A stretch of 64,000 nucleotides of DNA, taken from an uncultured Bacilli bacterium. GTDB taxonomy: Bacteria > Bacillota_I > Bacilli_A > RF39 > UBA660. Under the pieces are notes generated by a model that saw nothing but the letters and a program-made list of their open reading frames with translations, had not been told where the DNA came from and did no database searches. Positions 1-64,000 of the stretch are shown here, one piece after another. Every line of letters begins with the position of its first letter. Position 1 is the stretch's first letter. The position numbers were made by a program, and so were the translations under genes. Where the stretch lies: positions 13,314 to 77,313 of the forward strand of contig CANQXW010000001.1 in NCBI GenBank assembly GCA_947627925.1, written 5' to 3'.

Positions 1-200
1 TTCGTCATTTGTTTAATTTTTAAATTTTCCCCATTTATATAAACGACTTTATTATTTATTTTTAAAACTATTTCTGTATCACTTAATTTATTTAATTTAG
101 TAAAATTAAAGACATGCAAAGTATCATCATAGATGGTTATGAAGTTATCTAAATCAAATAAAAAATTTTTAAAAGACTCTTTAAAATGTAAATTATTCAT
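1..200 (-). CDS. yqfC: sporulation protein YqfC/YabP family (partial; start at 200, 3' end beyond window start)
   Basis: Minus-strand translation from ATG at 198-200 gives MNNLHFKESF...VLKINNKVVYINGENLKIKQ, matching the YabP/YqfC 'i.l.t..g.l.I.GenL.I' pattern. The conserved neighbourhood with yqeY-rpsU supports the call. Confidence 0.4.
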   Translation of the reverse strand, partial: MNNLHFKESFKNFLFDLDNFITIYDDTLHVFNFTKLNKLSDTEIVLKINNKVVYINGENLKIKQMT

Positions 201-289
201 CTCTTAATTATATTCCTGACTTAAGTTTATAAAACTTGAATACTAAAAAAATATATATTATAATAGCCTAACAAGTTGGTGATTTATTT

Positions 290-1159
290 ATGGCAATTAG
301 TTATGAAGCATTTAAAAATTTAGAAGAGTTTGAAAGAATAGAAATGGGAATTATAGATTTTTATCCCTTTTGTAATATCAAAAAAGATTATAAAAGCGTT
401 AACAATCTTGCCCGTCGCTATGCCATTACTCGTATTTACTGGCTATATAAAAATTTAAAAGATACCCCTCTAGAAGAAATGACAGAGCAATTTTTAGAAG
501 ACCAAATGAAATGGTATTTTAATTCTAACAGAATTATTAAAGAAAATAATTGGTTTGTATATTTAAAAAGTATTATTTTTATTTTAATTCTTAATGGCTC
601 TTGGTTTCAAATAGAAGAAGATAAATTATTAAAAGCAATTGAATTTTGTTTAAAAAAAGGTGAAGATGTTAATGAAAAAGTATTTACTGAACCATCTTAT
701 TATCGTTATCATTCTTATGTCTTAAAAGGAGATTACATAGATAATTGTAGTTTTATTCATTTAGCCCTTAATACGCACTATTCAACTCAATTTATTGTTT
801 CCTTAATTGAACTATGCAAACAATATGGTTTTAATGTAAATAATATTTCCGCTTATTTTAATAGAACTATCGCTCATGAAGCCATAGAAGCAAAATGTCA
901 TGAAAAATATGAGGGTGATATATTACCTATAATAGAAGCATTAGGGACTAATTTTGATACCTCAATTACTGATAGTAATAATAATAATGTTTATCAATTA
1001 ATTTTAGAAATATTAGAAAAAGCAAAAATAAATTTTGAATATTTTAAAGGCGACGAACGGGCCAAAATGAAAATATTTGAATTTATTAAAGATTTAGAAG
1101 CTTGTAAAGAATATATTCAAAATTTATCTAATCCTAATATTAAAAGAAGACAAAAATAA
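290..1159 (+). CDS. hypothetical protein
   Basis: 289-aa ORF. No recognisable motifs. Confidence 0.45.
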   Translation: MAISYEAFKNLEEFERIEMGIIDFYPFCNIKKDYKSVNNLARRYAITRIYWLYKNLKDTPLEEMTEQFLEDQMKWYFNSNRIIKENNWFVYLKSIIFILILNGSWFQIEEDKLLKAIEFCLKKGEDVNEKVFTEPSYYRYHSYVLKGDYIDNCSFIHLALNTHYSTQFIVSLIELCKQYGFNVNNISAYFNRTIAHEAIEAKCHEKYEGDILPIIEALGTNFDTSITDSNNNNVYQLILEILEKAKINFEYFKGDERAKMKIFEFIKDLEACKEYIQNLSNPNIKRRQK

Positions 1160-1200
1160 TATTTAGCCATACTAAAAGGTGTTATGATTTTCATAACACC

Positions 1201-1638
1201 TTAATTATTTAATTTCTCTTTAACCATTTGGCTTACTTTAGACATATCAGCATTACTTAAATGTTCCGTTACATATTTCATAACTTTGCCCATATCTTTC
1301 ATACTAGTAGGATTAATACTTACAAAAGCCTCATCCACACATTTAGCTATTTCTTCTTCACTAGCTTCTTCCGGCAAATAACAAGATAAAATTGCAATTT
1401 CTTTTTGTAAATCATCAGCTGTTTCTTTTTTACCTAAATCTAAATATTCTTTAACAGAATCATTTCTTTGCTTTACTTGTTTTTTTAAAACACTAATGAC
1501 TACTTCATCTGTTAGTTCACATTTCTTATTAATGGCTTCTAATTGTAAAGCACTCTTTAACATTCTTAAGACTGATAGTTTAAATTTATCGCCACTTTTT
1601 AAAGCATCTTTTAAATCATTATTAATTTGTTCAACCAT
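1201..1638 (-). CDS. yqeY: GatB/YqeY domain-containing protein
   Basis: 145 aa with MVEQINNDLKDALKSGDKFKLSVLRMLKSA, typical of the YqeY family. It is adjacent to rpsU as in Bacillus. Confidence 0.85.
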   Translation of the reverse strand: MVEQINNDLKDALKSGDKFKLSVLRMLKSALQLEAINKKCELTDEVVISVLKKQVKQRNDSVKEYLDLGKKETADDLQKEIAILSCYLPEEASEEEIAKCVDEAFVSINPTSMKDMGKVMKYVTEHLSNADMSKVSQMVKEKLNN

Positions 1639-1652
1639 TTTGTTACCTTTCC

Positions 1653-1838
1653 TTAATTATGATTTCTTTTGTGAGAATTTTTAATGCCTTCTTCTTTTTT
1701 AATTCTTCTTTCAACTCCAGGTTTAATATGGAATTTTCTCTTCTTAAGTTCTGAAGGGACACCGCTTCTAGCAACTTTAACTTTAAATTTTTTTAAAGCT
1801 CCATCAATGTTACCATTTTGCACTACAACCTTTGTCAT
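1653..1838 (-). CDS. rpsU: 30S ribosomal protein S21
   Basis: 61 aa, MTKVVVQNGNIDGALKKFKVKVARSGV...KRKFHIKPGVERR with a basic C-terminus. This is the S21 signature. Confidence 0.9.
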   Translation of the reverse strand: MTKVVVQNGNIDGALKKFKVKVARSGVPSELKKRKFHIKPGVERRIKKEEGIKNSHKRNHN

Positions 1839-1936
1839 ATTTTTCGCCCTCCCTTCGCTTTTTTCTACAAGATATTATAACACCTAGAAAGGTATTTGAC
1901 AACAACAAAGTGCCAAATGAACGTTAATTTAATGAC

Positions 1937-2107
1937 TTATCTAATTGTGACTTGAACACACCTTCTTTTTGTAAAAAGTTTGGCTAGGGAGTCGCCAATG
2001 GAAGTACCTATTTCATAGATTTTATCCATGATTTTAATTATTCCTTCTAAAACGGGTCCTGATAAAGACCCACCTTTTATTTCTAATAATTCTTCATTAC
2101 TTAACAT
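1937..2107 (-). CDS. class IIb bacteriocin precursor, peptide 2 (double-glycine leader)
   Basis: Hand translation of the minus strand gives MLSNEELLEIKGG|SLSGPVLEGIIKIMDKIYEIGTSIGDSLAKLFTKRRCVQVTIR, 56 aa. The leader is a textbook LSxxELxxIxGG. The GGAGG RBS (rc of 2112-2116) overlaps the stop of peptide 1. This ORF is not in the ORF track because it is under 60 aa. Confidence 0.7.
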   Translation of the reverse strand: MLSNEELLEIKGGSLSGPVLEGIIKIMDKIYEIGTSIGDSLAKLFTKRRCVQVTIR

Positions 2108-2115
2108 AGGACCTC

Positions 2116-2268
2116 CTACTTACAAGCCTTAGAGTTCACGGTGCCATTTAAAACTCCAGCGAAAAACACTACAATTCCGGAAACAATTCCCGTAATTAAA
2201 GTAACCATACTGGCACTCATCGCTCCTCCTTGTAACTTTAACATTTCTTCATTATTTAATTTAATCAT
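2116..2268 (-). CDS. class IIb bacteriocin precursor, peptide 1 (double-glycine leader)
   Basis: Minus strand: MIKLNNEEMLKLQGG|AMSASMVTLITGIVSGIVVFFAGVLNGTVNSKACK, 50 aa. It has a GG leader, a GxxxG-type helix-helix motif (GIVSG) and a cationic C-terminus. The RBS is GAGGAGG (rc of 2271-2279). Confidence 0.7.
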   Translation of the reverse strand: MIKLNNEEMLKLQGGAMSASMVTLITGIVSGIVVFFAGVLNGTVNSKACK

Positions 2269-2278
2269 TATTACCTCC

Positions 2279-2692
2279 TCATTTAAATAATTTTAAAATA
2301 AATGTTATAATTTTTTCTTTACCATAATAAAGAGTAACTAACCCTGCTTCATTATCATATAGTTCTTTATCTAGATTAAGATCTATTTGTTGATATATTA
2401 CTTCATCAATCACTTCATATTCGCCATACTCATCAATTTCATAATTTACTTTTTGCTTGTTAAAATATAAGGTTCGGTTTTCGCTTAAGGCATCAGAGAG
2501 TGTTCCGTTGGCCATAATGCTTAAAACTAAACCATCATAAACGCCATAACAAGTTATCTTTTTCGTTATGTAATGCGTATTAGAATAAATAATTAAAAAG
2601 ATGATTAATAAAGCAAATAATAAATCGAGAAAGATACCTCTAGGAATTTTCAGGTGCAATAGTTTTTGATAATTGATTTTTAAGTAATTCAT
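2279..2692 (-). CDS. short membrane-anchored protein in the bacteriocin operon (truncated LcnD/HlyD-like accessory protein or immunity protein)
   Basis: 137 aa with an N-terminal TM helix (FLDLLFALLIIFLIIY) followed by a short extracytoplasmic segment. It overlaps the ABC transporter 3' end by 53 nt. It is far shorter than the ~460-aa LcnD/PlnH accessory proteins. Confidence 0.3.
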   Translation of the reverse strand: MNYLKINYQKLLHLKIPRGIFLDLLFALLIIFLIIYSNTHYITKKITCYGVYDGLVLSIMANGTLSDALSENRTLYFNKQKVNYEIDEYGEYEVIDEVIYQQIDLNLDKELYDNEAGLVTLYYGKEKIITFILKLFK

Positions 2693-4766
2693 TGTGACCC
2701 TCTACTTCAATAATATTTTTAAATAATCTTTTTTGATTTTTATGAGATATATAAATAATGGTTTTATTCTTAAAATAATTCTTAATATTTTTAATTATTT
2801 TACTTTCTAACTTTTTATCTACTTCACTTAAAGCCTCATCTAAAATAATAATACTCGCCTTCTTCAAAAGTCCTCTTGCTAAAATTATTCTTTGCCTTTC
2901 ACCTCCTGATATGTTTTTAGATGCACTTTCTACTAAAGATTCATATCTTAATCCTTTTTTCGAAACAATATCTTCAATTTCACAGATATCACAAATATCT
3001 AAAAAATCTTGATGGGCAATATCTCTACTGGCTAAAATATTTTCTCTAATTGTGCCCGTAAATAATTCTTCATGTTGGCCAATATATAAAATATTATTTC
3101 TAATCGTATTAATATCAATATCCTTAATATTTTCTTTACCTATGAGTATTTCTCCTTTATTTATTTGGTAATCTTTATTAAGTAAATGACATATTGTACT
3201 TTTCCCTGATCCACTGGGTCCATCTAATAAAATATGCGTATTTTCTTTAATCGTAAAAGAAACATCATCTAAAACATTAAAATAATTATTGTAAGAGTAA
3301 CTAACATTTTGAAAGACAATATCGCCTTTTAGACTATCTTTAATTTTATTATTATCTTCTTCTTCAATTCCTAAAAACTCTGCAATTTTTCCAAAAGAGG
3401 CTTTAATATAATTAAATGTCGGAATAACCCCAATTAAATTTTTAAGAGAATCAATGCCATAAGATAAAATAATATTAAAAGTAAATAAATTAATTAAATC
3501 TAACTTTTTATGAATAACTAAATATAATCCCACCGAATTTAGAATAAAGAAACAAAGCTCTAGTAAAACATCTTTTCCTAAATTAGTGAAATTTAAATAA
3601 CTATTAAATTCATAATTATTCCAAAAATATTTAGCTAAGACTTTTTCAATTTTCTCTAAAGCAATATTTTTAATATTTAAATTTTTAATACTTTCTAAAT
3701 TGGTAATATTTTCATATATTACACTATTAAAATCAGTTTCATAATTTAAATTTTCTAAAACTTTATAGTAAATACTTTTACTAATAACTATCCCATAAAA
3801 ACTATAGATAATAATAAAGATTATTAAAATAATTGTTAGTGTTTTATTTAAAATAAATAAAATCACTAATGATAATATAAGCAAGAGCATATCCAAGAAA
3901 GATGAAACAAAAAGATCCGTAAAAAGTTTTTTAATGAAAGAAAGTTCTGATATTCTTGTTACTATCTCTCCTGGCATTCTACTCTTTATATGTTTTAAAG
4001 GAAGGTTAAATAAATGATTTAAAAAACTAGGATAAATGATGGTATCAAGGCGATTACTTAAATGGTTTTCATAATAACTTTTAGCATATATTGTTAATAT
4101 TTTACATATAGTTAATAAACCAAAGGCCATAATTAAATACTTAAAATAGTTCTGATTATAACTAATTAAATTACTTCCTACTTTTAAGTAAAAAGAAGTA
4201 ATAATAGCTAGGATTGTCCAAATAAAACTTAAATAAATTATTTTACTAATAAGAAACTTTTCCTTAAAAAGAATATTAATAAATAACTTTTTAATGGTTA
4301 GAGATTCATCCATTTTAATTAAATTATCTCTTACTTTAGAAAGGATGATATGACCGGTAAATAATTTATTAAATTCTGTTAAAGCCATTTTCCTATATCC
4401 AATGCTTGGGTCCATGAGATATACCATATTTTTCCTAATGTCTTTAACAACGACAAAATGCTCTAAACCATTTTCGAGTTTTAAATGGGCAATAAAGGGA
4501 AAAGTTAAACTATTTATAGTTAAATCATGCTCCAAAACCCCTTCGGAATCAAAGCCCCATTTATTGAAAGCTCTAACTATTTGATAAGCATTCGTGCCAT
4601 TATAATCCGTTAAAGTATCTTCCCTTAACTTTTCTAAGGTAATATAACCACCATAATACATAATAATCCACTGCATACAACATACGCCACAGTCTTTAAA
4701 ATCATGTTGCAAAACTGGTTTTAAATTTTGCATATTTTTCCTCCCTTCACTATTATTATTCGTCAC
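2640..4766 (-). CDS. bacteriocin-processing ABC transporter, peptidase C39 + permease + ATPase (LagD/ComA family)
   Basis: 708 aa. The N-terminal C39 motif is QHDFKDCGVCCMQ with catalytic Cys, then EHFVVV (His) and VYLMDPSIG (Asp). Six TM helices follow. Walker A is LDGPSGSGKST, the ABC signature is LSGGERQRIILAR and Walker B is IIILDEA. Confidence 0.9.
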   Translation of the reverse strand: MTNNNSEGRKNMQNLKPVLQHDFKDCGVCCMQWIIMYYGGYITLEKLREDTLTDYNGTNAYQIVRAFNKWGFDSEGVLEHDLTINSLTFPFIAHLKLENGLEHFVVVKDIRKNMVYLMDPSIGYRKMALTEFNKLFTGHIILSKVRDNLIKMDESLTIKKLFINILFKEKFLISKIIYLSFIWTILAIITSFYLKVGSNLISYNQNYFKYLIMAFGLLTICKILTIYAKSYYENHLSNRLDTIIYPSFLNHLFNLPLKHIKSRMPGEIVTRISELSFIKKLFTDLFVSSFLDMLLLILSLVILFILNKTLTIILIIFIIIYSFYGIVISKSIYYKVLENLNYETDFNSVIYENITNLESIKNLNIKNIALEKIEKVLAKYFWNNYEFNSYLNFTNLGKDVLLELCFFILNSVGLYLVIHKKLDLINLFTFNIILSYGIDSLKNLIGVIPTFNYIKASFGKIAEFLGIEEEDNNKIKDSLKGDIVFQNVSYSYNNYFNVLDDVSFTIKENTHILLDGPSGSGKSTICHLLNKDYQINKGEILIGKENIKDIDINTIRNNILYIGQHEELFTGTIRENILASRDIAHQDFLDICDICEIEDIVSKKGLRYESLVESASKNISGGERQRIILARGLLKKASIIILDEALSEVDKKLESKIIKNIKNYFKNKTIIYISHKNQKRLFKNIIEVEGHNELLKNQLSKTIAPENS

Positions 4767-4910
4767 TAAGTACCCAATTTCCTTTTTTTTAAAGCAAATT
4801 TTTTTAAAAAATTAAAACTTTTTTACCAATTATTATATATTTGGTAACAAATCTGGTAATTTTATTAAAATTTAGAACATAAAATATACTAAGTTTATTT
4901 TAGGAGGATA

Positions 4911-5408
4911 ATGATGATTAATAAACAAAATTTATGGTTTGTAACTTTATTTTCTTTAATATTAATATTAGGAATTTATTATGTAAGTATCGATGATGAA
5001 GTAACCTCTGTTTTAAAAGCGGAAAATGATAATCAAAGTAATGAGGTTATCGAAATAAATGAGTCCGATGTTTTAGTCGCTTTAGAAGTGGAAAACGATG
5101 AAGAAAAACAAGCTTTAATGGAAGAGTATCAAAATATCTTATTAGATGGCGATAGTACCATCGAAGAAAAGAATGTCGCCTATGAAAATATGCAAAAGTT
5201 AAATAATGCTAAAACAGAAGAAGAAAAAATTAAAAACTTAATCAAAGAAAAATTTTCTCTTAATTCTTTTGTCAAAATAAAAGATACCTCTATTAGTATA
5301 GTAGTATCTTCTAAAGATCATAATAACGAAAAAGCTAATAAAATCATTAGAGCCATCCAAGAATTATACGAAGATGAAAAATATATAACCGTTAAGTTTA
5401 ATTCATAA
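4911..5408 (+). CDS. spoIIIAH: stage III sporulation protein AH-like
   Basis: 165 aa. The N-terminus MMINKQNLWFVTLFSLILILGIYYV aligns with B. subtilis SpoIIIAH MLKKQTVWLLTMLSLVVVLSVYYI. The C-terminal ...KANKIIRAIQELYEDEKYITVKF follows the same pattern as ...AIIRLVRSELGGVQSVAVEF. Confidence 0.6.
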   Translation: MMINKQNLWFVTLFSLILILGIYYVSIDDEVTSVLKAENDNQSNEVIEINESDVLVALEVENDEEKQALMEEYQNILLDGDSTIEEKNVAYENMQKLNNAKTEEEKIKNLIKEKFSLNSFVKIKDTSISIVVSSKDHNNEKANKIIRAIQELYEDEKYITVKFNS

Positions 5409-5514
5409 ATGGGCATACCCATTTATTTTTTTAAGGCATTGCTTTAAAAATTATCAACTTTTTATATTAACATTTTTAACTGTCTGAATTTAAGTTTTAC
5501 ATATCTGGCGGCGG

Positions 5515-5550
5515 ATCGCCATGATGAGAACCTCAACCCATCATGGCGAT
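5515..5550. terminator. GC-rich 12-bp perfect inverted repeat (ATCGCCATGATG...CATCATGGCGAT) between convergent genes
   Basis: Seen directly in the sequence. A T-rich tract follows on the + strand. It lies inside the GC-rich patch at 5505-5830. Confidence 0.5.
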
Positions 5551-5568
5551 TATATTTGGGATTTATCA

Positions 5569-6819
5569 TTAACCTAAAACTACGTATGGATTCCCAATGG
5601 AACCTTCTCCACCGACCCCAATATTTACATCGGATTCAAGATAGAAGACAGGACGAACCGCATGCGACCAGTTTAGCACGTGGTAGCTCTCCTCTTGGTC
5701 ATTTGGCACGGCCCATGAAGTGTAACGGCCGCCGACCCAGCCGCTGCCCTCTCCATCCCTGGTCATCGACCATTCATGATCCGTTGTTGGTGCAATTGAG
5801 CCTTTTGGAGTGTTCGTTGTTCCATTTAATCCATTTTGAATAAATAACCAATTACTTGTATTTTGACTTCCTGCATATAAATAGTCACTTAAGTACATTA
5901 ACCCTATTTTATTTCCAGTAAAATTTTTTGTCCTTTCATTTTGAAATACTGTTGGATTACTACTTGATGGTGAATCTCCTATATAATATGTTGTTGGTGA
6001 TATCCATGTTGTCCATTTCTCTTCTTTCATATAACTGTATTTGCCATTTTTTATAAATATATTTGGATATGTTGATGTATTTGTAGTGTTTCCGTTTAAT
6101 CTCTTATATAAATCCGCATCTGGCCAGGTTGTATTTGATCCAGCACTATTGTGCCATTGAAATGTGCTTGTACTACTTCCTTGAACTAATTTTGTCGCTT
6201 TGATTAGTTTTAATCTTCCTTCTGTATCTATTCCTATTATTCTATACATGTATATATCCATATTGTCTTTACACTCTTGTTGATTTTTTGCTCCGAAACA
6301 GATAAAGTTATCTGTTACTGTATCTTTATCTCCAACGAATCTTCTTAAATCATCTTTGACATTACCTGTTATTGTTTCATTTCTTACTTTTAAATCATCT
6401 TCTGATTCCAAACTATGTGAATTGGCTATTATTTCATCTAAAGTCATTCTATGTACAAAATATAATGCACAATATACTGTTGTTGCTGTATTTACCGTTA
6501 TTTCAAAAGAACTATTATTAAACGTTATTACATCTGATGTATTTAATTCTTTTCCATCGCCATCATAACATTCTGCTTTAAGAAATCCAATGTCAGAAGA
6601 ATCTGTTGGCCATGTATTTCTATTTTCTTGTGGTTCACCATCTAAATAATATGCTAATGTACTTTTAGTTTTAATATTTTCTTGTTCACTATAACTCACT
6701 TTATTTATGTCTTTATCTCTATTGGCATATGATTTAAATGTTAGATACAACATAGGTATTTCTAATACCAATAATGCTATTACTACATTTCTAAACACTT
6801 TTCTCTTCATTACATTCAC
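5569..6819 (-). CDS. secreted/membrane-anchored protein with GC-rich C-terminal domain (possible DUF1566/Lcl-like C-terminus)
   Basis: 416 aa with an N-terminal signal anchor. The last ~87 aa (…GWVGGRYTSWAVPNDQ…AVRPVFYL…) are encoded by ~50% GC DNA, against ~26% elsewhere. Confidence 0.5.
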   Translation of the reverse strand: MNVMKRKVFRNVVIALLVLEIPMLYLTFKSYANRDKDINKVSYSEQENIKTKSTLAYYLDGEPQENRNTWPTDSSDIGFLKAECYDGDGKELNTSDVITFNNSSFEITVNTATTVYCALYFVHRMTLDEIIANSHSLESEDDLKVRNETITGNVKDDLRRFVGDKDTVTDNFICFGAKNQQECKDNMDIYMYRIIGIDTEGRLKLIKATKLVQGSSTSTFQWHNSAGSNTTWPDADLYKRLNGNTTNTSTYPNIFIKNGKYSYMKEEKWTTWISPTTYYIGDSPSSSNPTVFQNERTKNFTGNKIGLMYLSDYLYAGSQNTSNWLFIQNGLNGTTNTPKGSIAPTTDHEWSMTRDGEGSGWVGGRYTSWAVPNDQEESYHVLNWSHAVRPVFYLESDVNIGVGGEGSIGNPYVVLG

Positions 6820-6821
6820 TC

Positions 6822-7517
6822 CTAACTCTCTTTAACAAAATAAGCATAGCAAGTATTTGGCTTGCCTGCTTTAAAACTAAACTTGCCATTTTCATAACCA
6901 GTTATTGTTATGCCATCATTACTACTACATTTGGCTTCTAAATAAGAATAACTACTTAAATCAGCACTACTATTAACAAAACGATAATGTTTGTCTTTAT
7001 ATTCTTCAACGCCAAATTCTTCATCTTCCACTAATACATAGACTGTTATATCAGTATTGAAATCTTTATCGTAATATATATGACATACTACTTGCTTTGG
7101 GCCAAGTTTTCCACCTTCATCTTGAACTGTAAATTTTATTATTCCATTTTCTAAACTATAATTAGAATAAGTTAATTCTTCTTTAGATGGAGTACAATTA
7201 CTCATTTCTTCATTTAAATGATAACCATAAACTGGTATATTTGTTGATAAATTATATTTTTTACTATCAGTTCGATCTTGTAAATAAATTTGAACATTTA
7301 AATCAGCTCCTGCTACTTTACTAGGCAGTCCTTCCCCACTACTTTTAGCAAAATTACCTATTTTGGTACTTAATATAGGTATTTCATTATTACTACTATA
7401 ATAGGCATATGAATTATGTGATGAAATAAGCCATATAACTTGAATTATAATTACTAAAGCAATAATTATTAAACTTTTATGTTCTTTAAAGATTTTTAAT
7501 AATTTACTTACTTGCAT
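6822..7517 (-). CDS. secreted/membrane-anchored hypothetical protein (operon partner of 5569..6819)
   Basis: 231 aa with an N-terminal TM anchor. Its stop is 2 nt upstream of the next gene's start. Confidence 0.5.
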   Translation of the reverse strand: MQVSKLLKIFKEHKSLIIIALVIIIQVIWLISSHNSYAYYSSNNEIPILSTKIGNFAKSSGEGLPSKVAGADLNVQIYLQDRTDSKKYNLSTNIPVYGYHLNEEMSNCTPSKEELTYSNYSLENGIIKFTVQDEGGKLGPKQVVCHIYYDKDFNTDITVYVLVEDEEFGVEEYKDKHYRFVNSSADLSSYSYLEAKCSSNDGITITGYENGKFSFKAGKPNTCYAYFVKES

Positions 7518-7723
7518 ATTCTCTATCCTTTTCTATTTTTATCATGAATTATTTTTCATATTTTATACAAATTCTTAAAATGTTGTAAATGCCGAAATTA
7601 ATAAATATAAAAAATATTTTCCTATCCTATATATCTATTCTAACATATATTGTCGTATTTTTGTACTATTAAATTAAAAATATTAAGAGAAAGTTTACAA
7701 TTTAGTAAAAAGGATGGATAAAA

Positions 7724-8167
7724 ATGGTAAAAGAATATTTATTTGAAAACTTAATTGATTTAAGAGAATCTAGAGGATTAAAGCAAAAAGATATGGCTAA
7801 AATATTACATGTATCAAGACCTAATTATACAAGATGGGAAACTAAAGCCACTATTATACCTTTAAAAAAACTTAATGAATTATGTAACTACTTTAAAGTT
7901 GATATGGATTATATTGTAGGTTTTAAAAGAAAAGCTAAACCTATGCATAATGATAATGTTTTAGATAAAAAAGTAATTGGGGAAAATATTCGTAAAATAA
8001 GACACAAATATAATTTGAGTCAAAATGATTTAGCTAATATTTTAAACACTACTCATTCAGTTATAAGTTATTATGAAAATGGTAAAACTTTAATTCTTAC
8101 TGCCTTCTTAATTGAAATATGTGAAAGATATAATGAATCAATGGATCAAATATGTAATCGGAAATAA
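7724..8167 (+). CDS. XRE-family transcriptional regulator with two tandem HTH domains
   Basis: Two Cro/C1-type HTH segments: LKQKDMAKILHVSRPNYTRWE and LSQNDLANILNTTHSVISYYENG. Confidence 0.75.
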   Translation: MVKEYLFENLIDLRESRGLKQKDMAKILHVSRPNYTRWETKATIIPLKKLNELCNYFKVDMDYIVGFKRKAKPMHNDNVLDKKVIGENIRKIRHKYNLSQNDLANILNTTHSVISYYENGKTLILTAFLIEICERYNESMDQICNRK

Positions 8168-8172
8168 TTTTC

Positions 8173-8199
8173 AATTTGGCGAGCACTGATCGCCAAATT
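8173..8199. repeat. 27-bp hyphenated palindrome P1 (AATTTGGCGA-GCACTGA-TCGCCAAATT)
   Basis: Perfect 10-bp arms. It sits in a degenerate block translating F-N-L-A-S-T-D-R-Q-I-N-F, a decayed copy of the YhcG FSIGQ..QLTWSH segment. Confidence 0.8.
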
Positions 8200-8389
8200 A
8201 ACTTTATTTCACTATCTTAAGTTATTACGAAAGAATTTATTATATTAATTATGTTATTTAAAATAACTTATCTAGCAGAAAGTTTAGAAATTAAATTAAA
8301 AGTAAAATTATGGAAAGAATATAAAGAAAATATTAAATTAATAATTAATATATAATTTTAAAAAAATTGATAATTAATAATACTTTGCA

Positions 8390-8416
8390 ATTGGCCAATC
8401 ACTGATTGACCAATTT
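8390..8416. repeat. palindrome P2 (AATTGGCCAATCA-C-TGATTGACCAATT)
   Basis: Same family as P1. The flanking frame reads FAIGQSLIDQFT*. Confidence 0.8.
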
Positions 8417-8558
8417 ACTTAACCTTATATTAGAGAACTTTTATAGTAAAAATTAATATTTGTAATAAAAAAATTATTTTTTTAATATGTTCGACAAAAA
8501 GTGACAAAATAAACATTTCTTGTTTGATATAATACAACCTTATTAAGGAGAAATTATT

Positions 8559-9494
8559 ATGCATGAACAAGATTATTTTAATGAAATAAGAAGTATTATT
8601 GAAAATGTGGAAGTAAATAAAAAAGTTAGAGAGTATAAAAATAATTATGATGATTTAATAGCTAAATGGAATATTGGGAAATTACTAGTAGAAGCCCAAG
8701 GTGGAGAAAAAAGAGCCAAATATGGTAATAACTTAATAAAAAGATGGTCAGAAATATTTGTGAATGAATATGGAAAACAATACAGTGTTACAAATTTAAA
8801 ATACATGAGACAATTTTATTCAGCATTCTCAATTGGTCAACCAGTGGTTGGCCAATTAACATGGTCTCATATCATCAAATTATTACCCATTAAAAATGAA
8901 AATGAAAGAAATTATTATATTAACTAAGTTATTTTAAATAATTTGTCTAAAAGAGAATTAATTAATGAAATTAAAAGTAATGCATTTAATAGACTGTCCT
9001 ATGCTGATAAAGAAAATATTAAATTAATTAATAATGAAGAAGATAAATATAATTTAACTCTATCAGATATGATTAAAGATCCTATTATTATTAAAACGGA
9101 TAAAAATATAAATAACTTAAATGAAAAAGCTATTCATAAATTACTTATTGAAATGCTAGAGCAAAGATTTCTAGAGTTAGGTGTGGGATTCACTCTTGTT
9201 GGTCATGAATATAAAATAATTAAAGATAATATAACTTATAAAATTGATTTATTATTCTTTAATGTTAAATTAAATTGTTATATACCTATAGAAATTAAAA
9301 ATCGAAATATAACACCAGAAGATATTGGACAAATAGAATTTTATACACATTTAATAGATGATAATATTAAAGAAATATATAACAATCCAAGTATTGGTCT
9401 TATATTAGTTAAAAAGAAAAATAAATATGTTTTAGAATATGCTACAGGAAAAAACAATATTTTTGTTTCTAGTTATTTATTAGAAAAAATTTAA
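8559..9494 (+). pseudogene. yhcG: YhcG/DUF1016 PD-(D/E)XK nuclease gene, copy A, split by an in-frame TAA at 8925-8927
   Basis: ORFs 8559..8927 and 8943..9494 together carry NLKYMRQFY, QLTWSH, SKRELINEI, FTLVGHEY..IDLLFF..IEIK and PSIGLILVKK, the hallmarks of DUF1016_N plus YhcG_C PDDEXK. Copy B has CAA (Gln) where copy A has the TAA. An extended -10 (TGaTATAAT) is at ~8523. Confidence 0.75.
8831..8857. repeat. palindrome P3, inside the yhcG-A coding sequence (AATTGGTCAACCA-G-TGGTTGGCCAATT)
   Basis: It encodes I-G-Q-P-V-V-G-Q-L, immediately before the conserved TWSH motif. Confidence 0.85.
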
Positions 9495-9624
9495 AAAATA
9501 ATATATTATTGGTTTTATACCTCATTATTTGAATTAAAACTATATTAAAAATGTCAGAAATGTTTGTTTAGAACAATATTGTCAAAATAACGGTTTTATA
9601 TACAATAATTTCTTATGAGTTTCC

Positions 9625-9651
9625 AATTGTCCAATCAGTGATTGGACAATT
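9625..9651. repeat. palindrome P4 (AATTGTCCAATCA-G-TGATTGGACAATT, perfect 13-bp arms)
   Basis: The flanking frame reads YEFPIVQSVIGQLSLSY*. Confidence 0.8.
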
Positions 9652-9728
9652 AAGTTTGTCATATATAATATAATTATTAATACTCTAAAGAAATGGTTAA
9701 AATATGAGCAATTTTATTCAACATTTTC

Positions 9729-9755
9729 AATTGGTCACGCAGTGCGTGGCCAATT
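9729..9755. repeat. palindrome P5 (AATTGGTCACGCA-G-TGCGTGGCCAATT), in a ~65-codon YhcG N-domain pseudogene fragment
   Basis: The frame reads YEQFYSTFSIGHAVRGQFNLTWIHIKSLLIEQKKLGNFYNVSKRW..., homologous to copy A RQFYSAFSIGQPVVGQLTWSHIIKLL. Confidence 0.8.
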
Positions 9756-9831
9756 CAATTTAACATGGATTCATATTAAAAGTTTATTAATAGAACAAAA
9801 GAAATTAGGCAATTTTTACAACGTTTCAAAA

Positions 9832-9852
9832 AGGTGGCGCAATGGGCCACCT
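9832..9852 (-). terminator. GC-rich hairpin G1 (AGGTGGC-gcaatgg-GCCACCT) downstream of the DUF4143 ATPase gene
   Basis: A T-run follows on the minus strand (…GCCACCTTTTTG). It shares GGTGGCGCA…GCCACC with G2. Confidence 0.55.
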
Positions 9853-9915
9853 ATTTATTTGGACTTATATTAAATTTTCTTACTAGCAAAAGATGAAAAC
9901 GAATAAATTATATTT

Positions 9916-11232
9916 TTAACATAAAGTATTAATTAGAAATGCAGCATATAAAGGAACTGATTTAATTCTTGTTTCAGAACTATAACCAAAATCTTTTAAA
10001 CTAATTCTAATTTTATATTTAGGATGATATAAATCATCATAAACTTTTAAACTTTTAGCCTGAGTATGTTCCTCAGCCTTAACTTCAATAGGAATTATTC
10101 CATCATTCTTAGTTGAAATTAAAAAATCAACTTCAGAATCCCTTAATCCTTTCCAATATAATAAATCTAATCCATTAGCTTTCAGTTGATTAGCTACATA
10201 ATTTTCCGTAATAATGCTTTTATATATTTTCATATCATCAAGAAGAATAGTTTTAATATCATTGTTTACTAACCTATTAAAAATTCCTACATCTGAATAA
10301 TAAACTTTGAATTTTTCATTATCTACAAATCCCAATAATGGCTTTTCTGGTTTTTTAACACATTTACATAATTGAACAATATTGCTTTCAATTAACCATT
10401 CTAATGGCAATAAGTATTCTCTAGATTTAGCATCTGTTTCAATTACGGAATATTGAAACTTTTTAGAGGCATTTTGTAATTGTGATGGTAGCGAATTATA
10501 TATATTTTTTATTTTAAGGGTTTCGTATATATTTTTCACATGATTATTCATATCATTCATATAATCTTCTATTATATTATTAAGTATAGATAAATCATAA
10601 TTATAATTATCATCTTTGCAACTAACCAATGCTTTGACACTTTCTGGCATTCCTCCAGATAACATATATCTTCTATAATACTCTATCGCTTTTGTATGAG
10701 TTACTCCCATCGATTCATTATTTTTAAAACAAGATTTTATTTTATTTAATAATAGGTCTTGATCAAACGCCATTAAAAATTCTTCAAAATCCATTGGATA
10801 CATATATAGTCTAGTAACTTTTCCAACCGGAAAAGGTTTATCTAGTCTAGCAAGTTTTACTCCAAGTAAAGAACCAGCGCAAATAATTCTAACATTGCTA
10901 TGCTTCTCATTAAAAAATTTTAGCTCTGAAATCAACTCTTCGCTAACTTGTATTTCATCAATAAATAAAACACTATCTTCTTTATCAAAATCAAAATCTA
11001 ATAATATTTTTAAATCATTATACTTTTTTTCTGATGAAACATCAGAAGCATATAATTTAACAACTTCTTTATCATTTAATAAATTTATTTTTTTATAATT
11101 TTTAAATTCATTTTTACAAAATTCATCAATTATAAACGTTTTTCCACATTGTCTAACTCCCAAAACAAGTAATGGTTTAAAATCCGTTTCGTTTTTCCAA
11201 TTAATTAAATCATTATATATCTTTCTTTTCAT
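9916..11232 (-). CDS. AAA+ ATPase with DUF4143 domain (COG1373-type ATP-binding protein)
   Basis: 438 aa. The Walker A LVLGVRQCGKTF and overall architecture match the DUF4143 ATPase family. Confidence 0.8.
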   Translation of the reverse strand: MKRKIYNDLINWKNETDFKPLLVLGVRQCGKTFIIDEFCKNEFKNYKKINLLNDKEVVKLYASDVSSEKKYNDLKILLDFDFDKEDSVLFIDEIQVSEELISELKFFNEKHSNVRIICAGSLLGVKLARLDKPFPVGKVTRLYMYPMDFEEFLMAFDQDLLLNKIKSCFKNNESMGVTHTKAIEYYRRYMLSGGMPESVKALVSCKDDNYNYDLSILNNIIEDYMNDMNNHVKNIYETLKIKNIYNSLPSQLQNASKKFQYSVIETDAKSREYLLPLEWLIESNIVQLCKCVKKPEKPLLGFVDNEKFKVYYSDVGIFNRLVNNDIKTILLDDMKIYKSIITENYVANQLKANGLDLLYWKGLRDSEVDFLISTKNDGIIPIEVKAEEHTQAKSLKVYDDLYHPKYKIRISLKDFGYSSETRIKSVPLYAAFLINTLC

Positions 11233-11444
11233 CAGTTTTCACCTTTGCTTTAATTAACCTAATTATAGCATACTTACACCTTTTTGCACCCACTTTTCAT
11301 GAAAATTTACACTTTTTTGTAATCACATTTGAATTTAATTAATTGAAAATCAATTAAATTCTTGTTAAAATTTCATTTTTATGCATTCTTATAGTATCAT
11401 TAACAAAATTTAAAATATATGCATAAATTTTATCAATTATTTCC

Positions 11445-11471
11445 AATTTGGCCGGCATTGTCGGCCAAATT
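11445..11471. repeat. palindrome P6 (AATTTGGCCGG-CATTG-TCGGCCAAATT)
   Basis: The frame reads SNLAGIVGQIT*. Confidence 0.75.
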
Positions 11472-11511
11472 ACATAATCTCACTTTCTTAAACTATTATC
11501 AATAATGATGA

Positions 11512-12225
11512 GAGCAAAAGAAATTAGACAATCCTACTTTCCAAATTGGGCCCACACTGTGTGCCCAATTGACATATTCTCATTTTAGAGAATTATTACC
11601 CATTAAAAATGAAAATGAAAGAAATTATTATATTAACCAAGTTATTTTAAATAATTTATCAGTTAGAGAATTAATTAATGAAATTAAAAGTAATGCATTT
11701 AATAGATTATCTTATGCTGATAAAGAAAATATTAAATTAATAACTAATGAAGAAGATAAATACAATTTAACACTTTCTGATATGATTAAAGATCCCATTA
11801 TTATTAAAACGGATAAAGATATAAATAATTTAAATGAAAAGGCTATTCATAAGTTATTAATTGAAATGCTAGAGCAAAGATTTCTAGAGTTATGTTTAGG
11901 ATTTGCTCTAGTTGGTCATGAATACCCTTTAAAAATAAATAATAAAACTTATCGTACTGATTTATTATTTTTTAACTATGAAATAAATGCTTTTGTCGTT
12001 GTCGAAGTTAAAAATGAAGAATATAAACCATCACAAATTGGTCAAATAAAATTTTATATGGATTATATAAATAAGAATATTAAAAAAGAACATCATGCTA
12101 AAACAGAAGGAATATTAATAGTTAAAGAAAAAGATAAATATGTTATGAAGTATATAAATGATAAAGGAATTTATATAACATCATTTAAATTATTAAATAA
12201 TATGAAAGATAAAATTTTAAAATAA
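11512..12225 (+). pseudogene. yhcG: YhcG/DUF1016 PD-(D/E)XK nuclease gene, copy B, N-terminally truncated (no ATG; frame opens at 11512)
   Basis: LLPIKNENERNYYINQVILNNLSVRELINEIKSNAFNRLSY…LVGHEY is near-identical to copy A (~90% nt, ~95% aa over ~110 aa). The PDDEXK core that follows is only ~45% identical. The upstream N-domain is missing. Confidence 0.6.
11544..11570. repeat. palindrome P7 (AATTGGGCCCACAC-TGTGTGCCCAATT), in frame with yhcG copy B
   Basis: It encodes FQIGPTLCAQLTYSH, continuous with ORF 11569..12225. Confidence 0.8.
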
Positions 12226-12230
12226 TTATT

Positions 12231-12257
12231 AATTTGGCACGCAGTGCGTTCCAAATT
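12231..12257. repeat. palindrome P8 (AATTTGGCACGCA-G-TGCGTTCCAAATT)
   Basis: The frame reads INLARSAFQIK. It lies 6 bp after the yhcG-B stop. Confidence 0.75.
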
Positions 12258-12271
12258 AAGATAATGGAAAA

Positions 12272-12290
12272 GGTGGCGCAGCGTGCCACC
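12272..12290. terminator. GC-rich hairpin G2 (GGTGGCGCA-g-CGTGCCACC), bidirectional terminator between yhcG-B and the CDP-alcohol phosphatidyltransferase gene
   Basis: T-runs on both strands. Confidence 0.55.
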
Positions 12291-12293
12291 AAT

Positions 12294-13001
12294 TTATTTC
12301 TTAGATATTTTAGTTACTTTTTTAATATTAACATCATTTTTATGTTTAGCATAATATTCTGGATTTAACCACACATTTTTAAAATCAGTCCAACTTACTT
12401 TAGAATTATTAGTTTTTTCTTTCACTATTTTACTAGAATTACTTTCTGTAAATATTTCTCTTATATAACTTATTAAAGTTAAAAATTCCATGACAATTGC
12501 GGGAGTTAAAAGCCAAAAGTATAAACTAGTCCTAGAGGCATTAATAATTAAATTTCGAAATTCTAAAGGGAGAAAGGTTGCTTTAGTTATATCACTTACG
12601 AAAAAAGTTAAAATAACACAGATAGCTAAAATCCAAGTTTTAACTTTGCCAACCATATTAGATTGGACATTATAGTTATAGTTATATTTCATTACTTGAA
12701 CTAAAACAATTAATAATTCAATTACAATGGGAATAATGGCATAAGGTGTAATTAAATATAAAACAATAAAATTCATAATCGTAAATAATTTATCAGCGGC
12801 ACCATCAAATAAAGAGCCAAAGAAAGTAGAAGCTTTAAACTTACGGGCTAGGATACCATCAATACTATCTGTCAAATAACAAATTAAGGCAAGTATACTA
12901 GTATAATAACCACCATAAGTTCTATAGATAGGAACTAGAATAATAGTTCCAATAACTCTAATAAATGTTAATAAATTAATAATTAATAATTTGAAAACCA
13001 T
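12294..13001 (-). CDS. CDP-alcohol phosphatidyltransferase (PgsA-like)
   Basis: DSIDGILARKFKASTFFGSLFDGAADK fits D-G-x2-A-R-x8-G-x3-D-x3-D. Multiple TM helices. Confidence 0.7.
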   Translation of the reverse strand: MVFKLLIINLLTFIRVIGTIILVPIYRTYGGYYTSILALICYLTDSIDGILARKFKASTFFGSLFDGAADKLFTIMNFIVLYLITPYAIIPIVIELLIVLVQVMKYNYNYNVQSNMVGKVKTWILAICVILTFFVSDITKATFLPLEFRNLIINASRTSLYFWLLTPAIVMEFLTLISYIREIFTESNSSKIVKEKTNNSKVSWTDFKNVWLNPEYYAKHKNDVNIKKVTKISKK

Positions 13002-13009
13002 AATGCCTC

Positions 13010-13921
13010 CTACTTATTTTTTTTACCATTAAGATAACTTTTAATATCCATTATATTTTTACCAATCGGTTTTACCATATCAAAATAAATAATTCCATCT
13101 AGGCAACCAATACCTAAACTATTCTTATCTTGATAAATCTTTCCTACTTCTTTATTACCCTCATCATAATGAGCTTTCACGATTTTAACTTCTTCATTAA
13201 AGATAGTCGTTTTCGATAATGGCCAAGGACTAAAGGCTCTTATTTTATTATAGACATCTTTAACAGGCATGCTAAAATCTAACTCTTCCATTTCTCTTTC
13301 AATCATTGGAGCAAGAGTAGCGTATCCATCATTTTGTTTTATCCTTTTAATATTACCACTTATTATATTTTCTAAATTATTAAGTAAAATATTTGCTCCT
13401 AAACTACTTAATTTATCATGAAGAGTCCCAACATCATCACTATCTAATATAGGACACTCATAAATATCTATAATATCTCCCGTATCCATTCCTTCATCCA
13501 TATACATTAGAGTAACACCCGTTTTATCTTCGCCATTTAATAAAGCCCATTGAATGGGGGCACTACCCCGATATTTTGGTAAAATAGAGGCATGAATATT
13601 AATACAACCAAACCTTGGATAATCAAGAATAACTTTGGGTAATATCTTGCCATATGCACAAGTGACAATTAAATCAGGTTGATATTTTAAAATATCTTCA
13701 TATTCTAATTTTAATTTATCGGGAGTTAACACGGGAATATGATGCTCTAAAGCATAAGCTTTCACAGGAGATGGTGTTAATACTTTTTTTCTTCCTACTT
13801 CCGCATCCTTTTTAGTTACCACTAAAACTAAATTAGTCTTTTCTTCTAAAACCTTTAAAGGAGCTAAAGAAAAATCCGGAGTTCCCATAAATACTACTCT
13901 AATGTCTTTCATTATTTTCAC
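13010..13921 (-). CDS. fmt: methionyl-tRNA formyltransferase
   Basis: VVFMGTPDFS…NIHASILPKYRGSAPIQWALLNGE. Confidence 0.9.
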   Translation of the reverse strand: MKIMKDIRVVFMGTPDFSLAPLKVLEEKTNLVLVVTKKDAEVGRKKVLTPSPVKAYALEHHIPVLTPDKLKLEYEDILKYQPDLIVTCAYGKILPKVILDYPRFGCINIHASILPKYRGSAPIQWALLNGEDKTGVTLMYMDEGMDTGDIIDIYECPILDSDDVGTLHDKLSSLGANILLNNLENIISGNIKRIKQNDGYATLAPMIEREMEELDFSMPVKDVYNKIRAFSPWPLSKTTIFNEEVKIVKAHYDEGNKEVGKIYQDKNSLGIGCLDGIIYFDMVKPIGKNIMDIKSYLNGKKNK

Positions 13922-13977
13922 CTACCTATATTATAAAGGAAAAAAGACAAAATAACTAGTCTTCTAGTCATCTTGTC

Positions 13978-16900
13978 TTAAGCTTTATTTATTTCCACTA
14001 AAACTTTAATACCATTAACATTAACTTCTTCTTTTTCTAAATGTTTAGAAATTATTTCTTTAGCTAATGTTTCATTTTGAATATAATCACTAAATTTGGT
14101 AATAACTTCTTTAAATTCCTCACTATCATAATAGATAATAATCCGATCACTAACATCTAAGCCTATAGTTTTGCGCATATTTTGAATTTTCGAAATGAAT
14201 TCTCTCGCATGGCCTTCTAAAATTAAGTCTTCCGTTAAGTTCGTATTTAGAATAATAAATAGATTATCCATTACTCCGACATTAAAGCCTTCTTTAGAAG
14301 CAATTTTTACTTCATACATTTCTTTCGTAATAACTGTATCATTAAATTTCATTTCTTGATGAGTTAAATCATCTAAAGTAGTATTTTGTAAAAATTCTTC
14401 ATATTCTTTAATTTTAGGTCCAAATACTTTACCTACTTCTTTATAATTAGGTTTTAGAGAAATATTCATATATTTAGAAAGTTCAGCTTCATGATTAATT
14501 TCTTTAACATTTAACTCTTCTTCAATTAAAGGAATTAAATCAGTAATCTTATTATAAACAGCACTTTCAATAATGGCTTCTTTAAGAGGTGTTCTTACTT
14601 TAATCTTGGCATCCTCTCTCACCATTCTTCCTAGAGAGATTAAATTACGAACTAAATCCATCTTTTCTTCTAAGGCCTCATCAATTAAACTTTCATCATA
14701 TTTAGGAAAGTCTTCTAAATGCACAGAATAATTGCCGGTTAAATGCGTATAGATTTCTTCACTAATATAAGGAACAACGGGAGCAATTATTTTAGATAGG
14801 CCTACTAAAACCTCATAAGTAGTTTGATAAACAGCTTTTTTAGAATTATCTAGAGTGCTACCCCAGAACCGATTCCGGCATCTTCTTATATACCAATTTG
14901 ATAAATCTTCTGATACAAAATTCGTAATAATTCTGACAACTTTATTTAAATCGTATTCTTCATAACCATTAGTTACTTCTTTTAACATACTATTATATTT
15001 AGAAAGTAACCATTTATCTATTTCTTCTCTATCCTCTACTTTAACATCACATTTATCAATATCAATATTATCCGTCGTGGCATACATACTGAAGAAATTA
15101 TAAGTATTTTTTAAAGGATTAAAGAATTTTGAATAAACTTCTTTTAACCCATCTTCATCAAATTTTAAAGGAGTCCAAACGGGAGATACATAAGGAAGAT
15201 ACCATCTTACAGTATCAGCGCCATACTTCTCCATTATCGTAAATGGTTCAATGGCATTACCTTTCGATTTATGCATCTTTTGCCCATTTTTATCAAGTAA
15301 TAATTCATTGACTAATACATTTTTATAAGGAGATACACCTTTAACAAAAGTGGAAATTACTAAAAGCGAATAAAACCAGCCTCTTGTTTGATCAATGCCT
15401 TCACAAATGAAATCAGCCGGAAATTGACTTTCAAATAATTCTTTATTTTCAAAAGGATAATGGTATTGGGCAAAAGGCATTGAGCCAGAGTCAAACCAGC
15501 AATCAATTACGTCTTTACATCTACTCATGGCTTTGCCACATTTAGGACAAGTTATATGAATATCATCGACATAAGGACGATGAAGTTCAATAGACTCATC
15601 AATATCTTCAATAGCTTTTTCCACTAGTTCACTCCTAGAACCAATCATTTCATCATGACCACATTCACACCGCCATAAAGGAAGAGGTGTTCCCCAATAA
15701 CGGGAACGCGAAATAGCCCAATCATTTAAATTCTCTAACCAATTGCCAAATCTTTTTTCGCCAACATAAGCAGGATACCAATTAACAGAATTATTATTGG
15801 CAATAATTTTGTCTTTTAATTTAGTAACCTCTAAATAAAATGATGGTTTAGAATAATAAATAAGGGGTGATTTACAACGCCAACAATGCGGATAATTATG
15901 GACCATTTTTTGCTTTTTAAATAATTTATCATTTTCTTTTAAATATTTGATAACTTCTTTATCAGCATCAAAAACAAGCATACCCTTCCACGGTCCTTCG
16001 GTATAGCAACCATCTTCACCCACCGGATTTAGATAAGGCAAATTATAATTTTTACCCACATTCGCATCATCAGCACCATAAGCGGGAGCAATATGGACAA
16101 TACCAGTTCCATCTTCCATGGTAACATAATCATCACAAGTGACAAAGAAAGCTTTCTTATTAACTTTTAATTCCGGAATTAATTGTTCATATTCGGTATA
16201 TTCTAAATCTTTACCTTTATAAGTTTCTAGTACTTCATAAGAATCGCCTAAAACTTTAGAGGCTAATTTTTCGGCAATGATAAATTTATAATCCATACTT
16301 TTAACTAAAACATAATCTTCATGAGGATTAACACAAATAGCCACATTAGCAAGAAGTGTCCATGGCGTTGTTGTCCAAACTAAGAAGTAAACATCTTCAT
16401 CCTTTTTCTTCATTGGAACAATAACAGTTTCGACTGCTACTTCTTTATAACCTTGGGCTACTTCATGAGAAGCAAGTCCTGTTCCACATCTAGGACAATA
16501 AGGAAGAATCTTACTACCTTCATAAAATAAACCTTCATCAAAAAATTTCTTTAAAATCCACCATTCGGTTTCAATATAATCATTTTTATAAGTTATATAT
16601 GGATCATTTAAATCAATAAATTGACCCATTTTATTAGTTAAATCAGCAAAAGCTTTTTCATTTTCCCAAACCGCTTTTCGACATTCTTCATTAAATTTTT
16701 CAATGCCATAGTTTTCAATATCGCCTTTAGATGAAAAACCTAAATTTTTTTCCACTTGGACTTCTACGGGAAGACCATGAGTATCCCAACCAATTTTTCT
16801 TAATACTTTATAACCTTGCATCGTTTTATATTTACAAAAAGTATCTTTTAAAAATTTGGCTAACATATGATGAAGTCCTGGCATTCCATTCGCCGTAGCG

Positions 16901-17052
16901 GGTCCATCATGAAAAACCCAATATGGACTATTATCCCGATTTTTAATACATTGATCTAAAATATCATCTTTGAGCCATTTTTCTCTAATTTTTTCTTCAA
17001 CTTTAGATACTTCGCCATTATCTAAACTTGTAAATTTCCGCATAAACAACAT
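13978..17052 (-). CDS. ileS: isoleucine--tRNA ligase
   Basis: 1024 aa with WDTHGLPVE, KMHKSKGN and a C-terminal Cys cluster. There is a non-canonical HIGH region (PGLHHM). Confidence 0.9.
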   Translation of the reverse strand: MLFMRKFTSLDNGEVSKVEEKIREKWLKDDILDQCIKNRDNSPYWVFHDGPATANGMPGLHHMLAKFLKDTFCKYKTMQGYKVLRKIGWDTHGLPVEVQVEKNLGFSSKGDIENYGIEKFNEECRKAVWENEKAFADLTNKMGQFIDLNDPYITYKNDYIETEWWILKKFFDEGLFYEGSKILPYCPRCGTGLASHEVAQGYKEVAVETVIVPMKKKDEDVYFLVWTTTPWTLLANVAICVNPHEDYVLVKSMDYKFIIAEKLASKVLGDSYEVLETYKGKDLEYTEYEQLIPELKVNKKAFFVTCDDYVTMEDGTGIVHIAPAYGADDANVGKNYNLPYLNPVGEDGCYTEGPWKGMLVFDADKEVIKYLKENDKLFKKQKMVHNYPHCWRCKSPLIYYSKPSFYLEVTKLKDKIIANNNSVNWYPAYVGEKRFGNWLENLNDWAISRSRYWGTPLPLWRCECGHDEMIGSRSELVEKAIEDIDESIELHRPYVDDIHITCPKCGKAMSRCKDVIDCWFDSGSMPFAQYHYPFENKELFESQFPADFICEGIDQTRGWFYSLLVISTFVKGVSPYKNVLVNELLLDKNGQKMHKSKGNAIEPFTIMEKYGADTVRWYLPYVSPVWTPLKFDEDGLKEVYSKFFNPLKNTYNFFSMYATTDNIDIDKCDVKVEDREEIDKWLLSKYNSMLKEVTNGYEEYDLNKVVRIITNFVSEDLSNWYIRRCRNRFWGSTLDNSKKAVYQTTYEVLVGLSKIIAPVVPYISEEIYTHLTGNYSVHLEDFPKYDESLIDEALEEKMDLVRNLISLGRMVREDAKIKVRTPLKEAIIESAVYNKITDLIPLIEEELNVKEINHEAELSKYMNISLKPNYKEVGKVFGPKIKEYEEFLQNTTLDDLTHQEMKFNDTVITKEMYEVKIASKEGFNVGVMDNLFIILNTNLTEDLILEGHAREFISKIQNMRKTIGLDVSDRIIIYYDSEEFKEVITKFSDYIQNETLAKEIISKHLEKEEVNVNGIKVLVEINKA

Positions 17053-17059
17053 CTCCTTC

Positions 17060-17330
17060 TTTAAAAAAATTCATAAACAAAAGGGCGAAAATTATTCACG
17101 GTACCACCTTTATTTATGAATTTAATTCATCTCATCATTTTAACGCATCACTGCGAAACCAAAGTACTTTTAATTCCTCGGGTTAGCTCCTAAGGGATAT
17201 AAATTAAATACTTTTATTAGTTTCCACCAACCACTAACTCTCTTTAAAAAGCTCTTTAATTTACGTGTCTTATTCATCGCCTTTAAATTTACACTTTAAA
17301 TTATATGCAAAATCTCAATGTTAGTCAACC
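17060..17330 (-). promoter_or_regulatory. T-box riboswitch leader of ileS
   Basis: The rc of 17093-17110 is AAAGGTGGTACCGTG, the T-box consensus AAnnGGGTGGnACCGCG. An AGAGAG element sits further 5'. The extent is approximate. Confidence 0.5.
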
Positions 17331-17415
17331 TTAAAATTGCAAAACAACTATTCTTCCTCTATAATTTTTTCTTTTTTTATGATAGAATTATTAATAATAG
17401 AAAAGGGGCATAAAG

Positions 17416-18774
17416 ATGAAGGATAATATATTTAGAGAATATGATATAAGAGGAAAATATCCCACTGATTTAAATGAAGAAGTTGCTTATCAAGTAGGTC
17501 TTGGCTATGGATCATTCTTACAAGAACATTTAAAAATGAAGGCTTGTGTAGTATCCCATGATAATAGACTTTCGAGTCCCGCTCTTCATGAAAGTTTAAT
17601 TAAAGGACTTATTGAAACGGGTATCAATGTTTATGATTATAGCCTTACGACTACTCCGATGCATTATTATGCAAGACACGTTAATAATTTATATGGCATT
17701 ATGATTACGGCAAGCCACAACCCAAGTGATGAAAATGGGTTTAAATTTTCTTTTGATGAATATGCTAATGCCCGGGGACCAATGATTAAAGATTTTCAAA
17801 AATATATTGAAGAAGGGAAATTTTTAAAAGGCCAAGGGGAAGTAATTAAAAAAGATATTAAAGATGAATACATTGATTATGTTATTAGTCATTTAAAATT
17901 TGGGAAAAGAAAAATTAAAGTGGTTTTAGATCCCGCGAATGGAGCAACAACGATGGTAGCAAGAGATATATTTTCCAAACTTAATATTGATTTAACAATT
18001 ATTAATGAAGAAAGTGATGGACATTTTCCAAATCATCATCCCGACCCTTCCATTGAAGAAAACCTTAAAATGTTAAAGGATAAAGTAAAAGAAGTAAAAG
18101 CCGATATTGGAATTGGTTTTGATGGGGATGGAGACCGCATTGGTATTGTTGATGAATTAGGAAATAGAGTATCTATTGAAGATTATGCCATTATTATTTT
18201 AAGAAATATAATTGATAAAGTGGATAATAAAAAATTCTTATATGATCCTAAATGTTCTGATTCCTTTAAAGATGAAATTGAAAGACTAGGAGCTACTCCA
18301 GTTATTTGTAGAACCGGTACTAGTTATGTCCAAGAAAAAGTTTTAAGAGAAAATATTCCTTTTGGCATTCAATATGTCGGTCATATCTCTTTAAATGACC
18401 GGTTATTTAGTACGGAAAGCGCTATGTATTCTTCTTTAAGATTAATTGAGGTATTAAGCAAAACTGACAAATCTTTAAGTGAACTCGTTAGTACTATTCC
18501 TCATTACCCTAATACTCCAGAAGAAAAATTTGCTTCTAAAGATAGTATTAAACATGAAGTTATAGAAAAAATCAAAAAATATTGTGATGATAACCATTGG
18601 CCATATTTAGAAATAGATGGTTTAAAAGTTTTATTTAAAGATGCTTGGGCTTATGTTAGATGTAGTAATACAGGTCCTAATTTAACTTTAAGATGTGAAG
18701 CCAAAAAAAAGGAAGATTTAGATAATCTTCATCAAATATTTACAACTTTAATTAATGTTTATAATAAAATATAG
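17416..18774 (+). CDS. phosphoglucomutase/phosphomannomutase family protein (alpha-D-phosphohexomutase)
   Basis: The active-site Ser loop is TASHNP. The N-terminus IFREYDIRG is of the PMM/PGM type. Confidence 0.8.
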   Translation: MKDNIFREYDIRGKYPTDLNEEVAYQVGLGYGSFLQEHLKMKACVVSHDNRLSSPALHESLIKGLIETGINVYDYSLTTTPMHYYARHVNNLYGIMITASHNPSDENGFKFSFDEYANARGPMIKDFQKYIEEGKFLKGQGEVIKKDIKDEYIDYVISHLKFGKRKIKVVLDPANGATTMVARDIFSKLNIDLTIINEESDGHFPNHHPDPSIEENLKMLKDKVKEVKADIGIGFDGDGDRIGIVDELGNRVSIEDYAIIILRNIIDKVDNKKFLYDPKCSDSFKDEIERLGATPVICRTGTSYVQEKVLRENIPFGIQYVGHISLNDRLFSTESAMYSSLRLIEVLSKTDKSLSELVSTIPHYPNTPEEKFASKDSIKHEVIEKIKKYCDDNHWPYLEIDGLKVLFKDAWAYVRCSNTGPNLTLRCEAKKKEDLDNLHQIFTTLINVYNKI

Positions 18775-18777
18775 GTA

Positions 18778-19710
18778 CTAAAATGTCCTATATTTTTTTA
18801 CTAATTTTAATTTTTTGGCAACTTCTTTATAAATGGGCTTATTTTCTCGATAAAAGTCTTCATATAAAGAAGTTTCTCTAAGACATCTTTCCTTAGTTTC
18901 TTCCATTATAGCCATTTGCTCTTCAAAAGGAATATGACCATTGTTTTCATTTAACCATCTTCTTATTTCCCTATTATCTTTTAAACGATTGGTCATAATA
19001 CTTGTCTTTATTTCCATATCTCCATATAAAGGATTAGCTAAAATAAAATTATCTTTTAATGTCCAAAATGTTATATTAGATGAATCTAAGAAATAATTTT
19101 TTCCATCATATCTTGTGTAGCAAATAGCATGATTTCCCATGATACTACTCAGTGGTTTTTGAATATTGTCATCTTCTTCATCAGCCATGTTACAACAAAG
19201 AAAATGGGTTGGCATCTTACTCAAATTTAAAATATCTTTAAGCATAATCGATGTATGACGGCAAACTCCAAAACCAGTAAAAATTTCTAAAGCTAACGCA
19301 GCATTAATACTATTCATATCTTTTGCGGTAAATTTTCTCCTCTTAGATAAATAGCCATTAAACAAAAGAATTTCATATAAAGTAAAAATCTCAATGGGAT
19401 TAGTAAAATTAAAATATTCATTAAGTTTTTGATAATTAGCTAAAAATTGATGATATAAATTATTCATTTCTTGGTATTCTTTAGTTTTGGTAGCGGCTAA
19501 ACTTAAAAAAGTGTTCATATAAACAGTCATTAACAAAGTCCAATATATATAAAAATTGTCAATGGTAAACCAGTTAACAATTCCTCCAACAGGAATTGTT
19601 AAAAATATTGCTTTTTGTATAGTCTTAAAAGTTTTAATATCAATTTTACTTAATAGATTTTCCATAAAAGCCACACATTCCTTCACTTCGTTCAAGGCAC
19701 ACATAGTCAT
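18778..19710 (-). CDS. hypothetical protein with possible Cys-His-Asp (papain/transglutaminase-like) triad
   Basis: GVCRHTS … GNHAICY … FLDSS. No secure family assignment. Confidence 0.35.
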   Translation of the reverse strand: MTMCALNEVKECVAFMENLLSKIDIKTFKTIQKAIFLTIPVGGIVNWFTIDNFYIYWTLLMTVYMNTFLSLAATKTKEYQEMNNLYHQFLANYQKLNEYFNFTNPIEIFTLYEILLFNGYLSKRRKFTAKDMNSINAALALEIFTGFGVCRHTSIMLKDILNLSKMPTHFLCCNMADEEDDNIQKPLSSIMGNHAICYTRYDGKNYFLDSSNITFWTLKDNFILANPLYGDMEIKTSIMTNRLKDNREIRRWLNENNGHIPFEEQMAIMEETKERCLRETSLYEDFYRENKPIYKEVAKKLKLVKKYRTF

Positions 19711-19797
19711 GAAAAAGATTATTTTTCAGGCTAATCCTTCTTTAAAAATTATATTAACACAGCACTATCTAAAAGACAAGAAATAAACTTAAGGAAT

Positions 19798-20562
19798 TTA
19801 TTTTATAATAGATTCTAAAGCTAAAGTAATCATTTCATTTAAACTATTTTGTCTTTCTTCCCCACTTAAAACCGTCTTACTAAATTTAGAATCAACTGCC
19901 GTTAAAATACAAGATGCTTCTCTTTGAAAATGATTAGCAATATGGAATAAAGCAAATGCTTCCATTTCTTCTCCCATAATATCTAATTCTTTAGGGATTC
20001 TATTTAATACCCGATCATAATCGATGTAAGGACCAAAAACATCCATAGTGGTTATATCGCCCACATGAAGTTTATAGTTTAATTCTTCAGCGGTTTCCAT
20101 AATCGTATTATTTAAGGTATTAGATGGATAAGTAATATGCTTATCATAATTATCAAAAGTATAAGCAAAATTACTTTCCGAATAAGCACTTTGGGCTAAA
20201 ATTAATTCAGGCACTCTAACGGTTGGTTTAACGGCTCCACAAGTCCCAATCCGAATAATTTTTTCGACATCAAAATAATGAAATAACTCCCAAGCATAAA
20301 TACCCATACTAGGCATACCCATACCTGAGGCCATAACGGTTACTCTGATTCCTTTATAAAATCCTGTATAGCCTAACATATTTCTTAAATTAGCCACATT
20401 TTTTTCTTCAATCACAAATTCATCATGAATGGCATTATCTAAAAAATGTTCCGCAATATATTTCGCTCTTAAAGGATCTCCTGGCATTAATACTAATGGC
20501 GCAATACTTCCCTTTTCGGCATTAATATGAATTGGTTCATCTCCAATAAACATTATGATCAT
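19798..20562 (-). CDS. deoD: purine nucleoside phosphorylase DeoD-type
   Basis: LVLMPGDPLRAKYIAEHFL…GFYKGIRVTVMASGMGMPS. Confidence 0.85.
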   Translation of the reverse strand: MIIMFIGDEPIHINAEKGSIAPLVLMPGDPLRAKYIAEHFLDNAIHDEFVIEEKNVANLRNMLGYTGFYKGIRVTVMASGMGMPSMGIYAWELFHYFDVEKIIRIGTCGAVKPTVRVPELILAQSAYSESNFAYTFDNYDKHITYPSNTLNNTIMETAEELNYKLHVGDITTMDVFGPYIDYDRVLNRIPKELDIMGEEMEAFALFHIANHFQREASCILTAVDSKFSKTVLSGEERQNSLNEMITLALESIIK

Positions 20563-20630
20563 CTCCTAATTTAATAATAAAGAAAAAAAAGAATTAAGAA
20601 AATAACTTTCTTTATTCTTTTGACGCTTAT

Positions 20631-21104
20631 TTACATAATAATTTGATTAGCATTTTTAAAATCCAATGATGCTACCTTAACAAAATCTTCACTGCCAATA
20701 ATAGTTACTAAATCATTTAGATACGCATTATAATTAGAAGCATAATCTAATTTTAAAGTAATATTTAGATTATAACTTTGATAAATTTTATTGGCTCTTT
20801 GGATTAAATAAGTATTAACTCCGACATTACCTTCATTAATATGGATGATAAATTCTCCTTCATAAAAAATAATATCATGAATAATCCTTAAAGTAGTTAA
20901 AACGTCACCTTCCGTTAAAATTATTTTGCCCACAATGGGACATTCTAAAATTTTATCACTACTCGAAAACTCTAAAAAATTAATGATATCGTCACTCGTG
21001 GGACTAAGTCCTAAAGAATTATCGGCATTAACTAATATATCAAAAGCCTCTTTATCATCTTTAATATAATCCAGTAATTTTCGATAAATAAAGATATTAT
21101 TCAT
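20631..21104 (-). CDS. hypothetical protein
   Basis: 157-aa ORF overlapping the upstream gene by 8 nt (operon). Confidence 0.4.
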   Translation of the reverse strand: MNNIFIYRKLLDYIKDDKEAFDILVNADNSLGLSPTSDDIINFLEFSSSDKILECPIVGKIILTEGDVLTTLRIIHDIIFYEGEFIIHINEGNVGVNTYLIQRANKIYQSYNLNITLKLDYASNYNAYLNDLVTIIGSEDFVKVASLDFKNANQIIM

Positions 21105-22611
21105 AACTTAAATTCTCACTTTCTAAATTATTCATAAAATCGACCACCGTATTAATTTTTTCTTGCATGCTCTCATTATTAATCGCCTCATATAAAGCCG
21201 TTTGCCAACTTAGAAAAGAAGTATGATATATTCTTTTACTATTCGGAATCGTTTTAATATAACTAATTAGATCCGCTTTAGGCATTTTACTCATTTCTAA
21301 AAAATTATCAATATTCATGACATAAGTTGCGGCATATTTAACAGGCGTTTGAGCTTCTTCATTTTCCCAAAATTTTTCTAAAACAACGACGCCATTAGCA
21401 TAAAAGAAAGCATAATAACCCCCAAAGGTTTGACTTAAGCCTTTAAAAGGGCGCCCAATAAAATTTGAATTTTCTAAAGTGACAATTCTTTCATTGACTT
21501 CTCTTACTAATGTATCATTATCTTTTATTTTACGAGGTTTAGATTTTATTTTTACCCTACCTTGAGGTATACTTTTTCCTTCCGGAAGTAGTTCCCAATT
21601 TAACGTAATTTCTTGATCATATAAGTGATTAAATTTAGCCATAAAATTAATATCCCGATAAGTATTTACTTCTCCTTCTTTAAGCGTAGGTATATTAAAT
21701 TCTTTAATCTCGGGATGCATTATTCTTAAGGCCTGATATTCTTCTTGAAAATTCCATCGTGAATATCTTCTCAATTTCGCCATGCTTGGTAAAATATAAG
21801 TAATTCTGGGGTCATACCTTTTATTAGTTTTAATCATTTCTTCAATGGCTTTTTTATAAAACATTAAATATTGATAACAATTAGGTAAAGGGCCCTCTTT
21901 TTTATTTAAACAATATTCATAAATTATTTTAGCAAACATTAAAGAGAATGTATCATCATCAAAAGAGGATGCTAATTCATAAAAATCAATGGAATGGTCA
22001 AAAAAATCACCAAGGCGAGGTAAGCCATTAATTAAATCTTCTAATAATTGATAACTCTCTTCCACATATTCTCTAAATTCTTTATCTTTTCCATATACTT
22101 CATAATCTTCTCTTGCTACTTCAAAATATTCCGAATTTATCTCTTTATCTATAACATCTTTTAATTTTAAGGCTTTAGCTTTAAAAGCCTCTACTAAAGC
22201 TAAATTGATTGCTTCTCTACCTTTAGAATATTCTTCAATTAAACCATTAATAAAATTTCTTTGTTCTTCTTTCGTTTTCCCATAACGATCTAAATGATGG
22301 TTAACCATTTCCACTAAAGAAGTATAAAAATGGTGTTCTGAATATTTTAAAGTTCTCCCTATTTTATTAGGATTAGGTAAGGATACCATAAAAGCTAAAT
22401 TTTTTAAAATAGTAGGATTATGAAAAATAGCTAGCATAGGTTCTTGATAAGTTTTACGATAAAATTGAGCAAATTTATTTTGGCCATTTTCTTTTAGGGA
22501 ATTTTCCAAAAGATTATCAAGGGAAAAAGTCCAATACCCATCATAAGAAGGAATTGGATTAAACACTGCTTCAACATAATCCATTTGTTTAAAGCATTCC
22601 GCTATGGCCAT
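21097..22611 (-). CDS. hypothetical protein
   Basis: 504-aa ORF. No family recognised. Confidence 0.4.
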   Translation of the reverse strand: MAIAECFKQMDYVEAVFNPIPSYDGYWTFSLDNLLENSLKENGQNKFAQFYRKTYQEPMLAIFHNPTILKNLAFMVSLPNPNKIGRTLKYSEHHFYTSLVEMVNHHLDRYGKTKEEQRNFINGLIEEYSKGREAINLALVEAFKAKALKLKDVIDKEINSEYFEVAREDYEVYGKDKEFREYVEESYQLLEDLINGLPRLGDFFDHSIDFYELASSFDDDTFSLMFAKIIYEYCLNKKEGPLPNCYQYLMFYKKAIEEMIKTNKRYDPRITYILPSMAKLRRYSRWNFQEEYQALRIMHPEIKEFNIPTLKEGEVNTYRDINFMAKFNHLYDQEITLNWELLPEGKSIPQGRVKIKSKPRKIKDNDTLVREVNERIVTLENSNFIGRPFKGLSQTFGGYYAFFYANGVVVLEKFWENEEAQTPVKYAATYVMNIDNFLEMSKMPKADLISYIKTIPNSKRIYHTSFLSWQTALYEAINNESMQEKINTVVDFMNNLESENLSYE

Positions 22612-22689
22612 GTAATCACTTTCTATCCTAAACTTATTATAGCATTATTTTAATTTTTATAAAACAATTAGAATTGGACTTTACATATG

Positions 22690-22713
22690 TTTAAGAACAC
22701 AAAAAACTTTCAA
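22690..22713. repeat. direct repeat DR-L (TTAAGAACACAAAAAACTTTCAAC), a displaced copy of the rlmD 3' end
   Basis: It matches 24337-24359 at 21/24. The minus frame reads …VTLKVFCVLKHM*, compared with the rlmD end …HVESFCVLKMRYK*. Confidence 0.7.
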
Positions 22714-22755
22714 CGTAACTAGTACGTACAGTAGAAATATATCAAATATTACTTT

Positions 22756-23607
22756 TTATATAGTAACCTTTTCTTCGCTTAAATTATTGGTTATGTATTC
22801 TAACGAATCTAATAAACTTTCAAAAGATATATTACTAGAATATGGAGCAGTAATTTGATAACTTTTCCATAATTTTTTAAGCTGTTCACTTGATTTCATA
22901 TTATTTAGTTGCTCTTTAACATTTTCTATATTTAATTCAGTTTTTTTATATCTGAAAGTATTTTTTATTGCTAAAACAAGATTTTTAAAATTTATTTTTT
23001 CTTTATTATCATTTATCAAAACATAAATATCATAAAAATCTTTCATTCTAGTATTATATATATCTCTTTCTATAATAGTTTGATATTTTTCAGCAATAAA
23101 AGTTTCCAATGTATAAGCAAAAATTGGTATTTTCTTATCTTCAAAATGGGAATTATACATATAGAGAATTTCTCTTGGAGTTATTCTATCCCCTGTTGTA
23201 AGTTCTATAGCAAGATAAACTTTTAAATTATCCATTGTTGCTAAAATGTTTATCTTAAATCCACCATACTCATTGTCTTCCCTTATATCTTTAATATTTT
23301 CAATTTTAAATTTTATGCCATCATCAACTTTTGTATTTAATATTTCTGTTATTATTTCTATTACATTATCTTTATTAAGTGGCAAACTCTTTAATGTTGC
23401 GTCCATATCCTTTGTTGTTCTTTCATCATCACCGATAATAGAAGAAAGTAATAATCCGCCTTTTAAAATAATATTATGTTTATATTTGCTTTTTGAAAGT
23501 CTTTCTAAAATATGTTCAAAAAAATACATTTGATATAATTGGGCTGATACATTACTATTTCCTTTTGCCTTCTTTGAAATAATACTTTTTAATTTGTCTT
23601 TATCCAC
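22756..23607 (-). CDS. abiEii: nucleotidyltransferase toxin AbiEii/AbiGii family (DUF1814)
   Basis: 283 aa with the KGG motif (NIILKGGLLL), DxD (TTKDMDATL) and typical length. It overlaps the AbiEi stop by 1 nt. Confidence 0.8.
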   Translation of the reverse strand: MDKDKLKSIISKKAKGNSNVSAQLYQMYFFEHILERLSKSKYKHNIILKGGLLLSSIIGDDERTTKDMDATLKSLPLNKDNVIEIITEILNTKVDDGIKFKIENIKDIREDNEYGGFKINILATMDNLKVYLAIELTTGDRITPREILYMYNSHFEDKKIPIFAYTLETFIAEKYQTIIERDIYNTRMKDFYDIYVLINDNKEKINFKNLVLAIKNTFRYKKTELNIENVKEQLNNMKSSEQLKKLWKSYQITAPYSSNISFESLLDSLEYITNNLSEEKVTI

Positions 23608-24236
23608 TATAACAATACCTCCATATATTCACTTACTTTCTTTTCAATTTTCATAATTTTGGCATACTTGGTAAGTTTGCTTAAATTTTTATTTTTACTT
23701 CTAGCGTACTCTTTTAGGGCTTTCGAAAATATTTCACCATCAATTTTATTTCTATTTTTAATAATATCACAAATTGTTCTCTCAATATCATATACTTTAA
23801 TTTTCATACCAAAAGGAGATGTCATTTCTATTGCACCTAAATCTAAAATATTTCTATTTACAAAGCTAATAATTACATTTTTATCTTTTTGTAAAACTCC
23901 ACTATAATCATTAGGCAAAGTGATATTGTATAAAAGAGGTGTACGATCTGATAAATTATGTAAGTATAAAGCAGTAGCCAATGAAAATCTTACATTTTTA
24001 CTTTTAGAGGCTATTTTATAATATTCATCTTCTATATAATTAGGAAGTCCATAATAGCCTTTTGAAATTCTTATTAATGTTCCTTTCTTTACCATGTTTG
24101 TCAAAAATTTTTTATCAATGCCATTATTTACAACTTCTTTGGTTGTAATACAACCATTATTTTTTTCAACAATTTTTAAAATTTTATCATAATTCATAAT
24201 TTTACACCGTTCTCTTTCTAACTGAAATTCTATCAT
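23607..24236 (-). CDS. abiEi: AbiEi antitoxin-like transcriptional regulator (type IV TA / abortive infection); true start probably ATG at 24197
   Basis: N-terminal winged-helix …ILKIVEKNNGCITTKEVVNNGIDKKFLTNMVKKGTLIRISKGYYGL. Confidence 0.75.
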   Translation of the reverse strand: MIEFQLERERCKIMNYDKILKIVEKNNGCITTKEVVNNGIDKKFLTNMVKKGTLIRISKGYYGLPNYIEDEYYKIASKSKNVRFSLATALYLHNLSDRTPLLYNITLPNDYSGVLQKDKNVIISFVNRNILDLGAIEMTSPFGMKIKVYDIERTICDIIKNRNKIDGEIFSKALKEYARSKNKNLSKLTKYAKIMKIEKKVSEYMEVLL

Positions 24237-24319
24237 TTATCAGTTCAAAAGTGAATAGTTTTTTAAAAATTTTTTATTTTTTTATTCTTTTTAATACGAC
24301 TTAATAGTTGATTTTCGCT

Positions 24320-25522
24320 TTATTTATATCGCATTTTTAGAACACAAAAACTTTCCACATGTTCCGTATTAGGAAACATATCTAAAAGAATAAACTCTTT
24401 AATCTCATATTCATCTAACAATAAATTTAAATCTCTTCCTAAAGTATGAGGATTACAAGAAACATAAATAATCTTTTTAATTTTCTCTTCCTTAATTTGA
24501 TTAATTATTTCTTCTTTAACTCCACTTCTTGGGGGATCTAAAATTATTGTATCAAAATAGGAAGTAATTTTTTCTTTAACTTTACTGGTATCCGATGCAA
24601 TAAATTCTAAATTATCGCGTTTATTAATTACTTTATTTAAATTAGCATCTTTAACCGCATTAGCTACAATTTCTACGCCTAAAGTTTTTTGAACATTTTT
24701 ATTTGTGGCTATACTAAGAGTTCCTACTCCCGAATAAAAGTCTAAAACCTCTTTACTATCTTTTGTATAATCATTAATGAGATTAAATAACTCAGAACAA
24801 ATATAAGGATTTACTTGAAAGAAAGAATCATAACTAATTTTAAATAAATAATCATTTATTTGATCCATTAAATAGTTTTCTCCATAAAGAGAGTTCCCAT
24901 TATGAATAATTCCCACAAGAGGATAATTATGAATTAACCATTCTGTATTTTCTAACGCACCTTCACTTTCACATATTAATAAAATTTCTCCTTTATAATT
25001 AGTCCTGATAGTCACTGTACCATTTTTGATATTTAATTTATTTAAATCTTTTAATAAATTATTAATTGGTTCACTTGCTAAATAACAATAAGCAATTTTT
25101 AAAGGAGAATGGGTTTCTGGTTCATAAAAACAAATTTCATTATTAATAATTTTAACAGTTAATTTATTACGATAATGATATTGCTCTTGACTTTTAATAA
25201 TGTTCTTTACCTCATAAGAAATTTTATTTTTTCTTAAAATAGCATTTACTTTATCCAACTTATAAGATAAGGCTTCACTTAAAGATATGTGCATTAAATC
25301 ACAACCACCACATTTGGCGAAATAAGGACAAATAGGTTTGATTCTTTTTTTAGAAGGCGTAATAATTTCAGTTATTTTGCCTTCATAATAATTCTTCTTT
25401 TCTTTAGTTATTTCTACTTCTACAATATCACCCGGAACAGTTTTAGGCACAAAAATAATTTTATTATTTAAATAACCTATCCCTCTTCCTAAATTGTCCA
25501 TTTTTATAATTTCTACATTCAT
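24320..25522 (-). CDS. rlmD: 23S rRNA (uracil-5-)-methyltransferase RlmD/RumA family (TRAM + SAM MTase, Fe-S Cys cluster)
   Basis: VEIIKMDNLGRGIGY…IIFVPKTVPGDIVEV (TRAM), CPYFAKCGGCDLMH, SAM-binding DFYSGVGTLS. The ORF-track start at 25591 is a TTG extension. ATG at 25522 is preferred. Confidence 0.8.
   Translation of the reverse strand: MNVEIIKMDNLGRGIGYLNNKIIFVPKTVPGDIVEVEITKEKKNYYEGKITEIITPSKKRIKPICPYFAKCGGCDLMHISLSEALSYKLDKVNAILRKNKISYEVKNIIKSQEQYHYRNKLTVKIINNEICFYEPETHSPLKIAYCYLASEPINNLLKDLNKLNIKNGTVTIRTNYKGEILLICESEGALENTEWLIHNYPLVGIIHNGNSLYGENYLMDQINDYLFKISYDSFFQVNPYICSELFNLINDYTKDSKEVLDFYSGVGTLSIATNKNVQKTLGVEIVANAVKDANLNKVINKRDNLEFIASDTSKVKEKITSYFDTIILDPPRSGVKEEIINQIKEEKIKKIIYVSCNPHTLGRDLNLLLDEYEIKEFILLDMFPNTEHVESFCVLKMRYK
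24337..24359. repeat. direct repeat DR-R (TTTAGAACACAAAAACTTTCCAC) inside the rlmD 3' end
   Basis: Pairs with DR-L. The two delimit a ~1.63-kb AbiE insertion. Confidence 0.7.
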
Positions 25523-25590
25523 AAATATAAATATAACATAATTTGAAAAAAGAAAAAAGAGGCAATTACCTCTTAATCCTTTCTCTCTCA

Positions 25591-25721
25591 AGTAATAATA
25601 TAAAAAGAAAAGAACCTAATTCATCATTTATACTTTAGGTTCATTCAAAAATTTTTCTACAACATCCAACGCAAGAATATTTGAATGTTCCTTTTTATTG
25701 TATTCAAGTTTCCTTGACATA
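25591..25721 (-). ncRNA. promoter-sRNA/leader-terminator module, copy 1 (5' of rlmD)
   Basis: -35 TTGAAT (rc of 25739-25744), a 17-bp spacer and -10 TATAAT (rc of 25716-25721). A conserved ~70-nt core GUCAAGGAAACUUGAAUACAAUAAAAAGGAACAUUCAAAUAUUC follows. The terminator is GAACCUAA…UUAGGUUC plus a U-run. Confidence 0.45.
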
Positions 25722-25749
25722 TTCATTATACTATAAAAGGTTTTCTAAT

Positions 25750-27711
25750 TCAAGATGTCTTTTTTTGTAACAGTTCTCTCTTACTAACCTCTTCTATTTC
25801 ATAAGAATAATCATTATCAGTAACTCTAACAAATTCTCCTAGTTCCATAGCTAAATATTCTTTTAAAAATTCATAATCATCAGGACTACTTAGCATCATT
25901 TTGCTAAAGGCACTTTGAATTTCTTGCCAAACACTTATTACTCTTTCATCAGTAGGATACATTTCTAAGAAATATTGTATTTTATCATACATATCTTTAT
26001 ATTTTATTAAAGTATGAACATCTCCTTTTAAATTTTCTTTAAAAGCAGTTTTTAAAAATCTTTGAATTTTATCACTAGAGAAATCAATACGTCTTAATTT
26101 AACAACACAATCAATAATCTCCTCTTCGGTTAAATAACGAATTGGAAACATTTGATCAAAATTATAACACTCATTTAATTCCATCCAAATCCGATTATAC
26201 TCTTTTTTACTAATAAGAGATTTTAACTCCATATTTTGTCTTTCTCTTATAATTGGTTCAGCTTTAGGGGCTTTTGGTTTTCTTAAATTTCTTTTGGTTA
26301 AAGTTGACTTTATTGATTGTAAATATGGTTTAGCAAGTCCTAAATTTTTTAAAGCCACAATTATAGCATCAATATCTTCTCTAGTTAATCTTTCTTTCTT
26401 AAAATAATGTTTATCAATAGTCATTAAATTGTCTTTAAAATTTGAAAAATTAATATCTTTTACATTTGAATTAATAGCTACATATTGATGGGGAGGTGTT
26501 AACATATCATAAGCATAGCGATTTAACATACTTTCGAAAAATAAACCGTCCTCAAAGACCGAATCAAATTGAATTTTTGGCTTATTATCAACAGAATCTG
26601 TGATAGCTTCGGCTTCTGGATCAAAATTCCATATTTCTATATCTCTTTTTAAGCACCAAAAAATAAAGTCAGTTATTTCAACTTTGGTAAAAGAAGATGC
26701 ACCCAATACCAAGTTTAATCCTTCAAAATTAATAATTAAAGTTTGGCTAAAATAGGCTCTCTCAGGATATCTTAAATAATTATAAATGGAAGCACCAGCA
26801 ATAATTTTTGATAAATTATCAAAATCATTTTTGGACATTGTTTCGCTAAAAGTATCTGTATAAGCAACTAATCTTTCTTTATTGGTTAAACGTCTACCTT
26901 GATTAACTTTTTTTAATAGTTGTTCATTGTCAATTAATCTGGAAATATTTATATAGTCAACTATTTTTCTTTCAAAAATTTGCGAAACTTTTTTTAAATT
27001 ATCATATAATTTGGCCAATAGACTTTCTTCGTAAGTTGGTTCTTGTTTTTTTCTATCTTCTTGTTCTTCTCCTAAATATATGGCAAAACATTCTACCATC
27101 TCTGAACTCAAACCTAAAGATTTTAAACTTTCTAAAAAAACATCTATATCTTCTTTTTCTAAGTAAGGATATTTATCAAAAAAGTGTTTTTTAATTTCAC
27201 TAAATATATCAATAGGATTGCCCGAACTTTGTGAAATTATCGTAATGGCTTTATCTAATTCTAATTGTACTTTTTGTTCTTCGGGGCTTAAAAGACTACT
27301 ATCCTTCATTAAAAAATCTGCTGATTTTCCATCTTGAATCAATTCTTCAATCTTAGCTTTTACTTCTTCTTCAAAAGGGTAATTAAGAATTTTTTCCCGA
27401 TCAATAAGAACATTATCTTTATCGAATCCAAAATTATAAACATCTATTCTTAACAAAAATAGAATAATTTGCATTTTTTCTTTTAAAGTTAAATTTCCAA
27501 AATCTAAATGAGAAACTATATTTTTAAAGTTAATTAAAATTTTATCGTCATCTAAAACATCACTTTTGCCATTTTTTAACATTCTTTGAACTCTTTCAAT
27601 AATTTCTTTATATCTAGGATAATTCTTTTTTCCTTCTTCTAAAATTAAATAATATTTTTCTATCGCTTGATCCATTCCTTCAAACATAAAATATTCCCCC
27701 TTAAAAAGCAA
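25750..27711 (-). CDS. hypothetical protein
   Basis: 653-aa ORF. No family recognised. Confidence 0.4.
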   Translation of the reverse strand: MLFKGEYFMFEGMDQAIEKYYLILEEGKKNYPRYKEIIERVQRMLKNGKSDVLDDDKILINFKNIVSHLDFGNLTLKEKMQIILFLLRIDVYNFGFDKDNVLIDREKILNYPFEEEVKAKIEELIQDGKSADFLMKDSSLLSPEEQKVQLELDKAITIISQSSGNPIDIFSEIKKHFFDKYPYLEKEDIDVFLESLKSLGLSSEMVECFAIYLGEEQEDRKKQEPTYEESLLAKLYDNLKKVSQIFERKIVDYINISRLIDNEQLLKKVNQGRRLTNKERLVAYTDTFSETMSKNDFDNLSKIIAGASIYNYLRYPERAYFSQTLIINFEGLNLVLGASSFTKVEITDFIFWCLKRDIEIWNFDPEAEAITDSVDNKPKIQFDSVFEDGLFFESMLNRYAYDMLTPPHQYVAINSNVKDINFSNFKDNLMTIDKHYFKKERLTREDIDAIIVALKNLGLAKPYLQSIKSTLTKRNLRKPKAPKAEPIIRERQNMELKSLISKKEYNRIWMELNECYNFDQMFPIRYLTEEEIIDCVVKLRRIDFSSDKIQRFLKTAFKENLKGDVHTLIKYKDMYDKIQYFLEMYPTDERVISVWQEIQSAFSKMMLSSPDDYEFLKEYLAMELGEFVRVTDNDYSYEIEEVSKRELLQKKTS

Positions 27712-27933
27712 AAATTATTATAGTTAATTTTTCTCTTCAAGTCAATAAATTCTTTGATCTTTTATGTATTCTGTAACTTTTATGTATTAAAAAATTAAAA
27801 AGTTTCTTAATGTCCGCATATTTTTCTTGACTTCAAAAACATTAGTTTGCTATACTTAATTTAGGAATATTCAAATAGTTGGGCGTTGCCTTCATCTTAG
27901 AAGTGAATAACTTTTAAGTTTGGAGGTGATATT

Positions 27934-28014
27934 GTGAATAAAAAAGACTTTATAATTTTATTTCTATTTATAATTATTTATTCACTAATTAGAATAATTT
28001 TTCAGCTTGTGTAA
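27934..28014 (+). CDS. small hydrophobic peptide (type I toxin-like), GTG start
   Basis: RBS GGAGGTGA at 27923-27930, then GTG…: (M)NKKDFIILFLFIIIYSLIRIIFQLV*, 26 aa. The stop lies in the terminator region of the convergent sRNA copy 2. Confidence 0.3.
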   Translation: MNKKDFIILFLFIIIYSLIRIIFQLV

Positions 28015-28137
28015 AAAAACAACGCCTAACTCAGCAATGAATTAGGCACACTCATCATAGATTAGGCAACACTCAACACGACAATATTTGAATGTTCCTT
28101 TTTATTGTATTCAAGTTTCCTTGACATATTCATTATA
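28011..28137 (-). ncRNA. promoter-sRNA-terminator module, copy 2
   Basis: -35 TTGAAT (rc of 28155-28160), 17-bp spacer, -10 TATAAT (rc of 28132-28137). The core matches copy 1. The terminator is GCCUAAUUCAUUGCUGAGUUAGGC plus a U-run. Confidence 0.45.
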
Positions 28138-28238
28138 CTATAAAAATTTCCTTAATTCAAGATGATCGCAAATTGCTATCAAACATGTATTAATTGGTTA
28201 ATTTTGCCAATAATAATTTTAAGTAAGGATGATATTGT

Positions 28239-29648
28239 ATGAATAAAATTGTGGAAAGAGTTAAAAATGAATTTACTAACACTCCTGATTTAAAAATAAA
28301 AGAAGTAAAAATTAATCCTTTTAAATCTGTATATGTTATTTTTATTGAAACTGTCTGTTCTTCTGATAAAGTAAATGATTATATCTTAAAAAATCTAACT
28401 TTAAAAAAAGATGTTGATATTGAAAGTTCTATTCCTGGACCAAATACGGTTCCTTTAGATAATTATGATCAAATTGAATTTTATTTAACTAATGGCTTTG
28501 CCATAGTTATTTATAATAAAGATATTATTGCCATTGAAGTAAGGGGCGATTTAAATCGGAGCATTACTCAATCTTTAAGAGAGCCTTCCTTACTAGGGCC
28601 AGAAGATTCTTTTAATGAAAATTACCAAACTAATATGGGACTTATTAAAAGAAGAATTAAAAGTCATACTTTAAAAACTGAAGAAATAGTAATGGGAAGA
28701 ATTACTAAAACCACTATTAGCATTAATTATATTGATACTATTGCTGATGAAAAAAATGTGCAAATTATTAAAGAAAAACTCCAAAGGATTGATGTGGATG
28801 GTGTTATTGATCAAGGAACAATCATTAACTATTTAGAAAGTGAAAATAAAACTGTTTTTCCCACGATTAAAAGAACCGAAAGACCGGATTTAGCTGTAAC
28901 CTCTCTTTTAGAAGGGAAAATTGTTATCATGATGGATACCTCTCCTTTTGCCATTATCTTACCTACTTTTTTAATTGATTTTATTAATCCGGTTAATGAT
29001 AATTATGTTAAAAGTATTAATGTGGGTTTTATTAAATTATTACGTTTTTTCTCTTTTATCATGTCGATGGTTACCCCAGGAGTTTATATTGCCATTATTA
29101 ATTATAATCAAGAAACTATTCCTTCAAGTTTGCTTATTAATTTTAGTACCCAAAGATCGGGTGTTCCCTTTCCCAGCATTGTGGAACTCATCATGCTTTT
29201 ATTTATTTGTGATGTGTTAAGAGAAAGTGACTTACGATTCCCTTCTAATTTTGGTTCCGCCATTTCTATTTTAGGAGCCTTAATCATTGGTGATGCGGCG
29301 GTTAATGCGGGGTTAGTTTCACCTATTGCTATCATTATTGCTTCTTTTACCTTTATCACTAGTTTAATTTTTACGGAGTTAGAAATTAATAACGCTTTAA
29401 GATATTACCGTTACTTATTTTTATTCTTCGCCGCCTTCTTTGGTTTATATGGTATCTTCCTTTGCGCTATTCTTCTTTTAATAAATTTAATTTCTTTAAA
29501 ATCTTTAAATGCGCCTTTCTTTGCTCCCATTGCTCCTTTTAATAAAGAATATTTCTTTAAAAGTGTTCTTAAAAGAAAAGATATTAAAAATACCAAACGG
29601 AGTAAATTAATTACTAATAAGAATTTAACGAGAGGAAAATTTTCATGA
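28239..29648 (+). CDS. gerAA: spore germination protein, GerA (A-subunit) family
   Basis: 469 aa with a GerA-family N-domain and a C-terminal 4-5 TM region. Operon with the C and B subunits. Confidence 0.85.
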   Translation: MNKIVERVKNEFTNTPDLKIKEVKINPFKSVYVIFIETVCSSDKVNDYILKNLTLKKDVDIESSIPGPNTVPLDNYDQIEFYLTNGFAIVIYNKDIIAIEVRGDLNRSITQSLREPSLLGPEDSFNENYQTNMGLIKRRIKSHTLKTEEIVMGRITKTTISINYIDTIADEKNVQIIKEKLQRIDVDGVIDQGTIINYLESENKTVFPTIKRTERPDLAVTSLLEGKIVIMMDTSPFAIILPTFLIDFINPVNDNYVKSINVGFIKLLRFFSFIMSMVTPGVYIAIINYNQETIPSSLLINFSTQRSGVPFPSIVELIMLLFICDVLRESDLRFPSNFGSAISILGALIIGDAAVNAGLVSPIAIIIASFTFITSLIFTELEINNALRYYRYLFLFFAAFFGLYGIFLCAILLLINLISLKSLNAPFFAPIAPFNKEYFFKSVLKRKDIKNTKRSKLITNKNLTRGKFS

Positions 29649-30724
29649 AAAAAATATTAATATTAATTCTATGTTCTCTATTTCTCGGAGGCTGTTATGA
29701 TAATATTGAGCTTAATAATTTAGCAATTGTAAGTGGCATTGGTATTGACTATGAAGATGATAACTTTATTCTAACTTATGAAGTTTTAAACGATACTAAA
29801 ACCGACGAAAATACGGCGATGCTCAGTTATACCGAAGAAGGAAAAGGCAAATCGATTGTCGAAGCTTTTACCAACACCAATTATAAAATTGGCAAGAAAC
29901 CTTATTTTGCTCATTTACGAGTTGTCTTATTAAGTGAAACAATAATTAAAGATCACTTAGATGAAATAAGTGACTACTTAATAAGAGACACCGATATTCG
30001 CGATGAGTTTATTAGTGTAGTTGTGAAAGATACCACCCCTAAAGAAGTACTTACCCATAATAGTAAAAATATTCCCGTAGTTAGTGATCTGATTATTAAT
30101 CTTTTAGATAATGAAAAATATAATAATAATCTTTCTGTTACCGATACTTTTCAACAAGTTTTAGCTAAATTTATTAGTCATAACCAAGATGCTGTTTTAA
30201 GCTCTCTTACCATAAACGAAAATGATGAGATAACTTTAAGCAATTTTTATCTGTTTAAAGGCTACTATTACCAAGATACTTTAACCGAAGAAGAATCTAG
30301 TTTTTATAATTTACTTACCAAAGATGTTTTTGGTTTAAAAGTAGAAAATAAATATGAAAAAGGTAATGTTGTTATTAATATAAGTCACTCTAAACCCGAA
30401 ATAGAGGTAACAAGTGATAAAATAAAAATAAATTTAAAATTAGATGGAAAAATCTTAGATAATAATGCCGATTTTGATTTAAAAAGTGAAAAGTCTTATC
30501 AAGAATTAAATAAAGATTTCTCTTTAATTATTAAAGATAAAGTTACTAGCTTTATTCAAAAATTACAAGCCAACAAATCCGATATTTTAGGCCTTCAAGA
30601 GATATACTTTAAAAAGTGGCGAAAAGAAAATCATAATCTATGGGAAACTGCAAACATTGAAGTTAAGATTGATTTAAAAATTAATACTAAAGGTTTTATA
30701 TTTGAGGTGGAAAATGAAAAATAA
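29645..30724 (+). CDS. gerAC: germinant receptor C-subunit lipoprotein (Ger(x)C family)
   Basis: The lipobox is LFLGGC. LAIVSGIGIDYED is typical of GerxC. Confidence 0.8.
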   Translation: MKKILILILCSLFLGGCYDNIELNNLAIVSGIGIDYEDDNFILTYEVLNDTKTDENTAMLSYTEEGKGKSIVEAFTNTNYKIGKKPYFAHLRVVLLSETIIKDHLDEISDYLIRDTDIRDEFISVVVKDTTPKEVLTHNSKNIPVVSDLIINLLDNEKYNNNLSVTDTFQQVLAKFISHNQDAVLSSLTINENDEITLSNFYLFKGYYYQDTLTEEESSFYNLLTKDVFGLKVENKYEKGNVVINISHSKPEIEVTSDKIKINLKLDGKILDNNADFDLKSEKSYQELNKDFSLIIKDKVTSFIQKLQANKSDILGLQEIYFKKWRKENHNLWETANIEVKIDLKINTKGFIFEVENEK

Positions 30725-31730
30725 ATTAACTTATTTTATTTCTAGTTCATCAATGTTTGGTATTGGCTTCTTTCTCCTTTTTAAAAATGCCGGCAAGGAT
30801 GCTTGGATTTCTCTTCTTTTAGGTACTCTTCTAGGAATTATGATTATGTATCTTTATAGTAAAATTAAAAAATATTTAAAAGATAATAATTTAAAAGAAA
30901 CTTTAAAAAATACTTTTATGGGAAAAGTTTATTTAGGAATATTTTTAATTTTTTATCTTTATTTAATAACCATTATTTTAATTTTACTACCAATGTTTGT
31001 TAATTCTTTCTACCTTTTATATACTCCTAAAATTATTGTCATTATTCCCTTCTTACTTTTAGCCGTTTATATAACTTATAAAGAAAAAAGAGTTTTAGAA
31101 ACTCTTAGCAATTTTCTTTTTACTATAAGTATTGCTGTCATAATTATTTATATAATTGCTCTTTTTAAATATATCGATTTTAATAATTTAAAACCTGTCT
31201 TTTCCGAAAGCACTTGGGGAATTATGAAAGCATCTTTAATCTATGCCTCTATTACAACTATTCCTAATATTATAACTATTAATTTTAATAATAATGATTT
31301 TAAATATGAACTTAAAGTATATTTAATTTCTAGTTTCATGCTCCTTCTAATTTTACTTTCAACCATTGTTTGTTTAGGAGAACCTTTAATTAAAATTTAT
31401 AGTTTCCCTGAATATGCTGTTTTAAAACAAATTAAAATATTAGATTTTATTGAAAATATTGAAAATTTATCGACCTTTATTTGGTACTTTGATATGTTTA
31501 TAACTCTTTCAGTTCTTACTACTAATGTTAAAGAAATACTTCCTAAAAAAAGAAATTTTATTTATTACCTACTCGCCATTTTTCTCACCATTATTTTAAG
31601 TATTTTTATCATTGGTAGTAACTACCGCTATATAATAACTGTTTTTTATACTTATCCTTTTATCTTATTTGGCTTTCTAGTTCTATTTATATTACTCTTA
31701 TTTATCCTAAAAAAAAGAAGAAAAGATTAA
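30702..31730 (+). CDS. gerAB: germinant receptor B-subunit (spore germination permease, APC superfamily)
   Basis: 342 aa, ~10 TM, with an N-terminal …GKDAWISLLLG motif. Confidence 0.8.
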   Translation: MRWKMKNKLTYFISSSSMFGIGFFLLFKNAGKDAWISLLLGTLLGIMIMYLYSKIKKYLKDNNLKETLKNTFMGKVYLGIFLIFYLYLITIILILLPMFVNSFYLLYTPKIIVIIPFLLLAVYITYKEKRVLETLSNFLFTISIAVIIIYIIALFKYIDFNNLKPVFSESTWGIMKASLIYASITTIPNIITINFNNNDFKYELKVYLISSFMLLLILLSTIVCLGEPLIKIYSFPEYAVLKQIKILDFIENIENLSTFIWYFDMFITLSVLTTNVKEILPKKRNFIYYLLAIFLTIILSIFIIGSNYRYIITVFYTYPFILFGFLVLFILLLFILKKRRKD

Positions 31731-31741
31731 CTTTTCTTTCT

Positions 31742-32098
31742 TTAAATCCATTTACTTATATATATCTTACGAGTAGTATATTCTTCATAATTAGTAAATA
31801 TTCTAATAATAATATCAACTAAAGATTTTAAAATATTATTATCTTTTCTTACTTGAACAGTCACAATTTCTTTTTGAAGAGTACTTCTAAATAAATAATC
31901 TTTAATATAATTAGCTAAAACATTATCTAATTCTTGAACTCTTTCAATATCTTCTCTATTATCTTCATCGATAGAAAAAATATAACTCTTATAAACTTTT
32001 ATCAATCTATCACTTATCATATCAGTTTCGTTAAAATCAAAATTGATAATTGTATAATAATTAGGACAATATTTTAAGATATCTTTGTTTCTATTCAT
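31742..32098 (-). CDS. hypothetical protein
   Basis: 118-aa ORF. Confidence 0.4.
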   Translation of the reverse strand: MNRNKDILKYCPNYYTIINFDFNETDMISDRLIKVYKSYIFSIDEDNREDIERVQELDNVLANYIKDYLFRSTLQKEIVTVQVRKDNNILKSLVDIIIRIFTNYEEYTTRKIYISKWI

Positions 32099-32177
32099 TT
32101 ACTACCACTCTCTATTTAATAAAATAATACTACATGTTTTTTACTGGGTCAAGATAATATAGATAATTTTTTAAAAT

Positions 32178-35100
32178 TTATTTCCAAGATGGCCCAACTT
32201 TATAATCGATATCCCGGTTACTAGTACTATCATACACCATTCCAAAATTAGAAGTATAATAACTTATTTCCTCCGTAGTTCTTACTTCCCAACCTGATTG
32301 GTTAATATTATCCGTTAACCAACTTTTGAAATAACCATTGCTATTATTTTTACGACTTTCTTCACCTGATGGCCTTTCAGCTCCAGCAATTATAATATTA
32401 CCATATCCATCTTTAATCATTTCATCAATGAAAGTACTATAACAATAAACATTTTCATAAGTTTTACCATTTTGTTTTAAATCATAACATTCCATAGTAT
32501 TATTTAAATAATTAGAACCTTTATTTTGCTCTTTAATCCAATTAATAGTTTGCGGATTCATTGTAACTTGCATAGCAAAATCTTCATTATCAGTTGGATG
32601 CTTAAAGTCAACATCGAAAATAGAATTGCCATTATCCATAATTTCTTTTTTGGTTACATAAGCTTTTAATTCAATTGCCGTGTTAATGGTGCCATCAGAA
32701 TACCAGTTATTACCTAATATCCGATCATTTGGATTGATGTCTTCACTTGTTACTTGGCGATAATCTAATTTTAATTCTGCTCCATCATATAAACAACTTT
32801 TACAATAGACTTTACAATGACCATTTGGACAGCATTTTGAGTAATAAATGCCATAGTTAACTTCTTTACCATTTGGATCATAATAGTGATCTATACCCTC
32901 TGTATCTTTTAAAACAACACAACTATTTTTAATATCAGGTGGACAATCTGGACAATAACAATCTGGATCATCCGGACAAGTAGCACTACAAATTCCATCT
33001 TTTTGTGGTGAACAACCATCACCTGGACAATCAGGATCATTTGGACAATCTGGGTCACAATAATCATCCGATTCTTCCTTACATTTATTACATTCATTAA
33101 CATTATAGGTACATCTATATATTCCCTCATCATGATACATATTATCAGTGTAATCCTCATAGACTAGCGCTGTATTTTCATTTCGACATGCTTCATTAGT
33201 TTGAAGAGTTGAAGACACTACGCTATCACTATCACCCCAAATTCGACCTAATTCATTAGAATTAAAGTACTCACCTAAATTTTCAAACCATAATAAGTAT
33301 TTTTTCGTTCCATTTTCAGTTCCTAAAGATACAGGCAAACCATTTTCAAGTGGTGTTCCATTTTTAACATCAGTTCCTACTTCGGCCGCTATAATTGTTC
33401 CCGTTGGATAAATCGTATAAAATTGGGTCGGTGTTATAAATTCAGCTGAGGCTTTCTTAGCTGTTTTTATATATCGAACATTAGATAAAGCATAAGAATA
33501 ATTACTACAACCATCCTCAGTACAAGCACATGCTGAACCAATTGTTACATCAGTACCTCTTGAAAGTGTTGTTTTCCATCCTCCCTCACCATAACATTCT
33601 TCATAATCATCAGAAACACAACTACGACCAGCAGGGCATCCCGTTCTTGTACAATAATAGGTTTCAACATCACTTAAGGTTTCATTAAATTTATCTAACT
33701 TATTATTAATAACATTATTACTATAATAATCTTCTTGATACCAAAAATGCATTTCTGGATCAAAATTATAGTCCATTTCCCAAGTACCAAATGGTGATGG
33801 ATTTATCGTTCCTGGAAAATTGCCACCAGAATAAGAACCAATTACTTTATTATAAAGTAATAAAGCACCATACATACCACCAGTACCTAATTTAGCCTCA
33901 AGACCAAAACCATTTGTACTATTACAATAATATCTAGCATCACCTTTAGTTATATCACCCTCCATATGACAATCAGTTACTTTAGCTTTTTCTCCAATTT
34001 CATTTATTGCTTGATCAAGTAGTGCTCCTGCCAACTCTTCATTACTAAGTGCTCGTCCATTTACATATGAAGCTTTGCATTTCGTAAAAAATCCAAAATC
34101 AAATCCAGAATAAACATGGCTAAATTGTTCAGAAAATGTATTGCAAGTCGATGCACCAGAGTCATATTCGAATTCTACCGTAAACACTGGCGCTACTTGA
34201 CGTTGTGGAATTTCATATCGGCAATTACTACGTTCTGTTTTCTTTTTAGGATTGCCTTCTTCATCAAATTCGCCTTCTATTGTTACTTCTGTTTCATCAC
34301 AAACACAAAAAGCTGGTTCAATATAACATTGATTTGGTGATGCTGGAATTATTTCTGGATCGCACGCTTTAACAGAATATCCTGGATCTTTAATGCAAGT
34401 TCTATCTGCGATACACTCAGCCATTTTTTTATACATACGATAGTCTTTATAAGCATTTCTGGTTAGAGCAGCTTGAGTTTCTACATCAGTCTTGGCAGCG
34501 GCATTACTCTTTATTTCTGATGTATAACATTGCTTAGTACCCTCTAAAGATGCACGCAAACGGAAATATCTTCCACTATCTACATTAATAGATCCAGGTA
34601 AAGTTACTTTATAATCTTCTTTACAATAAATACCACCACCAGAAACAAAATTATTATCACCCGCTTCAGAAGTTAAATTTTCATCTTTTCTAGTATGACC
34701 AGCATTATCAGTAGCAGAATTATTAGTTACACATTTTTTGATATTTAAATCTCTTTCCTCATCAGGTTTATCACATGAATCATCAACATCATATCCTTCT
34801 TTAATTTCGACAACATTATTATTTGTATCACATTGTTTACAAGTAACATCTGTGATATAAGACTTACATGTTGAACCATCAGAATTTAAAGAAGTACACA
34901 TTTTAAATTCTTTTGGATATTCAGATATATTAAAACTTGATGTATTATAATTAGCTAAAACATATAATCTTTGAGACACACCAATTCTACCTCCTGAACT
35001 TATTTCAAAAGCAGAAGTTCCTAAATCATTATCTCTATATTTTAAAATAATTTTATATTTAGAAGAATCACATTCTTCTTTAACTGGAGACGTGAATTCA

Positions 35101-36119
35101 ACTTTAAATATTAATTCATCTCTAAAATATTTTCCTGATTTTAATTGTCCATACTCAGTTACTAAATTTTTAGCTTTAAGCTGAGCTAAAGTTAATGGTT
35201 CATTATTATTTAAATAGAATTTTACTTTACTAAAATTATTACATCCCTCTAAACACATGTAATCTAAATTAATAACACCATTTTCACTAAAATTATTAAT
35301 TTTAATTTTATATTCAAAGGTTGTTTTATATTCACTACTTGTATTTTCTCTTTTTTGGGTAGGATCAGAAATGGTTACATAAGTACCGCCTGATTGTTTA
35401 TATTTTATGGCAGCATCTAAGGCGGCAATAACATAATCAATAGCGCCTTTCTTTTCTTCAGCCGTTCCTTTATTCTTGCCATTAAAAATATCTTCATCTA
35501 ACATTTTAGTGTACTTATATTCTTCTCCATCTACTCCTGTATATTTTGTACCAATTGATGTATCACCTGTTAACTCTTTTAAAGTGTTAATTTTATTTTT
35601 CAAATCACTATTATTATCTAATGCATAATTAACATAGTTTTCCAAATAGTATAATTGGGCAGTAGGTTGATCAACTTCAACGTAACGAACATATACTAAA
35701 CTATAAAATAATAATTCATATATATTTATGGCTAACCATTTATAAGTGTAATTTTTTTTCAAAATATTAATTATACCGGCATCATGGACTTTTTGAAGAG
35801 ATCCAGGAGGATCTGTAGGGTCAAAAACAACTCTTTCACATTTTAATTCTTGATTTCTTTCGCTCCATGCCGAAACACCTGGATTATGACAGGTTGCTGA
35901 CAAAGTTTCAGCCTTTACTGTACCATTATTACTAGAAATATTTACTTTATAATCATAAGCATGCCAACCTGATTGTTTAAAATTAAAAGATACAGCATTA
36001 TCTTGCCAAGGAAGATTAGCAGATTTTACAGTAATCCCAGAACAGCTACCAGCTTTAACGTTAATTATTGCAAAAATAGAAATTATTAATAAACTAAATA
36101 TTTTTAATACTTTTTTCAT
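32178..36119 (-). CDS. large secreted cysteine-rich protein with CP(D/N)DPDC repeats
   Basis: The start was moved to ATG 36117-36119 (MKKVLKIFSLLIISIFAIINVKA signal peptide). ~1313 aa. The C-terminal third contains DYCDPDCPNDPDCPGDGCSP…CPDDPDCYCPDCPPD. Confidence 0.6.
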   Translation of the reverse strand: MKKVLKIFSLLIISIFAIINVKAGSCSGITVKSANLPWQDNAVSFNFKQSGWHAYDYKVNISSNNGTVKAETLSATCHNPGVSAWSERNQELKCERVVFDPTDPPGSLQKVHDAGIINILKKNYTYKWLAINIYELLFYSLVYVRYVEVDQPTAQLYYLENYVNYALDNNSDLKNKINTLKELTGDTSIGTKYTGVDGEEYKYTKMLDEDIFNGKNKGTAEEKKGAIDYVIAALDAAIKYKQSGGTYVTISDPTQKRENTSSEYKTTFEYKIKINNFSENGVINLDYMCLEGCNNFSKVKFYLNNNEPLTLAQLKAKNLVTEYGQLKSGKYFRDELIFKVEFTSPVKEECDSSKYKIILKYRDNDLGTSAFEISSGGRIGVSQRLYVLANYNTSSFNISEYPKEFKMCTSLNSDGSTCKSYITDVTCKQCDTNNNVVEIKEGYDVDDSCDKPDEERDLNIKKCVTNNSATDNAGHTRKDENLTSEAGDNNFVSGGGIYCKEDYKVTLPGSINVDSGRYFRLRASLEGTKQCYTSEIKSNAAAKTDVETQAALTRNAYKDYRMYKKMAECIADRTCIKDPGYSVKACDPEIIPASPNQCYIEPAFCVCDETEVTIEGEFDEEGNPKKKTERSNCRYEIPQRQVAPVFTVEFEYDSGASTCNTFSEQFSHVYSGFDFGFFTKCKASYVNGRALSNEELAGALLDQAINEIGEKAKVTDCHMEGDITKGDARYYCNSTNGFGLEAKLGTGGMYGALLLYNKVIGSYSGGNFPGTINPSPFGTWEMDYNFDPEMHFWYQEDYYSNNVINNKLDKFNETLSDVETYYCTRTGCPAGRSCVSDDYEECYGEGGWKTTLSRGTDVTIGSACACTEDGCSNYSYALSNVRYIKTAKKASAEFITPTQFYTIYPTGTIIAAEVGTDVKNGTPLENGLPVSLGTENGTKKYLLWFENLGEYFNSNELGRIWGDSDSVVSSTLQTNEACRNENTALVYEDYTDNMYHDEGIYRCTYNVNECNKCKEESDDYCDPDCPNDPDCPGDGCSPQKDGICSATCPDDPDCYCPDCPPDIKNSCVVLKDTEGIDHYYDPNGKEVNYGIYYSKCCPNGHCKVYCKSCLYDGAELKLDYRQVTSEDINPNDRILGNNWYSDGTINTAIELKAYVTKKEIMDNGNSIFDVDFKHPTDNEDFAMQVTMNPQTINWIKEQNKGSNYLNNTMECYDLKQNGKTYENVYCYSTFIDEMIKDGYGNIIIAGAERPSGEESRKNNSNGYFKSWLTDNINQSGWEVRTTEEISYYTSNFGMVYDSTSNRDIDYKVGPSWK

Positions 36120-36233
36120 ATAATATACTCCATACCCTATACAAATAAATTGTATCATAAAAAAGCCTTTATTTACATAAAAAACGATAAAAAAATAATA
36201 ATATTGCAAAAAAAATGAGTTTTTTTAAACTCA

Positions 36234-37142
36234 CTATCTATTAATATTATAAGATTCTCCAGATAAATCATTTAAATTGTAATCATTTAATACTGGTTTT
36301 TCAATATTTTCAGTATCTTTCTTTAATGTTGGTAGTTCAATATCATCATCTTTTTTAGGAGTAGGCATTTCCACTTCAGGCGTTTCCTTCTTCTCTTCTG
36401 GAGTATAAACTGAACTAAATACTTCTTTTGGTTTAGCTACAGGTTCAACTGGAGTATCCGCTTGACCCACAATATCAGCAAAATTAAATGTCGGAACTTC
36501 AATTTGAGGTTCTTCATTAATAACAGGTTCTTGTCTTTCTGGAGCAATTGGCTCTACTGAAGTTACAGGTTCTAAATCAACATTACTAAAACTAAAAGGT
36601 TTTTCCGCTGTTTTTTCTAAAACTGGTTGAACTGGTTCTTGTAATGATGAGCTTGCAAATGGATTAATATATTCATTGGTCGAATTACTTAAATTATCTA
36701 TAGAATTATTTACCTCTAATGGCTCAGTAGGAACAGTATTTGGTAAAACAGGATCAACAACTGGAACTTCATTAGGTATATTAACTGAATCTATAGTAGG
36801 AACTATTACTGTATTATTTTCTAAATTAGGTTCTAAAGTAGAGTTTTCAGGCACATTAGGCATAGGTTGATTTAAAGAATTTTCCATTACTGGAGGAACT
36901 CCTACTTCTAAATTATTAGGCACGCTTGTTTCGGCAAAAGCATTAGCGCTACCGATATCATCAGGACTTATTTGTTGCAATTTTTTCGTAGCCTCTATCT
37001 CTCTATTCTTTTGATCTTTTTTGCCAAAAACCAGAATAATAATAAATAATAACACCAAAACAGCAATGGAAATCATCAAATAAGTTCCAAAATATTCATA
37101 GTTATATAATTTGTTTAAAAATTCATCCATTATAACCTGCAC
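36234..37142 (-). CDS. membrane-anchored Pro/Val-rich hypothetical protein
   Basis: One TM (LMISIAVLVLLFIIILVF) followed by a low-complexity P/V/E-rich region. Confidence 0.45.
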   Translation of the reverse strand: MQVIMDEFLNKLYNYEYFGTYLMISIAVLVLLFIIILVFGKKDQKNREIEATKKLQQISPDDIGSANAFAETSVPNNLEVGVPPVMENSLNQPMPNVPENSTLEPNLENNTVIVPTIDSVNIPNEVPVVDPVLPNTVPTEPLEVNNSIDNLSNSTNEYINPFASSSLQEPVQPVLEKTAEKPFSFSNVDLEPVTSVEPIAPERQEPVINEEPQIEVPTFNFADIVGQADTPVEPVAKPKEVFSSVYTPEEKKETPEVEMPTPKKDDDIELPTLKKDTENIEKPVLNDYNLNDLSGESYNINR

Positions 37143-37207
37143 CTCTTTATTCTTACTATATTAGATTATCACAAAAAACAAGATATTGCAATATTTTAAA
37201 ACATCTT

Positions 37208-37450
37208 TTAAAACATCTTATCAATATTTTTTGGTACATCTCCCCCAATTACTTTCGAAATAATTTTATCACTTTGCTCTTTACTAACCTTTTTACCCGT
37301 CATTCTACTTAAAGTATCAATAACTTCTCTTAAAGTTTTTTCATCTTTCATATTTCCATTTTGTAGTTTTTGGGCTAATCCCACAATCGTATTTTTATCA
37401 ACTTTAGTTTTCTTTTCGACTTTATTAAAAAAAGAATCATTTAAATTCAT
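37208..37450 (-). CDS. spoVIF: stage VI sporulation protein F-like
   Basis: 80 aa. MNLNDSFFNKVEKKTKVDKNTIVGLAQKLQ…NIDKMF resembles SpoVIF (MDNSFFKNIEKKTGV…). Confidence 0.45.
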   Translation of the reverse strand: MNLNDSFFNKVEKKTKVDKNTIVGLAQKLQNGNMKDEKTLREVIDTLSRMTGKKVSKEQSDKIISKVIGGDVPKNIDKMF

Positions 37451-37498
37451 ACTTCACCTTCTAATAAATTATATGATTAAACAATTCTTTTGTGCTAA

Positions 37499-38764
37499 TT
37501 ACTCATCTTTTTTAATTAAATCAATTATTATCTTAGCTTTTTTACTCCAATCATTTTCTTTAGCTTCTTTTTGTAATAATTTGTGATATTTACTATCATC
37601 TTTTAATTTATAAGCTTCTTCTAATTTTTTTAAAAAATCATTATGATCCTTGCCAATTAAGACAGATTCATATTTATGACATTCTAATAAATCTGTTGTT
37701 ACAATGGGTTTTTCCATAGCCATATATTCAAATATTTTTACGGGACTTGTGGATTTAGTAATATCATTAAGCAAAAAAGGAATCATTAAAATATCACATT
37801 TAATCGCGTAATATTTTAAAACTTGATAATCTTTAGAACCTAAAAAATACACATTTTTAACTTCATCCATTTTATTTAAATCATATGATTCATCATATTT
37901 TAAGCCAAAGAAAATGATATTATATTTATTAGTTTTAGCAATCTTTTTAATTAAATCATAATCAAACCATTTAGCTAAAGCTCCATAATAACAAAGGTTA
38001 ATTTTGCCATTATTGATGATGTCTAAATATTCTTTTTCTAATTCATAATCTTTCCATTTTTGGAAAAATTCATAATCTACTCCATTAGTGGAATATCCTA
38101 AATTTTTATTACCTCTTCTTTTTTCAATATCTTTTTTGAGTTCCTCGGCCGTGACAATGATATAAACATCTTTATTAGAAATAACATAAGCAAATTTCTC
38201 TAAAATATTTTTAGGTATTTCTTTAGTTCCAGCTAAATCAGCACTTAAATGATCAACATATTCATAGATTAATTTAAATCCTTTACTTAAATAATCTTCA
38301 ATATTAGCTACCGTTAACTTCCAATCAGTACAATAAAGTTGGATATATTTAGGTTTATTTATTTTAGTTAATTCTTTCATTAATATTCGATTAAGTAAAA
38401 TATTATTAAAATTAAATAAATATAAATTTTCTTGTTTTTTACTAATAGTTTTAACTTTATCAGTCATGGTAGTTACTTCATAAAATATTAAAGAATTATT
38501 TTTAACTAAGTTATTAGCAATATGTTGGGGTCTTTGAAATAAAGGAACATTATAACCAAAGCTACTCCGCCATAAAATTAAGCGTTCATACTTTCCATTT
38601 AATATCTCTCTAATTATTTTATGATATCTATAAGGATTTATAAAAACTATTAAACTAACTTTATCTAAATAATTAGCCACAAAATAGCGATAGCATTTTT
38701 TAATAAAACCCCTAAAACCATACTTTTTATAAACATTCACTAACTTGGTTATTTTATCTTTCAT
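37499..38764 (-). CDS. glycosyltransferase family 1 (GT4-like)
   Basis: C-terminal SPVKIFEYMAMEKPIVTTDL matches the GT4 'E..K..EYmA.G.PvI' motif. Confidence 0.55.
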   Translation of the reverse strand: MKDKITKLVNVYKKYGFRGFIKKCYRYFVANYLDKVSLIVFINPYRYHKIIREILNGKYERLILWRSSFGYNVPLFQRPQHIANNLVKNNSLIFYEVTTMTDKVKTISKKQENLYLFNFNNILLNRILMKELTKINKPKYIQLYCTDWKLTVANIEDYLSKGFKLIYEYVDHLSADLAGTKEIPKNILEKFAYVISNKDVYIIVTAEELKKDIEKRRGNKNLGYSTNGVDYEFFQKWKDYELEKEYLDIINNGKINLCYYGALAKWFDYDLIKKIAKTNKYNIIFFGLKYDESYDLNKMDEVKNVYFLGSKDYQVLKYYAIKCDILMIPFLLNDITKSTSPVKIFEYMAMEKPIVTTDLLECHKYESVLIGKDHNDFLKKLEEAYKLKDDSKYHKLLQKEAKENDWSKKAKIIIDLIKKDE

Positions 38765-38842
38765 ATTGATCTCCTCTATTTATAATAGCATCTCCTCTCA
38801 TACTTTTCAAATATTTCTTATTAATTTAAAAAAGATTTAATA

Positions 38843-39952
38843 TTACTTAAATCTCTCAATAATGGCATTAACTATTTTTTCGCTTGCAGTTCCATCCCCA
38901 TAAGGGTTAGATGCTTTGCTCATTTTTTCATAAGATGCTTTATTAGTTAATAACTCTTTGGCTTCTTTATAAATTGTTTCAGTATTAGTCCCGACTAATT
39001 TTAAAGTACCAGCTGTAATACCTTCGGGTCTTTCGGTAGTATCTCTTAAAACCAAAACAGGTTTTCCTAAAGATGGGGCTTCTTCTTGTAAGCCACCGGA
39101 ATCAGTAAGAACTAGATAAGCTTTATTTTGAAAATTGTGCATTTCCGTTACTTCTAAAGGTTCAATTAGACGGATTCGATCACAATCTTTAAAAACTTCA
39201 TTAGCTACATTCCGAACTCGAGGATTTAGATGAATAGGATAAATTATTTTTATATCGGGCACTTCTTCGATTAATTTTCTAATACCTTCAAATATCCTTT
39301 TCATTGGTTCACCTAAATTTTCCCGTCGATGACAAGTCAGTAAAACCATTCTTTCATCATCTTTTATCCAATCTAGTTCGGGATGATGAAAATTTTTAGT
39401 TACGGTAGTTTTTAAAGCATCTATAACTGTATTTCCCGTAACATATATATTACTTTCTTGAATATTTTCTTTTAACAAATTCTTTTTGCTAACATTAGTG
39501 GGAGCAAAAAGCATATCGCTTAAGCGGTCAATCATTTGGCGATTCATTTCTTCAGGATAAGGACTATATTTATCATTAGTTCTTAAGCCAGCCTCCACAT
39601 GACCAATAGAAATTTCATTATAATAAGCCGCAAGAGCCCCGGCAAAAGCAGTGGTAGTATCACCATGAACTAAAACTAAGTCTGGTTTTACTTCTTTAAA
39701 TACTTTTTCCAATCCTTCTAATGAACGAATTGTAATATCGCTTAAAGTTTGTCCAGCTTGCATAATATTTAAATCATAATCTGGTTTTATTTTAAAAGTT
39801 TTTAAAACTTGATCTAACATCTCCCGATGTTGAGCAGTTACACAAACCACACTTTCAATTTCCGCCCTTTTTTCTAATTCCTTAACTAAAGGAGCCATTT
39901 TAATGGCTTCTGGTCGAGTACCAAAGATACTCATTACTTTTATTTTTTTCAC
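38843..39952 (-). CDS. wecB: UDP-N-acetylglucosamine 2-epimerase (non-hydrolysing)
   Basis: MSIFGTRPEAIKMAPLV…HVEAGLRT…. Confidence 0.9.
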   Translation of the reverse strand: MKKIKVMSIFGTRPEAIKMAPLVKELEKRAEIESVVCVTAQHREMLDQVLKTFKIKPDYDLNIMQAGQTLSDITIRSLEGLEKVFKEVKPDLVLVHGDTTTAFAGALAAYYNEISIGHVEAGLRTNDKYSPYPEEMNRQMIDRLSDMLFAPTNVSKKNLLKENIQESNIYVTGNTVIDALKTTVTKNFHHPELDWIKDDERMVLLTCHRRENLGEPMKRIFEGIRKLIEEVPDIKIIYPIHLNPRVRNVANEVFKDCDRIRLIEPLEVTEMHNFQNKAYLVLTDSGGLQEEAPSLGKPVLVLRDTTERPEGITAGTLKLVGTNTETIYKEAKELLTNKASYEKMSKASNPYGDGTASEKIVNAIIERFK

Positions 39953-39984
39953 TCTATCACCTTAAAAATAACACTAATAAAATT

Positions 39985-40824
39985 TTATTTATTATCTTTT
40001 AATTTTTCTAATTCTTTAATACTTAATTTAGTATATTGAGCTATTTTTTCTAAAGGAACATTATCGTTAATCATCGAAATAGCGGTATTTCTGATAGTAT
40101 CTTTAGCCCCATCTTGATAAGCATTCTTCTTAATTATTCGCTCCATCAAAGCATTCTCTTCTTTTGGTGTCATTAAATTTGTTATGGTTCCATCTTCATT
40201 AAATCTTAACATCTTCTCTTCCACCTCTCTTACTTTTCTATCCTTCTTCGCTAAGGCCTTTATCTCTTCTCTATTTGATCCGAGCATTGTTAGATAGATG
40301 TGTCTCTTGTCTCCTCTTATGTTTTTATCATACCACTTATCTTTATATCCCGCAATATTCACATTTATGATTTTAAAATTTTCTACTAATACTTTTCCTT
40401 CTTTATTCCGAAGTAAGTATTCTTCTTTTAATGGTTTATTATTCCCTTCATTAAAATTTAAATTTATTTGAATTATCTCTTTTACTTTGATATATTTATC
40501 TCCTTTTTCTATAGTCTCTGTATATAAAGTAGAATAATAATTTAAATTCCTCTCTTTAATATTTTTATCATAATTAATATTAAGTTCGATATTTATAAGG
40601 ATACCTTCTGTTGTCTCCGCAATAATATCTAATCTTTTTCCTTTGATCTTTTTATTCTTAATTTTTAATTCACTATTTAGATATCTTTTAACTTTGACTT
40701 CTCTTTCTAAAATATCGGATAAGATATTATTCATAATTGTATGATCACTATCATCAATGATAATTCTTTTAAAAACAGCATCATATTTTAAATCATAAAA
40801 TTTCTTGCTTTTCAAAATTGGCAT
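39985..40824 (-). CDS. Rpn/YhgA-like PD-(D/E)XK nuclease family putative transposase
   Basis: N-terminal …YDAVFKRIIIDD…RLDIIAETTEGILINIELN pattern. Confidence 0.45.
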   Translation of the reverse strand: MPILKSKKFYDLKYDAVFKRIIIDDSDHTIMNNILSDILEREVKVKRYLNSELKIKNKKIKGKRLDIIAETTEGILINIELNINYDKNIKERNLNYYSTLYTETIEKGDKYIKVKEIIQINLNFNEGNNKPLKEEYLLRNKEGKVLVENFKIINVNIAGYKDKWYDKNIRGDKRHIYLTMLGSNREEIKALAKKDRKVREVEEKMLRFNEDGTITNLMTPKEENALMERIIKKNAYQDGAKDTIRNTAISMINDNVPLEKIAQYTKLSIKELEKLKDNK

Positions 40825-40946
40825 ATAGTAACCTCTCTTTCGAGGTCTCTATTTTACCGATATTTTTTCTTATTGCAACACTTTCGACAAACGTTGTCAA
40901 AACTTCTATTTTTTCGCCAATTTACGACAAAAAAATAGTTAAAAAA

Positions 40947-42188
40947 CTATTTTAATCTATTTACAGCCATCATTACAGCTAACTTACCATAAGAATAAGT
41001 AAGACCACCTTGTTGATAACAAATAAAAGGTTTTCTTAAAGGGCCATCACAGGATATTTCAATTGATGAGCCTTGAACAAAGGAACCGGAAGCCATAATA
41101 ATTTCATCATCATAACCAGGCATATCAGTAGGGACCGGCAAAGCGTTAGCGTCAATGGCGGACCCCATTTGAATACCTTCACAATATTTAATTAAATCCT
41201 CCCGATTACCAAATATAATGTTTTGAACAATGTCTACCCGATCGTCATTATATTTTGGCTCCACATTATAACCTAACTTTTCTAAAACTTTACTCGTTAA
41301 AATGGCTACTTTTAAACTACTAGCTACCGCCATCGGAGCATGATAAAGTCCCATTAAAATTTCTTTATTAATTCCTAAAGTAGGGCCAACTTCCATACCT
41401 TCTCCGGGAACTGTTAATCTTTCAGCACATAAATTAACTAAATCTTTACGTCCTACAATATAAGCACCATTGGGAGCAATACCTCCCCCTAAATTTTTGA
41501 TTAAAGAACCGACCATGATATCCGCACCAACTTCAACTGGAGTCCTATCTTCAACAAATTCACAATAGCAATTGTCAACCATTATAATAACTTCGGGATC
41601 TATTTCTTTGATAATCTTTATTACTTTTGCTAAAGAGGAGATACTTAAACTTTTTCTTTCGGAATAACCTTTACTTCTTTGAATAGCAATAACTTTAATT
41701 TTTTCACTTCTTAAAACTTGGGCAATTTTTTCATAGTCAAAATCATTATCGACTAAATCTATTTGTTCATAATTAATACCGAAAGATTTTAAAGAACTAG
41801 GGTTTTCTTTGATACCTATTACTTCATGTAAAGTGTCATATGGAAGACCCGAAATACTTAAAAGAGTATCATTAGGTCTTAATAACCCAAAAAGACAAAC
41901 GGTTAAAGCATGGGTTCCCGAAATAAATTGTCCTCTTACTAAAGAAGATTCTCCACCTAAAATTTCAGCAAAAACTTCTTCAATTTTTTCTCTTCCTAAA
42001 TCATTATAACCATACCCCGTCGAGGCATTAAAACAAGCTTCACTTACTCCGGCGTTTTGAAAAGCCTTAAGGACTTTACCACTATTAACAAATTCTTGCT
42101 CATCAATTATTCGAAAAATATCTTTTAATTCTTGTTCTGATTCATTAAATAAACTTACTATTTCTTCTTTAAATTTCATCTTTACCAC
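40947..42188 (-). CDS. YnbB-type PLP-dependent enzyme (aluminium-resistance protein / Met gamma-lyase family)
   Basis: 413 aa. The pattern around …VIAIQRSKGYSERKS…MVDNCYCEF… fits the YnbB family. Confidence 0.7.
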   Translation of the reverse strand: MVKMKFKEEIVSLFNESEQELKDIFRIIDEQEFVNSGKVLKAFQNAGVSEACFNASTGYGYNDLGREKIEEVFAEILGGESSLVRGQFISGTHALTVCLFGLLRPNDTLLSISGLPYDTLHEVIGIKENPSSLKSFGINYEQIDLVDNDFDYEKIAQVLRSEKIKVIAIQRSKGYSERKSLSISSLAKVIKIIKEIDPEVIIMVDNCYCEFVEDRTPVEVGADIMVGSLIKNLGGGIAPNGAYIVGRKDLVNLCAERLTVPGEGMEVGPTLGINKEILMGLYHAPMAVASSLKVAILTSKVLEKLGYNVEPKYNDDRVDIVQNIIFGNREDLIKYCEGIQMGSAIDANALPVPTDMPGYDDEIIMASGSFVQGSSIEISCDGPLRKPFICYQQGGLTYSYGKLAVMMAVNRLK

Positions 42189-42864
42189 TCATTCTAATTA
42201 CTTCGCCACTACGAATATCATCATCAATCATAATTTCTAATATTTTTAAAGCCACTTCTTCTTTTTTTAAGAGATGGTCTTGCCCCACTCTTTCCATTTC
42301 CTTCTTTAAATATTCGGGATCCATATCTAAAACACTATTCGTATCTACCCAATTAGGAGCTAAAGCACATATTTTCAAATTAGGTAGTCTTAAAGCTAAA
42401 TTTTTGGTTAAATTTTCTACTCCGGCTTTACTTGCGGCATAATCCATTGAAATAGGACTAAAAGTATCAGTTGCATCCGTTGATGAAATATTAATTATGA
42501 TGCCTTTTTCCATATTTAAAGAAGCATATTTACAAACCAAAAAAGTACCCACTAAATTAACCTCTAAAACTTTCATAAACTCACTCTTAGTTTTAGTTTC
42601 TAAATCATTATCTATAACCAAAGCAGCACAATTGACGACCACATCTATTTTTTCATGTTTAGAAATTACACTCGCAAATAAATCTTGAATCTCATCTTCT
42701 TTAGTTAAATCACATTTATATGTATCATATAATTCCTCTATTTTATGATTATTATAAGTTCCCACAACAGTTGCTCCATATTCATGCAAAATATTTGCTA
42801 AAGTATGACCAATACCACTGCTGACACCAATAATTAAAACAACATAACCCGCTAAATCCATCAC
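42169..42864 (-). CDS. SDR family oxidoreductase
   Basis: Gly-rich IIGVSSGIGHTLA and the catalytic Y..ASK. Confidence 0.8.
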   Translation of the reverse strand: MMDLAGYVVLIIGVSSGIGHTLANILHEYGATVVGTYNNHKIEELYDTYKCDLTKEDEIQDLFASVISKHEKIDVVVNCAALVIDNDLETKTKSEFMKVLEVNLVGTFLVCKYASLNMEKGIIINISSTDATDTFSPISMDYAASKAGVENLTKNLALRLPNLKICALAPNWVDTNSVLDMDPEYLKKEMERVGQDHLLKKEEVALKILEIMIDDDIRSGEVIRMSGKDEI

Positions 42865-42892
42865 GTCACCTCAAAACATTACTATTATATAA

Positions 42893-43393
42893 TTATTTTA
42901 TTATTGTTGCAATGATATCTCCCGTAAATATTAAACTTAAAATAGTCAAAACAAATATAATTAATTTATTATTTACTTTTGCGATTATTTTTTCAATTAA
43001 AGGATTTAGAAGATAGGTAAAAATTAAACCACCAATACCAAAACAAAAGGCACTTAAAAGACAAACATAACCATTTATATTTAGAAAATATCCTTTATAA
43101 TTCCAAAGACGTATGCCTCCTAGTTTTAAAAGAAGAAAACCACTTAGGCCTTCTAATAAGCCGGTAAGAAAAAATGATAAAAGAAAGATTACTAAAGGTT
43201 TTTTCTTATACTTATTGATTATTAATAAAAGTAAGGCTCCAATGCCATAAATTGGTAACCACGGCCCTTTTAAAAAGCCATGACTATAAAAATTACCTTT
43301 ATAAAAATAGTTTAAAATTAATTCATAAAAATAACCTAATATACTACATAAATAAAAAGTTACGCCAATTTTTATTCCCATATCTTTTTTCAT
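42893..43393 (-). CDS. polytopic membrane protein
   Basis: 166 aa, 4-5 TM. Confidence 0.4.
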   Translation of the reverse strand: MKKDMGIKIGVTFYLCSILGYFYELILNYFYKGNFYSHGFLKGPWLPIYGIGALLLLIINKYKKKPLVIFLLSFFLTGLLEGLSGFLLLKLGGIRLWNYKGYFLNINGYVCLLSAFCFGIGGLIFTYLLNPLIEKIIAKVNNKLIIFVLTILSLIFTGDIIATIIK

Positions 43394-43512
43394 AATTATC
43401 CCGTTAATATTATGGTTTTAAATAATAACTTTACTATTCCATAAATTGGTTTAATATTTTTACATAGATAAAAAACATTAAACCATAATAAAAATAGAAA
43501 GGAAAGAAAAAT

Positions 43513-43740
43513 ATGAATGAAAACTATAAAAAAGCGCCCAATATTTTAACTGATAAAGATTTAGCTTATCTGAAAGATATTTTTGGGTGGAATCATACAG
43601 CATATAAAAATGAAATGGAAGCTTTAAATTATATTGAAGATAAAAGTGTTAAAGATATGATTAATGAAGCGACAAAACTTTTTAAAGAAAATATGAATCT
43701 AGTTTTAGATTTAGTAAAGGATGGGGAAAATGGAAAATAA
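43513..43740 (+). CDS. small hypothetical protein co-transcribed with cotF-like gene
   Basis: 75-aa ORF overlapping the next gene by 20 nt. Confidence 0.4.
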   Translation: MNENYKKAPNILTDKDLAYLKDIFGWNHTAYKNEMEALNYIEDKSVKDMINEATKLFKENMNLVLDLVKDGENGK

Positions 43741-44062
43741 AAAAATTGCTAACCCTAAAACTCCCGTGCCGACGGGATTAGGTTTAAATGATCAAGATTA
43801 TATGACTACGCTTTTAAGTACTTTAAAAGCTATGGTTAAAGACATGACTGTAGCTTTAACCGAAGCCTCTAATAGCGAACTTTATAAAAAATTTAAAGAT
43901 ATGTTTGAAAACTTAATAAAATTACAAAGAGCTTCTTATGAATTAATGTTTAAATTAGGATGGTATACTTTAGAAGAAGCTAAAGATACTAAAGTTAATA
44001 CTTTAGGTAGTGATTTACAAACACAACTAGATAATTTAAATAGTGAAAAGGGAAAATCGTGA
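43721..44062 (+). CDS. cotF: spore coat protein F (Coat_F domain)
   Basis: …NPKTPVPTGLGLNDQDYMTTLLS…ASYELMFKLGWYTLEEA matches the CotF pattern. Confidence 0.7.
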   Translation: MGKMENKKIANPKTPVPTGLGLNDQDYMTTLLSTLKAMVKDMTVALTEASNSELYKKFKDMFENLIKLQRASYELMFKLGWYTLEEAKDTKVNTLGSDLQTQLDNLNSEKGKS

Positions 44063-44094
44063 ATTAAAAAAGCATTTTATAGTATAATGAATAT

Positions 44095-44205
44095 GTCAAG
44101 GAAACTTGAATACAATAAAAAAGGAACATTCAAATATTCTCGTGTTGAGTGGTGCCTAATCTAAATTGAGTTAGCCTAATTCATTGCGGAGTTAGGCGTT
44201 TTTTC
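44095..44205 (+). ncRNA. promoter-sRNA-terminator module, copy 3
   Basis: -10 TATAAT at 44083-44088, the core as in copies 1 and 2, and the terminator GCCUAAUUCAUUGCGGAGUUAGGC (44174-44197) plus a U-run. Confidence 0.45.
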
Positions 44206-44290
44206 TTTTGATAGTAGCCTTTTAAAATACTAAATTGTCAATTTAGAAAACACACTTGCATATTGACAACCAATATGCGTGTGAAATATT

Positions 44291-44578
44291 TTATCTATTA
44301 TGTCTAGGTTCCTCTTCAATATTATTTTGACTTTTAATAATTAATGATTCATAAAAAGCTCTATTAACAGCTTCAGCTTGTTCCATTGTAGCCCATTCTC
44401 TACCATCAACTGATTTAAAAGATATACCCTTACCAAAATCTGTTGTTGGATCAACATCAGGCACCAAACCTTTACCATAATCCGTTCTTGGAGCAATTTT
44501 AGGTTCATATCCTTTTCCGTAATCAGTTAAACTATCAATAGGTTTTTTGTCGTTATAAAAAAGATTATTATTATCCAT
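44291..44578 (-). CDS. hypothetical protein with three TD(Y/F)GKG repeats
   Basis: 95-aa ORF. Confidence 0.4.
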   Translation of the reverse strand: MDNNNLFYNDKKPIDSLTDYGKGYEPKIAPRTDYGKGLVPDVDPTTDFGKGISFKSVDGREWATMEQAEAVNRAFYESLIIKSQNNIEEEPRHNR

Positions 44579-44913
44579 ATTTTAAACCTTCCTTTCATTT
44601 TTAATTATGTACAATTATACATTAATTCTGCACATTTTACATTTTTTATGTTATACTTATATTATTTAATGGCTTATTACTAACTATTATCTAGCCCAAA
44701 AAGTTGTCGTACTTCTTCCTTTAGGGCTCCATTGTTGGAATTACCCGAACACTTTTAAATAGTTCGGTTAGAATAAAAGTTCATAATACTTGATATTATG
44801 GACTTTTTTCATGCTTGGAAGGAGGTTAAAAACTCATGAAAGTATCCATAGAACAATTAGAGTTTCCCTCTTCTATTAAAGATAAAATATTAAAATTAAA
44901 GGATGTTACTCTT

Positions 44914-45375
44914 CTAATATTTTATATCTTTTAATATTTCATCAATATTATTTTTATAATCATGGGTTCCATCAATAAAGATTAAAGTATTTTTAACTCG
45001 AGAAATAACAATATAATCATCAGTTGATTCGGCAACTATTTTAGCAAATATAGCCCCCTTAGTTTCTTGGTTTTGAGTATCCGCTGTAATATAATCTACA
45101 ATGCTATCTTTATATTTTTCGTAAACTTTTTTTGCTTCTACTTCATTTTTAAATTCATAATATTCCACTTGATAAGGCACATCTTCTTTAGTAGCTACAA
45201 GATAAGTATCAGACTCATACTTGGCTTCTTCTTTATCACTTACACTATAGCCAAGAGCGGTAAAATGTTTATTAAATTCTTCTTTTCCTATAGCACTTGG
45301 AAAAACACAACCCGTTGTTATAATGCAAACAATTACAATAATAATTATACCAACAATTATACTTTTATTTTTCAT
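44914..45375 (-). CDS. putative lipoprotein
   Basis: Lipobox ITTGC. Confidence 0.5.
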   Translation of the reverse strand: MKNKSIIVGIIIIVIVCIITTGCVFPSAIGKEEFNKHFTALGYSVSDKEEAKYESDTYLVATKEDVPYQVEYYEFKNEVEAKKVYEKYKDSIVDYITADTQNQETKGAIFAKIVAESTDDYIVISRVKNTLIFIDGTHDYKNNIDEILKDIKY

Positions 45376-45613
45376 TTTTATCTTCTCCTCTATGTCTCTT
45401 ATAAAATATTTCCATTATTTCGGCAAATTCATTATCACTATCTAATTTGACCATATATTCTTCATCATTTTCTTTTAAAACTTTTCTTAAACAAAGTGCT
45501 CGCTCATCATCTCGTTTTTGTAAAACAAGATAATCATTATCTTTATTACTAAAAGCATCGATTACTTCATATTCGAAACCATCTTCCAATGTAACTATAT
45601 CAATATCTATCAT
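45365..45613 (-). CDS. hypothetical protein
   Basis: 82-aa ORF, overlapping operon with the neighbouring genes. Confidence 0.35.
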   Translation of the reverse strand: MIDIDIVTLEDGFEYEVIDAFSNKDNDYLVLQKRDDERALCLRKVLKENDEEYMVKLDSDNEFAEIMEIFYKRHRGEDKNEK

Positions 45614-46626
45614 AATTTCATTGACCCCTCTTGATTCATTTTTTGGACACTTGCTACCGAATTAAAATAAGTTAAACTTTTACTTTGTTTATAAGCTTCC
45701 ATAAATTCGGTTAAAAAATTTTGATCTTCTTCATTTAAGTCATAGAAAGCCATTGGATTTTGTAAATAATTCGAAGCATCATATCTCGAAATAGCGGCCA
45801 AAACTTCTGGAGTACAAAATTCTTGCACCCGACCTGAATTAGCCACATAATCTAAAAAACTATGACAAGTATCTATTTTTTCTTTAATCACTTGTAATTT
45901 TTCATTATTAGTAACGTTTAAACGTAACCTTGCCATAATGGTATCCATATTATATAGGCGATTTTGTTCTAAATCTTTATATACTGAATGCAAAACATCA
46001 TCTAATACATTAGGATCTTTTTCTAACATATCTTCAAGATGTCTGGCAATTATATCTTCACGATAATCATAGTCCACTTGATTAGTTTGTAGATTATATC
46101 CCAAACTTTCTGTGGCTTGCTCCACAATATTTTCGGTTGTTTCACCTCGAGAGGCAAACTGACCAATTTCTTTTTCTAACATATGATTTGTGGTATGGAT
46201 TCTTCCCACATATAAAAGGGATACTACCCCAATTCCCGCGATTAAAATTCCTCTTTCTAATTTTTCTCTAAATTTTTCTTTAGCAGTTTTGGCTCTTTTA
46301 GCATTTAAACGAGTACCTCGCAAAGATGCCGGCTTATTTAAATTAGCCTCTTCTTCAACACTAGCCTCTTGCGCTTTTTGATAACCCATAAAATCCCTTA
46401 TTTTATCGTCAGCTTCATGATTTAGAATTTCATCTTTCGTATAATTACCAATTAAAACTAAATATTTAGCACAGTTAAAAGTTTCATTAACATCTTTAAC
46501 ATCAAAATGATCAACAATATAATGAACTATTTCGGAGTAATCATAATTAGCCCCAGTAGTTTTTTTCATATCGTCTACCATATCATAAACTAGGTTAAAA
46601 AACTTTTCGCCCTTTTCACTTTCCAT
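45610..46626 (-). CDS. hypothetical protein
   Basis: 338-aa ORF. Confidence 0.4.
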   Translation of the reverse strand: MESEKGEKFFNLVYDMVDDMKKTTGANYDYSEIVHYIVDHFDVKDVNETFNCAKYLVLIGNYTKDEILNHEADDKIRDFMGYQKAQEASVEEEANLNKPASLRGTRLNAKRAKTAKEKFREKLERGILIAGIGVVSLLYVGRIHTTNHMLEKEIGQFASRGETTENIVEQATESLGYNLQTNQVDYDYREDIIARHLEDMLEKDPNVLDDVLHSVYKDLEQNRLYNMDTIMARLRLNVTNNEKLQVIKEKIDTCHSFLDYVANSGRVQEFCTPEVLAAISRYDASNYLQNPMAFYDLNEEDQNFLTEFMEAYKQSKSLTYFNSVASVQKMNQEGSMKL

Positions 46627-46719
46627 TTAATCACCTACATGGTCCTATTTTTAATATACTATTTAACTAGTTTAAAGTCAAATTACTCTATTTTCTTTAT
46701 AATATTATTGACATAATTT

Positions 46720-47313
46720 TTACTCAATATTCATCTTTTTAGCCATTAATTTACTAATTAAATAAGCCACGAGTAACATAAAGAAAATGACGATTAATAT
46801 TTTAGGGTTTTTAAAGCTTTCTACTAGACTTGTTCCGATAAAGCCCCAGAAAAAAACTAAAAAGATTTTGCCAATCATAATAGCTACGGCATATTTTTTA
46901 AAAGGCATTTTCGATAAGGCCGAGGCAATATTAATTAAAAAGGCCGGCGTAAAAGGAATAGCGATTAACAAAACTAAATTTGATAAAGATATTTTATCAA
47001 TTTTTTTCATTAATTTATCAAACTTTTCAATTTTTCGAACCTTTCTTTGAAAAACATCTTTTAGGATAGTTCTACATAAATAGAACGCAAAAAAGCAGCC
47101 TAAGCAAGTTAAAAGATAGGCTACTATAAAACCAAGAGTATAACCATAAGCAATAAAAATAATGGTAATAAATACAAATAATGGTAAAACAGGAAGCATA
47201 GATTCTAAAAATATTAAAAGACAAGCAAATAGAGGGCCATAAAAAGTCGAACTATTTACTAAATTCATTATAAAATTGTATCCATTATTTAAAAAATCCA
47301 TCATATTTACCAC
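46720..47313 (-). CDS. DedA/TVP38/TMEM64 family membrane protein
   Basis: Multi-TM with a G-rich re-entrant motif. Confidence 0.55.
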   Translation of the reverse strand: MVNMMDFLNNGYNFIMNLVNSSTFYGPLFACLLIFLESMLPVLPLFVFITIIFIAYGYTLGFIVAYLLTCLGCFFAFYLCRTILKDVFQRKVRKIEKFDKLMKKIDKISLSNLVLLIAIPFTPAFLINIASALSKMPFKKYAVAIMIGKIFLVFFWGFIGTSLVESFKNPKILIVIFFMLLVAYLISKLMAKKMNIE

Positions 47314-47344
47314 ATTATTATTATAATATAAGTATGAGTATTTT

Positions 47345-47602
47345 TCACGAATTTATTACATATGTTACATCATATCCGTAAAAAGCTAATATTCTTACTG
47401 CTTGTTTACTTTTATGTCCTTTATCACACATAATATAATATTTATTATTTTTATTTAATAAAGTTTTATGATTCATTAAAAGTTTATCATAATAAATATT
47501 GATACTATAGGGATTATGTTTTTCCTTATATAAAGTGGGATCTTTAACATCAATTAAAATACCCATACTAGGATTAAATTCACTTTCCTTAATGGTTTTC
47601 AT
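47345..47602 (-). CDS. rhodanese-like domain protein
   Basis: Active-site loop CDKGHKS. Confidence 0.8.
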   Translation of the reverse strand: MKTIKESEFNPSMGILIDVKDPTLYKEKHNPYSINIYYDKLLMNHKTLLNKNNKYYIMCDKGHKSKQAVRILAFYGYDVTYVINS

Positions 47603-47668
47603 CGTATCACCATTTTATTATATGAATATTTTTATTTTCGAAAAATTATATTTAACTAAAAAAGAAGA

Positions 47669-49954
47669 TTATTCATCTTCTCCAAAGAAATCATCAAAGA
47701 ACTCATCATCAGTTATAACATTTTCATTCATTATAACACTATCAACATCGATATTAACTTTTGGCGCCTCTTTCTTTTTCTCTTCCTTTTCTTCTTTAAC
47801 TTCTTTTTCCTTCGGCATATCTAAGGTTTCCACATCTTCTTTTAAATCATCATCTAGATAATCATCTTCTTTAATATTGGCAAGTTCTTTATTAAAATCA
47901 TAATTAGCATTTAATAATTCTTGATTTTGTGCCTTTAATTTATCTTTTTGTCTTTGTTCTTCTTCATCAAGTTCTTTTAACTTCCGATCAATATCTTTCA
48001 TCATAGCATCAATATCCATGTTTTGCATACCACTGCCAAAAGGATTACTTGAAGCACTACCAAACTGATTACCATAAGGATTTGAATGATTCATCGAACT
48101 AGGTGATGCAAAAGGATTAGTCATTTGATTGGCCGGAGCTCCAAAAGGATTAGAACCAGTCATGCCTGGGCCCATTGGTGAAGACATTGGATTAGCCATA
48201 TCTCCTACTCCATTCATCATTTTCTTTCTTTTTTCTTCTGTTACATATTTCTTAATATCAAATAATTCTACTTTATGGGTTTCTCTAATTGGGAAAGAAG
48301 CAGTTGGATAATCTTCACCCCAATTCATTTTAAAGTTAGGAGTATATTTGGTTTTAAATGGATACATTCTTAACCGTATAATAATGGCTTCGCCTAATTT
48401 TAACTTTTGCAAATCACTAACGGTAACTAAAGGAGTTGATGCCGTCTTATCTTTATCTTTCGATTTAACATCGCCACACATCTTACTAATTTCCTCTAAG
48501 GCTTTTAATTCGGTACTAATTAAGTAAATTAAATTACCACAGTTACCTTTAATTACTTGGGCAACTTCTTCGCCATAAACATCATTAAGTTGGGCAAAGT
48601 TTTGAATGATAAAGGTAAAACGAATATCCCGACTTCTAGCGGCCGTTACCATACTATCAATATCTTTTAAAGGTGGCATGTTAGGAAACTCATCCAGAAT
48701 AAAGTTAGTTCGATATTCTAGTTTGCCTCCATTAGCTTGAGCCACATCAATTAAAGTTTCATAACATTGTTTAATAAAAATGGTCATTAAGGTATGATAT
48801 GTTTTCTTTTCATCATGAATAACCATAAAGACCGCCGTTTTTCCTCGGCCAATATCCCGCATATCAAAATCACTATAAGAAAGCATTTCAGAAAGACTTT
48901 CCCTAGTAGAGAAAATTCTAATCTTTTGTCTAAAAGTCGAAAGTAATCCACCTTTAGTATCTCCAGGAGCATTAATGACAGTATTAGCAAACATATAAGC
49001 ATTACTATCTGGCCCTTTTAAATTAAAATATTCCTTAATAAAATTACTTGTCGCGTATCTTTCTTCCCCAACTGTACTCATATAGTTGATACTATTTAAA
49101 TTTACTTCCTTAGGGTCAGCATCTTGGAATAAACCTAAGGCTAAACCTGAGAAATAATCAGCTGATCCTTTTTCCCAGAATTCAGAATCCCCTTTATTAG
49201 ATGGATCATATAAGATATTTAAAGCAACGTCATCTAAAAGTTCGGTAGCTTTATCATAATTTCCTTCTTTATAATATTGATAAGGCAAATATAAAGGGTT
49301 CCAGGCATTACCTTTTTCGGGTTCTCGGAAGTTTAAAACAATAACTTTATAGCCCCGTTCTTTTAAGTTTTGCGCCGTTTTAGTATAAATCTCACCTTTA
49401 GGGTCAGTAATAACCATACTCTCGCCTTTTTTGGCTAAGATATTAACCATTGGAAAAACTAAGTTTTCCGTTTTACCACTACCGGTGGAACCAATAACTA
49501 AGTTATGATAATGACCATTATCAACCCATACTTCTTTACCATTATTGATTAAAGGAATTCCGGCAGCTTTTAATTCTTTATCTGAGGGATTAATTTTTTC
49601 AACATTACTGGATTCTTTAATCTCTTTTTCTTTAGCCCATCTTGCATAACCATCATTACTTTTGGTTTCCCCAACTTTAAGGCCAATTCCTTTACCTTTT
49701 TCTTTATTAAAAATATAATCTGAAACACTCGTAAAAATTAAAATTAAAGCCCCAATAAAAAGTCCTAAAGTAAAAGGTAAATATTTTAAAGAGAAAGCAC
49801 TTATAGGTATTAAACCATAAAAAGTTCCTGTATTAAGTAAACAAAATAAATTAGATACAGCAAGTGCACATAAATATAATAAAATTATGCAATATAATAC
49901 AAATAGAAAAAAATCTTTAGGTTCTACCTTAAACTTCATAATTACCCTCTCCAA
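47669..49954 (-). CDS. type IV secretion coupling protein (VirD4/TraG/TcpA family) with low-complexity NPFG/acidic tail
   Basis: N-terminal TMs, Walker A GSTGSGKT and Walker B FILDEFPN. The C-terminal ~230 aa are a repetitive Gly/Pro/Ser/Met-rich and then acidic tail. Confidence 0.8.
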   Translation of the reverse strand: MERVIMKFKVEPKDFFLFVLYCIILLYLCALAVSNLFCLLNTGTFYGLIPISAFSLKYLPFTLGLFIGALILIFTSVSDYIFNKEKGKGIGLKVGETKSNDGYARWAKEKEIKESSNVEKINPSDKELKAAGIPLINNGKEVWVDNGHYHNLVIGSTGSGKTENLVFPMVNILAKKGESMVITDPKGEIYTKTAQNLKERGYKVIVLNFREPEKGNAWNPLYLPYQYYKEGNYDKATELLDDVALNILYDPSNKGDSEFWEKGSADYFSGLALGLFQDADPKEVNLNSINYMSTVGEERYATSNFIKEYFNLKGPDSNAYMFANTVINAPGDTKGGLLSTFRQKIRIFSTRESLSEMLSYSDFDMRDIGRGKTAVFMVIHDEKKTYHTLMTIFIKQCYETLIDVAQANGGKLEYRTNFILDEFPNMPPLKDIDSMVTAARSRDIRFTFIIQNFAQLNDVYGEEVAQVIKGNCGNLIYLISTELKALEEISKMCGDVKSKDKDKTASTPLVTVSDLQKLKLGEAIIIRLRMYPFKTKYTPNFKMNWGEDYPTASFPIRETHKVELFDIKKYVTEEKRKKMMNGVGDMANPMSSPMGPGMTGSNPFGAPANQMTNPFASPSSMNHSNPYGNQFGSASSNPFGSGMQNMDIDAMMKDIDRKLKELDEEEQRQKDKLKAQNQELLNANYDFNKELANIKEDDYLDDDLKEDVETLDMPKEKEVKEEKEEKKKEAPKVNIDVDSVIMNENVITDDEFFDDFFGEDE

Positions 49955-49999
49955 TTCACACTTATTATACTATAAATAGTATAGAGTTGCAAAACAAAA

Positions 50000-50941
50000 T
50001 TACCAGCCAAAATCAAAGTCAATTTTAAAATCCATGACACTATTTTCTTTAACACTAATTATATTACCATCATCAGTATATTCACTATAAACTTTGCCAT
50101 CATCCTCTGTTGCGGTTTTTAAATTATTATAAGTTTTAGCTAAACCTATATAAATAGTATCCCGATATTGTAAGAATAATGGTTCATCATAACCATCATC
50201 TCTCATATAGTCAGTAAAAAACTCTTTTGCTTGGCCATATAACATATTAAAGGCTTTGGTTGAATCTAAATATAATAAATCTTGAAATAAACTAACATAA
50301 TAAGTTACTTTATTTTTTACAGAAAGACTCTTAGGTTTAAAAACTTCTTCATTATTAGCGGTCATTTCCCCAATATTATAATTTTTCGCAAAAGTTTCCA
50401 TGTCTAAATTATCTTCTAAAGGTTCTAAAATATATTTATTATTATCATCAACCACTACTAAAAAATTAATATGAGGATAGTATTCGATTGTTCCTTCTTC
50501 AACTGGTGTATCTAACACATAACCGGAAACAAAATAATAAGTTACGCTACTTCGAGGATTATAATAAATTTTTTCTGCCACATATGTTGGCGTATAATGG
50601 AAACGCTTTAACTTAGTAGCGGCATCAGAGGTAGTTAAATTATTAGATTCTCTAAATTCATCTAATAGTAAATGAAAAACATGCAAATTATCATCACTTA
50701 TTAAATAAGTAAAGTAGGTATTAATTGCCTCTTGAACCCCAAAAAACACATCTTCTTTAGTTAATAATTCAATTTCCGTACTAATTGTTTGTGGATATTC
50801 TGGCGTTGGTTCTTCATAATTTCCTCCGCCATTATCAGTATTATCATTGTTATTATTCAAACTTAAAACTACCGCCACAATAGAAGTTATAACTAAGATG
50901 ACAATTATTATAATTAACAACATTTTTTGATTGCTTTTCAT
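50000..50941 (-). CDS. membrane-anchored hypothetical protein
   Basis: 313-aa ORF with an N-terminal TM. Confidence 0.4.
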   Translation of the reverse strand: MKSNQKMLLIIIIVILVITSIVAVVLSLNNNNDNTDNGGGNYEEPTPEYPQTISTEIELLTKEDVFFGVQEAINTYFTYLISDDNLHVFHLLLDEFRESNNLTTSDAATKLKRFHYTPTYVAEKIYYNPRSSVTYYFVSGYVLDTPVEEGTIEYYPHINFLVVVDDNNKYILEPLEDNLDMETFAKNYNIGEMTANNEEVFKPKSLSVKNKVTYYVSLFQDLLYLDSTKAFNMLYGQAKEFFTDYMRDDGYDEPLFLQYRDTIYIGLAKTYNNLKTATEDDGKVYSEYTDDGNIISVKENSVMDFKIDFDFGW

Positions 50942-50956
50942 TTTATTTTCTCCCTC

Positions 50957-53848
50957 TTAATCACTACATCCATTTTTAACATAATTTAAAATATTATTAG
51001 CATTGGAAGCTCTAGCGCTACAATCACCGGCTGGATTTTCGTAATATCTACAAAAATAGTAAGCAATATCATAAGCTGATGATGCCGGATCATAAACTAC
51101 CCTTTTAACATTTGGAAAACTAGTATTTATTTCTTCAAGCATAAAACCAACTTGAACATTAATATCCGCGATTGAGGATGCTCTACCCTCGTCTTTTAAC
51201 TCTTCAAAATATCTCAGTAAATTAGCTTTTCTGTTCTCAGCTGTCCATTGAATTAAACCATAACCAGCATGATCTTCAGCAAAATACTGATAAACGCCAT
51301 TACTTACCGCCGTTGTATATGCTTCATCATTACCATATGGTCCTATAAGGCCTCCATAAACACAATAACCATAATTAGCCCCATTGATTATGCAACATTT
51401 ATTGTTTTCATAACAATTTTCCAAGTTATTAGTTTTATAGCCACCTTCAGCTGCAATATTCGTAAGGATACCCGCAGAAGCTTCGTCAGATAGTCCCAAA
51501 TCTTTTATCGCCCGACAAACCCCCGCTTTGTCAACAGAATATGAACATCCATTAGCTCCTGGTCGAGGATTGGTCGCACTGATATAATTAAGGGGATTTA
51601 CTTGCGATCCATTAATTAAAATCTCAAAATGGAGATGGGCTCCCGTTGAAGAACCACTAGAACCAATTAAGCCTAATTTTTGCCCTTGGCTAACTCGCTC
51701 GCCAACTTGAACCACAACTGAACCTTTAGTCATGTGTAAATATCTAGATCCAGTTCCATCATCATGGGTTAAATATACAACATTTCCGCCACCGCCTCCA
51801 CAATCATCTGTAGCTCCACTACTTTTTGTAGGACAGACGTTATTAATATAAGTAACTACACCACTTCTAGAAGCTATAACTACATCATCAAAATTTCCTC
51901 CTATATCGACACCTTTATGGGCTTTTGCCCCATAACCTATATCACGAGAACTAGAAAACTCAGAATAAATATGAGTTAAATCTGGCGTGGGTTCAGCAGA
52001 ATATATACCACCTTCCGAATTTGGAGTACCAATTGGCCACCACCATCCAGCATCACATCCATTACCATTATTTTGATGGTGAAACTCACAATAATCGCCT
52101 AAATCATATAAGTCTCTACCTCCAATGTAACCACTTGAAGATTGAAACAAGCTAAAGATCATTTGATAATCCGATTTACCATAATGAACTCCATCTGATT
52201 CATTCCAATTAATCGAATCTTGCGTTAATCCTAAATCAAGGTAGACTAAATTATCTAATCCAGCATCCGCTATTAATGATGCCATCGTGTTATTAAAATC
52301 TATAACATCTTGATTAGTTCTATGATAAGAATTTTGACTATATTTAGATTCATTTACCGGACCTGTTTGAGCAATATAAAGAGTATGTTTACTCCATTCC
52401 CCTTCCGCTAAGGCTTTATAAACTTCAAAATATTTATTTACATTTTCCGTATCATTTACTCCAAGCCAACTAACAATATTATAACTTTTGCCACTCTTCA
52501 TTTTTTGATTAGCAAGATTAATAGCTCCCAAACCAGAGTCGTTTGTAAATCCAGGACGCCAAGTAACTGAACAATTACTGCCATAATTAGTGCCATATCT
52601 AAACCAACAATAACCTTGAGCCCCATGATAAACTACATGATCTTGATCAACGATGCCATAATTGGCCATGCCGTTCATCCGAGAGTCTCCAATATAAATA
52701 GTTTCTTTAGATTGATCAAGTCTGGTACTACTAGACTTAGAAGATGATGATGATGATTTACTACCACCATAAACTTCTCTTAAAATTGTTTTATAATTAG
52801 AACTTGTAGAATTAGCAATTTTTTCAATATATTCATCACTTATATTTAAAGAATCGGCTCCGGTTAGAAAAGTAATTGGACCAGTATGAGACGCTGAAAT
52901 ATATAAATATCTTTCAATACTTTTATAATATTTTTCATAAGAATCCTTAACATCATCTGGAATAATTTCATATTTAACTGAGCAACCAACACTTACTGAT
53001 TTGGCAGTATTGGTATATTCACCATCTGCTAAGACACTTGTTTTAATAGCAATCATTAAAGCTTTTAAAGCTCCTGTTGAAAATTCATAATCTTGAGAGT
53101 AAGCATAAGCCGAACCTATAACAAAATTTTTTAATGATATTCCCGCAACATTATCATCACAACTATAATCAACGTAAGTTAAATTATAGTCACATTCGCG
53201 ATCAAAATAACCATTTTTAAAATCTTCACTATCAAATAATAGAGAAAATATTAAAATAACCACAATTAACACTATTCCAATTACGATAGCAGCAAAAGGA
53301 TGTCTTATAAAAAATGATGCTACTTTCTTAATTCCATTTACGAGCGTATTTTTGGCGTTTTTGGCCCCCTCTTTAGCTTTTTTAAATTGAAAAGGCTTTT
53401 TCTTAGGCTTTTTTTCAGCTGAAGTTTCAGGTTCTTCATGAGAATCATCATCTTTTTTTAAACCATCTTTAGCCATACCCCCATCATCATTGGAAGAGTC
53501 TTCCGCACTTTCCTCTGTTTGATTCATTTTCGAACTACCTTCATTAATTTTATCTTGTGTTCTATTCCGACTTTCAGCCTTTAATCTTTCTCTATCTACT
53601 TTGTTATTCATAGCGTTTCGATGTTGAAGAGGTACATCTTCATATGTTTCTTCTTCTGTAGTTGTTCCTACATCTTCATGCTCTTCTAACATCGAATCTA
53701 ATGAATTTTCTACTTCATCCAAATCATAATGGCCATCTTTAGCCAGTCCTAAAGAATTAGCTATATTTAAAAGTTCACTACTTTTATCACCGTCACCTGT
53801 AGAAATTCCCAACATTCTTGCTTTACCAATAATTCTATCTATTTTCAT
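50957..53848 (-). CDS. multidomain cell-wall hydrolase (SGNH esterase + M23 peptidase + phage-tail-lysozyme-like domain)
   Basis: TM near aa 190. GDSL blocks IGDSR and SWLGVND. M23: GVDIGG…GSSGSSTGAHLHFEI. C-terminal GYGLIQWT lysozyme-like motif. Confidence 0.75.
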   Translation of the reverse strand: MKIDRIIGKARMLGISTGDGDKSSELLNIANSLGLAKDGHYDLDEVENSLDSMLEEHEDVGTTTEEETYEDVPLQHRNAMNNKVDRERLKAESRNRTQDKINEGSSKMNQTEESAEDSSNDDGGMAKDGLKKDDDSHEEPETSAEKKPKKKPFQFKKAKEGAKNAKNTLVNGIKKVASFFIRHPFAAIVIGIVLIVVILIFSLLFDSEDFKNGYFDRECDYNLTYVDYSCDDNVAGISLKNFVIGSAYAYSQDYEFSTGALKALMIAIKTSVLADGEYTNTAKSVSVGCSVKYEIIPDDVKDSYEKYYKSIERYLYISASHTGPITFLTGADSLNISDEYIEKIANSTSSNYKTILREVYGGSKSSSSSSKSSSTRLDQSKETIYIGDSRMNGMANYGIVDQDHVVYHGAQGYCWFRYGTNYGSNCSVTWRPGFTNDSGLGAINLANQKMKSGKSYNIVSWLGVNDTENVNKYFEVYKALAEGEWSKHTLYIAQTGPVNESKYSQNSYHRTNQDVIDFNNTMASLIADAGLDNLVYLDLGLTQDSINWNESDGVHYGKSDYQMIFSLFQSSSGYIGGRDLYDLGDYCEFHHQNNGNGCDAGWWWPIGTPNSEGGIYSAEPTPDLTHIYSEFSSSRDIGYGAKAHKGVDIGGNFDDVVIASRSGVVTYINNVCPTKSSGATDDCGGGGGNVVYLTHDDGTGSRYLHMTKGSVVVQVGERVSQGQKLGLIGSSGSSTGAHLHFEILINGSQVNPLNYISATNPRPGANGCSYSVDKAGVCRAIKDLGLSDEASAGILTNIAAEGGYKTNNLENCYENNKCCIINGANYGYCVYGGLIGPYGNDEAYTTAVSNGVYQYFAEDHAGYGLIQWTAENRKANLLRYFEELKDEGRASSIADINVQVGFMLEEINTSFPNVKRVVYDPASSAYDIAYYFCRYYENPAGDCSARASNANNILNYVKNGCSD

Positions 53849-53924
53849 ACAGGTACCACCTTCTAGAATAATTTTAGCATAATTTCTGCATAAAAAAAAG
53901 CGCTTTCACGCCCTATTATCGAAA

Positions 53925-54185
53925 TTATTTAGCTTCCACAATTAATTTTATGGCTGTCTTAGCTTCCCCGTTTATCGTAATATCATTGAACGCGGGAATA
54001 ACCACTAAATTATCTCCGGTTGGAGCTACAAATCCCCGACAAATAGCAATAGCTTTAATTGCTTGATTTAAAGATCCTGCTCCAATAGTTTGTAATTCAA
54101 CCATTCCTTTTTCGCGATAAATATTCGCAATGGCACCCGCTACTTTACTAGGATTTGATTTGCTAGATACTTTTAAAATTTCCAT
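53925..54185 (-). CDS. spoVS: stage V sporulation protein S
   Basis: MEILKVSSKSNPSKVAGAIA…IGAGSLNQAIKAIAI is near-invariant SpoVS sequence. Confidence 0.9.
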   Translation of the reverse strand: MEILKVSSKSNPSKVAGAIANIYREKGMVELQTIGAGSLNQAIKAIAICRGFVAPTGDNLVVIPAFNDITINGEAKTAIKLIVEAK

Positions 54186-54242
54186 AACATATTCCTTTCT
54201 TCATAATTAAAATATATGACTTAAGAAATTTAAAAATACCTA

Positions 54243-55406
54243 CTATCGAAATTCTGGAGCAATGACTTTTTCATACATTCTTTTAATAAAATCACGAGTG
54301 AAATTTTGATTGTAACGGTAATGTGTTTTCTCATAATCGGCATTATATAAAGAATAAGGAATTAATTCAAAATGGCGAAAATTCGCATCATAATAATTGA
54401 CGATAGGTTCAGTTTTAATATCTTTAATAACTATTTCATTATTTTCTTTTAAAATTTTTAATTTTGCTAACAAACCGACTTGATAAGCATTATCAAATTC
54501 TTCGCCAGCTCTACTCACATCTTCATCAGCCGAAGTAAAATTGCCTAAAGAATAAAAGACTAAAGTTTTATTTTCTTCCCCAATCCATTTTATAGGCTCT
54601 ATAGAATGGGAGTGACTTCCCACGATTACCTGAACACCTAAGGAATTTAAAAACCTGGCTAAAGATTGTTGCTCTTCCGTCTCTTCATAAGTAAATTCCG
54701 TACCCCAATGCATTAAAACAATAATCACATCGGCTTTCTTCTTTAATTCGGTTACATCACTCTCCATTTTTTCATAAAAAATTTCTTTGGTATCGGGATC
54801 TTTAAATAAAGAAACATACTTTCTTTCATCTTCTGGCACCTTTTGATTAGTGCCATAGCCATAAGCTAAAAATTCTATTTTAAGTCCCTTTACCTCTTTA
54901 ACAACATAATAATTATCATCTAAAGTAGTTCCTACGGTTAAAATATTAGTATTATTTTTAAAATAATCTAATGTCGATTTAATCCCCGCCAATCCCCGGT
55001 CATAAGTATGATTATTAGTAGTTCCTAAGACTTCTAAAGATAAGGATGAAACTAAATCGCCAACATATTTTGGAGCACAAAAATTAAAACCCGTTCCACT
55101 TACCTCTAAGTTATCATTGCCTATAACGACTTCCATATTACCAACTGATATATCATCATCAAGAAAATAATCTTTAACTTTGGCAAAATAATTATAAGGG
55201 TCATCCCCTAAACGGACACTATTATAAAAAGGTTCTTCAAATAAAAAATCGCCAACTAAAGTTAAATTAACTTCTTCCCCATTTGGTTTATTTTCTTTAA
55301 AACTATTTGCTTCTTTTGCAGATTTTTTTTGATCTTGAAAAACAAATACTCCTACTAAAAGTCCAATTAAAAGAAAACTTAAAAAAATAACTTTTTTCTT
55401 CTTCAT
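54243..55406 (-). CDS. capA: CapA-family metallophosphatase (poly-gamma-glutamate/capsule synthesis)
   Basis: LVGDFLFE…, NNHTYD, VIVGSHSHS. Confidence 0.8.
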   Translation of the reverse strand: MKKKKVIFLSFLLIGLLVGVFVFQDQKKSAKEANSFKENKPNGEEVNLTLVGDFLFEEPFYNSVRLGDDPYNYFAKVKDYFLDDDISVGNMEVVIGNDNLEVSGTGFNFCAPKYVGDLVSSLSLEVLGTTNNHTYDRGLAGIKSTLDYFKNNTNILTVGTTLDDNYYVVKEVKGLKIEFLAYGYGTNQKVPEDERKYVSLFKDPDTKEIFYEKMESDVTELKKKADVIIVLMHWGTEFTYEETEEQQSLARFLNSLGVQVIVGSHSHSIEPIKWIGEENKTLVFYSLGNFTSADEDVSRAGEEFDNAYQVGLLAKLKILKENNEIVIKDIKTEPIVNYYDANFRHFELIPYSLYNADYEKTHYRYNQNFTRDFIKRMYEKVIAPEFR

Positions 55407-55437
55407 TAAAATCTCATTTCTTAAAAAAATAAGTAAG

Positions 55438-55965
55438 TTATTTCTTACTCATTATATAACCCGCTAATGGATCCATTAATTCTAAGATACCATTAATTAG
55501 GAAGAAAAATCCCAATACCAATATTTGAATATCATTAGTATAATATAAATTAACGGAAGCGAGAATTCCTGTTAAAATAAAAATAACTAAATTAACTACA
55601 TTAAGTTCCCATAATTTATTTTTTCGATCATGATAATAATCACTTTCTTTTAATTTTATTAAACTCATTAAGATAACCCAAATAAATAAACAAAGAGCTA
55701 AATTCCAAGGAGAATCATTTATATCTAAAAATAAAAGTAAAACTAAAATGGCAACACATGATAAGGATGTACTAAAGCCACTATATTCTTTGGCATTTAA
55801 AATAGCAAAATTCTTAATTAAGTGGATGATACCATATAGGGAAATTATAATAATAAACACTATTCTAACATTAGTTATATTAAAAATTGGTAACAAAGTT
55901 ACAGCACTAGACCCAATTACTAATATCCAACCAACTATAAATTCAACAAGGGTTCTTCTATCCAT
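55438..55965 (-). CDS. membrane protein
   Basis: 175 aa, 5-6 TM. Confidence 0.4.
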   Translation of the reverse strand: MDRRTLVEFIVGWILVIGSSAVTLLPIFNITNVRIVFIIIISLYGIIHLIKNFAILNAKEYSGFSTSLSCVAILVLLLFLDINDSPWNLALCLFIWVILMSLIKLKESDYYHDRKNKLWELNVVNLVIFILTGILASVNLYYTNDIQILVLGFFFLINGILELMDPLAGYIMSKK

Positions 55966-56010
55966 TTAAGTCACTTCCTATTTTAATTATAAAATAATTA
56001 TACCTTTTTT

Positions 56011-56724
56011 TCAATCAGTTTTAACATTACCAAATCGGCGATCGATGGTGTTATAATAATCTATTGCATCCTCTAAATCTTTTTCTAAAAAATCTGGAAA
56101 ATAAGTATCGACAAAATATAACTCAGCATAAGTTGATTGATAAAGCATAAAACTACTTAAGCGGTGTTCTTTACCAGTTCTAATCAGTAAATCAATCGGA
56201 GGTAAATCTTGATACAAATATTGATAAAATTTTTCTTTATTTAAATCTACTTCTTTTAATTTACCATCTTTTAAATCTTTAGAAACTCTTAAAGAAGCAT
56301 CTACTATTTCTTGCTGACCATCATAATTAAAGCAAATATTTAAAATGCAATCAGTATTGTCTTTAGTTCTCTTTGTAACATTGTCCATCGCTTCTAAAAC
56401 ATCTTTTCTTAAATTTTCTTTACGACCACTAAAAACAATTTTAACATTATTATCAATAACTTTATTTAATTTTTCATTAAAATATGTAACAAATAGATTC
56501 ATCAAATAATCTACTTCTTCTTTGCTTCTTTTAAAATTATCAGTAGAAAACGCAAAAACAGATAGGACTTTTATTCCTAACTCTTTAGCATGAATAGCCA
56601 ATTTTTCTAAAGCTTTAGCTCCTTCTTTATGGCCTTCGCTTCGTTTTAGCCCCCGCTCTTTAGCCCAACGGCCATTGCCATCCATAATAATTGCTACATG
56701 ATTTGGTATATTCATTAGATTCAC
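56011..56724 (-). CDS. uppS: isoprenyl transferase (undecaprenyl diphosphate synthase)
   Basis: HVAIIMDGNGRWA, FSTDNFKR. Confidence 0.9.
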   Translation of the reverse strand: MNLMNIPNHVAIIMDGNGRWAKERGLKRSEGHKEGAKALEKLAIHAKELGIKVLSVFAFSTDNFKRSKEEVDYLMNLFVTYFNEKLNKVIDNNVKIVFSGRKENLRKDVLEAMDNVTKRTKDNTDCILNICFNYDGQQEIVDASLRVSKDLKDGKLKEVDLNKEKFYQYLYQDLPPIDLLIRTGKEHRLSSFMLYQSTYAELYFVDTYFPDFLEKDLEDAIDYYNTIDRRFGNVKTD

Positions 56725-56729
56725 CTACT

Positions 56730-57245
56730 TTAATAGCGCATTAAATTAATAATAAATAAAAGATATAAACAAATACTATAACGAACTTTAAACATTCCTA
56801 ATTCAAAAATAGATACTAATAAATCAGAAATACAAACAATGTACCCTTCTTTATATAAAGGTTTGTATTCTTTAGGATTAACTTTACCATCATGATTGAT
56901 AAATGGTAAACACTTTTTAGTTAAAGCATAATGATACATATGCGTTTCAATAATGCTTGCTTCTTTATTAGTTATATGAAAATATTTTTTGGCATTATCA
57001 CTACTAGTTTTAGGATGATTTAAATATGAACTATCACCATTAAAAAAGTCATGAAGTAAACCACTGATACAAGAATCTTTAATATCTCCTTTAAATAATT
57101 TGGCGAGCAAGAAACTAACATATGATACTCTTTTACAATGATCATATCTATTAGTGCCATGATGAGCTTCATTTTTAAGGCTTAAGAAATTCTCATCATT
57201 TAAAATATTTTGGGTTATTTCTTTATATTCTTTATTTAATTTCAT
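56730..57245 (-). CDS. HD domain phosphohydrolase
   Basis: H…HD (GLLHDF). Confidence 0.7.
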   Translation of the reverse strand: MKLNKEYKEITQNILNDENFLSLKNEAHHGTNRYDHCKRVSYVSFLLAKLFKGDIKDSCISGLLHDFFNGDSSYLNHPKTSSDNAKKYFHITNKEASIIETHMYHYALTKKCLPFINHDGKVNPKEYKPLYKEGYIVCISDLLVSIFELGMFKVRYSICLYLLFIINLMRY

Positions 57246-57347
57246 TTATATTCCTCTTAACATAAATATATTTGCAACGGAATAATTATAGCATACTTTC
57301 TTTTAAAAATATACCTCTAAGCAAATATTCGACACTATTTTGATAAT

Positions 57348-58409
57348 TTATTTCTTCTTTCTTTTTCTTGTTTTCTCCATTTGAAGACACAAATCCGGAC
57401 GTTCTAAAGTCGTTTGGAGTATGTGCTCTAAGACATCATTTCTAATGGTTTTAAAAGTAACATTTTCAAATTTACAACGACTAGTAAAAGTAGAAATAAA
57501 TTCACTAATTAAATTATCAAGCTTATCTCTAGTAATTTGCCCATCTTTATAAAGATTCATTAACTTTTCCGCATAACTTTTAACTAAAAATTCATAAATT
57601 TTATTAAAATACCATTGAATTTGCGATTTAATACCAGAAATTTTTTCCTGAAAAGCCACAATATCATTTAAATGATCAAGCATTAAAAGAAAATTAATTA
57701 TTTCCTCTTTAGAATTATATTTCTGAAGCTCATAAATTAGTCCTCGTAAATTGGATCCTAGATATAAACTTTCCATTTTGGCTTCTCCCACAATAATCTC
57801 AACTAAAGAAGCTATATGAGATAAATAATTATAAGGATGAGTATTAAATAATTCTTGACTAAAATACCTTCTAGTTAAAAGTTCTGTATAGCCTTCATTT
57901 AAGCCACTACCTAAGGAATAATGGCCATTATAGTAATATTGTCTAAAACCGGAATAAATAATACCATTTGTAGGGACACAAGAAGATGCATGAAAAAGTT
58001 CATGGTACAAATAATCCCAATTTTCTTTAAAAAAGATTGCATTATTTTTCCCATCATAATAAGCGGCAAAATATTTGAGAATTTTATCCTTATCAATATT
58101 AGAAGGATTTATTTTTAAACTATTTAAGTTATTGCAAAAAGTTATTAAATCTTTGGGATGAAAATTAGCTAATAAAACTTGAATAAACTTTAAAACTCGT
58201 TTTTCACCTTCCGAATTAGCTATTTTTTCATAATCTATTTGTCTTTCTTTTTGAATAATAGGAGGTGGTGGTAAAACTTCTTTAGACTTTAAATCAGAAA
58301 AAGCATCATTAAAACGGGAGAACCTTAAATATTCTGCATAAGTAGCAGGATAAATATTTTCCCAAGGTTTAGGGCTAGTTTTAAATTGGACTTTCTTTAA
58401 ATTTTTCAT
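57348..58409 (-). CDS. hypothetical protein with HExxH motif (putative Zn metallopeptidase)
   Basis: LYHELFHAS … NEGYTE. Confidence 0.35.
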   Translation of the reverse strand: MKNLKKVQFKTSPKPWENIYPATYAEYLRFSRFNDAFSDLKSKEVLPPPPIIQKERQIDYEKIANSEGEKRVLKFIQVLLANFHPKDLITFCNNLNSLKINPSNIDKDKILKYFAAYYDGKNNAIFFKENWDYLYHELFHASSCVPTNGIIYSGFRQYYYNGHYSLGSGLNEGYTELLTRRYFSQELFNTHPYNYLSHIASLVEIIVGEAKMESLYLGSNLRGLIYELQKYNSKEEIINFLLMLDHLNDIVAFQEKISGIKSQIQWYFNKIYEFLVKSYAEKLMNLYKDGQITRDKLDNLISEFISTFTSRCKFENVTFKTIRNDVLEHILQTTLERPDLCLQMEKTRKRKKK

Positions 58410-58612
58410 CTTTTCCCCCTTAATTTAATGGTGCGTCAAACTTCATTAATGTATTATATAACATTTTTCTTCTTTTTTAAACTATAACCACGATGATTAT
58501 GTTAAGATTTTTTTAAAATGAGACATTTCTAAAAAGGATTAACAATAGCCACGATGTATTAACATTAAATTCAAAATGTTGTATAATAAGAAACGAAAAA
58601 GGAGCATGTTAA

Positions 58613-59044
58613 ATGAGCGAAAAAAGTAAAAATATTTTAATTATAGTTTTAATATCAATCATTATAATTTTAGTAATTGGAATGGTTATCCTTGTTTTTC
58701 AAAATATTAGAACAGAAGATAAATTAGATTATCTAGAAGACCATTATGAATATTTAAATGAAAACAACAATCAAAACAATGTTGATGATAACATCATTAA
58801 TAGTGATAAATCTTCCAATAATGATAATCAAAACATTTCTCAAAATGAAGCTTTAGAGATTGTTTTAAAAGATTTAAAAATAGCCCAAAATGATATTCGA
58901 GATTTGGATATTGAACTTGATTATGAACCTAAATATCAAAAAAATGTCTATGAAGTAAGTTTTGAATACAAATACTATGAATATGAATATTATTTGGAAC
59001 CTGCAACAGGAAAGATATTAGATTCTTTTAAAAGTTTGAATTAG
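58613..59044 (+). CDS. PepSY domain membrane protein
   Basis: N-terminal TM, then C-terminal ISQNEALEIVLKDL…. Confidence 0.55.
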   Translation: MSEKSKNILIIVLISIIIILVIGMVILVFQNIRTEDKLDYLEDHYEYLNENNNQNNVDDNIINSDKSSNNDNQNISQNEALEIVLKDLKIAQNDIRDLDIELDYEPKYQKNVYEVSFEYKYYEYEYYLEPATGKILDSFKSLN

Positions 59045-59075
59045 TTAAAAGGCTACTTCTTCTAGAGTGGCTTTT

Positions 59076-59300
59076 TTATTTTTGGCTTTTTTCTCTTTTT
59101 CTTTTTAATATCAAGGCACTAGCAAATAAAATTAAACTTGGTAAAATAAATTCTAAACTTCTAGTTAATATATAGGCATAAAAGGGAGCTGAATTAGAAG
59201 AAGTATCATAATTAACACAATCGATAATTAACCAAATTATAAATATAATTATCAGTACTAAAGAAATTCCTAAAAACAATTTAGAAAGTTTTTCCTTCAA
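59076..59300 (-). CDS. small membrane protein
   Basis: 74 aa, 2 TM. Confidence 0.4.
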   Translation of the reverse strand: MKEKLSKLFLGISLVLIIIFIIWLIIDCVNYDTSSNSAPFYAYILTRSLEFILPSLILFASALILKRKREKSQK

Positions 59301-59360
59301 ATTAATTCCCTACTCTCTAGTCTAATTATACTATGCCTTTTTCAAAAAGCATATTAATTG

Positions 59361-60245
59361 TTATTGATGAAAATATAAGTTGACATCTTCTTGAATTTCC
59401 CATTTTAATTTTTCAATTGTTCCATCTTGCCGAATCTTCGCCATATCTTTTTGCACTTTTCCGGGAAATATTTTGGCCATATCTTTAACATAATAACTAC
59501 CATCCCGAGGAATTTTATAATTTACTACATCGAAAGTATCCTTATTTTTTCTTAACTCAAATTTATAAGGAATTGAAGAACCTGAATCATTTATAATATT
59601 TTCATTTTCTAAATAATATTTTTCTTGTAAAATCCAGGCATAAACAAAAAATTTTGTTTCTGATTTTTTAGTTATTAAATAAGTTTTTAAAGCCACAAAA
59701 GACTTTTCATTATCATGATAATTATTCTCTTCATCATTTTTAATTAAATACTCTTTAATTACATTTTCCATTTTAATACTATCTAAATTTATAGGGGGCA
59801 TATAATCAAACCCCCAGGTACTAAAAAATACCGGTTCATTATGGTACATTCTATTTATATCAATACCAAACAAGATAGATAGAGTTCCTAAAGACAAAAT
59901 AACAAAGCCAATAAAAATAATTAAAATAATTTTTAAATGATTAATCCTTTTATGCGAATAATCAATAGTGTTAACAATATTTTCTTCAAATCTTTCTTGA
60001 TATTCTTCTTTCGTTAATTTTTCCCCACTTAAAAGCTCATTAATAGTTATTCCTAAAATGTCTGTTAATTTTTTTATTAAAGATAAATCGGGCATGGTTT
60101 TACCATTTTCCCAACGACTAATAGATTTGTTAGTGACTACTAGACTTTCCGCTAACTCTTCCTGAGTCATCTTTTTTTCTTTTCTTAAAGTAGCAATAAA
60201 TTTTCCAATTTTCTCTTGGTCCATAGTTTTCCCTCCATCAAACAA
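59361..60245 (-). CDS. membrane-bound XRE-family transcriptional regulator (HTH + TM + sensor domain)
   Basis: MTQEELAESLVVTNKSISRWENGK, then a TM at ~aa 105. Confidence 0.7.
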   Translation of the reverse strand: MFDGGKTMDQEKIGKFIATLRKEKKMTQEELAESLVVTNKSISRWENGKTMPDLSLIKKLTDILGITINELLSGEKLTKEEYQERFEENIVNTIDYSHKRINHLKIILIIFIGFVILSLGTLSILFGIDINRMYHNEPVFFSTWGFDYMPPINLDSIKMENVIKEYLIKNDEENNYHDNEKSFVALKTYLITKKSETKFFVYAWILQEKYYLENENIINDSGSSIPYKFELRKNKDTFDVVNYKIPRDGSYYVKDMAKIFPGKVQKDMAKIRQDGTIEKLKWEIQEDVNLYFHQ

Positions 60246-60324
60246 TATAAACGATTATGCTTATTAAGTACAGGACAGAAAGTGAGAATTAAAAAAAATT
60301 AAAAGTTATTTTTCTTTATTTATT

Positions 60325-61662
60325 TTAATTTTCTTTTTCATATTGAACTTTTAAGTCTTCACTAACTATTACTTTATATTTTCTTTGATTTAATAATTCT
60401 TGATTTTGACTATCAAAAGCCTCAACTTCAATAGTGGTTGTCCCAGTTTTTTTAGGAATAAAATGTAAAGAAATAATATAATTACCAGTTTCCATAATGG
60501 CATTATCATAATCTAATTTAGCCTCTAGAATGGTATCATTTGAATTATTAATTTCGATTCTAGGACTAGAAGTTGTATTATCTATGGTTGGTAGTGCTGT
60601 ACTAAAAGTAATATGACTATACTTAAATTCTTTAGAATATTCAACCTTATAAAAATCTAAATTGTTTTGAATTGTTTTGATATCTACTTCATATTTTGAA
60701 GTATTATGGTTAAGTAAATCTTTCACTAAATATTTATCCCTATTATTGATAATAGCATAAACTTTATCGCTCTTTTGACATGGAAAATAATAAGTATAAA
60801 ATTCATTTTCATAAAACTTGTCTAGTCCTTCTAAACAAGATGTTGACTCATCAACTATTTTCATTTGATATTGAAATACACTAAGATTTTCTTTATAAAG
60901 ATAATTATGGAATAAAATTACTCCCAAGATAGCAATAAATATTAGACCAAATAGACATATTAGCTTAATTAATTTTTTCTTATCTATTTTATTTTTTTCG
61001 AGTAAGAAAATGTTTTTAACCAAATCATCAATAGTTTTAATTTTTAATATTTTAAACATTATTAGAGAGCCACTGACATTTAAGATAATATCATCAATAT
61101 CAAATCTTCCCACTCCCCCAAATAATTGTAATAATTCAATTCCTAAAGTAATTAATAATATAGTTAAGAAAAATGTTTTAAATTTATTTTCTTTTTTAAA
61201 TAAAAGTGGTAAAAAGAAAGCCATTGGCATTAAAGCCGCAAAGTTACCTAATATATTATAGAAAATTGTACTACTAGTTGTTAAATTATTAAAATTTTCG
61301 ATTAAAAATTCATAAATAGTTCGAAAAGGAATTAGATTAATAGATTCTTTTAAATATTCTAAATTAAATGATCCAAAAAATCCTTGCCTTCCCCATGATG
61401 AGTCAAATAAAGTTAAATTTATAAATAATAAAAGATATAATACGAAAAATATCCATAAATTTGTTTTAAGTGGTTTATCATTTTTATAATATTTAAATAG
61501 TAATACTCCTCCAAAATAAATAAGTAAACATGATATAACAATAAACACCATAGTTGTTTTAAAATCAATAATAATATTTGGCCTAATAGCATTAATAATA
61601 TAAAATAACGTTAAAAATAATGCTAAGCCATATAATAAATAGCCAAAAATTTTCTTTTTCAT
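60325..61662 (-). CDS. VanZ-like membrane protein with extracellular C-terminal domain
   Basis: …LIPFRTIYEF… within a multi-TM N-domain. Confidence 0.5.
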   Translation of the reverse strand: MKKKIFGYLLYGLALFLTLFYIINAIRPNIIIDFKTTMVFIVISCLLIYFGGVLLFKYYKNDKPLKTNLWIFFVLYLLLFINLTLFDSSWGRQGFFGSFNLEYLKESINLIPFRTIYEFLIENFNNLTTSSTIFYNILGNFAALMPMAFFLPLLFKKENKFKTFFLTILLITLGIELLQLFGGVGRFDIDDIILNVSGSLIMFKILKIKTIDDLVKNIFLLEKNKIDKKKLIKLICLFGLIFIAILGVILFHNYLYKENLSVFQYQMKIVDESTSCLEGLDKFYENEFYTYYFPCQKSDKVYAIINNRDKYLVKDLLNHNTSKYEVDIKTIQNNLDFYKVEYSKEFKYSHITFSTALPTIDNTTSSPRIEINNSNDTILEAKLDYDNAIMETGNYIISLHFIPKKTGTTTIEVEAFDSQNQELLNQRKYKVIVSEDLKVQYEKEN

Positions 61663-61693
61663 TTTCCCTCCTTACATTATTTATTCATTATTC

Positions 61694-62299
61694 TTATGAA
61701 TAATCTTCTATACAAATATAATCCTTTAAAGAACATTTAACATTAATGTTTTTTGTATCAGCATTCTTTGATGTTATATTTGCATTAAAATAAATATAAT
61801 TATTTTCAATATTTTTTATATTATAAATATCTTGAATAGTGGCATCTTCACTAATTTTTGATAAATCAAAATTTAAAAATTTTTCTTCTACTTTTTCTTC
61901 GTTCAAAATATATTGTTCTATAAATGGCCAGGTAGCTCGATGAACAAAAAGTTTATATTCGTTAGTTTCAACATCCGTATAAAAATAGTTGCTTTTGAAA
62001 TCTAATTCAGGTTCACCAGTACCAATTTCACTAATATATATATAATCATTATAAGAAACCCTATAAAATAAAGCATCACTCTCATCCTCACCATTCTCAA
62101 GATGAGCAATAGCATAAGTTTGAGGATTATTGCTTTCCTCAAAAGTATATTTTATGTTTTTAAGAGTATTTATATTTATATGCTCGTAATTGTTATATTT
62201 ATCATAATTATCATTACTCCCAAGCAAGAACAAATATAAAGTAAATAAGATAATACAAGTCACAAAAATAATTATTATAATAATATTTCTTTTTTCCAT
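61694..62299 (-). CDS. secreted hypothetical protein
   Basis: 201-aa ORF with an N-terminal signal anchor. Confidence 0.4.
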   Translation of the reverse strand: MEKRNIIIIIIFVTCIILFTLYLFLLGSNDNYDKYNNYEHININTLKNIKYTFEESNNPQTYAIAHLENGEDESDALFYRVSYNDYIYISEIGTGEPELDFKSNYFYTDVETNEYKLFVHRATWPFIEQYILNEEKVEEKFLNFDLSKISEDATIQDIYNIKNIENNYIYFNANITSKNADTKNINVKCSLKDYICIEDYS

Positions 62300-62315
62300 A
62301 CTTACCTCTAAATGT

Positions 62316-62516
62316 TTATTTTTTGTTTTTATCTAATAAAGCTGCAATTCCAAATAATGTTCCTGAAAAACCGAATACTAAAATTGGAAGATAAACCCTC
62401 ATAGAACCAGTTGACCATTTCCATAAACGATATTCAAGAAAACCATATAATCCTATAAAAAGAATAAGAATTGAAATTCCTTTTAAAATTATTGAAATTG
62501 TTTTTTCTTTTTTCAT
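62316..62516 (-). CDS. small membrane protein
   Basis: 66-aa ORF, 2 TM. Confidence 0.4.
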   Translation of the reverse strand: MKKEKTISIILKGISILILFIGLYGFLEYRLWKWSTGSMRVYLPILVFGFSGTLFGIAALLDKNKK

Positions 62517-62637
62517 ATTTCCTCCCTTACATTTAATTAACTTAATTATACTATACCATTTTAAAATATACCAACTATTATTTTGAAAAGCAAATAAAAA
62601 ACCAAGCCAATTTTAATGCCTAGCTTTTATTATAAAA

Positions 62638-63030
62638 TTATATATATTTTTTTATCTCATCATATAATTCATCTTTATTGATTTTTTCTTGATAATATTT
62701 AAGTTGTTTAATTATCTTTTTAAATAACATATCATCGACAAAACCATAAGGAGCATAATTATTTATTTCTTGCTTATATATGTTTTTTAAATTGATATAA
62801 TTAACCGGGGCTTTTAATTTATTATCTTTATTTCGCTTTAATGAAAAATGTTGATAATTATTTTTATGTAATGTCTTATTACTTGAACTTGATATTGTTA
62901 AATAATAGAAATGCGTATCTGTAACATAAATTATTAATACAGGATGCCCTGTTAGAGAAAAATCAATTCTTTTAGCATCTTTATAAATAATGTTTTTTAA
63001 ATTGATAATATCTTGTTCTTCAGCAAACAT
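62638..63030 (-). CDS. unknown protein translationally coupled to the Panacea-domain gene (candidate PanT-like toxin)
   Basis: Its start ATG overlaps the upstream TAA (TAATG at 63028-63032). 130 aa with no recognised family. Confidence 0.35.
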   Translation of the reverse strand: MFAEEQDIINLKNIIYKDAKRIDFSLTGHPVLIIYVTDTHFYYLTISSSSNKTLHKNNYQHFSLKRNKDNKLKAPVNYINLKNIYKQEINNYAPYGFVDDMLFKKIIKQLKYYQEKINKDELYDEIKKYI

Positions 63031-63683
63031 TAATATACTATTAAATTCCCTTCACTATCTCTAGAAACATAGTATGTTACATTTTCATCATCATAATTGG
63101 CATTACACAATTCACTATATTCATTATCAGTTAGGGTTATATCAGGCGTTAAGAAAAAATATCTCCCATTAATGATTTCTAATTTTTCATTAAATTCTTC
63201 ATCTTTATAATCATTATATAACTCAAACATTATATCTTTATATTCTTTTAATAAAGCTTCATTAGATATTATGGGATTAAGTTGTTTTTTTACTTTTTCT
63301 TCTAAGGTACTCCATGGTGTTTCTTCATGGGTTTGCTTAGATATAGCATCAGCTTTTAAATAACCATATAATCTGTTGATAATTTGAAGAACTTTAACCT
63401 CATCATCTGATAATTCAATTTTTACATCTAAATTTAAGAGATTATCATATTTATATTTACCATAAACATATGGTAATACCGGGCCATTCTTCCAAGCTTC
63501 TACATCTTTTTGAATTATGTCTTTATTTAAGGCTAAAAACATAGCTTTAGCATAATAACATAATTTATTCAATAAAACATTACCATCATAAGAATTAGTT
63601 TGAATTGTATTGTTATTATTACAAAACCATTTAGCAACCATTAATGTTTTATCCATTATAACACCTCCTTCAACATTTTTCAC
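63030..63683 (-). CDS. Panacea (DUF4065) domain protein (PanA antitoxin-like / SocA-like)
   Basis: …LNKLCYYAKAMFLALNKDIIQKDVEAWKNGPVLPYVYGKYK matches the Panacea consensus kLqKLlYfaqg…f.AWkhGPVvp.vY. Confidence 0.7.
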   Translation of the reverse strand: MKNVEGGVIMDKTLMVAKWFCNNNNTIQTNSYDGNVLLNKLCYYAKAMFLALNKDIIQKDVEAWKNGPVLPYVYGKYKYDNLLNLDVKIELSDDEVKVLQIINRLYGYLKADAISKQTHEETPWSTLEEKVKKQLNPIISNEALLKEYKDIMFELYNDYKDEEFNEKLEIINGRYFFLTPDITLTDNEYSELCNANYDDENVTYYVSRDSEGNLIVY

Positions 63684-63756
63684 ATATATTATATGTAAAA
63701 GTATTATTAAATGTAAAGAAAAAAGCCTTTTGTTAAAGCTTTTTTGTTATCTTAAA

Positions 63757-63832
<76 letters not shown>

Positions 63833-63840
63833 ATAAAAGA

Positions 63841-63929
63841 TGGTGCCCAAGGCCGGACTTGAACCGGCACGGGTGATTAAGCCCGCAGGATTTTAAGTCC
63901 TGTGCGTCTACCTATTCCGCCACTTGGGC
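63841..63929 (-). tRNA. tRNA-Leu (TAA)
   Basis: The rc is GCCCAAGTGGCGGAATAGGTAGACGCACAGGACTTAAAATCCTGCGGGCTTAATCACCCGTGCCGGTTCAAGTCCGGCCTTGGGCACCA. It has a long variable arm. Confidence 0.85.
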
Positions 63930-64000
63930 AGGCACGGTCTTAAAATTTCTTAAGACAATATTGATTATATCGTGTTTTTATAATAATTTCAATACTTTTT

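Follow-up and report, generated by a model that had tools for sequence, protein, structure and literature searches.

What is the function of a short transcription unit that recurs three times within one stretch of DNA from an uncultured member of the Bacilli (64,000 nt, hereafter the window)? A preliminary description of the window had reported three copies of a module made of a promoter, an RNA of about 110 nt and a terminator, and had assigned the RNA no function. The repetition itself is beyond doubt: the window contains exactly three instances of a 30-mer that covers the -10 box and the start of the RNA (25701-25730 and 28108-28137 on the minus strand, 44083-44112 on the plus strand), where shuffled sequences give an expectation of zero, and our covariance model of the RNA (R1) also finds exactly three copies. 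Copy 1 (25602..25720, minus strand) scores 92.2 bits, copy 2 (28012..28127, minus strand) 114.5 bits, and copy 3 (44093..44209, plus strand) 112.6 bits; the next match in the window scores 18.7 bits.

The units are ~115 nt long, and the first 29 nt of the RNA are identical in all three. Copies 1 and 2 are identical over their first 55 nt and match exactly over a 43-nt core, copy 3 differing in each case by one extra A. Copies 1 and 2 are preceded by predicted sigma-A promoters of the form TTGAAT, 17 nt, TATAAT (25725..25753 and 28132..28160, both on the minus strand; that of copy 2 is kept across the family described below). The promoter of copy 3 (GTGAAT, 18 nt, TATAAT; 44059..44088, plus strand) was read from the sequence by eye, since its -35 element is too weak for the promoter scan. 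A terminator scan shows that copies 2 and 3 close with terminator-like hairpins plus T-runs, and the 3′ end of copy 1 consists of GAACCTAA...TTAGGTTC and then a T-run. Each copy has both a predicted promoter and a predicted terminator, and the earlier picture of a self-contained sRNA unit holds.

Model R1 detects 49 further copies in 31 loci of "Bacilli" MAGs from the guts of rabbits, goats, and mice (52 copies including those of the window) and no copy in four chance loci. Rfam/Infernal scans gave no match over the whole window at gathering thresholds, over positions 25400-28400 at E ≤ 10, or in six related loci with 13 copies at E ≤ 1, in agreement with the earlier failure to place the RNA in a known class. 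Rfam holds 13 type I toxin-antitoxin (TA) families (PMC8594479), and the sRNAs of the window and of the six related loci match none of the covariance models of its known antitoxin RNA families. The units are multi-copy and intergenic, at times adjoining tRNA genes; the genome Lapin-019 bin1 carries at least 12 copies, and tandem arrays are also present. Turnover of the cassettes is rapid: in orthologous loci, the site after cotF retains the head of the sRNA as the cassette changes.

Only one neighbor of the sRNA is constant, a small ORF for a hydrophobic peptide that lies on the other strand and whose stop codon overlaps the sRNA U-tract. Given this constant convergent ORF, the function need no longer be called unknown, since the arrangement matches that of type I antitoxin RNAs. 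The representative facing copy 2 (27934..28014, plus strand; profile HMM score 44.9, E = 2.5e-12) begins with GTG, encodes the 26-aa peptide MNKKDFIILFLFIIIYSLIRIIFQLV, and overlaps the 3′ end of the sRNA with its stop codon by 3 nt. It is the only toxin-like ORF that the profile HMM finds in the window. The preliminary description correctly placed copy 2 ~300 nt upstream of a 653-aa gene but missed this convergent ORF and its promoter, which lie within that interval. The predicted toxin mRNA promoter (TTGACT, 18 nt, TG-extended TATACT; 27827..27856, plus strand) was called by the scan and is conserved in related loci, and a Shine-Dalgarno (SD) sequence, GGAGGTGA (27922..27929, plus strand), precedes the start codon at a spacing found in 39 of 39 ORFs.

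Across the family, 39 of the 52 sRNAs have such an ORF, with its stop between -11 and +12 nt from the sRNA end. Conversely, the profile HMM recovers 41 toxin-like ORFs among all small ORFs, every one of them convergent with, and tail-to-tail adjoining, an sRNA; this association was counted on ~300 kb of loci, with the sRNA partner of one ORF (locus L038) coming from a separate search. The association runs one way only. None of the 41 ORFs lacks an sRNA, but at least eight of the 52 sRNAs lack an ORF (five more lie at contig ends), so that over these ~300 kb there are orphan sRNAs and no orphan ORFs, as is expected of type I systems, in which orphan antitoxins are allowed and toxins without antitoxin are not.

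The ORFs are 23-30 aa long (mostly 26, 27, or 30) and are under purifying selection, with pN/pS of 0.27-0.38 (0.27 in the 26-aa group) and codon position 2 the least variable. The peptides form a single hydrophobic helix (best 19-residue hydropathy window, 2.0-4.0) with a charged N terminus. The ORFs have the general form of type I toxin genes, a hydrophobic ORF of under 60 aa with its own SD and promoter. The peptide matched no family in Pfam, NCBIfam, PADLOC, or PHROGs at a meaningful E-value, no chain in the PDB, and none of the toxins TxpA, BsrG, BsrE, and YonT, searches whose sensitivity is limited by its shortness. The 26-residue peptide is a putative membrane toxin. The layout, as read from sequence, indicates that the modules are a previously undescribed type I TA family of uncultured gut Bacilli, present in the window as one intact module (copy 2) and two orphan antitoxins (copies 1 and 3).

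The sRNA has a well-supported structure. In the family alignment, 97.9% of the cells are paired and compensatory changes occur at 16 of the 24 pairs, a level reached by none of 500 shuffles. Covariation supports a first hairpin H1 (UCAAG-GAAA-CUUGA), a second hairpin H2, (GG)AACAUUCAA...UUGAGUGUU(GCC), and the terminator, in place of the UUGAAU...AUUCAA and GAAUA...UAUUC hairpins proposed earlier. In copy 2, these elements lie on the minus strand at 28111-28124 (H1), 28065-28098 (H2), and 28022-28049 (terminator stem, with a U-tract running to 28012), with an A-rich linker at 28099-28110 between H1 and H2; the predicted fold of this copy has an energy of -30.6 kcal/mol (z = -3.3).

The stop codon of the toxin ORF lies inside the complement of the sRNA U-tract, and the sRNA is therefore antisense to the toxin 3′ UTR (predicted at 28015..28107, plus strand), which holds the complements of both the terminator and H2. 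The sRNA is thus a cis-encoded RNA complementary to the toxin mRNA, to an extent that hinges on the predicted mRNA 3′ end. Downstream of the hairpin shared by the two strands, a U-tract is present for the sRNA (7.6 T per 10 nt) and absent on the toxin strand (3.8 per 12 nt). There a U-tract follows only antisense-H2, because the sRNA is A-rich before H2 (8.6 A per 12 nt, vs. 3.8 per 12 nt before the terminator). We therefore infer that toxin transcription reads through the shared hairpin and ends at antisense-H2 (28065-28098) and its U-tract (28099-28107, plus strand), the proposed 3′ end of the mRNA. The hairpin that antisense-H2 would form is weak (-5.3 kcal/mol), and a simple terminator scan does not call it.

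An unusual feature of the modules is found at the other end of the predicted toxin mRNA. Its first 27 nt (H2′, GGAATATTCAAATAGTTGGGCGTTGCC; 27864..27890, plus strand) are nearly a copy of the sRNA hairpin H2 and could therefore pair with the 3′ segment of the same mRNA: in the window, the plus-strand partner of H2′ is 28065-28098, and their duplex has an energy of -30.4 kcal/mol. In 38 of 39 modules, H2′ begins 6-8 nt past the -10 box of the toxin promoter, and it covaries with the H2 of its own module through five types, A to E (counts that are not phylogenetically independent). Paired with the complement of the H2 from its own module, H2′ gives a duplex of -31.0 kcal/mol, compared with -20.8 for another type and -9.0 for shuffled sequence. 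The differences between H2 and H2′ comprise 73 transitions that preserve pairing through wobble, 11 of the opposite kind, and 18 transversions, again without phylogenetic independence. By itself, H2′ is a poor hairpin (-3.3 kcal/mol).

Since H2′ nearly copies H2, the 5′ end of a toxin mRNA that reads through would be clamped to the 3′ UTR of the same molecule, on the segment to which the sRNA is antisense. For the toxin RNA of the window (27863-28108, 246 nt), the predicted fold has a helix that closes the 5′ end on the 3′ end (-70.3 kcal/mol, z = -7.9). Over 38 modules, the predicted probability that the mRNA 5′ end is unpaired is 0.01 at full length and rises to 0.48 once the part complementary to the sRNA is blocked. 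Predicted SD accessibility barely shifts when the 3′ segment is blocked (0.12 vs. 0.14), so that an effect of the sRNA on translation is not predicted by folding.

We put the probability at roughly 0.8 that these features reflect a type I TA system in which the clamp, competition by the sRNA, and decay of the resulting duplex act together, copies 1 and 3 being orphans. One promoter of the module would produce the ~115-nt sRNA (28127 to 28012, minus strand) and the other an mRNA of ~240 nt (plus strand, from about 27864) that encodes the single-helix membrane peptide of 26 residues. Pairing of H2′ with the 3′ segment would clamp the 5′ end of this mRNA to its 3′ end and bury the SD. Being perfectly complementary to the 3′ segment, the sRNA would displace the 5′ end to form a duplex of ~90 bp; cleavage of this duplex by an enzyme of the RNase III type would expose the mRNA 5′ end to decay, and the toxin would not be made. 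The model accounts only in part for the near-invariance of the first 33 nt of the sRNA (H1 and the A-rich linker).

Similar arrangements are known. The bsrG/SR4, txpA/RatA, bsrE/SR5, and yonT/SR6 systems of Bacillus subtilis also have a convergent toxin mRNA and sRNA that overlap at their 3′ ends, an sRNA of ~100 nt with its own promoter and terminator, and a small hydrophobic peptide toxin with an SD partly sequestered in the mRNA; SR4 promotes decay and also alters SD pairing (PMC3834814, PMC8594479). Neither the peptide nor the RNA of the new family resembles this group by sequence or profile. Its toxins are shorter (23-30 aa), its overlap lies almost entirely in the 3′ UTR, with just 2-12 nt extending into the ORF, and its sRNA contains a copy of the mRNA 5′ end, a feature that PMC3834814, PMC8594479, and PMC7472228 do not describe for the B. 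subtilis group. The closest analog of the predicted clamp is the long-distance 5′-3′ lock that renders full-length mRNA inert in hok/Sok (the tac/fbi fold-back) and in aapA1/IsoA1 of Helicobacter pylori (PMC9841398, PMC5416894). In those systems, which have Gram-negative hosts and unrelated sequences, the antisense RNA pairs toward the 5′ end of the mRNA and can do so only once processing at the 3′ end has opened the fold, whereas in the new family it is encoded opposite the clamp's own 3′ partner.

The clamp could be dispensed with if the system instead worked like par (Fst, RNA I-RNA II) of the Enterococcus faecalis plasmid pAD1 and its relatives, with both RNAs stopping at the shared hairpin as a bidirectional terminator, first contact made through the terminator loops, and the likeness of H2 and H2′ serving another contact such as hairpin strand exchange at the toxin 5′ end. 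We consider this unlikely. It would fit the convergent promoters and the terminator hairpin common to both RNAs, which par has too; contacts between terminator loops are documented for both par and SR4/bsrG (PMC7472228, PMC3834814); and the construction of H2 and H2′ makes their arms complementary to one another. As predicted for the toxin mRNA of the new family, helices within the par toxin RNA, of ~230 nt, sequester its extreme 5′ end and SD (PMC7472228). The lack of a U-tract past the shared hairpin on the toxin strand would set the new family apart from par and would count against termination there, and strand exchange between the two hairpins would yield no gain in base pairs over two separate hairpins. 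Furthermore, the DNA direct repeats of par (DRa and DRb) provide a second RNA complementarity over the start site, but the repeat of the new family is inverted, so that its two RNAs are alike rather than complementary; the 5′ part of the sRNA showed no such second complementarity to the toxin leader or ORF, its best duplexes being no better than those of shuffled sequences (mean z = +0.65, at inconsistent sites). The 29 distinct peptides likewise lack PXXXG and the conserved W of the Fst/Ldr signature (a TM helix, P/D/S/TXXXG, W, and a charged C terminus), and most peptide types end in hydrophobic residues.

It is more improbable still that the locus is a gene for a small membrane protein without toxic effect, under antisense control by the convergent sRNA in the ordinary way. 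The peptide does match no known toxin family, and its toxicity is a prediction. Against this stand the many copies per genome and their tandem arrays, the rapid turnover of cassettes, the existence of orphan sRNAs without orphan ORFs, the predicted burial of the SD, and the single-helix peptide of 24-30 aa with its charged N terminus, all of which are hallmarks of type I TA loci (PMC8594479, PMC7472228).

The reading offered by the preliminary description, in which the RNA is a cis-acting leader, attenuator, or riboswitch of a same-strand downstream gene such as rlmD, now appears highly implausible. In its favor are the succession of structured RNA and terminator and a second terminator 5′ arm, UGCCUAAU, which copies 2 and 3 do carry. 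This duplicated arm is, however, confined to B-type copies, other types having a different linker, and no part of the sRNA is less conserved than the linker in which the supposed alternative arm lies. A further terminator-like hairpin (25557-25574) separates copy 1 from rlmD, and same-strand genes downstream of the 52 copies are heterogeneous, distant (as a rule by 300-500 nt or more), or convergent. With no consistent downstream gene among the 52 copies and no conserved antiterminator or other alternative helix in the covariation analysis, we reject the attenuator or riboswitch class.

Equally hard to sustain is the idea of a MITE with H2 and H2′ as terminal inverted repeats and an incidental ORF and RNA structure, since, although an inverted repeat of ~27 bp does flank ~175 bp of DNA in a multi-copy intergenic unit that may sit beside tRNA genes, the conserved unit continues past both repeats, by ~80 nt on one side (the sRNA promoter with H1 and the linker) and by ~45 nt on the other (the toxin promoter), which makes the repeats internal. 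Moreover, the differences between repeats are biased 73:11 toward those that preserve RNA pairing on one strand, purifying selection acts on the ORF, and the sRNA head after cotF persists as its cassette changes.

Within the type I TA reading, copies 1 and 3 are each best described, from their surroundings, as an antitoxin whose toxin gene appears to have been lost. Beside copy 1, neither an ORF search nor the profile HMM finds a toxin-like ORF, and in an alignment with loci L025 and L005 its likeness to the intact L025 module ends ~15 nt beyond the terminator. For copy 3, the counterpart loci flanked by cotF (L032 and L025) hold a toxin gene at a position that is taken up by unrelated DNA in the window. 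Copy 3 may still be similar enough to copy 2 to serve as its backup: the two are 87% identical across the stretch that is antisense to the toxin 3′ UTR, and the duplex of copy 3 with the copy-2 toxin 3′ UTR has a predicted energy of -120.5 kcal/mol, compared with -167.8 kcal/mol for the cognate pair.

The three window units share one common build, as the preliminary description had proposed and as a reading of all three regions bears out. A 30-mer over the -10 box and the RNA start occurs exactly three times in the window (shuffles lead us to expect none), the head of the RNA is common to all three copies, and a 43-nt core is matched exactly between copies 1 and 2, with one additional A in copy 3. 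The sigma-A-type promoters claimed for the three copies (TTGAAT or GTGAAT, a spacer of 17-18 nt, and TATAAT) are all found on reading, with a scan agreeing for copies 1 and 2, and so are the claimed intrinsic terminators, for which the terminator scan agrees in copies 2 and 3. The units also have no counterpart in Rfam, either over the whole window at gathering thresholds or over 25400-28400 at E<=10. Rfam matches in the window, in 25400-28400 and in six related loci (E<=1) are limited to a T-box and tRNAs, and none is to an antitoxin family. A covariance model of the kind envisaged earlier picks out exactly three window copies, with scores of 114.5, 112.6, and 92.2 bits; the next match scores 18.7.

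One proposed element fails. The UUGAAU...AUUCAA hairpin lacks support: in type D, one of the five module sequence types (A to E) among the related loci, the partner is ACUUAA, and the hairpin clashes by overlap with H1, the first hairpin of the sRNA. Two further candidates were also set aside. A 23-aa peptide within the sRNA (ORF 28062-28133) was rejected, its start lying within the -10 box and its frame being broken in copy 3 and many relatives by changes in A-run length. A resemblance to a CsrA-type GGA-loop decoy was dropped, since the second GGA lies outside any loop and no further support was found.

Scanning the pattern TCAAGGAAACTTGAATN{8,22}ATTCAA against GTDB, with one genome per species, returned 35 loci, of which 31 are real and four are chance matches. 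Nearly all of the real loci belong to MAGs of uncultured "Bacilli" from rabbit, goat, and mouse gut; a single MAG, Lapin-019 bin1, contributes seven loci and holds at least 12 copies. The covariance model, trained on 38 copies, detects 49 copies in these loci, all of them among the 31 real ones; the four chance loci yield none. L004, L015, L017, and L030 carry up to three modules in tandem, and L029 has three modules spaced ~2 kb apart. A metagenome scan added only four loci with good matches, and the plasmid and phage collections searched gave no match to the module; one pattern match in a viral contig, at only 20.8 bits, is probably due to chance.

The consensus sRNA fold opens with H1 (UCAAG-GAAA-CUUGA) and an A-rich linker, continues with a central hairpin H2, (GG)AACAUUCAA...UUGAGUGUU(GCC), and closes with the terminator, which a variable linker separates from H2. 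Pairing holds for 97.9% of cells in the fitted alignment, and compensatory changes occur in 16 of 24 pairs, levels that no shuffle and no slid register approached; RNAalifold on a MAFFT alignment recovers the same helices. The first 33 nt of the sRNA, AUGUCAAGGAAACUUGAAUAaAAUAAAAAAGG, are nearly invariant in all types and better conserved than the toxin peptide (52 copies). This head lies at 28095-28127 in copy 2, 25688-25720 in copy 1, and 44093-44125 in copy 3, and its A-tract is a U-tract on the toxin strand.

In the related loci, conserved classes of sequence follow the sRNA terminators. On the other strand, every class reads as a GGAGG(T/C)GAT motif and a start codon opening a very hydrophobic ORF (24-30 codons), the stop of which abuts the sRNA terminator. 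The toxin ORF of copy 2, overlooked in the preliminary description, is at 27934-28014 (+), MNKKDFIILFLFIIIYSLIRIIFQLV, with a Shine-Dalgarno sequence (SD) at 27922-27929 (+) and a promoter at 27827-27856 (+) made up of TTGACT, an 18-nt spacer, and a TG-extended TATACT. On sequence grounds, the copy 2 module is intact. An ORF with an SD is found at 39 of 52 sRNA copies, its stop lying between -11 and +12 nt from the sRNA 3' end; five of the 13 copies without a called ORF are at contig ends. The peptides begin with a charged N terminus (MNKKD, MSKKD, or MPKR), followed by ~20 hydrophobic residues. In the 26-, 27-, and 30-residue groups pN/pS is 0.27, 0.32, and 0.38, respectively, and codon position 2 varies least. 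[quoted passage not shown]

A profile HMM run on 4843 small-ORF candidates from the window and the fetched loci identified 41 toxin-like ORFs, every one of which adjoins a convergent sRNA; for that of L038, the sRNA partner was found separately from the HMM run. The converse does not hold, as at least eight sRNAs lack one. In these sequences the toxin is never alone and the antitoxin sometimes is, the asymmetry predicted for a toxin-antitoxin pair. A convergent, 3'-overlapping layout is the build of Gram-positive type I toxin-antitoxin systems (PMC8594479), and the closest in working are the 3'-overlap families of Bacillus subtilis, SR4/bsrG among them (PMC3834814, PMC8594479). With par the modules have in common convergent promoters, a shared hairpin, and, by their predicted folding, sequestration of the 5' end and SD (PMC7472228). 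However, the defining direct repeats and 5' complementarity of par were tested for in the modules and are absent, a search for a par-like second pairing site found none, and the Fst peptide signature is missing from these peptides. Judged from sequence, we class the modules as a new family within a known kind, type I toxin-antitoxin, with a proposed variant of the regulatory design and a predicted toxicity.

The design differs at the 5' end of the toxin mRNA. The predicted transcript start lies 6-8 nt past the -10 box in 38 of 39 modules, and the same proportion carries there a near copy of the sRNA H2, which we call H2': GGAA(C/U)AUU(U/C)AA...UUG(G/A)GUG..GCC. H2 and H2' are encoded on opposite strands with ~175-200 nt between them, which makes them an inverted repeat at the DNA level. 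The two covary across the five types, in counts not corrected for phylogeny. Types A and B have ...GUGUUGCC in the sRNA H2 and ...GUG(A)UUGCC in H2'; type C has CAUUCAG..CUGAAUGYCUACC and UAUUCAG..CUGAGUGUCUACC; type D has AAUACUUAAC..GUUGAGUACU and AAUACUUAAC.GUUGAGURCU; and type E has ...GUGAAUGUCGCCUC and ...GUGAGUGUCGUCCUC.

Because H2' equals H2 in sequence, it is complementary to antisense-H2, the complement of H2 found past the ORF on the toxin strand. The mean duplex energy of H2' with the antisense-H2 of its own module is -31.0 kcal/mol, compared with -20.8 when the partner is of another type and -9.0 when the sequence is shuffled. Differences from H2 to H2' comprise 73 C-to-U or A-to-G changes, which retain pairing as G-U, 11 opposite transitions, and 18 transversions; the direction of this bias is the same in every type, although the counts are not phylogeny-corrected. 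As a hairpin alone H2' is poor (-3.3 kcal/mol, vs. -10.1 for the sRNA H2). The toxin strand has a U-tract, the complement of the conserved A-rich linker of the sRNA, after antisense-H2 and none after the shared hairpin.

For the predicted copy 2 toxin RNA (27863-28108), the folding energy is -70.3 kcal/mol (z = -7.9), and nt 1-29 pair with nt 205-237. Over 38 modules, the unpaired probability of the 5' ten nucleotides is 0.01 in the full-length predicted RNA; blocking the sRNA-complementary part raises it to 0.48, and removing this part raises it to 0.54. The SD stays mostly buried (0.12-0.15) in all three states. As the 5' end is freed and the SD is not, the folding suggests that the sRNA would act mainly on mRNA integrity, with ribosome access not its direct target; it would pair into a duplex of ~90 bp and release the 5' end.

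A mechanism can be sketched in which the toxin mRNA would be held closed by a clamp between its 5' and 3' arms. The sRNA, carrying the sequence of the 5' arm and perfectly complementary to the 3' arm, would outcompete the former and unclamp the mRNA. The freed 5' end and the sRNA:3' UTR duplex would then pass to RNases. The near-invariant head, H1 and the A-rich linker, would serve as a universal handle before exchangeable, type-specific toxin cassettes. That the antitoxin is a molecular mimic of the toxin mRNA 5' end that breaks the clamp, with the head as handle, is a tentative proposal, and we regard it as rather unlikely to be correct. The closest analogues of the predicted clamp are the 5'-3' locks of hok/Sok and aapA1/IsoA1, in which, unlike here, the antisense RNA is directed at the 5' region (PMC9841398, PMC5416894). 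Such mimicry, if true, is without description for any type I family in the literature compared.

Type I toxin-antitoxin systems are hard to detect because both partners are tiny and fast-evolving, and to our knowledge nearly all of the families described so far were found in cultured model organisms. The hosts of the new family are uncultured, spore-forming gut Bacilli, in which it is abundant, forms tandem arrays, and matches no RNA or protein library. The five covarying types are a natural compensatory-mutation series linking mRNA 5' end, mRNA 3' UTR, and antitoxin, so that control by 3'-overlapping Gram-positive antitoxins that never touch the start site becomes directly testable. For annotation, three "mystery" sRNAs are explained, an unannotated 26-aa gene is added, and two orphan antitoxins are flagged.

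These orphans are copies 1 and 3. The alignment of copy 1 with the intact module of L025 covers the sRNA and ~15 nt more, beyond which copy 1 diverges; neither this alignment nor the profile HMM on small ORFs reveals any remaining toxin ORF. Copy 3 follows cotF, a position shared by sRNAs in L025 and L032. This cotF-flanked site holds a type A toxin gene in L025 and a type B gene in L032, and in the window ~700 bp of unrelated DNA replaces the toxin gene. Compared with copy 2 over the stretch that is antisense to the toxin 3' UTR, copy 3 is 87% and copy 1 67% identical, and the duplexes predicted with the copy 2 toxin 3' UTR have energies of -120.5 and -64.9 kcal/mol, respectively (cognate, -167.8). 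Given this identity and cross-duplex energy, copy 3 could add antitoxin dosage; copy 1 probably cannot. Mixed toxin and H2 types stand behind near-identical sRNA heads, with up to three modules per locus, in tandem at L004 (6727-7760), L017 (2424-3468), and L030 (3665-4622) and ~2 kb apart at L029 (2864-7311). Together with the differences at the cotF site, these mixtures imply fast cassette exchange.

Several neighboring features were noted. A conserved flank element at 44242-44278 (+), TTTAGAAAACACACTTGCATATTGACAACCAATATGC, contains the palindrome GCATATTG..CAATATGC; on the minus strand, behind a 95-aa ORF (44291-44578), it scores as terminator-like. The motif recurs next to modules of L012, L019, and L027, and L018 and L033 have similar sequence; it may act as an insulating terminator moving together with the cassette. 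In several related loci, L005 (7168-7241), L033 (871-944), and L019 (4441-4607), tRNA genes either immediately precede the sRNA promoter or are found close to the module, which hints that tRNA-adjacent sites are preferred for module insertion or retention. The window itself has two adjacent tRNA genes at 63760-63832 and 63844-63929 (-) (Rfam tRNA, 65.3 and 61.9 bits) and a full-length T-box leader, unrelated to the modules, at 17078-17286 (-) (121.9 bits; gathering score, 93). A second terminator-like hairpin, at 25557-25574 (-), separates the copy 1 sRNA from rlmD. The TTG start at 25591 of the mechanically called rlmD ORF (24320-25591, -) is too early, and the start is likely the ATG near 25519 (ATGAATGTAGAAATT...). 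The 653-aa ORF at 25750-27711 (-) lacks Pfam domains and is without an exact match in the gene-position index; a homologue, a 643-aa ORF, likewise follows a B-type module in L016.

Follow-up and report, generated by a model that had tools for sequence, protein, structure and literature searches.

[quoted passage not shown] Several described systems resemble a locus that we analyzed in a 64,000-nt stretch of DNA from an uncultured Bacilli bacterium (the window). In bsrG/SR4 and txpA/RatA of Bacillus subtilis, as at the window locus, the two genes are convergent, the sRNA and the 3′ part of the mRNA share about 100 nt of complementarity, the SD is embedded in paired sequence, and a first contact through the terminator loop is plausible; toxin mRNA decay in the B. 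subtilis systems is RNase III-dependent (PMC3834814), and by analogy the same is expected for the window module. The par system of Enterococcus faecalis (fst/RNA II) likewise has convergent promoters and a toxin gene that ends at the sRNA terminator, and both the extreme 5′ end of its toxin RNA (5′-UH in Fst) and the SD are sequestered intramolecularly (PMC7472228), as predicted here; Fst and the window peptide also share a charged N-terminus (Lys/Asp) and an ORF located outside the overlap (PMC7472228, PMC8594479). A 5′-3′ mRNA lock combined with local SD hairpins, in multi-copy chromosomal loci, is common to hok/Sok (plasmid R1), aapA/IsoA (Helicobacter pylori), and the window module (PMC6733600). 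Finally, the modules of Clostridioides difficile (CD2517.1/RCd8 and others) have convergent overlap, long complementarity, and multiple copies as found here, and they too belong to gut Firmicutes, were previously unannotated, and lack homology to other families (PMC6563280).

At the window locus, a plus-strand ORF for a 26-aa peptide (MNKKDFIILFLFIIIYSLIRIIFQLV) occupies positions 27934-28014, with a GTG start at 27934-27936 and a TAA stop at 28012-28014, and is faced by a minus-strand antitoxin sRNA of ~113 nt (28125 to 28013). Comparative evidence (a conserved ORF, a coding-type substitution pattern, and the mRNA folds) supports the type I toxin-antitoxin interpretation advanced in the original prediction, and, judged from sequence, the locus probably represents an intact member of a type I family that had not been recorded before; we put the probability of this reading at roughly 0.78. 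The conclusion that the hydrophobic mini-gene and its facing sRNA are a conserved multi-copy module with the sequence and predicted RNA-structure hallmarks of type I systems is supported, and the features of the module fit those published (PMC6733600, PMC8594479, PMC3834814, PMC2887945). In silico, they include the general type I set of a small hydrophobic peptide (below the usual limit of 60-70 aa), a predicted antisense sRNA, an occluded transcript, and multiple copies.

Read from the window sequence, positions 27934-28014 translate as (M)NKKDFIILFLFIIIYSLIRIIFQLV, a peptide whose charged N-terminus (MNKKD) precedes a single hydrophobic stretch (residues 6-26; best 17-aa Kyte-Doolittle mean of 2.89), which is a predicted membrane-spanning helix. 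The original prediction had placed a ribosome-binding site (RBS) at 27923-27930; the site is present, although one base away, with GGAGGTGA at 27922-27929 on the plus strand. The GTG start 7 nt after the RBS (GGAGG core) and the 26-aa hydrophobic ORF, both also predicted, are found by direct reading of the sequence, as is the predicted position of the stop codon (28012-28014), which runs into an A-run (28013-28019) beside a GCCTAA/TTAGGC hairpin. The ORF also has a promoter, absent from the earlier claims yet present in the sequence: TTGACT, an 18-nt spacer, and TATACT with a TGn extension (27827-27856, plus strand; 10/12 matches). In the alignment, this promoter is kept in 7/8 group-A modules, with 84% identity. 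A RBS followed by a strongly hydrophobic ORF of 20-45 aa occurs three times in the window, compared to a mean of 0.03 in composition-matched random sequence, so a chance origin of the mini-ORF was set aside. One of the other two matches, at ~2220 on the minus strand, was considered as a second mini-toxin but rejected, as it is a double-glycine-leader bacteriocin precursor.

The sRNA core is present in 34 copies, comprising those of the window and loci from ~8 MAG species that were collected by scanning representative genomes. The carriers are related uncultured Bacilli/Erysipelotrichaceae gut MAGs, one of which contains ~15 copies, and tandem sRNA arrays with ~420-nt spacing occur at two loci (L010 and L021). 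Conservation of the GTG ORF at other copies, proposed earlier as a test, was found: about 27 of the 33 scorable sRNA copies face an RBS-preceded hydrophobic ORF of 23-30 aa that ends at the sRNA terminator, and its substitutions are of the coding type. These ORFs fall into several peptide subfamilies, homologous or analogous to the window ORF. Variable columns are distributed over the three codon positions as 10/2/14 in group A (P=0.0025) and 43/25/57 in the pooled set (P=7e-4), and the second position, mostly T and poor in changes, gives a coding-type pattern. Some of this conservation reflects shared ancestry, because the homologues all come from a narrow MAG clade with ~84% module identity.

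Two observations in the same alignments count against the toxin-antitoxin reading: crude synonymous and non-synonymous codon differences are in a ratio of ~1:1, and conservation over the entire ORF does not exceed that of the UTRs. The equal conservation of UTRs and ORF would suit an incidental ORF, in which case the conserved part would be a structured non-coding RNA pair or one bidirectionally transcribed structured element; AT-rich sequence rarely has stops in that frame, so the frame would stay open, and peptides rich in I/L/F/K/N arise readily from AT-rich DNA. However, the toxin frame is the only one open in all 8 homologues, the other two being full of stops, and the strong, well-spaced RBS and intact frame persist across the modules despite divergence in nucleotide and peptide sequence between subfamilies. 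The scarcity of changes at codon position 2 also argues against an incidental frame, as does the ~100-fold lower frequency of such RBS and ORF combinations in composition-matched random sequence. We consider an incidental ORF extremely improbable.

The predicted toxin mRNA spans ~244 nt (27863-28106, plus strand), its ends being placed 7 nt past the -10 box and at a U-run. With these predicted ends, its MFE is -70.3 kcal/mol (z = -8.2 relative to shuffles), and a consensus fold was obtained from 7 homologues. The first nucleotides provide the 5′ arm of a 5′-3′ long-distance helix (27863-27891, plus strand), AGGAAUAUUCAAAUAGUUGGGCGUUGCC, which has the same sense as the P2 arms of the sRNA with the loop omitted; in the window mRNA, 28 of the first 30 nt are predicted to pair with the last 50 nt. 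The 3′ arm (28065-28103, plus strand) is also the candidate toxin terminator, consisting of a hairpin (28065-28098; -4.4 kcal/mol) followed by UUUUUAUUG (U-run at 28099-28103), and its complement is hairpin P2 of the sRNA. Because this hairpin is weak in the subfamily of the window, the 3′ end and the full long-distance helix are putative. A hairpin with a run of 5-7 U is found in 22/22 modules, and each of the 22 shows in silico pairing between the two mRNA ends, involving 21-29 of the first 30 nt and the last 50 nt. Duplexes between 5′ and 3′ arms average -32 kcal/mol within a subfamily, -22 kcal/mol with arms from other subfamilies, and -9.5 kcal/mol with shuffled sequence, and the best arm partner comes from the same subfamily in 20/22 modules, which indicates that the two arms co-vary.

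The RBS GGAGGTGA is enclosed in a local anti-SD hairpin, GCCUUC...GGAGGUG (27888-27929, plus strand; -18 kcal/mol), and the SD has a P(unpaired) of 0.01 in the window mRNA fold. All of the 22 modules have a predicted toxin mRNA of 220-244 nt with the SD in such a hairpin, with P(unpaired) ranging from 0.00 to 0.45. The anti-SD is conserved in every subfamily, while its sequence differs between subfamilies and co-varies; masking of this kind is sensible only where translation matters, which again speaks against an incidental ORF. None of the modelled states opens the local SD hairpin, which is hard to reconcile with translation of the peptide and counts against the toxin-antitoxin reading, and the SD is still paired after in silico removal of 45 nt from the 3′ end of the mRNA.

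Other accounts of the mRNA ends were considered and rejected. The 5′ UTR is not a fourth, degenerate, inverted sRNA copy but the 5′ helix arm, which co-varies with the mRNA 3′ end to which it pairs. A fold that joins the 5′ UTR segment AGUUGGGCGUUG to the post-stop hairpin was obtained solely for an mRNA truncated at 28055; in the full-length fold, the longer helix takes its place. The repeats at 27863-27891 and 28065-28098 are probably not MITE-like termini, as conservation extends ~40 nt and ~60 nt further, into both promoters.

The putative antitoxin sRNA has a predicted promoter at 28132-28160 (minus strand; TTGAAT-17-TATAAT) and would comprise, in order, hairpin P1 (28124-28111), an A-rich linker, hairpin P2 (28098-28065), a second linker, and the P3 terminator. 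Its fold has a z of -3.6, compensatory changes were found in 12/20 pairs among 25 copies, and the copy that faces the peptide (copy 2) scores 123 bits with the covariance model. P3 is the stem-loop directly 3′ of the toxin stop codon (28022-28049, with the core GCCTAA at 28024-28029 and TTAGGC at 28042-28047), which also exhibits compensatory changes; together with its U-run (28019-28013) it is the sole terminator-like site that the minus strand has in the region (0.1 expected from shuffles). On the plus strand, the same segment would form a free-standing hairpin within the toxin 3′ UTR and is retained in the mRNA fold. The original prediction took this hairpin for a terminator common to both transcripts. 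This holds for the minus strand, but no plus-strand U-run follows at the stop codon, and the hairpin is therefore not a bidirectional terminator. As the toxin transcript most likely ends at 28065-28103, the predicted complementarity of the 3′ ends stands at the level of sequence but is more extensive than the hairpin alone, with an overlap of about 93 nt. The sRNA can pair throughout the ~94-nt 3′ UTR of the toxin mRNA, between the stop codon and the terminator, and the computed duplex has 94 bp and an energy of -162 kcal/mol.

Two segments of the sRNA differ sharply in conservation. The linker between the two hairpins (28050-28064), single-stranded and unpaired in consensus folds, is hypervariable: its mean pairwise identity is 53%, while the remaining RNA elements reach 80-100%. 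It is a candidate site for recognition or specificity. The 5′ domain (P1 and the A-rich linker), which contains two AGGAA motifs and takes no part in the overlap with the toxin mRNA, is nearly invariant. Such a domain hints at a function beyond antisense pairing, and the sRNA could be primarily a trans-acting regulator or a cis-acting leader or attenuator of downstream genes on its own strand, with the peptide a side issue; copy 1 lies directly upstream of a same-strand rumA-like gene, and a 645-aa ORF follows copy 2. Yet the same-strand downstream context varies between copies, copy 3 has no same-strand gene downstream, and the partner consistently associated with the sRNA is the convergent ORF, so that we regard a primary role of this kind as very improbable. 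An AGGAG motif after the terminator in some subfamilies had suggested a leader or attenuator, but it is the reverse complement of Leu codons of the toxin, and this candidate was rejected.

Under the toxin-antitoxin reading, the primary toxin transcript would be translationally inert, because GGAGG is held in a stable anti-SD hairpin and the first ~28 nt are paired with the 3′ terminal region. The sRNA would nucleate on the exposed 3′ UTR, at the hypervariable linker or the loop of the post-stop hairpin, and the two RNAs would then zip into a long duplex, which by analogy with txpA/RatA and bsrG/SR4 would expose the toxin mRNA to RNase III-type cleavage and degradation. Depletion of the sRNA combined with activation of the mRNA by a processing step would allow the peptide to enter the membrane and arrest growth. 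The folds also bring to mind a three-way RNA switch, a layout that has not been described before and that we propose only tentatively. In such a switch, the antitoxin would cover the toxin 3′ UTR as in Gram-positive systems, while the toxin 5′ end would mimic the P2 hairpin of the antitoxin and take the same 3′ UTR site in cis, a lock like that of hok and AapA, so that mRNA 5′ end and antitoxin would compete for a single target. Cognate specificity among the ~15 paralogous modules per genome would depend on the hypervariable linker, and the invariant P1/A-rich domain of the sRNA might bind a conserved protein, for instance an RNase or a CsrA-like factor.

The original prediction likened the peptide and its sRNA to Fst, TxpA, and BsrG. 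The likeness is one of architecture and does not extend to homology, as neither Pfam, NCBIfam, nor Rfam gives a match and the Fst signatures are absent. Compared to bsrG/SR4 and txpA/RatA, the toxin is shorter (26 aa versus 38-59 aa in BsrG/TxpA) and charged at the N-terminus, and the sRNA is smaller (113 nt versus ~180-220 nt). The overlap in TxpA/RatA and BsrG/SR4 includes the ORF (T1TAdb, PMC8594479), whereas here the ~94 nt include only the stop codon. Unlike bsrG and txpA, the window module has a long 5′-3′ helix and no prophage location, and there is no sequence similarity. The P/D/S/T-XXX-G(C) motif of the Fst/Ldr transmembrane (TM) helix is found in 0/26 peptides, and none of the 26 has the conserved Trp or the highly charged C-terminus that follows it in Fst/Ldr; in group A, Trp is absent altogether and the final 7 aa include at most one charged residue. 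Fst/Ldr modules use a bidirectional terminator; here there are separate hairpins and an overlap of ~94 nt, again with no Rfam or Pfam match. A second region of complementarity over the SD and start codon, similar to DRa/DRb of par, was considered and rejected, as the sRNA 5′ domain gives -9.5 kcal/mol compared to -11.1 kcal/mol for shuffled sequence.

Relative to hok and aapA, whose antisense RNAs target the 5′ part of the mRNA, the sRNA here is directed to the 3′ UTR, and its target includes the 3′ arm of the helix. The long-distance interaction of AapA carries the anti-SD, while here a local upstream anti-SD masks the SD; 3′ trimming frees the SD in hok/AapA activation but leaves it paired in the trimmed model described above. 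The hosts of hok and aapA are Gram-negative, and the window module has neither homology to these systems nor a leader ORF. The toxins of C. difficile are 34-59 aa long with an N-terminal TM helix and a Lys-rich C-terminus, compared to 25-30 aa and N-terminal charge here, and their modules are often found in prophages or beside CRISPR arrays (PMC6563280), whereas no phage association is seen here. Described type I toxins typically end in a charged or polar C-terminal tail; the group-A peptide has none, which counts against the toxin-antitoxin reading.

Searches of existing collections gave no match. The sRNA matched nothing in Rfam, including leaders and riboswitches; the peptides matched no toxin family in Pfam or NCBIfam at E<=10, although these libraries may lack some models; exact look-up of 10 peptide forms in a collection of 15 billion proteins found none; the module had no match among prophage, plasmid, or virus records; and the literature contained nothing relevant on a type I system in Erysipelotrichaceae or Mollicutes. 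The family was absent from every database and gene-caller output consulted. The module is thus a candidate for a new type I family in poorly studied uncultured gut Bacilli/Erysipelotrichaceae, one that is invisible to gene callers, Rfam, Pfam, and NCBIfam despite ~15 copies in one assembly. At 25-27 aa, its putative toxins rank with the shortest seen, and their charge is N-terminal; such toxins escape the rule of a TM helix plus polar C-terminal tail, so that searches may undercount type I systems. The module also joins layouts that have so far been described separately, a 3′-overlapping antisense RNA and a 5′-3′ mRNA lock. Its natural variants (at least 5 subfamilies, orphan antitoxins, tandem arrays, and the hypervariable linker) offer material for studying cognate specificity and toxin loss, and annotators of MAGs can expect such loci in intergenic regions of these gut bacteria.

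The window contains three sRNA copies, of which only copy 2 is faced by the peptide; the two further copies without a peptide had been noted in the original prediction, which held that they weaken the case. Comparison to syntenic loci does not bear this out. Copy 1 with its promoter (25600-25753, minus strand; covariance model 104 bits) is followed by a remnant of ~50 nt of toxin 3′ coding sequence and then by unrelated sequence, upstream of the rumA-like gene, and in alignments to the intact modules L013 and L017 the homology extends only ~50 nt beyond the terminator. Copy 3, including its promoter GTGAAT-18-TATAAT (44059-44211, plus strand; 120 bits), is 89% identical to copy 2 over the overlap region, and in comparison to the syntenic intact modules L023 and L017 its homology stops at the terminator. 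Since the syntenic loci L017 and L023 keep the toxin, both copies are, judged from these alignments, orphan antitoxins that arose by toxin loss, through replacement in copy 3 and truncation in copy 1.

This pattern of loss bears on another possible role for the peptide. It could be a conserved small membrane protein that serves the cell without being toxic, for example in modulating a membrane complex or in sporulation or germination, with a cis-antisense RNA adjusting its amount, and would then not be part of an addiction or toxin module. The coding signature and RNA architecture indicate a regulated small membrane peptide, not toxicity as such. Copy 2 adjoins gerA-type germination genes and copy 3 a cotF-like gene, and some candidate toxins have proved harmless on overexpression (Fozo et al., PMC2887945). 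On the other hand, a copy number of ~15 in one genome, spread over several divergent subfamilies and tandem arrays, the repeated loss of toxin halves while the antisense gene is kept, a predicted translation block at several levels, and the occupation of the same chromosomal site by different module subtypes are typical of selfish toxin-antitoxin modules and would be odd for a housekeeping peptide. On balance, we consider a physiological role unlikely and favor the type I toxin-antitoxin reading. Copies 1 and 3 may still pair in trans with the toxin mRNA of copy 2; for copy 3, the computed pairing extends over 78 nt with an energy of -117 kcal/mol.

The 26-aa ORF predicted in the window is present on the plus strand at 27934–28014, where it begins with GTG and encodes (M)NKKDFIILFLFIIIYSLIRIIFQLV. 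Its RBS, GGAGGTGA, is also present, at 27922–27929, one base lower than originally assigned. As described, the TAA stop codon (28012–28014) lies in an A-run adjoining the hairpin GCCTAA (28024–28029)...TTAGGC (28042–28047), and this hairpin with its T-run is the predicted terminator of the convergent minus-strand sRNA; it is the sole terminator-like site on that strand between 27600 and 28300, where 0.1 are expected by chance. The unit that it closes opens with the promoter TTGAAT-17-TATAAT (28160–28132, minus strand), and the ORF has a good promoter of its own, absent from the original prediction: TTGACT-18-TATACT with a TG extension (27827–27856, plus strand). The window is ~27% G+C, so hydrophobic mini-ORFs are cheap; an RBS followed by a strongly hydrophobic ORF of 20–45 aa occurs three times in it versus 0.03 times in composition-matched random sequence, and one of the two other matches is a bacteriocin precursor. 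Gene callers left the 26-aa ORF uncalled in the ENA metagenome assemblies of the source organism. The observation of this ORF facing a convergent sRNA is confirmed, and comparative sequence evidence places the two in a genuine, conserved family of type I toxin-antitoxin-like modules that had not been recorded before.

The sRNA occurs three times in the window: copy 1 (25600–25721, minus), copy 2 (28010–28128, minus), which faces the ORF, and copy 3 (44092–44211, plus). All three share the promoter and a nearly identical first ~75 nt; in the 3' part copies 2 and 3 are 89% alike, and copy 1 differs in its terminator. They match no Rfam family, even at E<=10, and no other subfamily of the sRNA has an Rfam match. 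Scanning a 20-nt sRNA core against one genome per species returned 20 true loci and one unrelated chance match (L005), and every true locus lies in a MAG that carries the label uncultured Bacilli, Erysipelotrichaceae, or Tenericutes and derives from the gut of rabbits, goats, or other hosts. A covariance model with 25 copies as input finds 34 confident copies in the window and fetched loci, including ~15 in one rabbit MAG. The sRNA fold, consisting of hairpins P1, P2, and the terminator P3, shows compensatory changes in 12 of 20 pairs. In locus L010, copies at 6726, 7144, and 7567 are spaced ~420 nt apart, and positions 6726–7680 form a tandem array of three modules with subfamilies mixed (order B, A, B); L021 (2943–7312) is likewise a tandem array of three.

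The sRNA 5' domain, UAUGUCAAGGAAACUUGAAUACAAUAAAAAAGG (28092–28128, minus), comprises P1 and an A-rich linker. It is nearly invariant in all subfamilies, including copies found by the covariance model alone, even though it is situated beyond the stretch shared with the toxin mRNA. Within it are two AGGAA motifs, separated by ~22 nt, and AGGAA is likewise the start of the toxin mRNA; speculatively, the domain could be a binding site for a protein such as an RNase or a CsrA-like factor.

A search for the peptide beside other sRNA copies, proposed as a check in the original prediction, bears it out: among the 33 copies with usable flanks, ~27 have a small ORF with a strong RBS that runs towards the sRNA and ends at its terminator. 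The peptides form subfamilies: the window's group, MNKKD[IF][IL]IFSL.IIIYSL..II[FL][HQ]L. (eight members), M.KKD[FL]LI...(L/I/F-rich) (27 aa), MPKRIFWIKVLRYITIILLLLTLLVIEIKK and relatives (30 aa), and MRNRE..LYTIIILLIIVILIILIKIVPT. (30 aa). Across the window's group the 330-nt module is 84% identical, the ORF frame is the single open frame common to all eight sequences, and the second codon position is mostly T. Variable columns at codon positions 1/2/3 number 10/2/14 in this group (P=0.0025) and 43/25/57 with subfamilies pooled (P=7e-4), the pattern that selection for a hydrophobic peptide would predict.

Copies lacking the peptide had been thought to weaken the case, an argument that loses its force given syntenic intact modules for copy 3 and a toxin remnant at copy 1. 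Copy 3 is flanked by a cotF-like gene and a 153-aa ORF, a site at which L017 and L023, from two related MAGs, have intact modules of two different subtypes. Homology of copy 3 to those modules ends exactly at the sRNA terminator, beyond which lies a different segment with a 95-aa ORF; the toxin half has been lost from the window at this site. The arrangement suggests that modules have been replaced, or have recombined, at a fixed site. The L017 (5115–5540) and L023 (6425–6850) subtypes differ in terminator and in the toxin C-terminal half. In copy 1, ~50 nt of toxin 3' coding sequence remain before the homology is lost. Orphan sRNAs are present in other genomes too, and copy 3 could pair with the copy-2 toxin mRNA over 78 nt (predicted -117 kcal/mol). 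Between copies 1 and 2 lies a 645–653-aa ORF (25750–27711, minus) that matches nothing in Pfam and lacks homologues in the fetched loci.

Complementarity at the 3' ends of the two transcripts is present, as proposed, but is not limited to a shared hairpin: the sRNA (28125 to 28013) could form a 94-bp duplex (-162 kcal/mol) with the toxin mRNA, spanning the latter from its stop codon to its 3' end. Nor is the terminator shared, because the stop-codon hairpin has no U-run on the plus strand and so is not bidirectional. We infer that the toxin mRNA ends at the first plus-strand hairpin with a U-run (28065–28098, then UUUUU). In sequence this candidate terminator is complementary to sRNA P2 and, after that, to the sRNA's invariant A-run. 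Its hairpin is weak in the window's subfamily (-4.4 kcal/mol), but 22/22 modules analysed have a hairpin with 5–7 U after it. The only hypervariable transcribed segment is a 15-nt single-stranded linker (28050–28064) separating the two hairpins, 53% identical versus 80–100% elsewhere in the module, which is either an unconstrained spacer or a candidate determinant of cognate recognition among paralogues.

With the start set at 27863, 7 nt 3' of the -10 box, the predicted 244-nt toxin RNA folds at -70.3 kcal/mol (z = -8.2). Its first 28 nt are predicted to base-pair with the two arms of the hairpin region at the 3' end, an upstream anti-SD to enclose the GGAGG (GCCUUC...GGAGGUG, local hairpin -18 kcal/mol), and the stem-loop 3' of the stop codon to remain free; seven homologues yield an equivalent consensus fold. 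In 22 modules spanning all subfamilies, 21–29 of the first 30 nt pair with the last 50 nt, and the probability that the SD is unpaired is 0.00–0.45 (0.01 in the window). Mean 5':3' arm duplex energies are -32 kcal/mol within the same subfamily, -22 with other subfamilies, and -9.5 with shuffled 5' ends, and 20 of the 22 5' ends find their best 3' partner within their own subfamily; the two arms have changed together. The anti-SD differs by subfamily (CCUUC, CCUCC, CUUCUU, and others), and qualitatively the SD hairpin is retained whether the mRNA is modelled at full length, bound by the sRNA, or trimmed at its 3' end. Since the sRNA target contains the 3' arm of the long helix, the mRNA 5' end must be a same-sense copy of the sRNA's P2 arms, and it and the sRNA would be rivals for one site.

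An untranslatable primary transcript formed through SD/anti-SD occlusion, sometimes including a 5'-3' long-distance interaction, has been called "a major hallmark of type I TA loci" (Masachis et al., PMC6733600). T1TAdb finds loci by these same determinants, and notes for Gram-positive families an antisense RNA that partially overlaps the mRNA from the 3' side (PMC8594479). We infer toxicity, the transcript ends, and the decay mechanism for this module. Most probably, the toxin mRNA would be produced closed and untranslatable, and the sRNA would nucleate at an exposed part of its 3' UTR, the linker or the hairpin loop, comparable to the first contact of SR4 with bsrG mRNA via the SR4 terminator loop (PMC3834814). 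The resulting long duplex would lead to RNase III-type decay; were the sRNA absent, translation of the peptide would in time follow and the peptide would act on the membrane, with 5' processing as one possible step activating translation.

The likeness to Fst, TxpA, and BsrG originally suggested holds for architecture and fails, in the features tested, for family membership. The closest systems by architecture are bsrG/SR4 and txpA/RatA, for the long 3' overlap and putative decay; par/fst, for convergent genes, sequestration of the 5' end and SD, and an ORF whose body is outside the overlap; and hok or AapA, for the 5'-3' lock. In TxpA and BsrG, however, the antisense overlap enters the ORF, whereas here it reaches only the stop codon, and in hok and AapA the antisense RNA targets the 5' end rather than the 3' end. 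In most described type I toxins the C-terminal tail is polar or charged (PMC2887945, PMC6563280), whereas peptides of the window's group are charged at the N-terminus and end in the membrane helix. The Fst criteria, a PXXXG motif or Trp with a charged tail (PMC7472228), appear in 0/26 peptides, and no DRa/DRb-like second complementarity was found. Eight representative peptides have no Pfam or NCBIfam match at E<=10, and none of ten peptide forms occurs in a 15-billion-protein collection. The module was not found among viral contigs, phage records, or plasmid records, nor did our literature search find such a type I system in Erysipelotrichaceae or Mollicutes. The type I toxin-antitoxin interpretation is supported, and the module represents a novel family, with a novel layout, of a kind that is already well known.

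Elsewhere in the window, an AbiEi_4 gene (23607–24236, minus) and an AbiEii gene (22756–23607, minus), named after the Pfam annotation of the identical contig L001, form an abortive-infection/type IV toxin-antitoxin pair directly downstream of a rumA-like methyltransferase gene. A T-box leader (Rfam RF00230, 121.9 bits) occupies 17078–17286 (minus), and adjacent tRNA-Phe(GAA) and tRNA-Leu(TAA) genes lie at 63757–63929 (minus). A repeat cluster at 8229–11838 contains a 300-nt pair (8826–9125 and 11539–11838, 88% identity), 77-nt and 48-nt units in three copies, and a palindromic CAATTGGTCAACCAGTGGTTGGCCAATTG-like unit in five. At ~1960–2270 (minus), two neighbouring small ORFs, MIKLNNEEMLKLQGG/AMSASMVTLITGIVSGIVVFFAGVLNGTVNSKACK and MLSNEELLEIKGG/SLSGPVLEGIIKIMDKIYEIGTSIGDSLAKLF..., have double-glycine leaders and resemble a class II bacteriocin locus of the two-peptide type.
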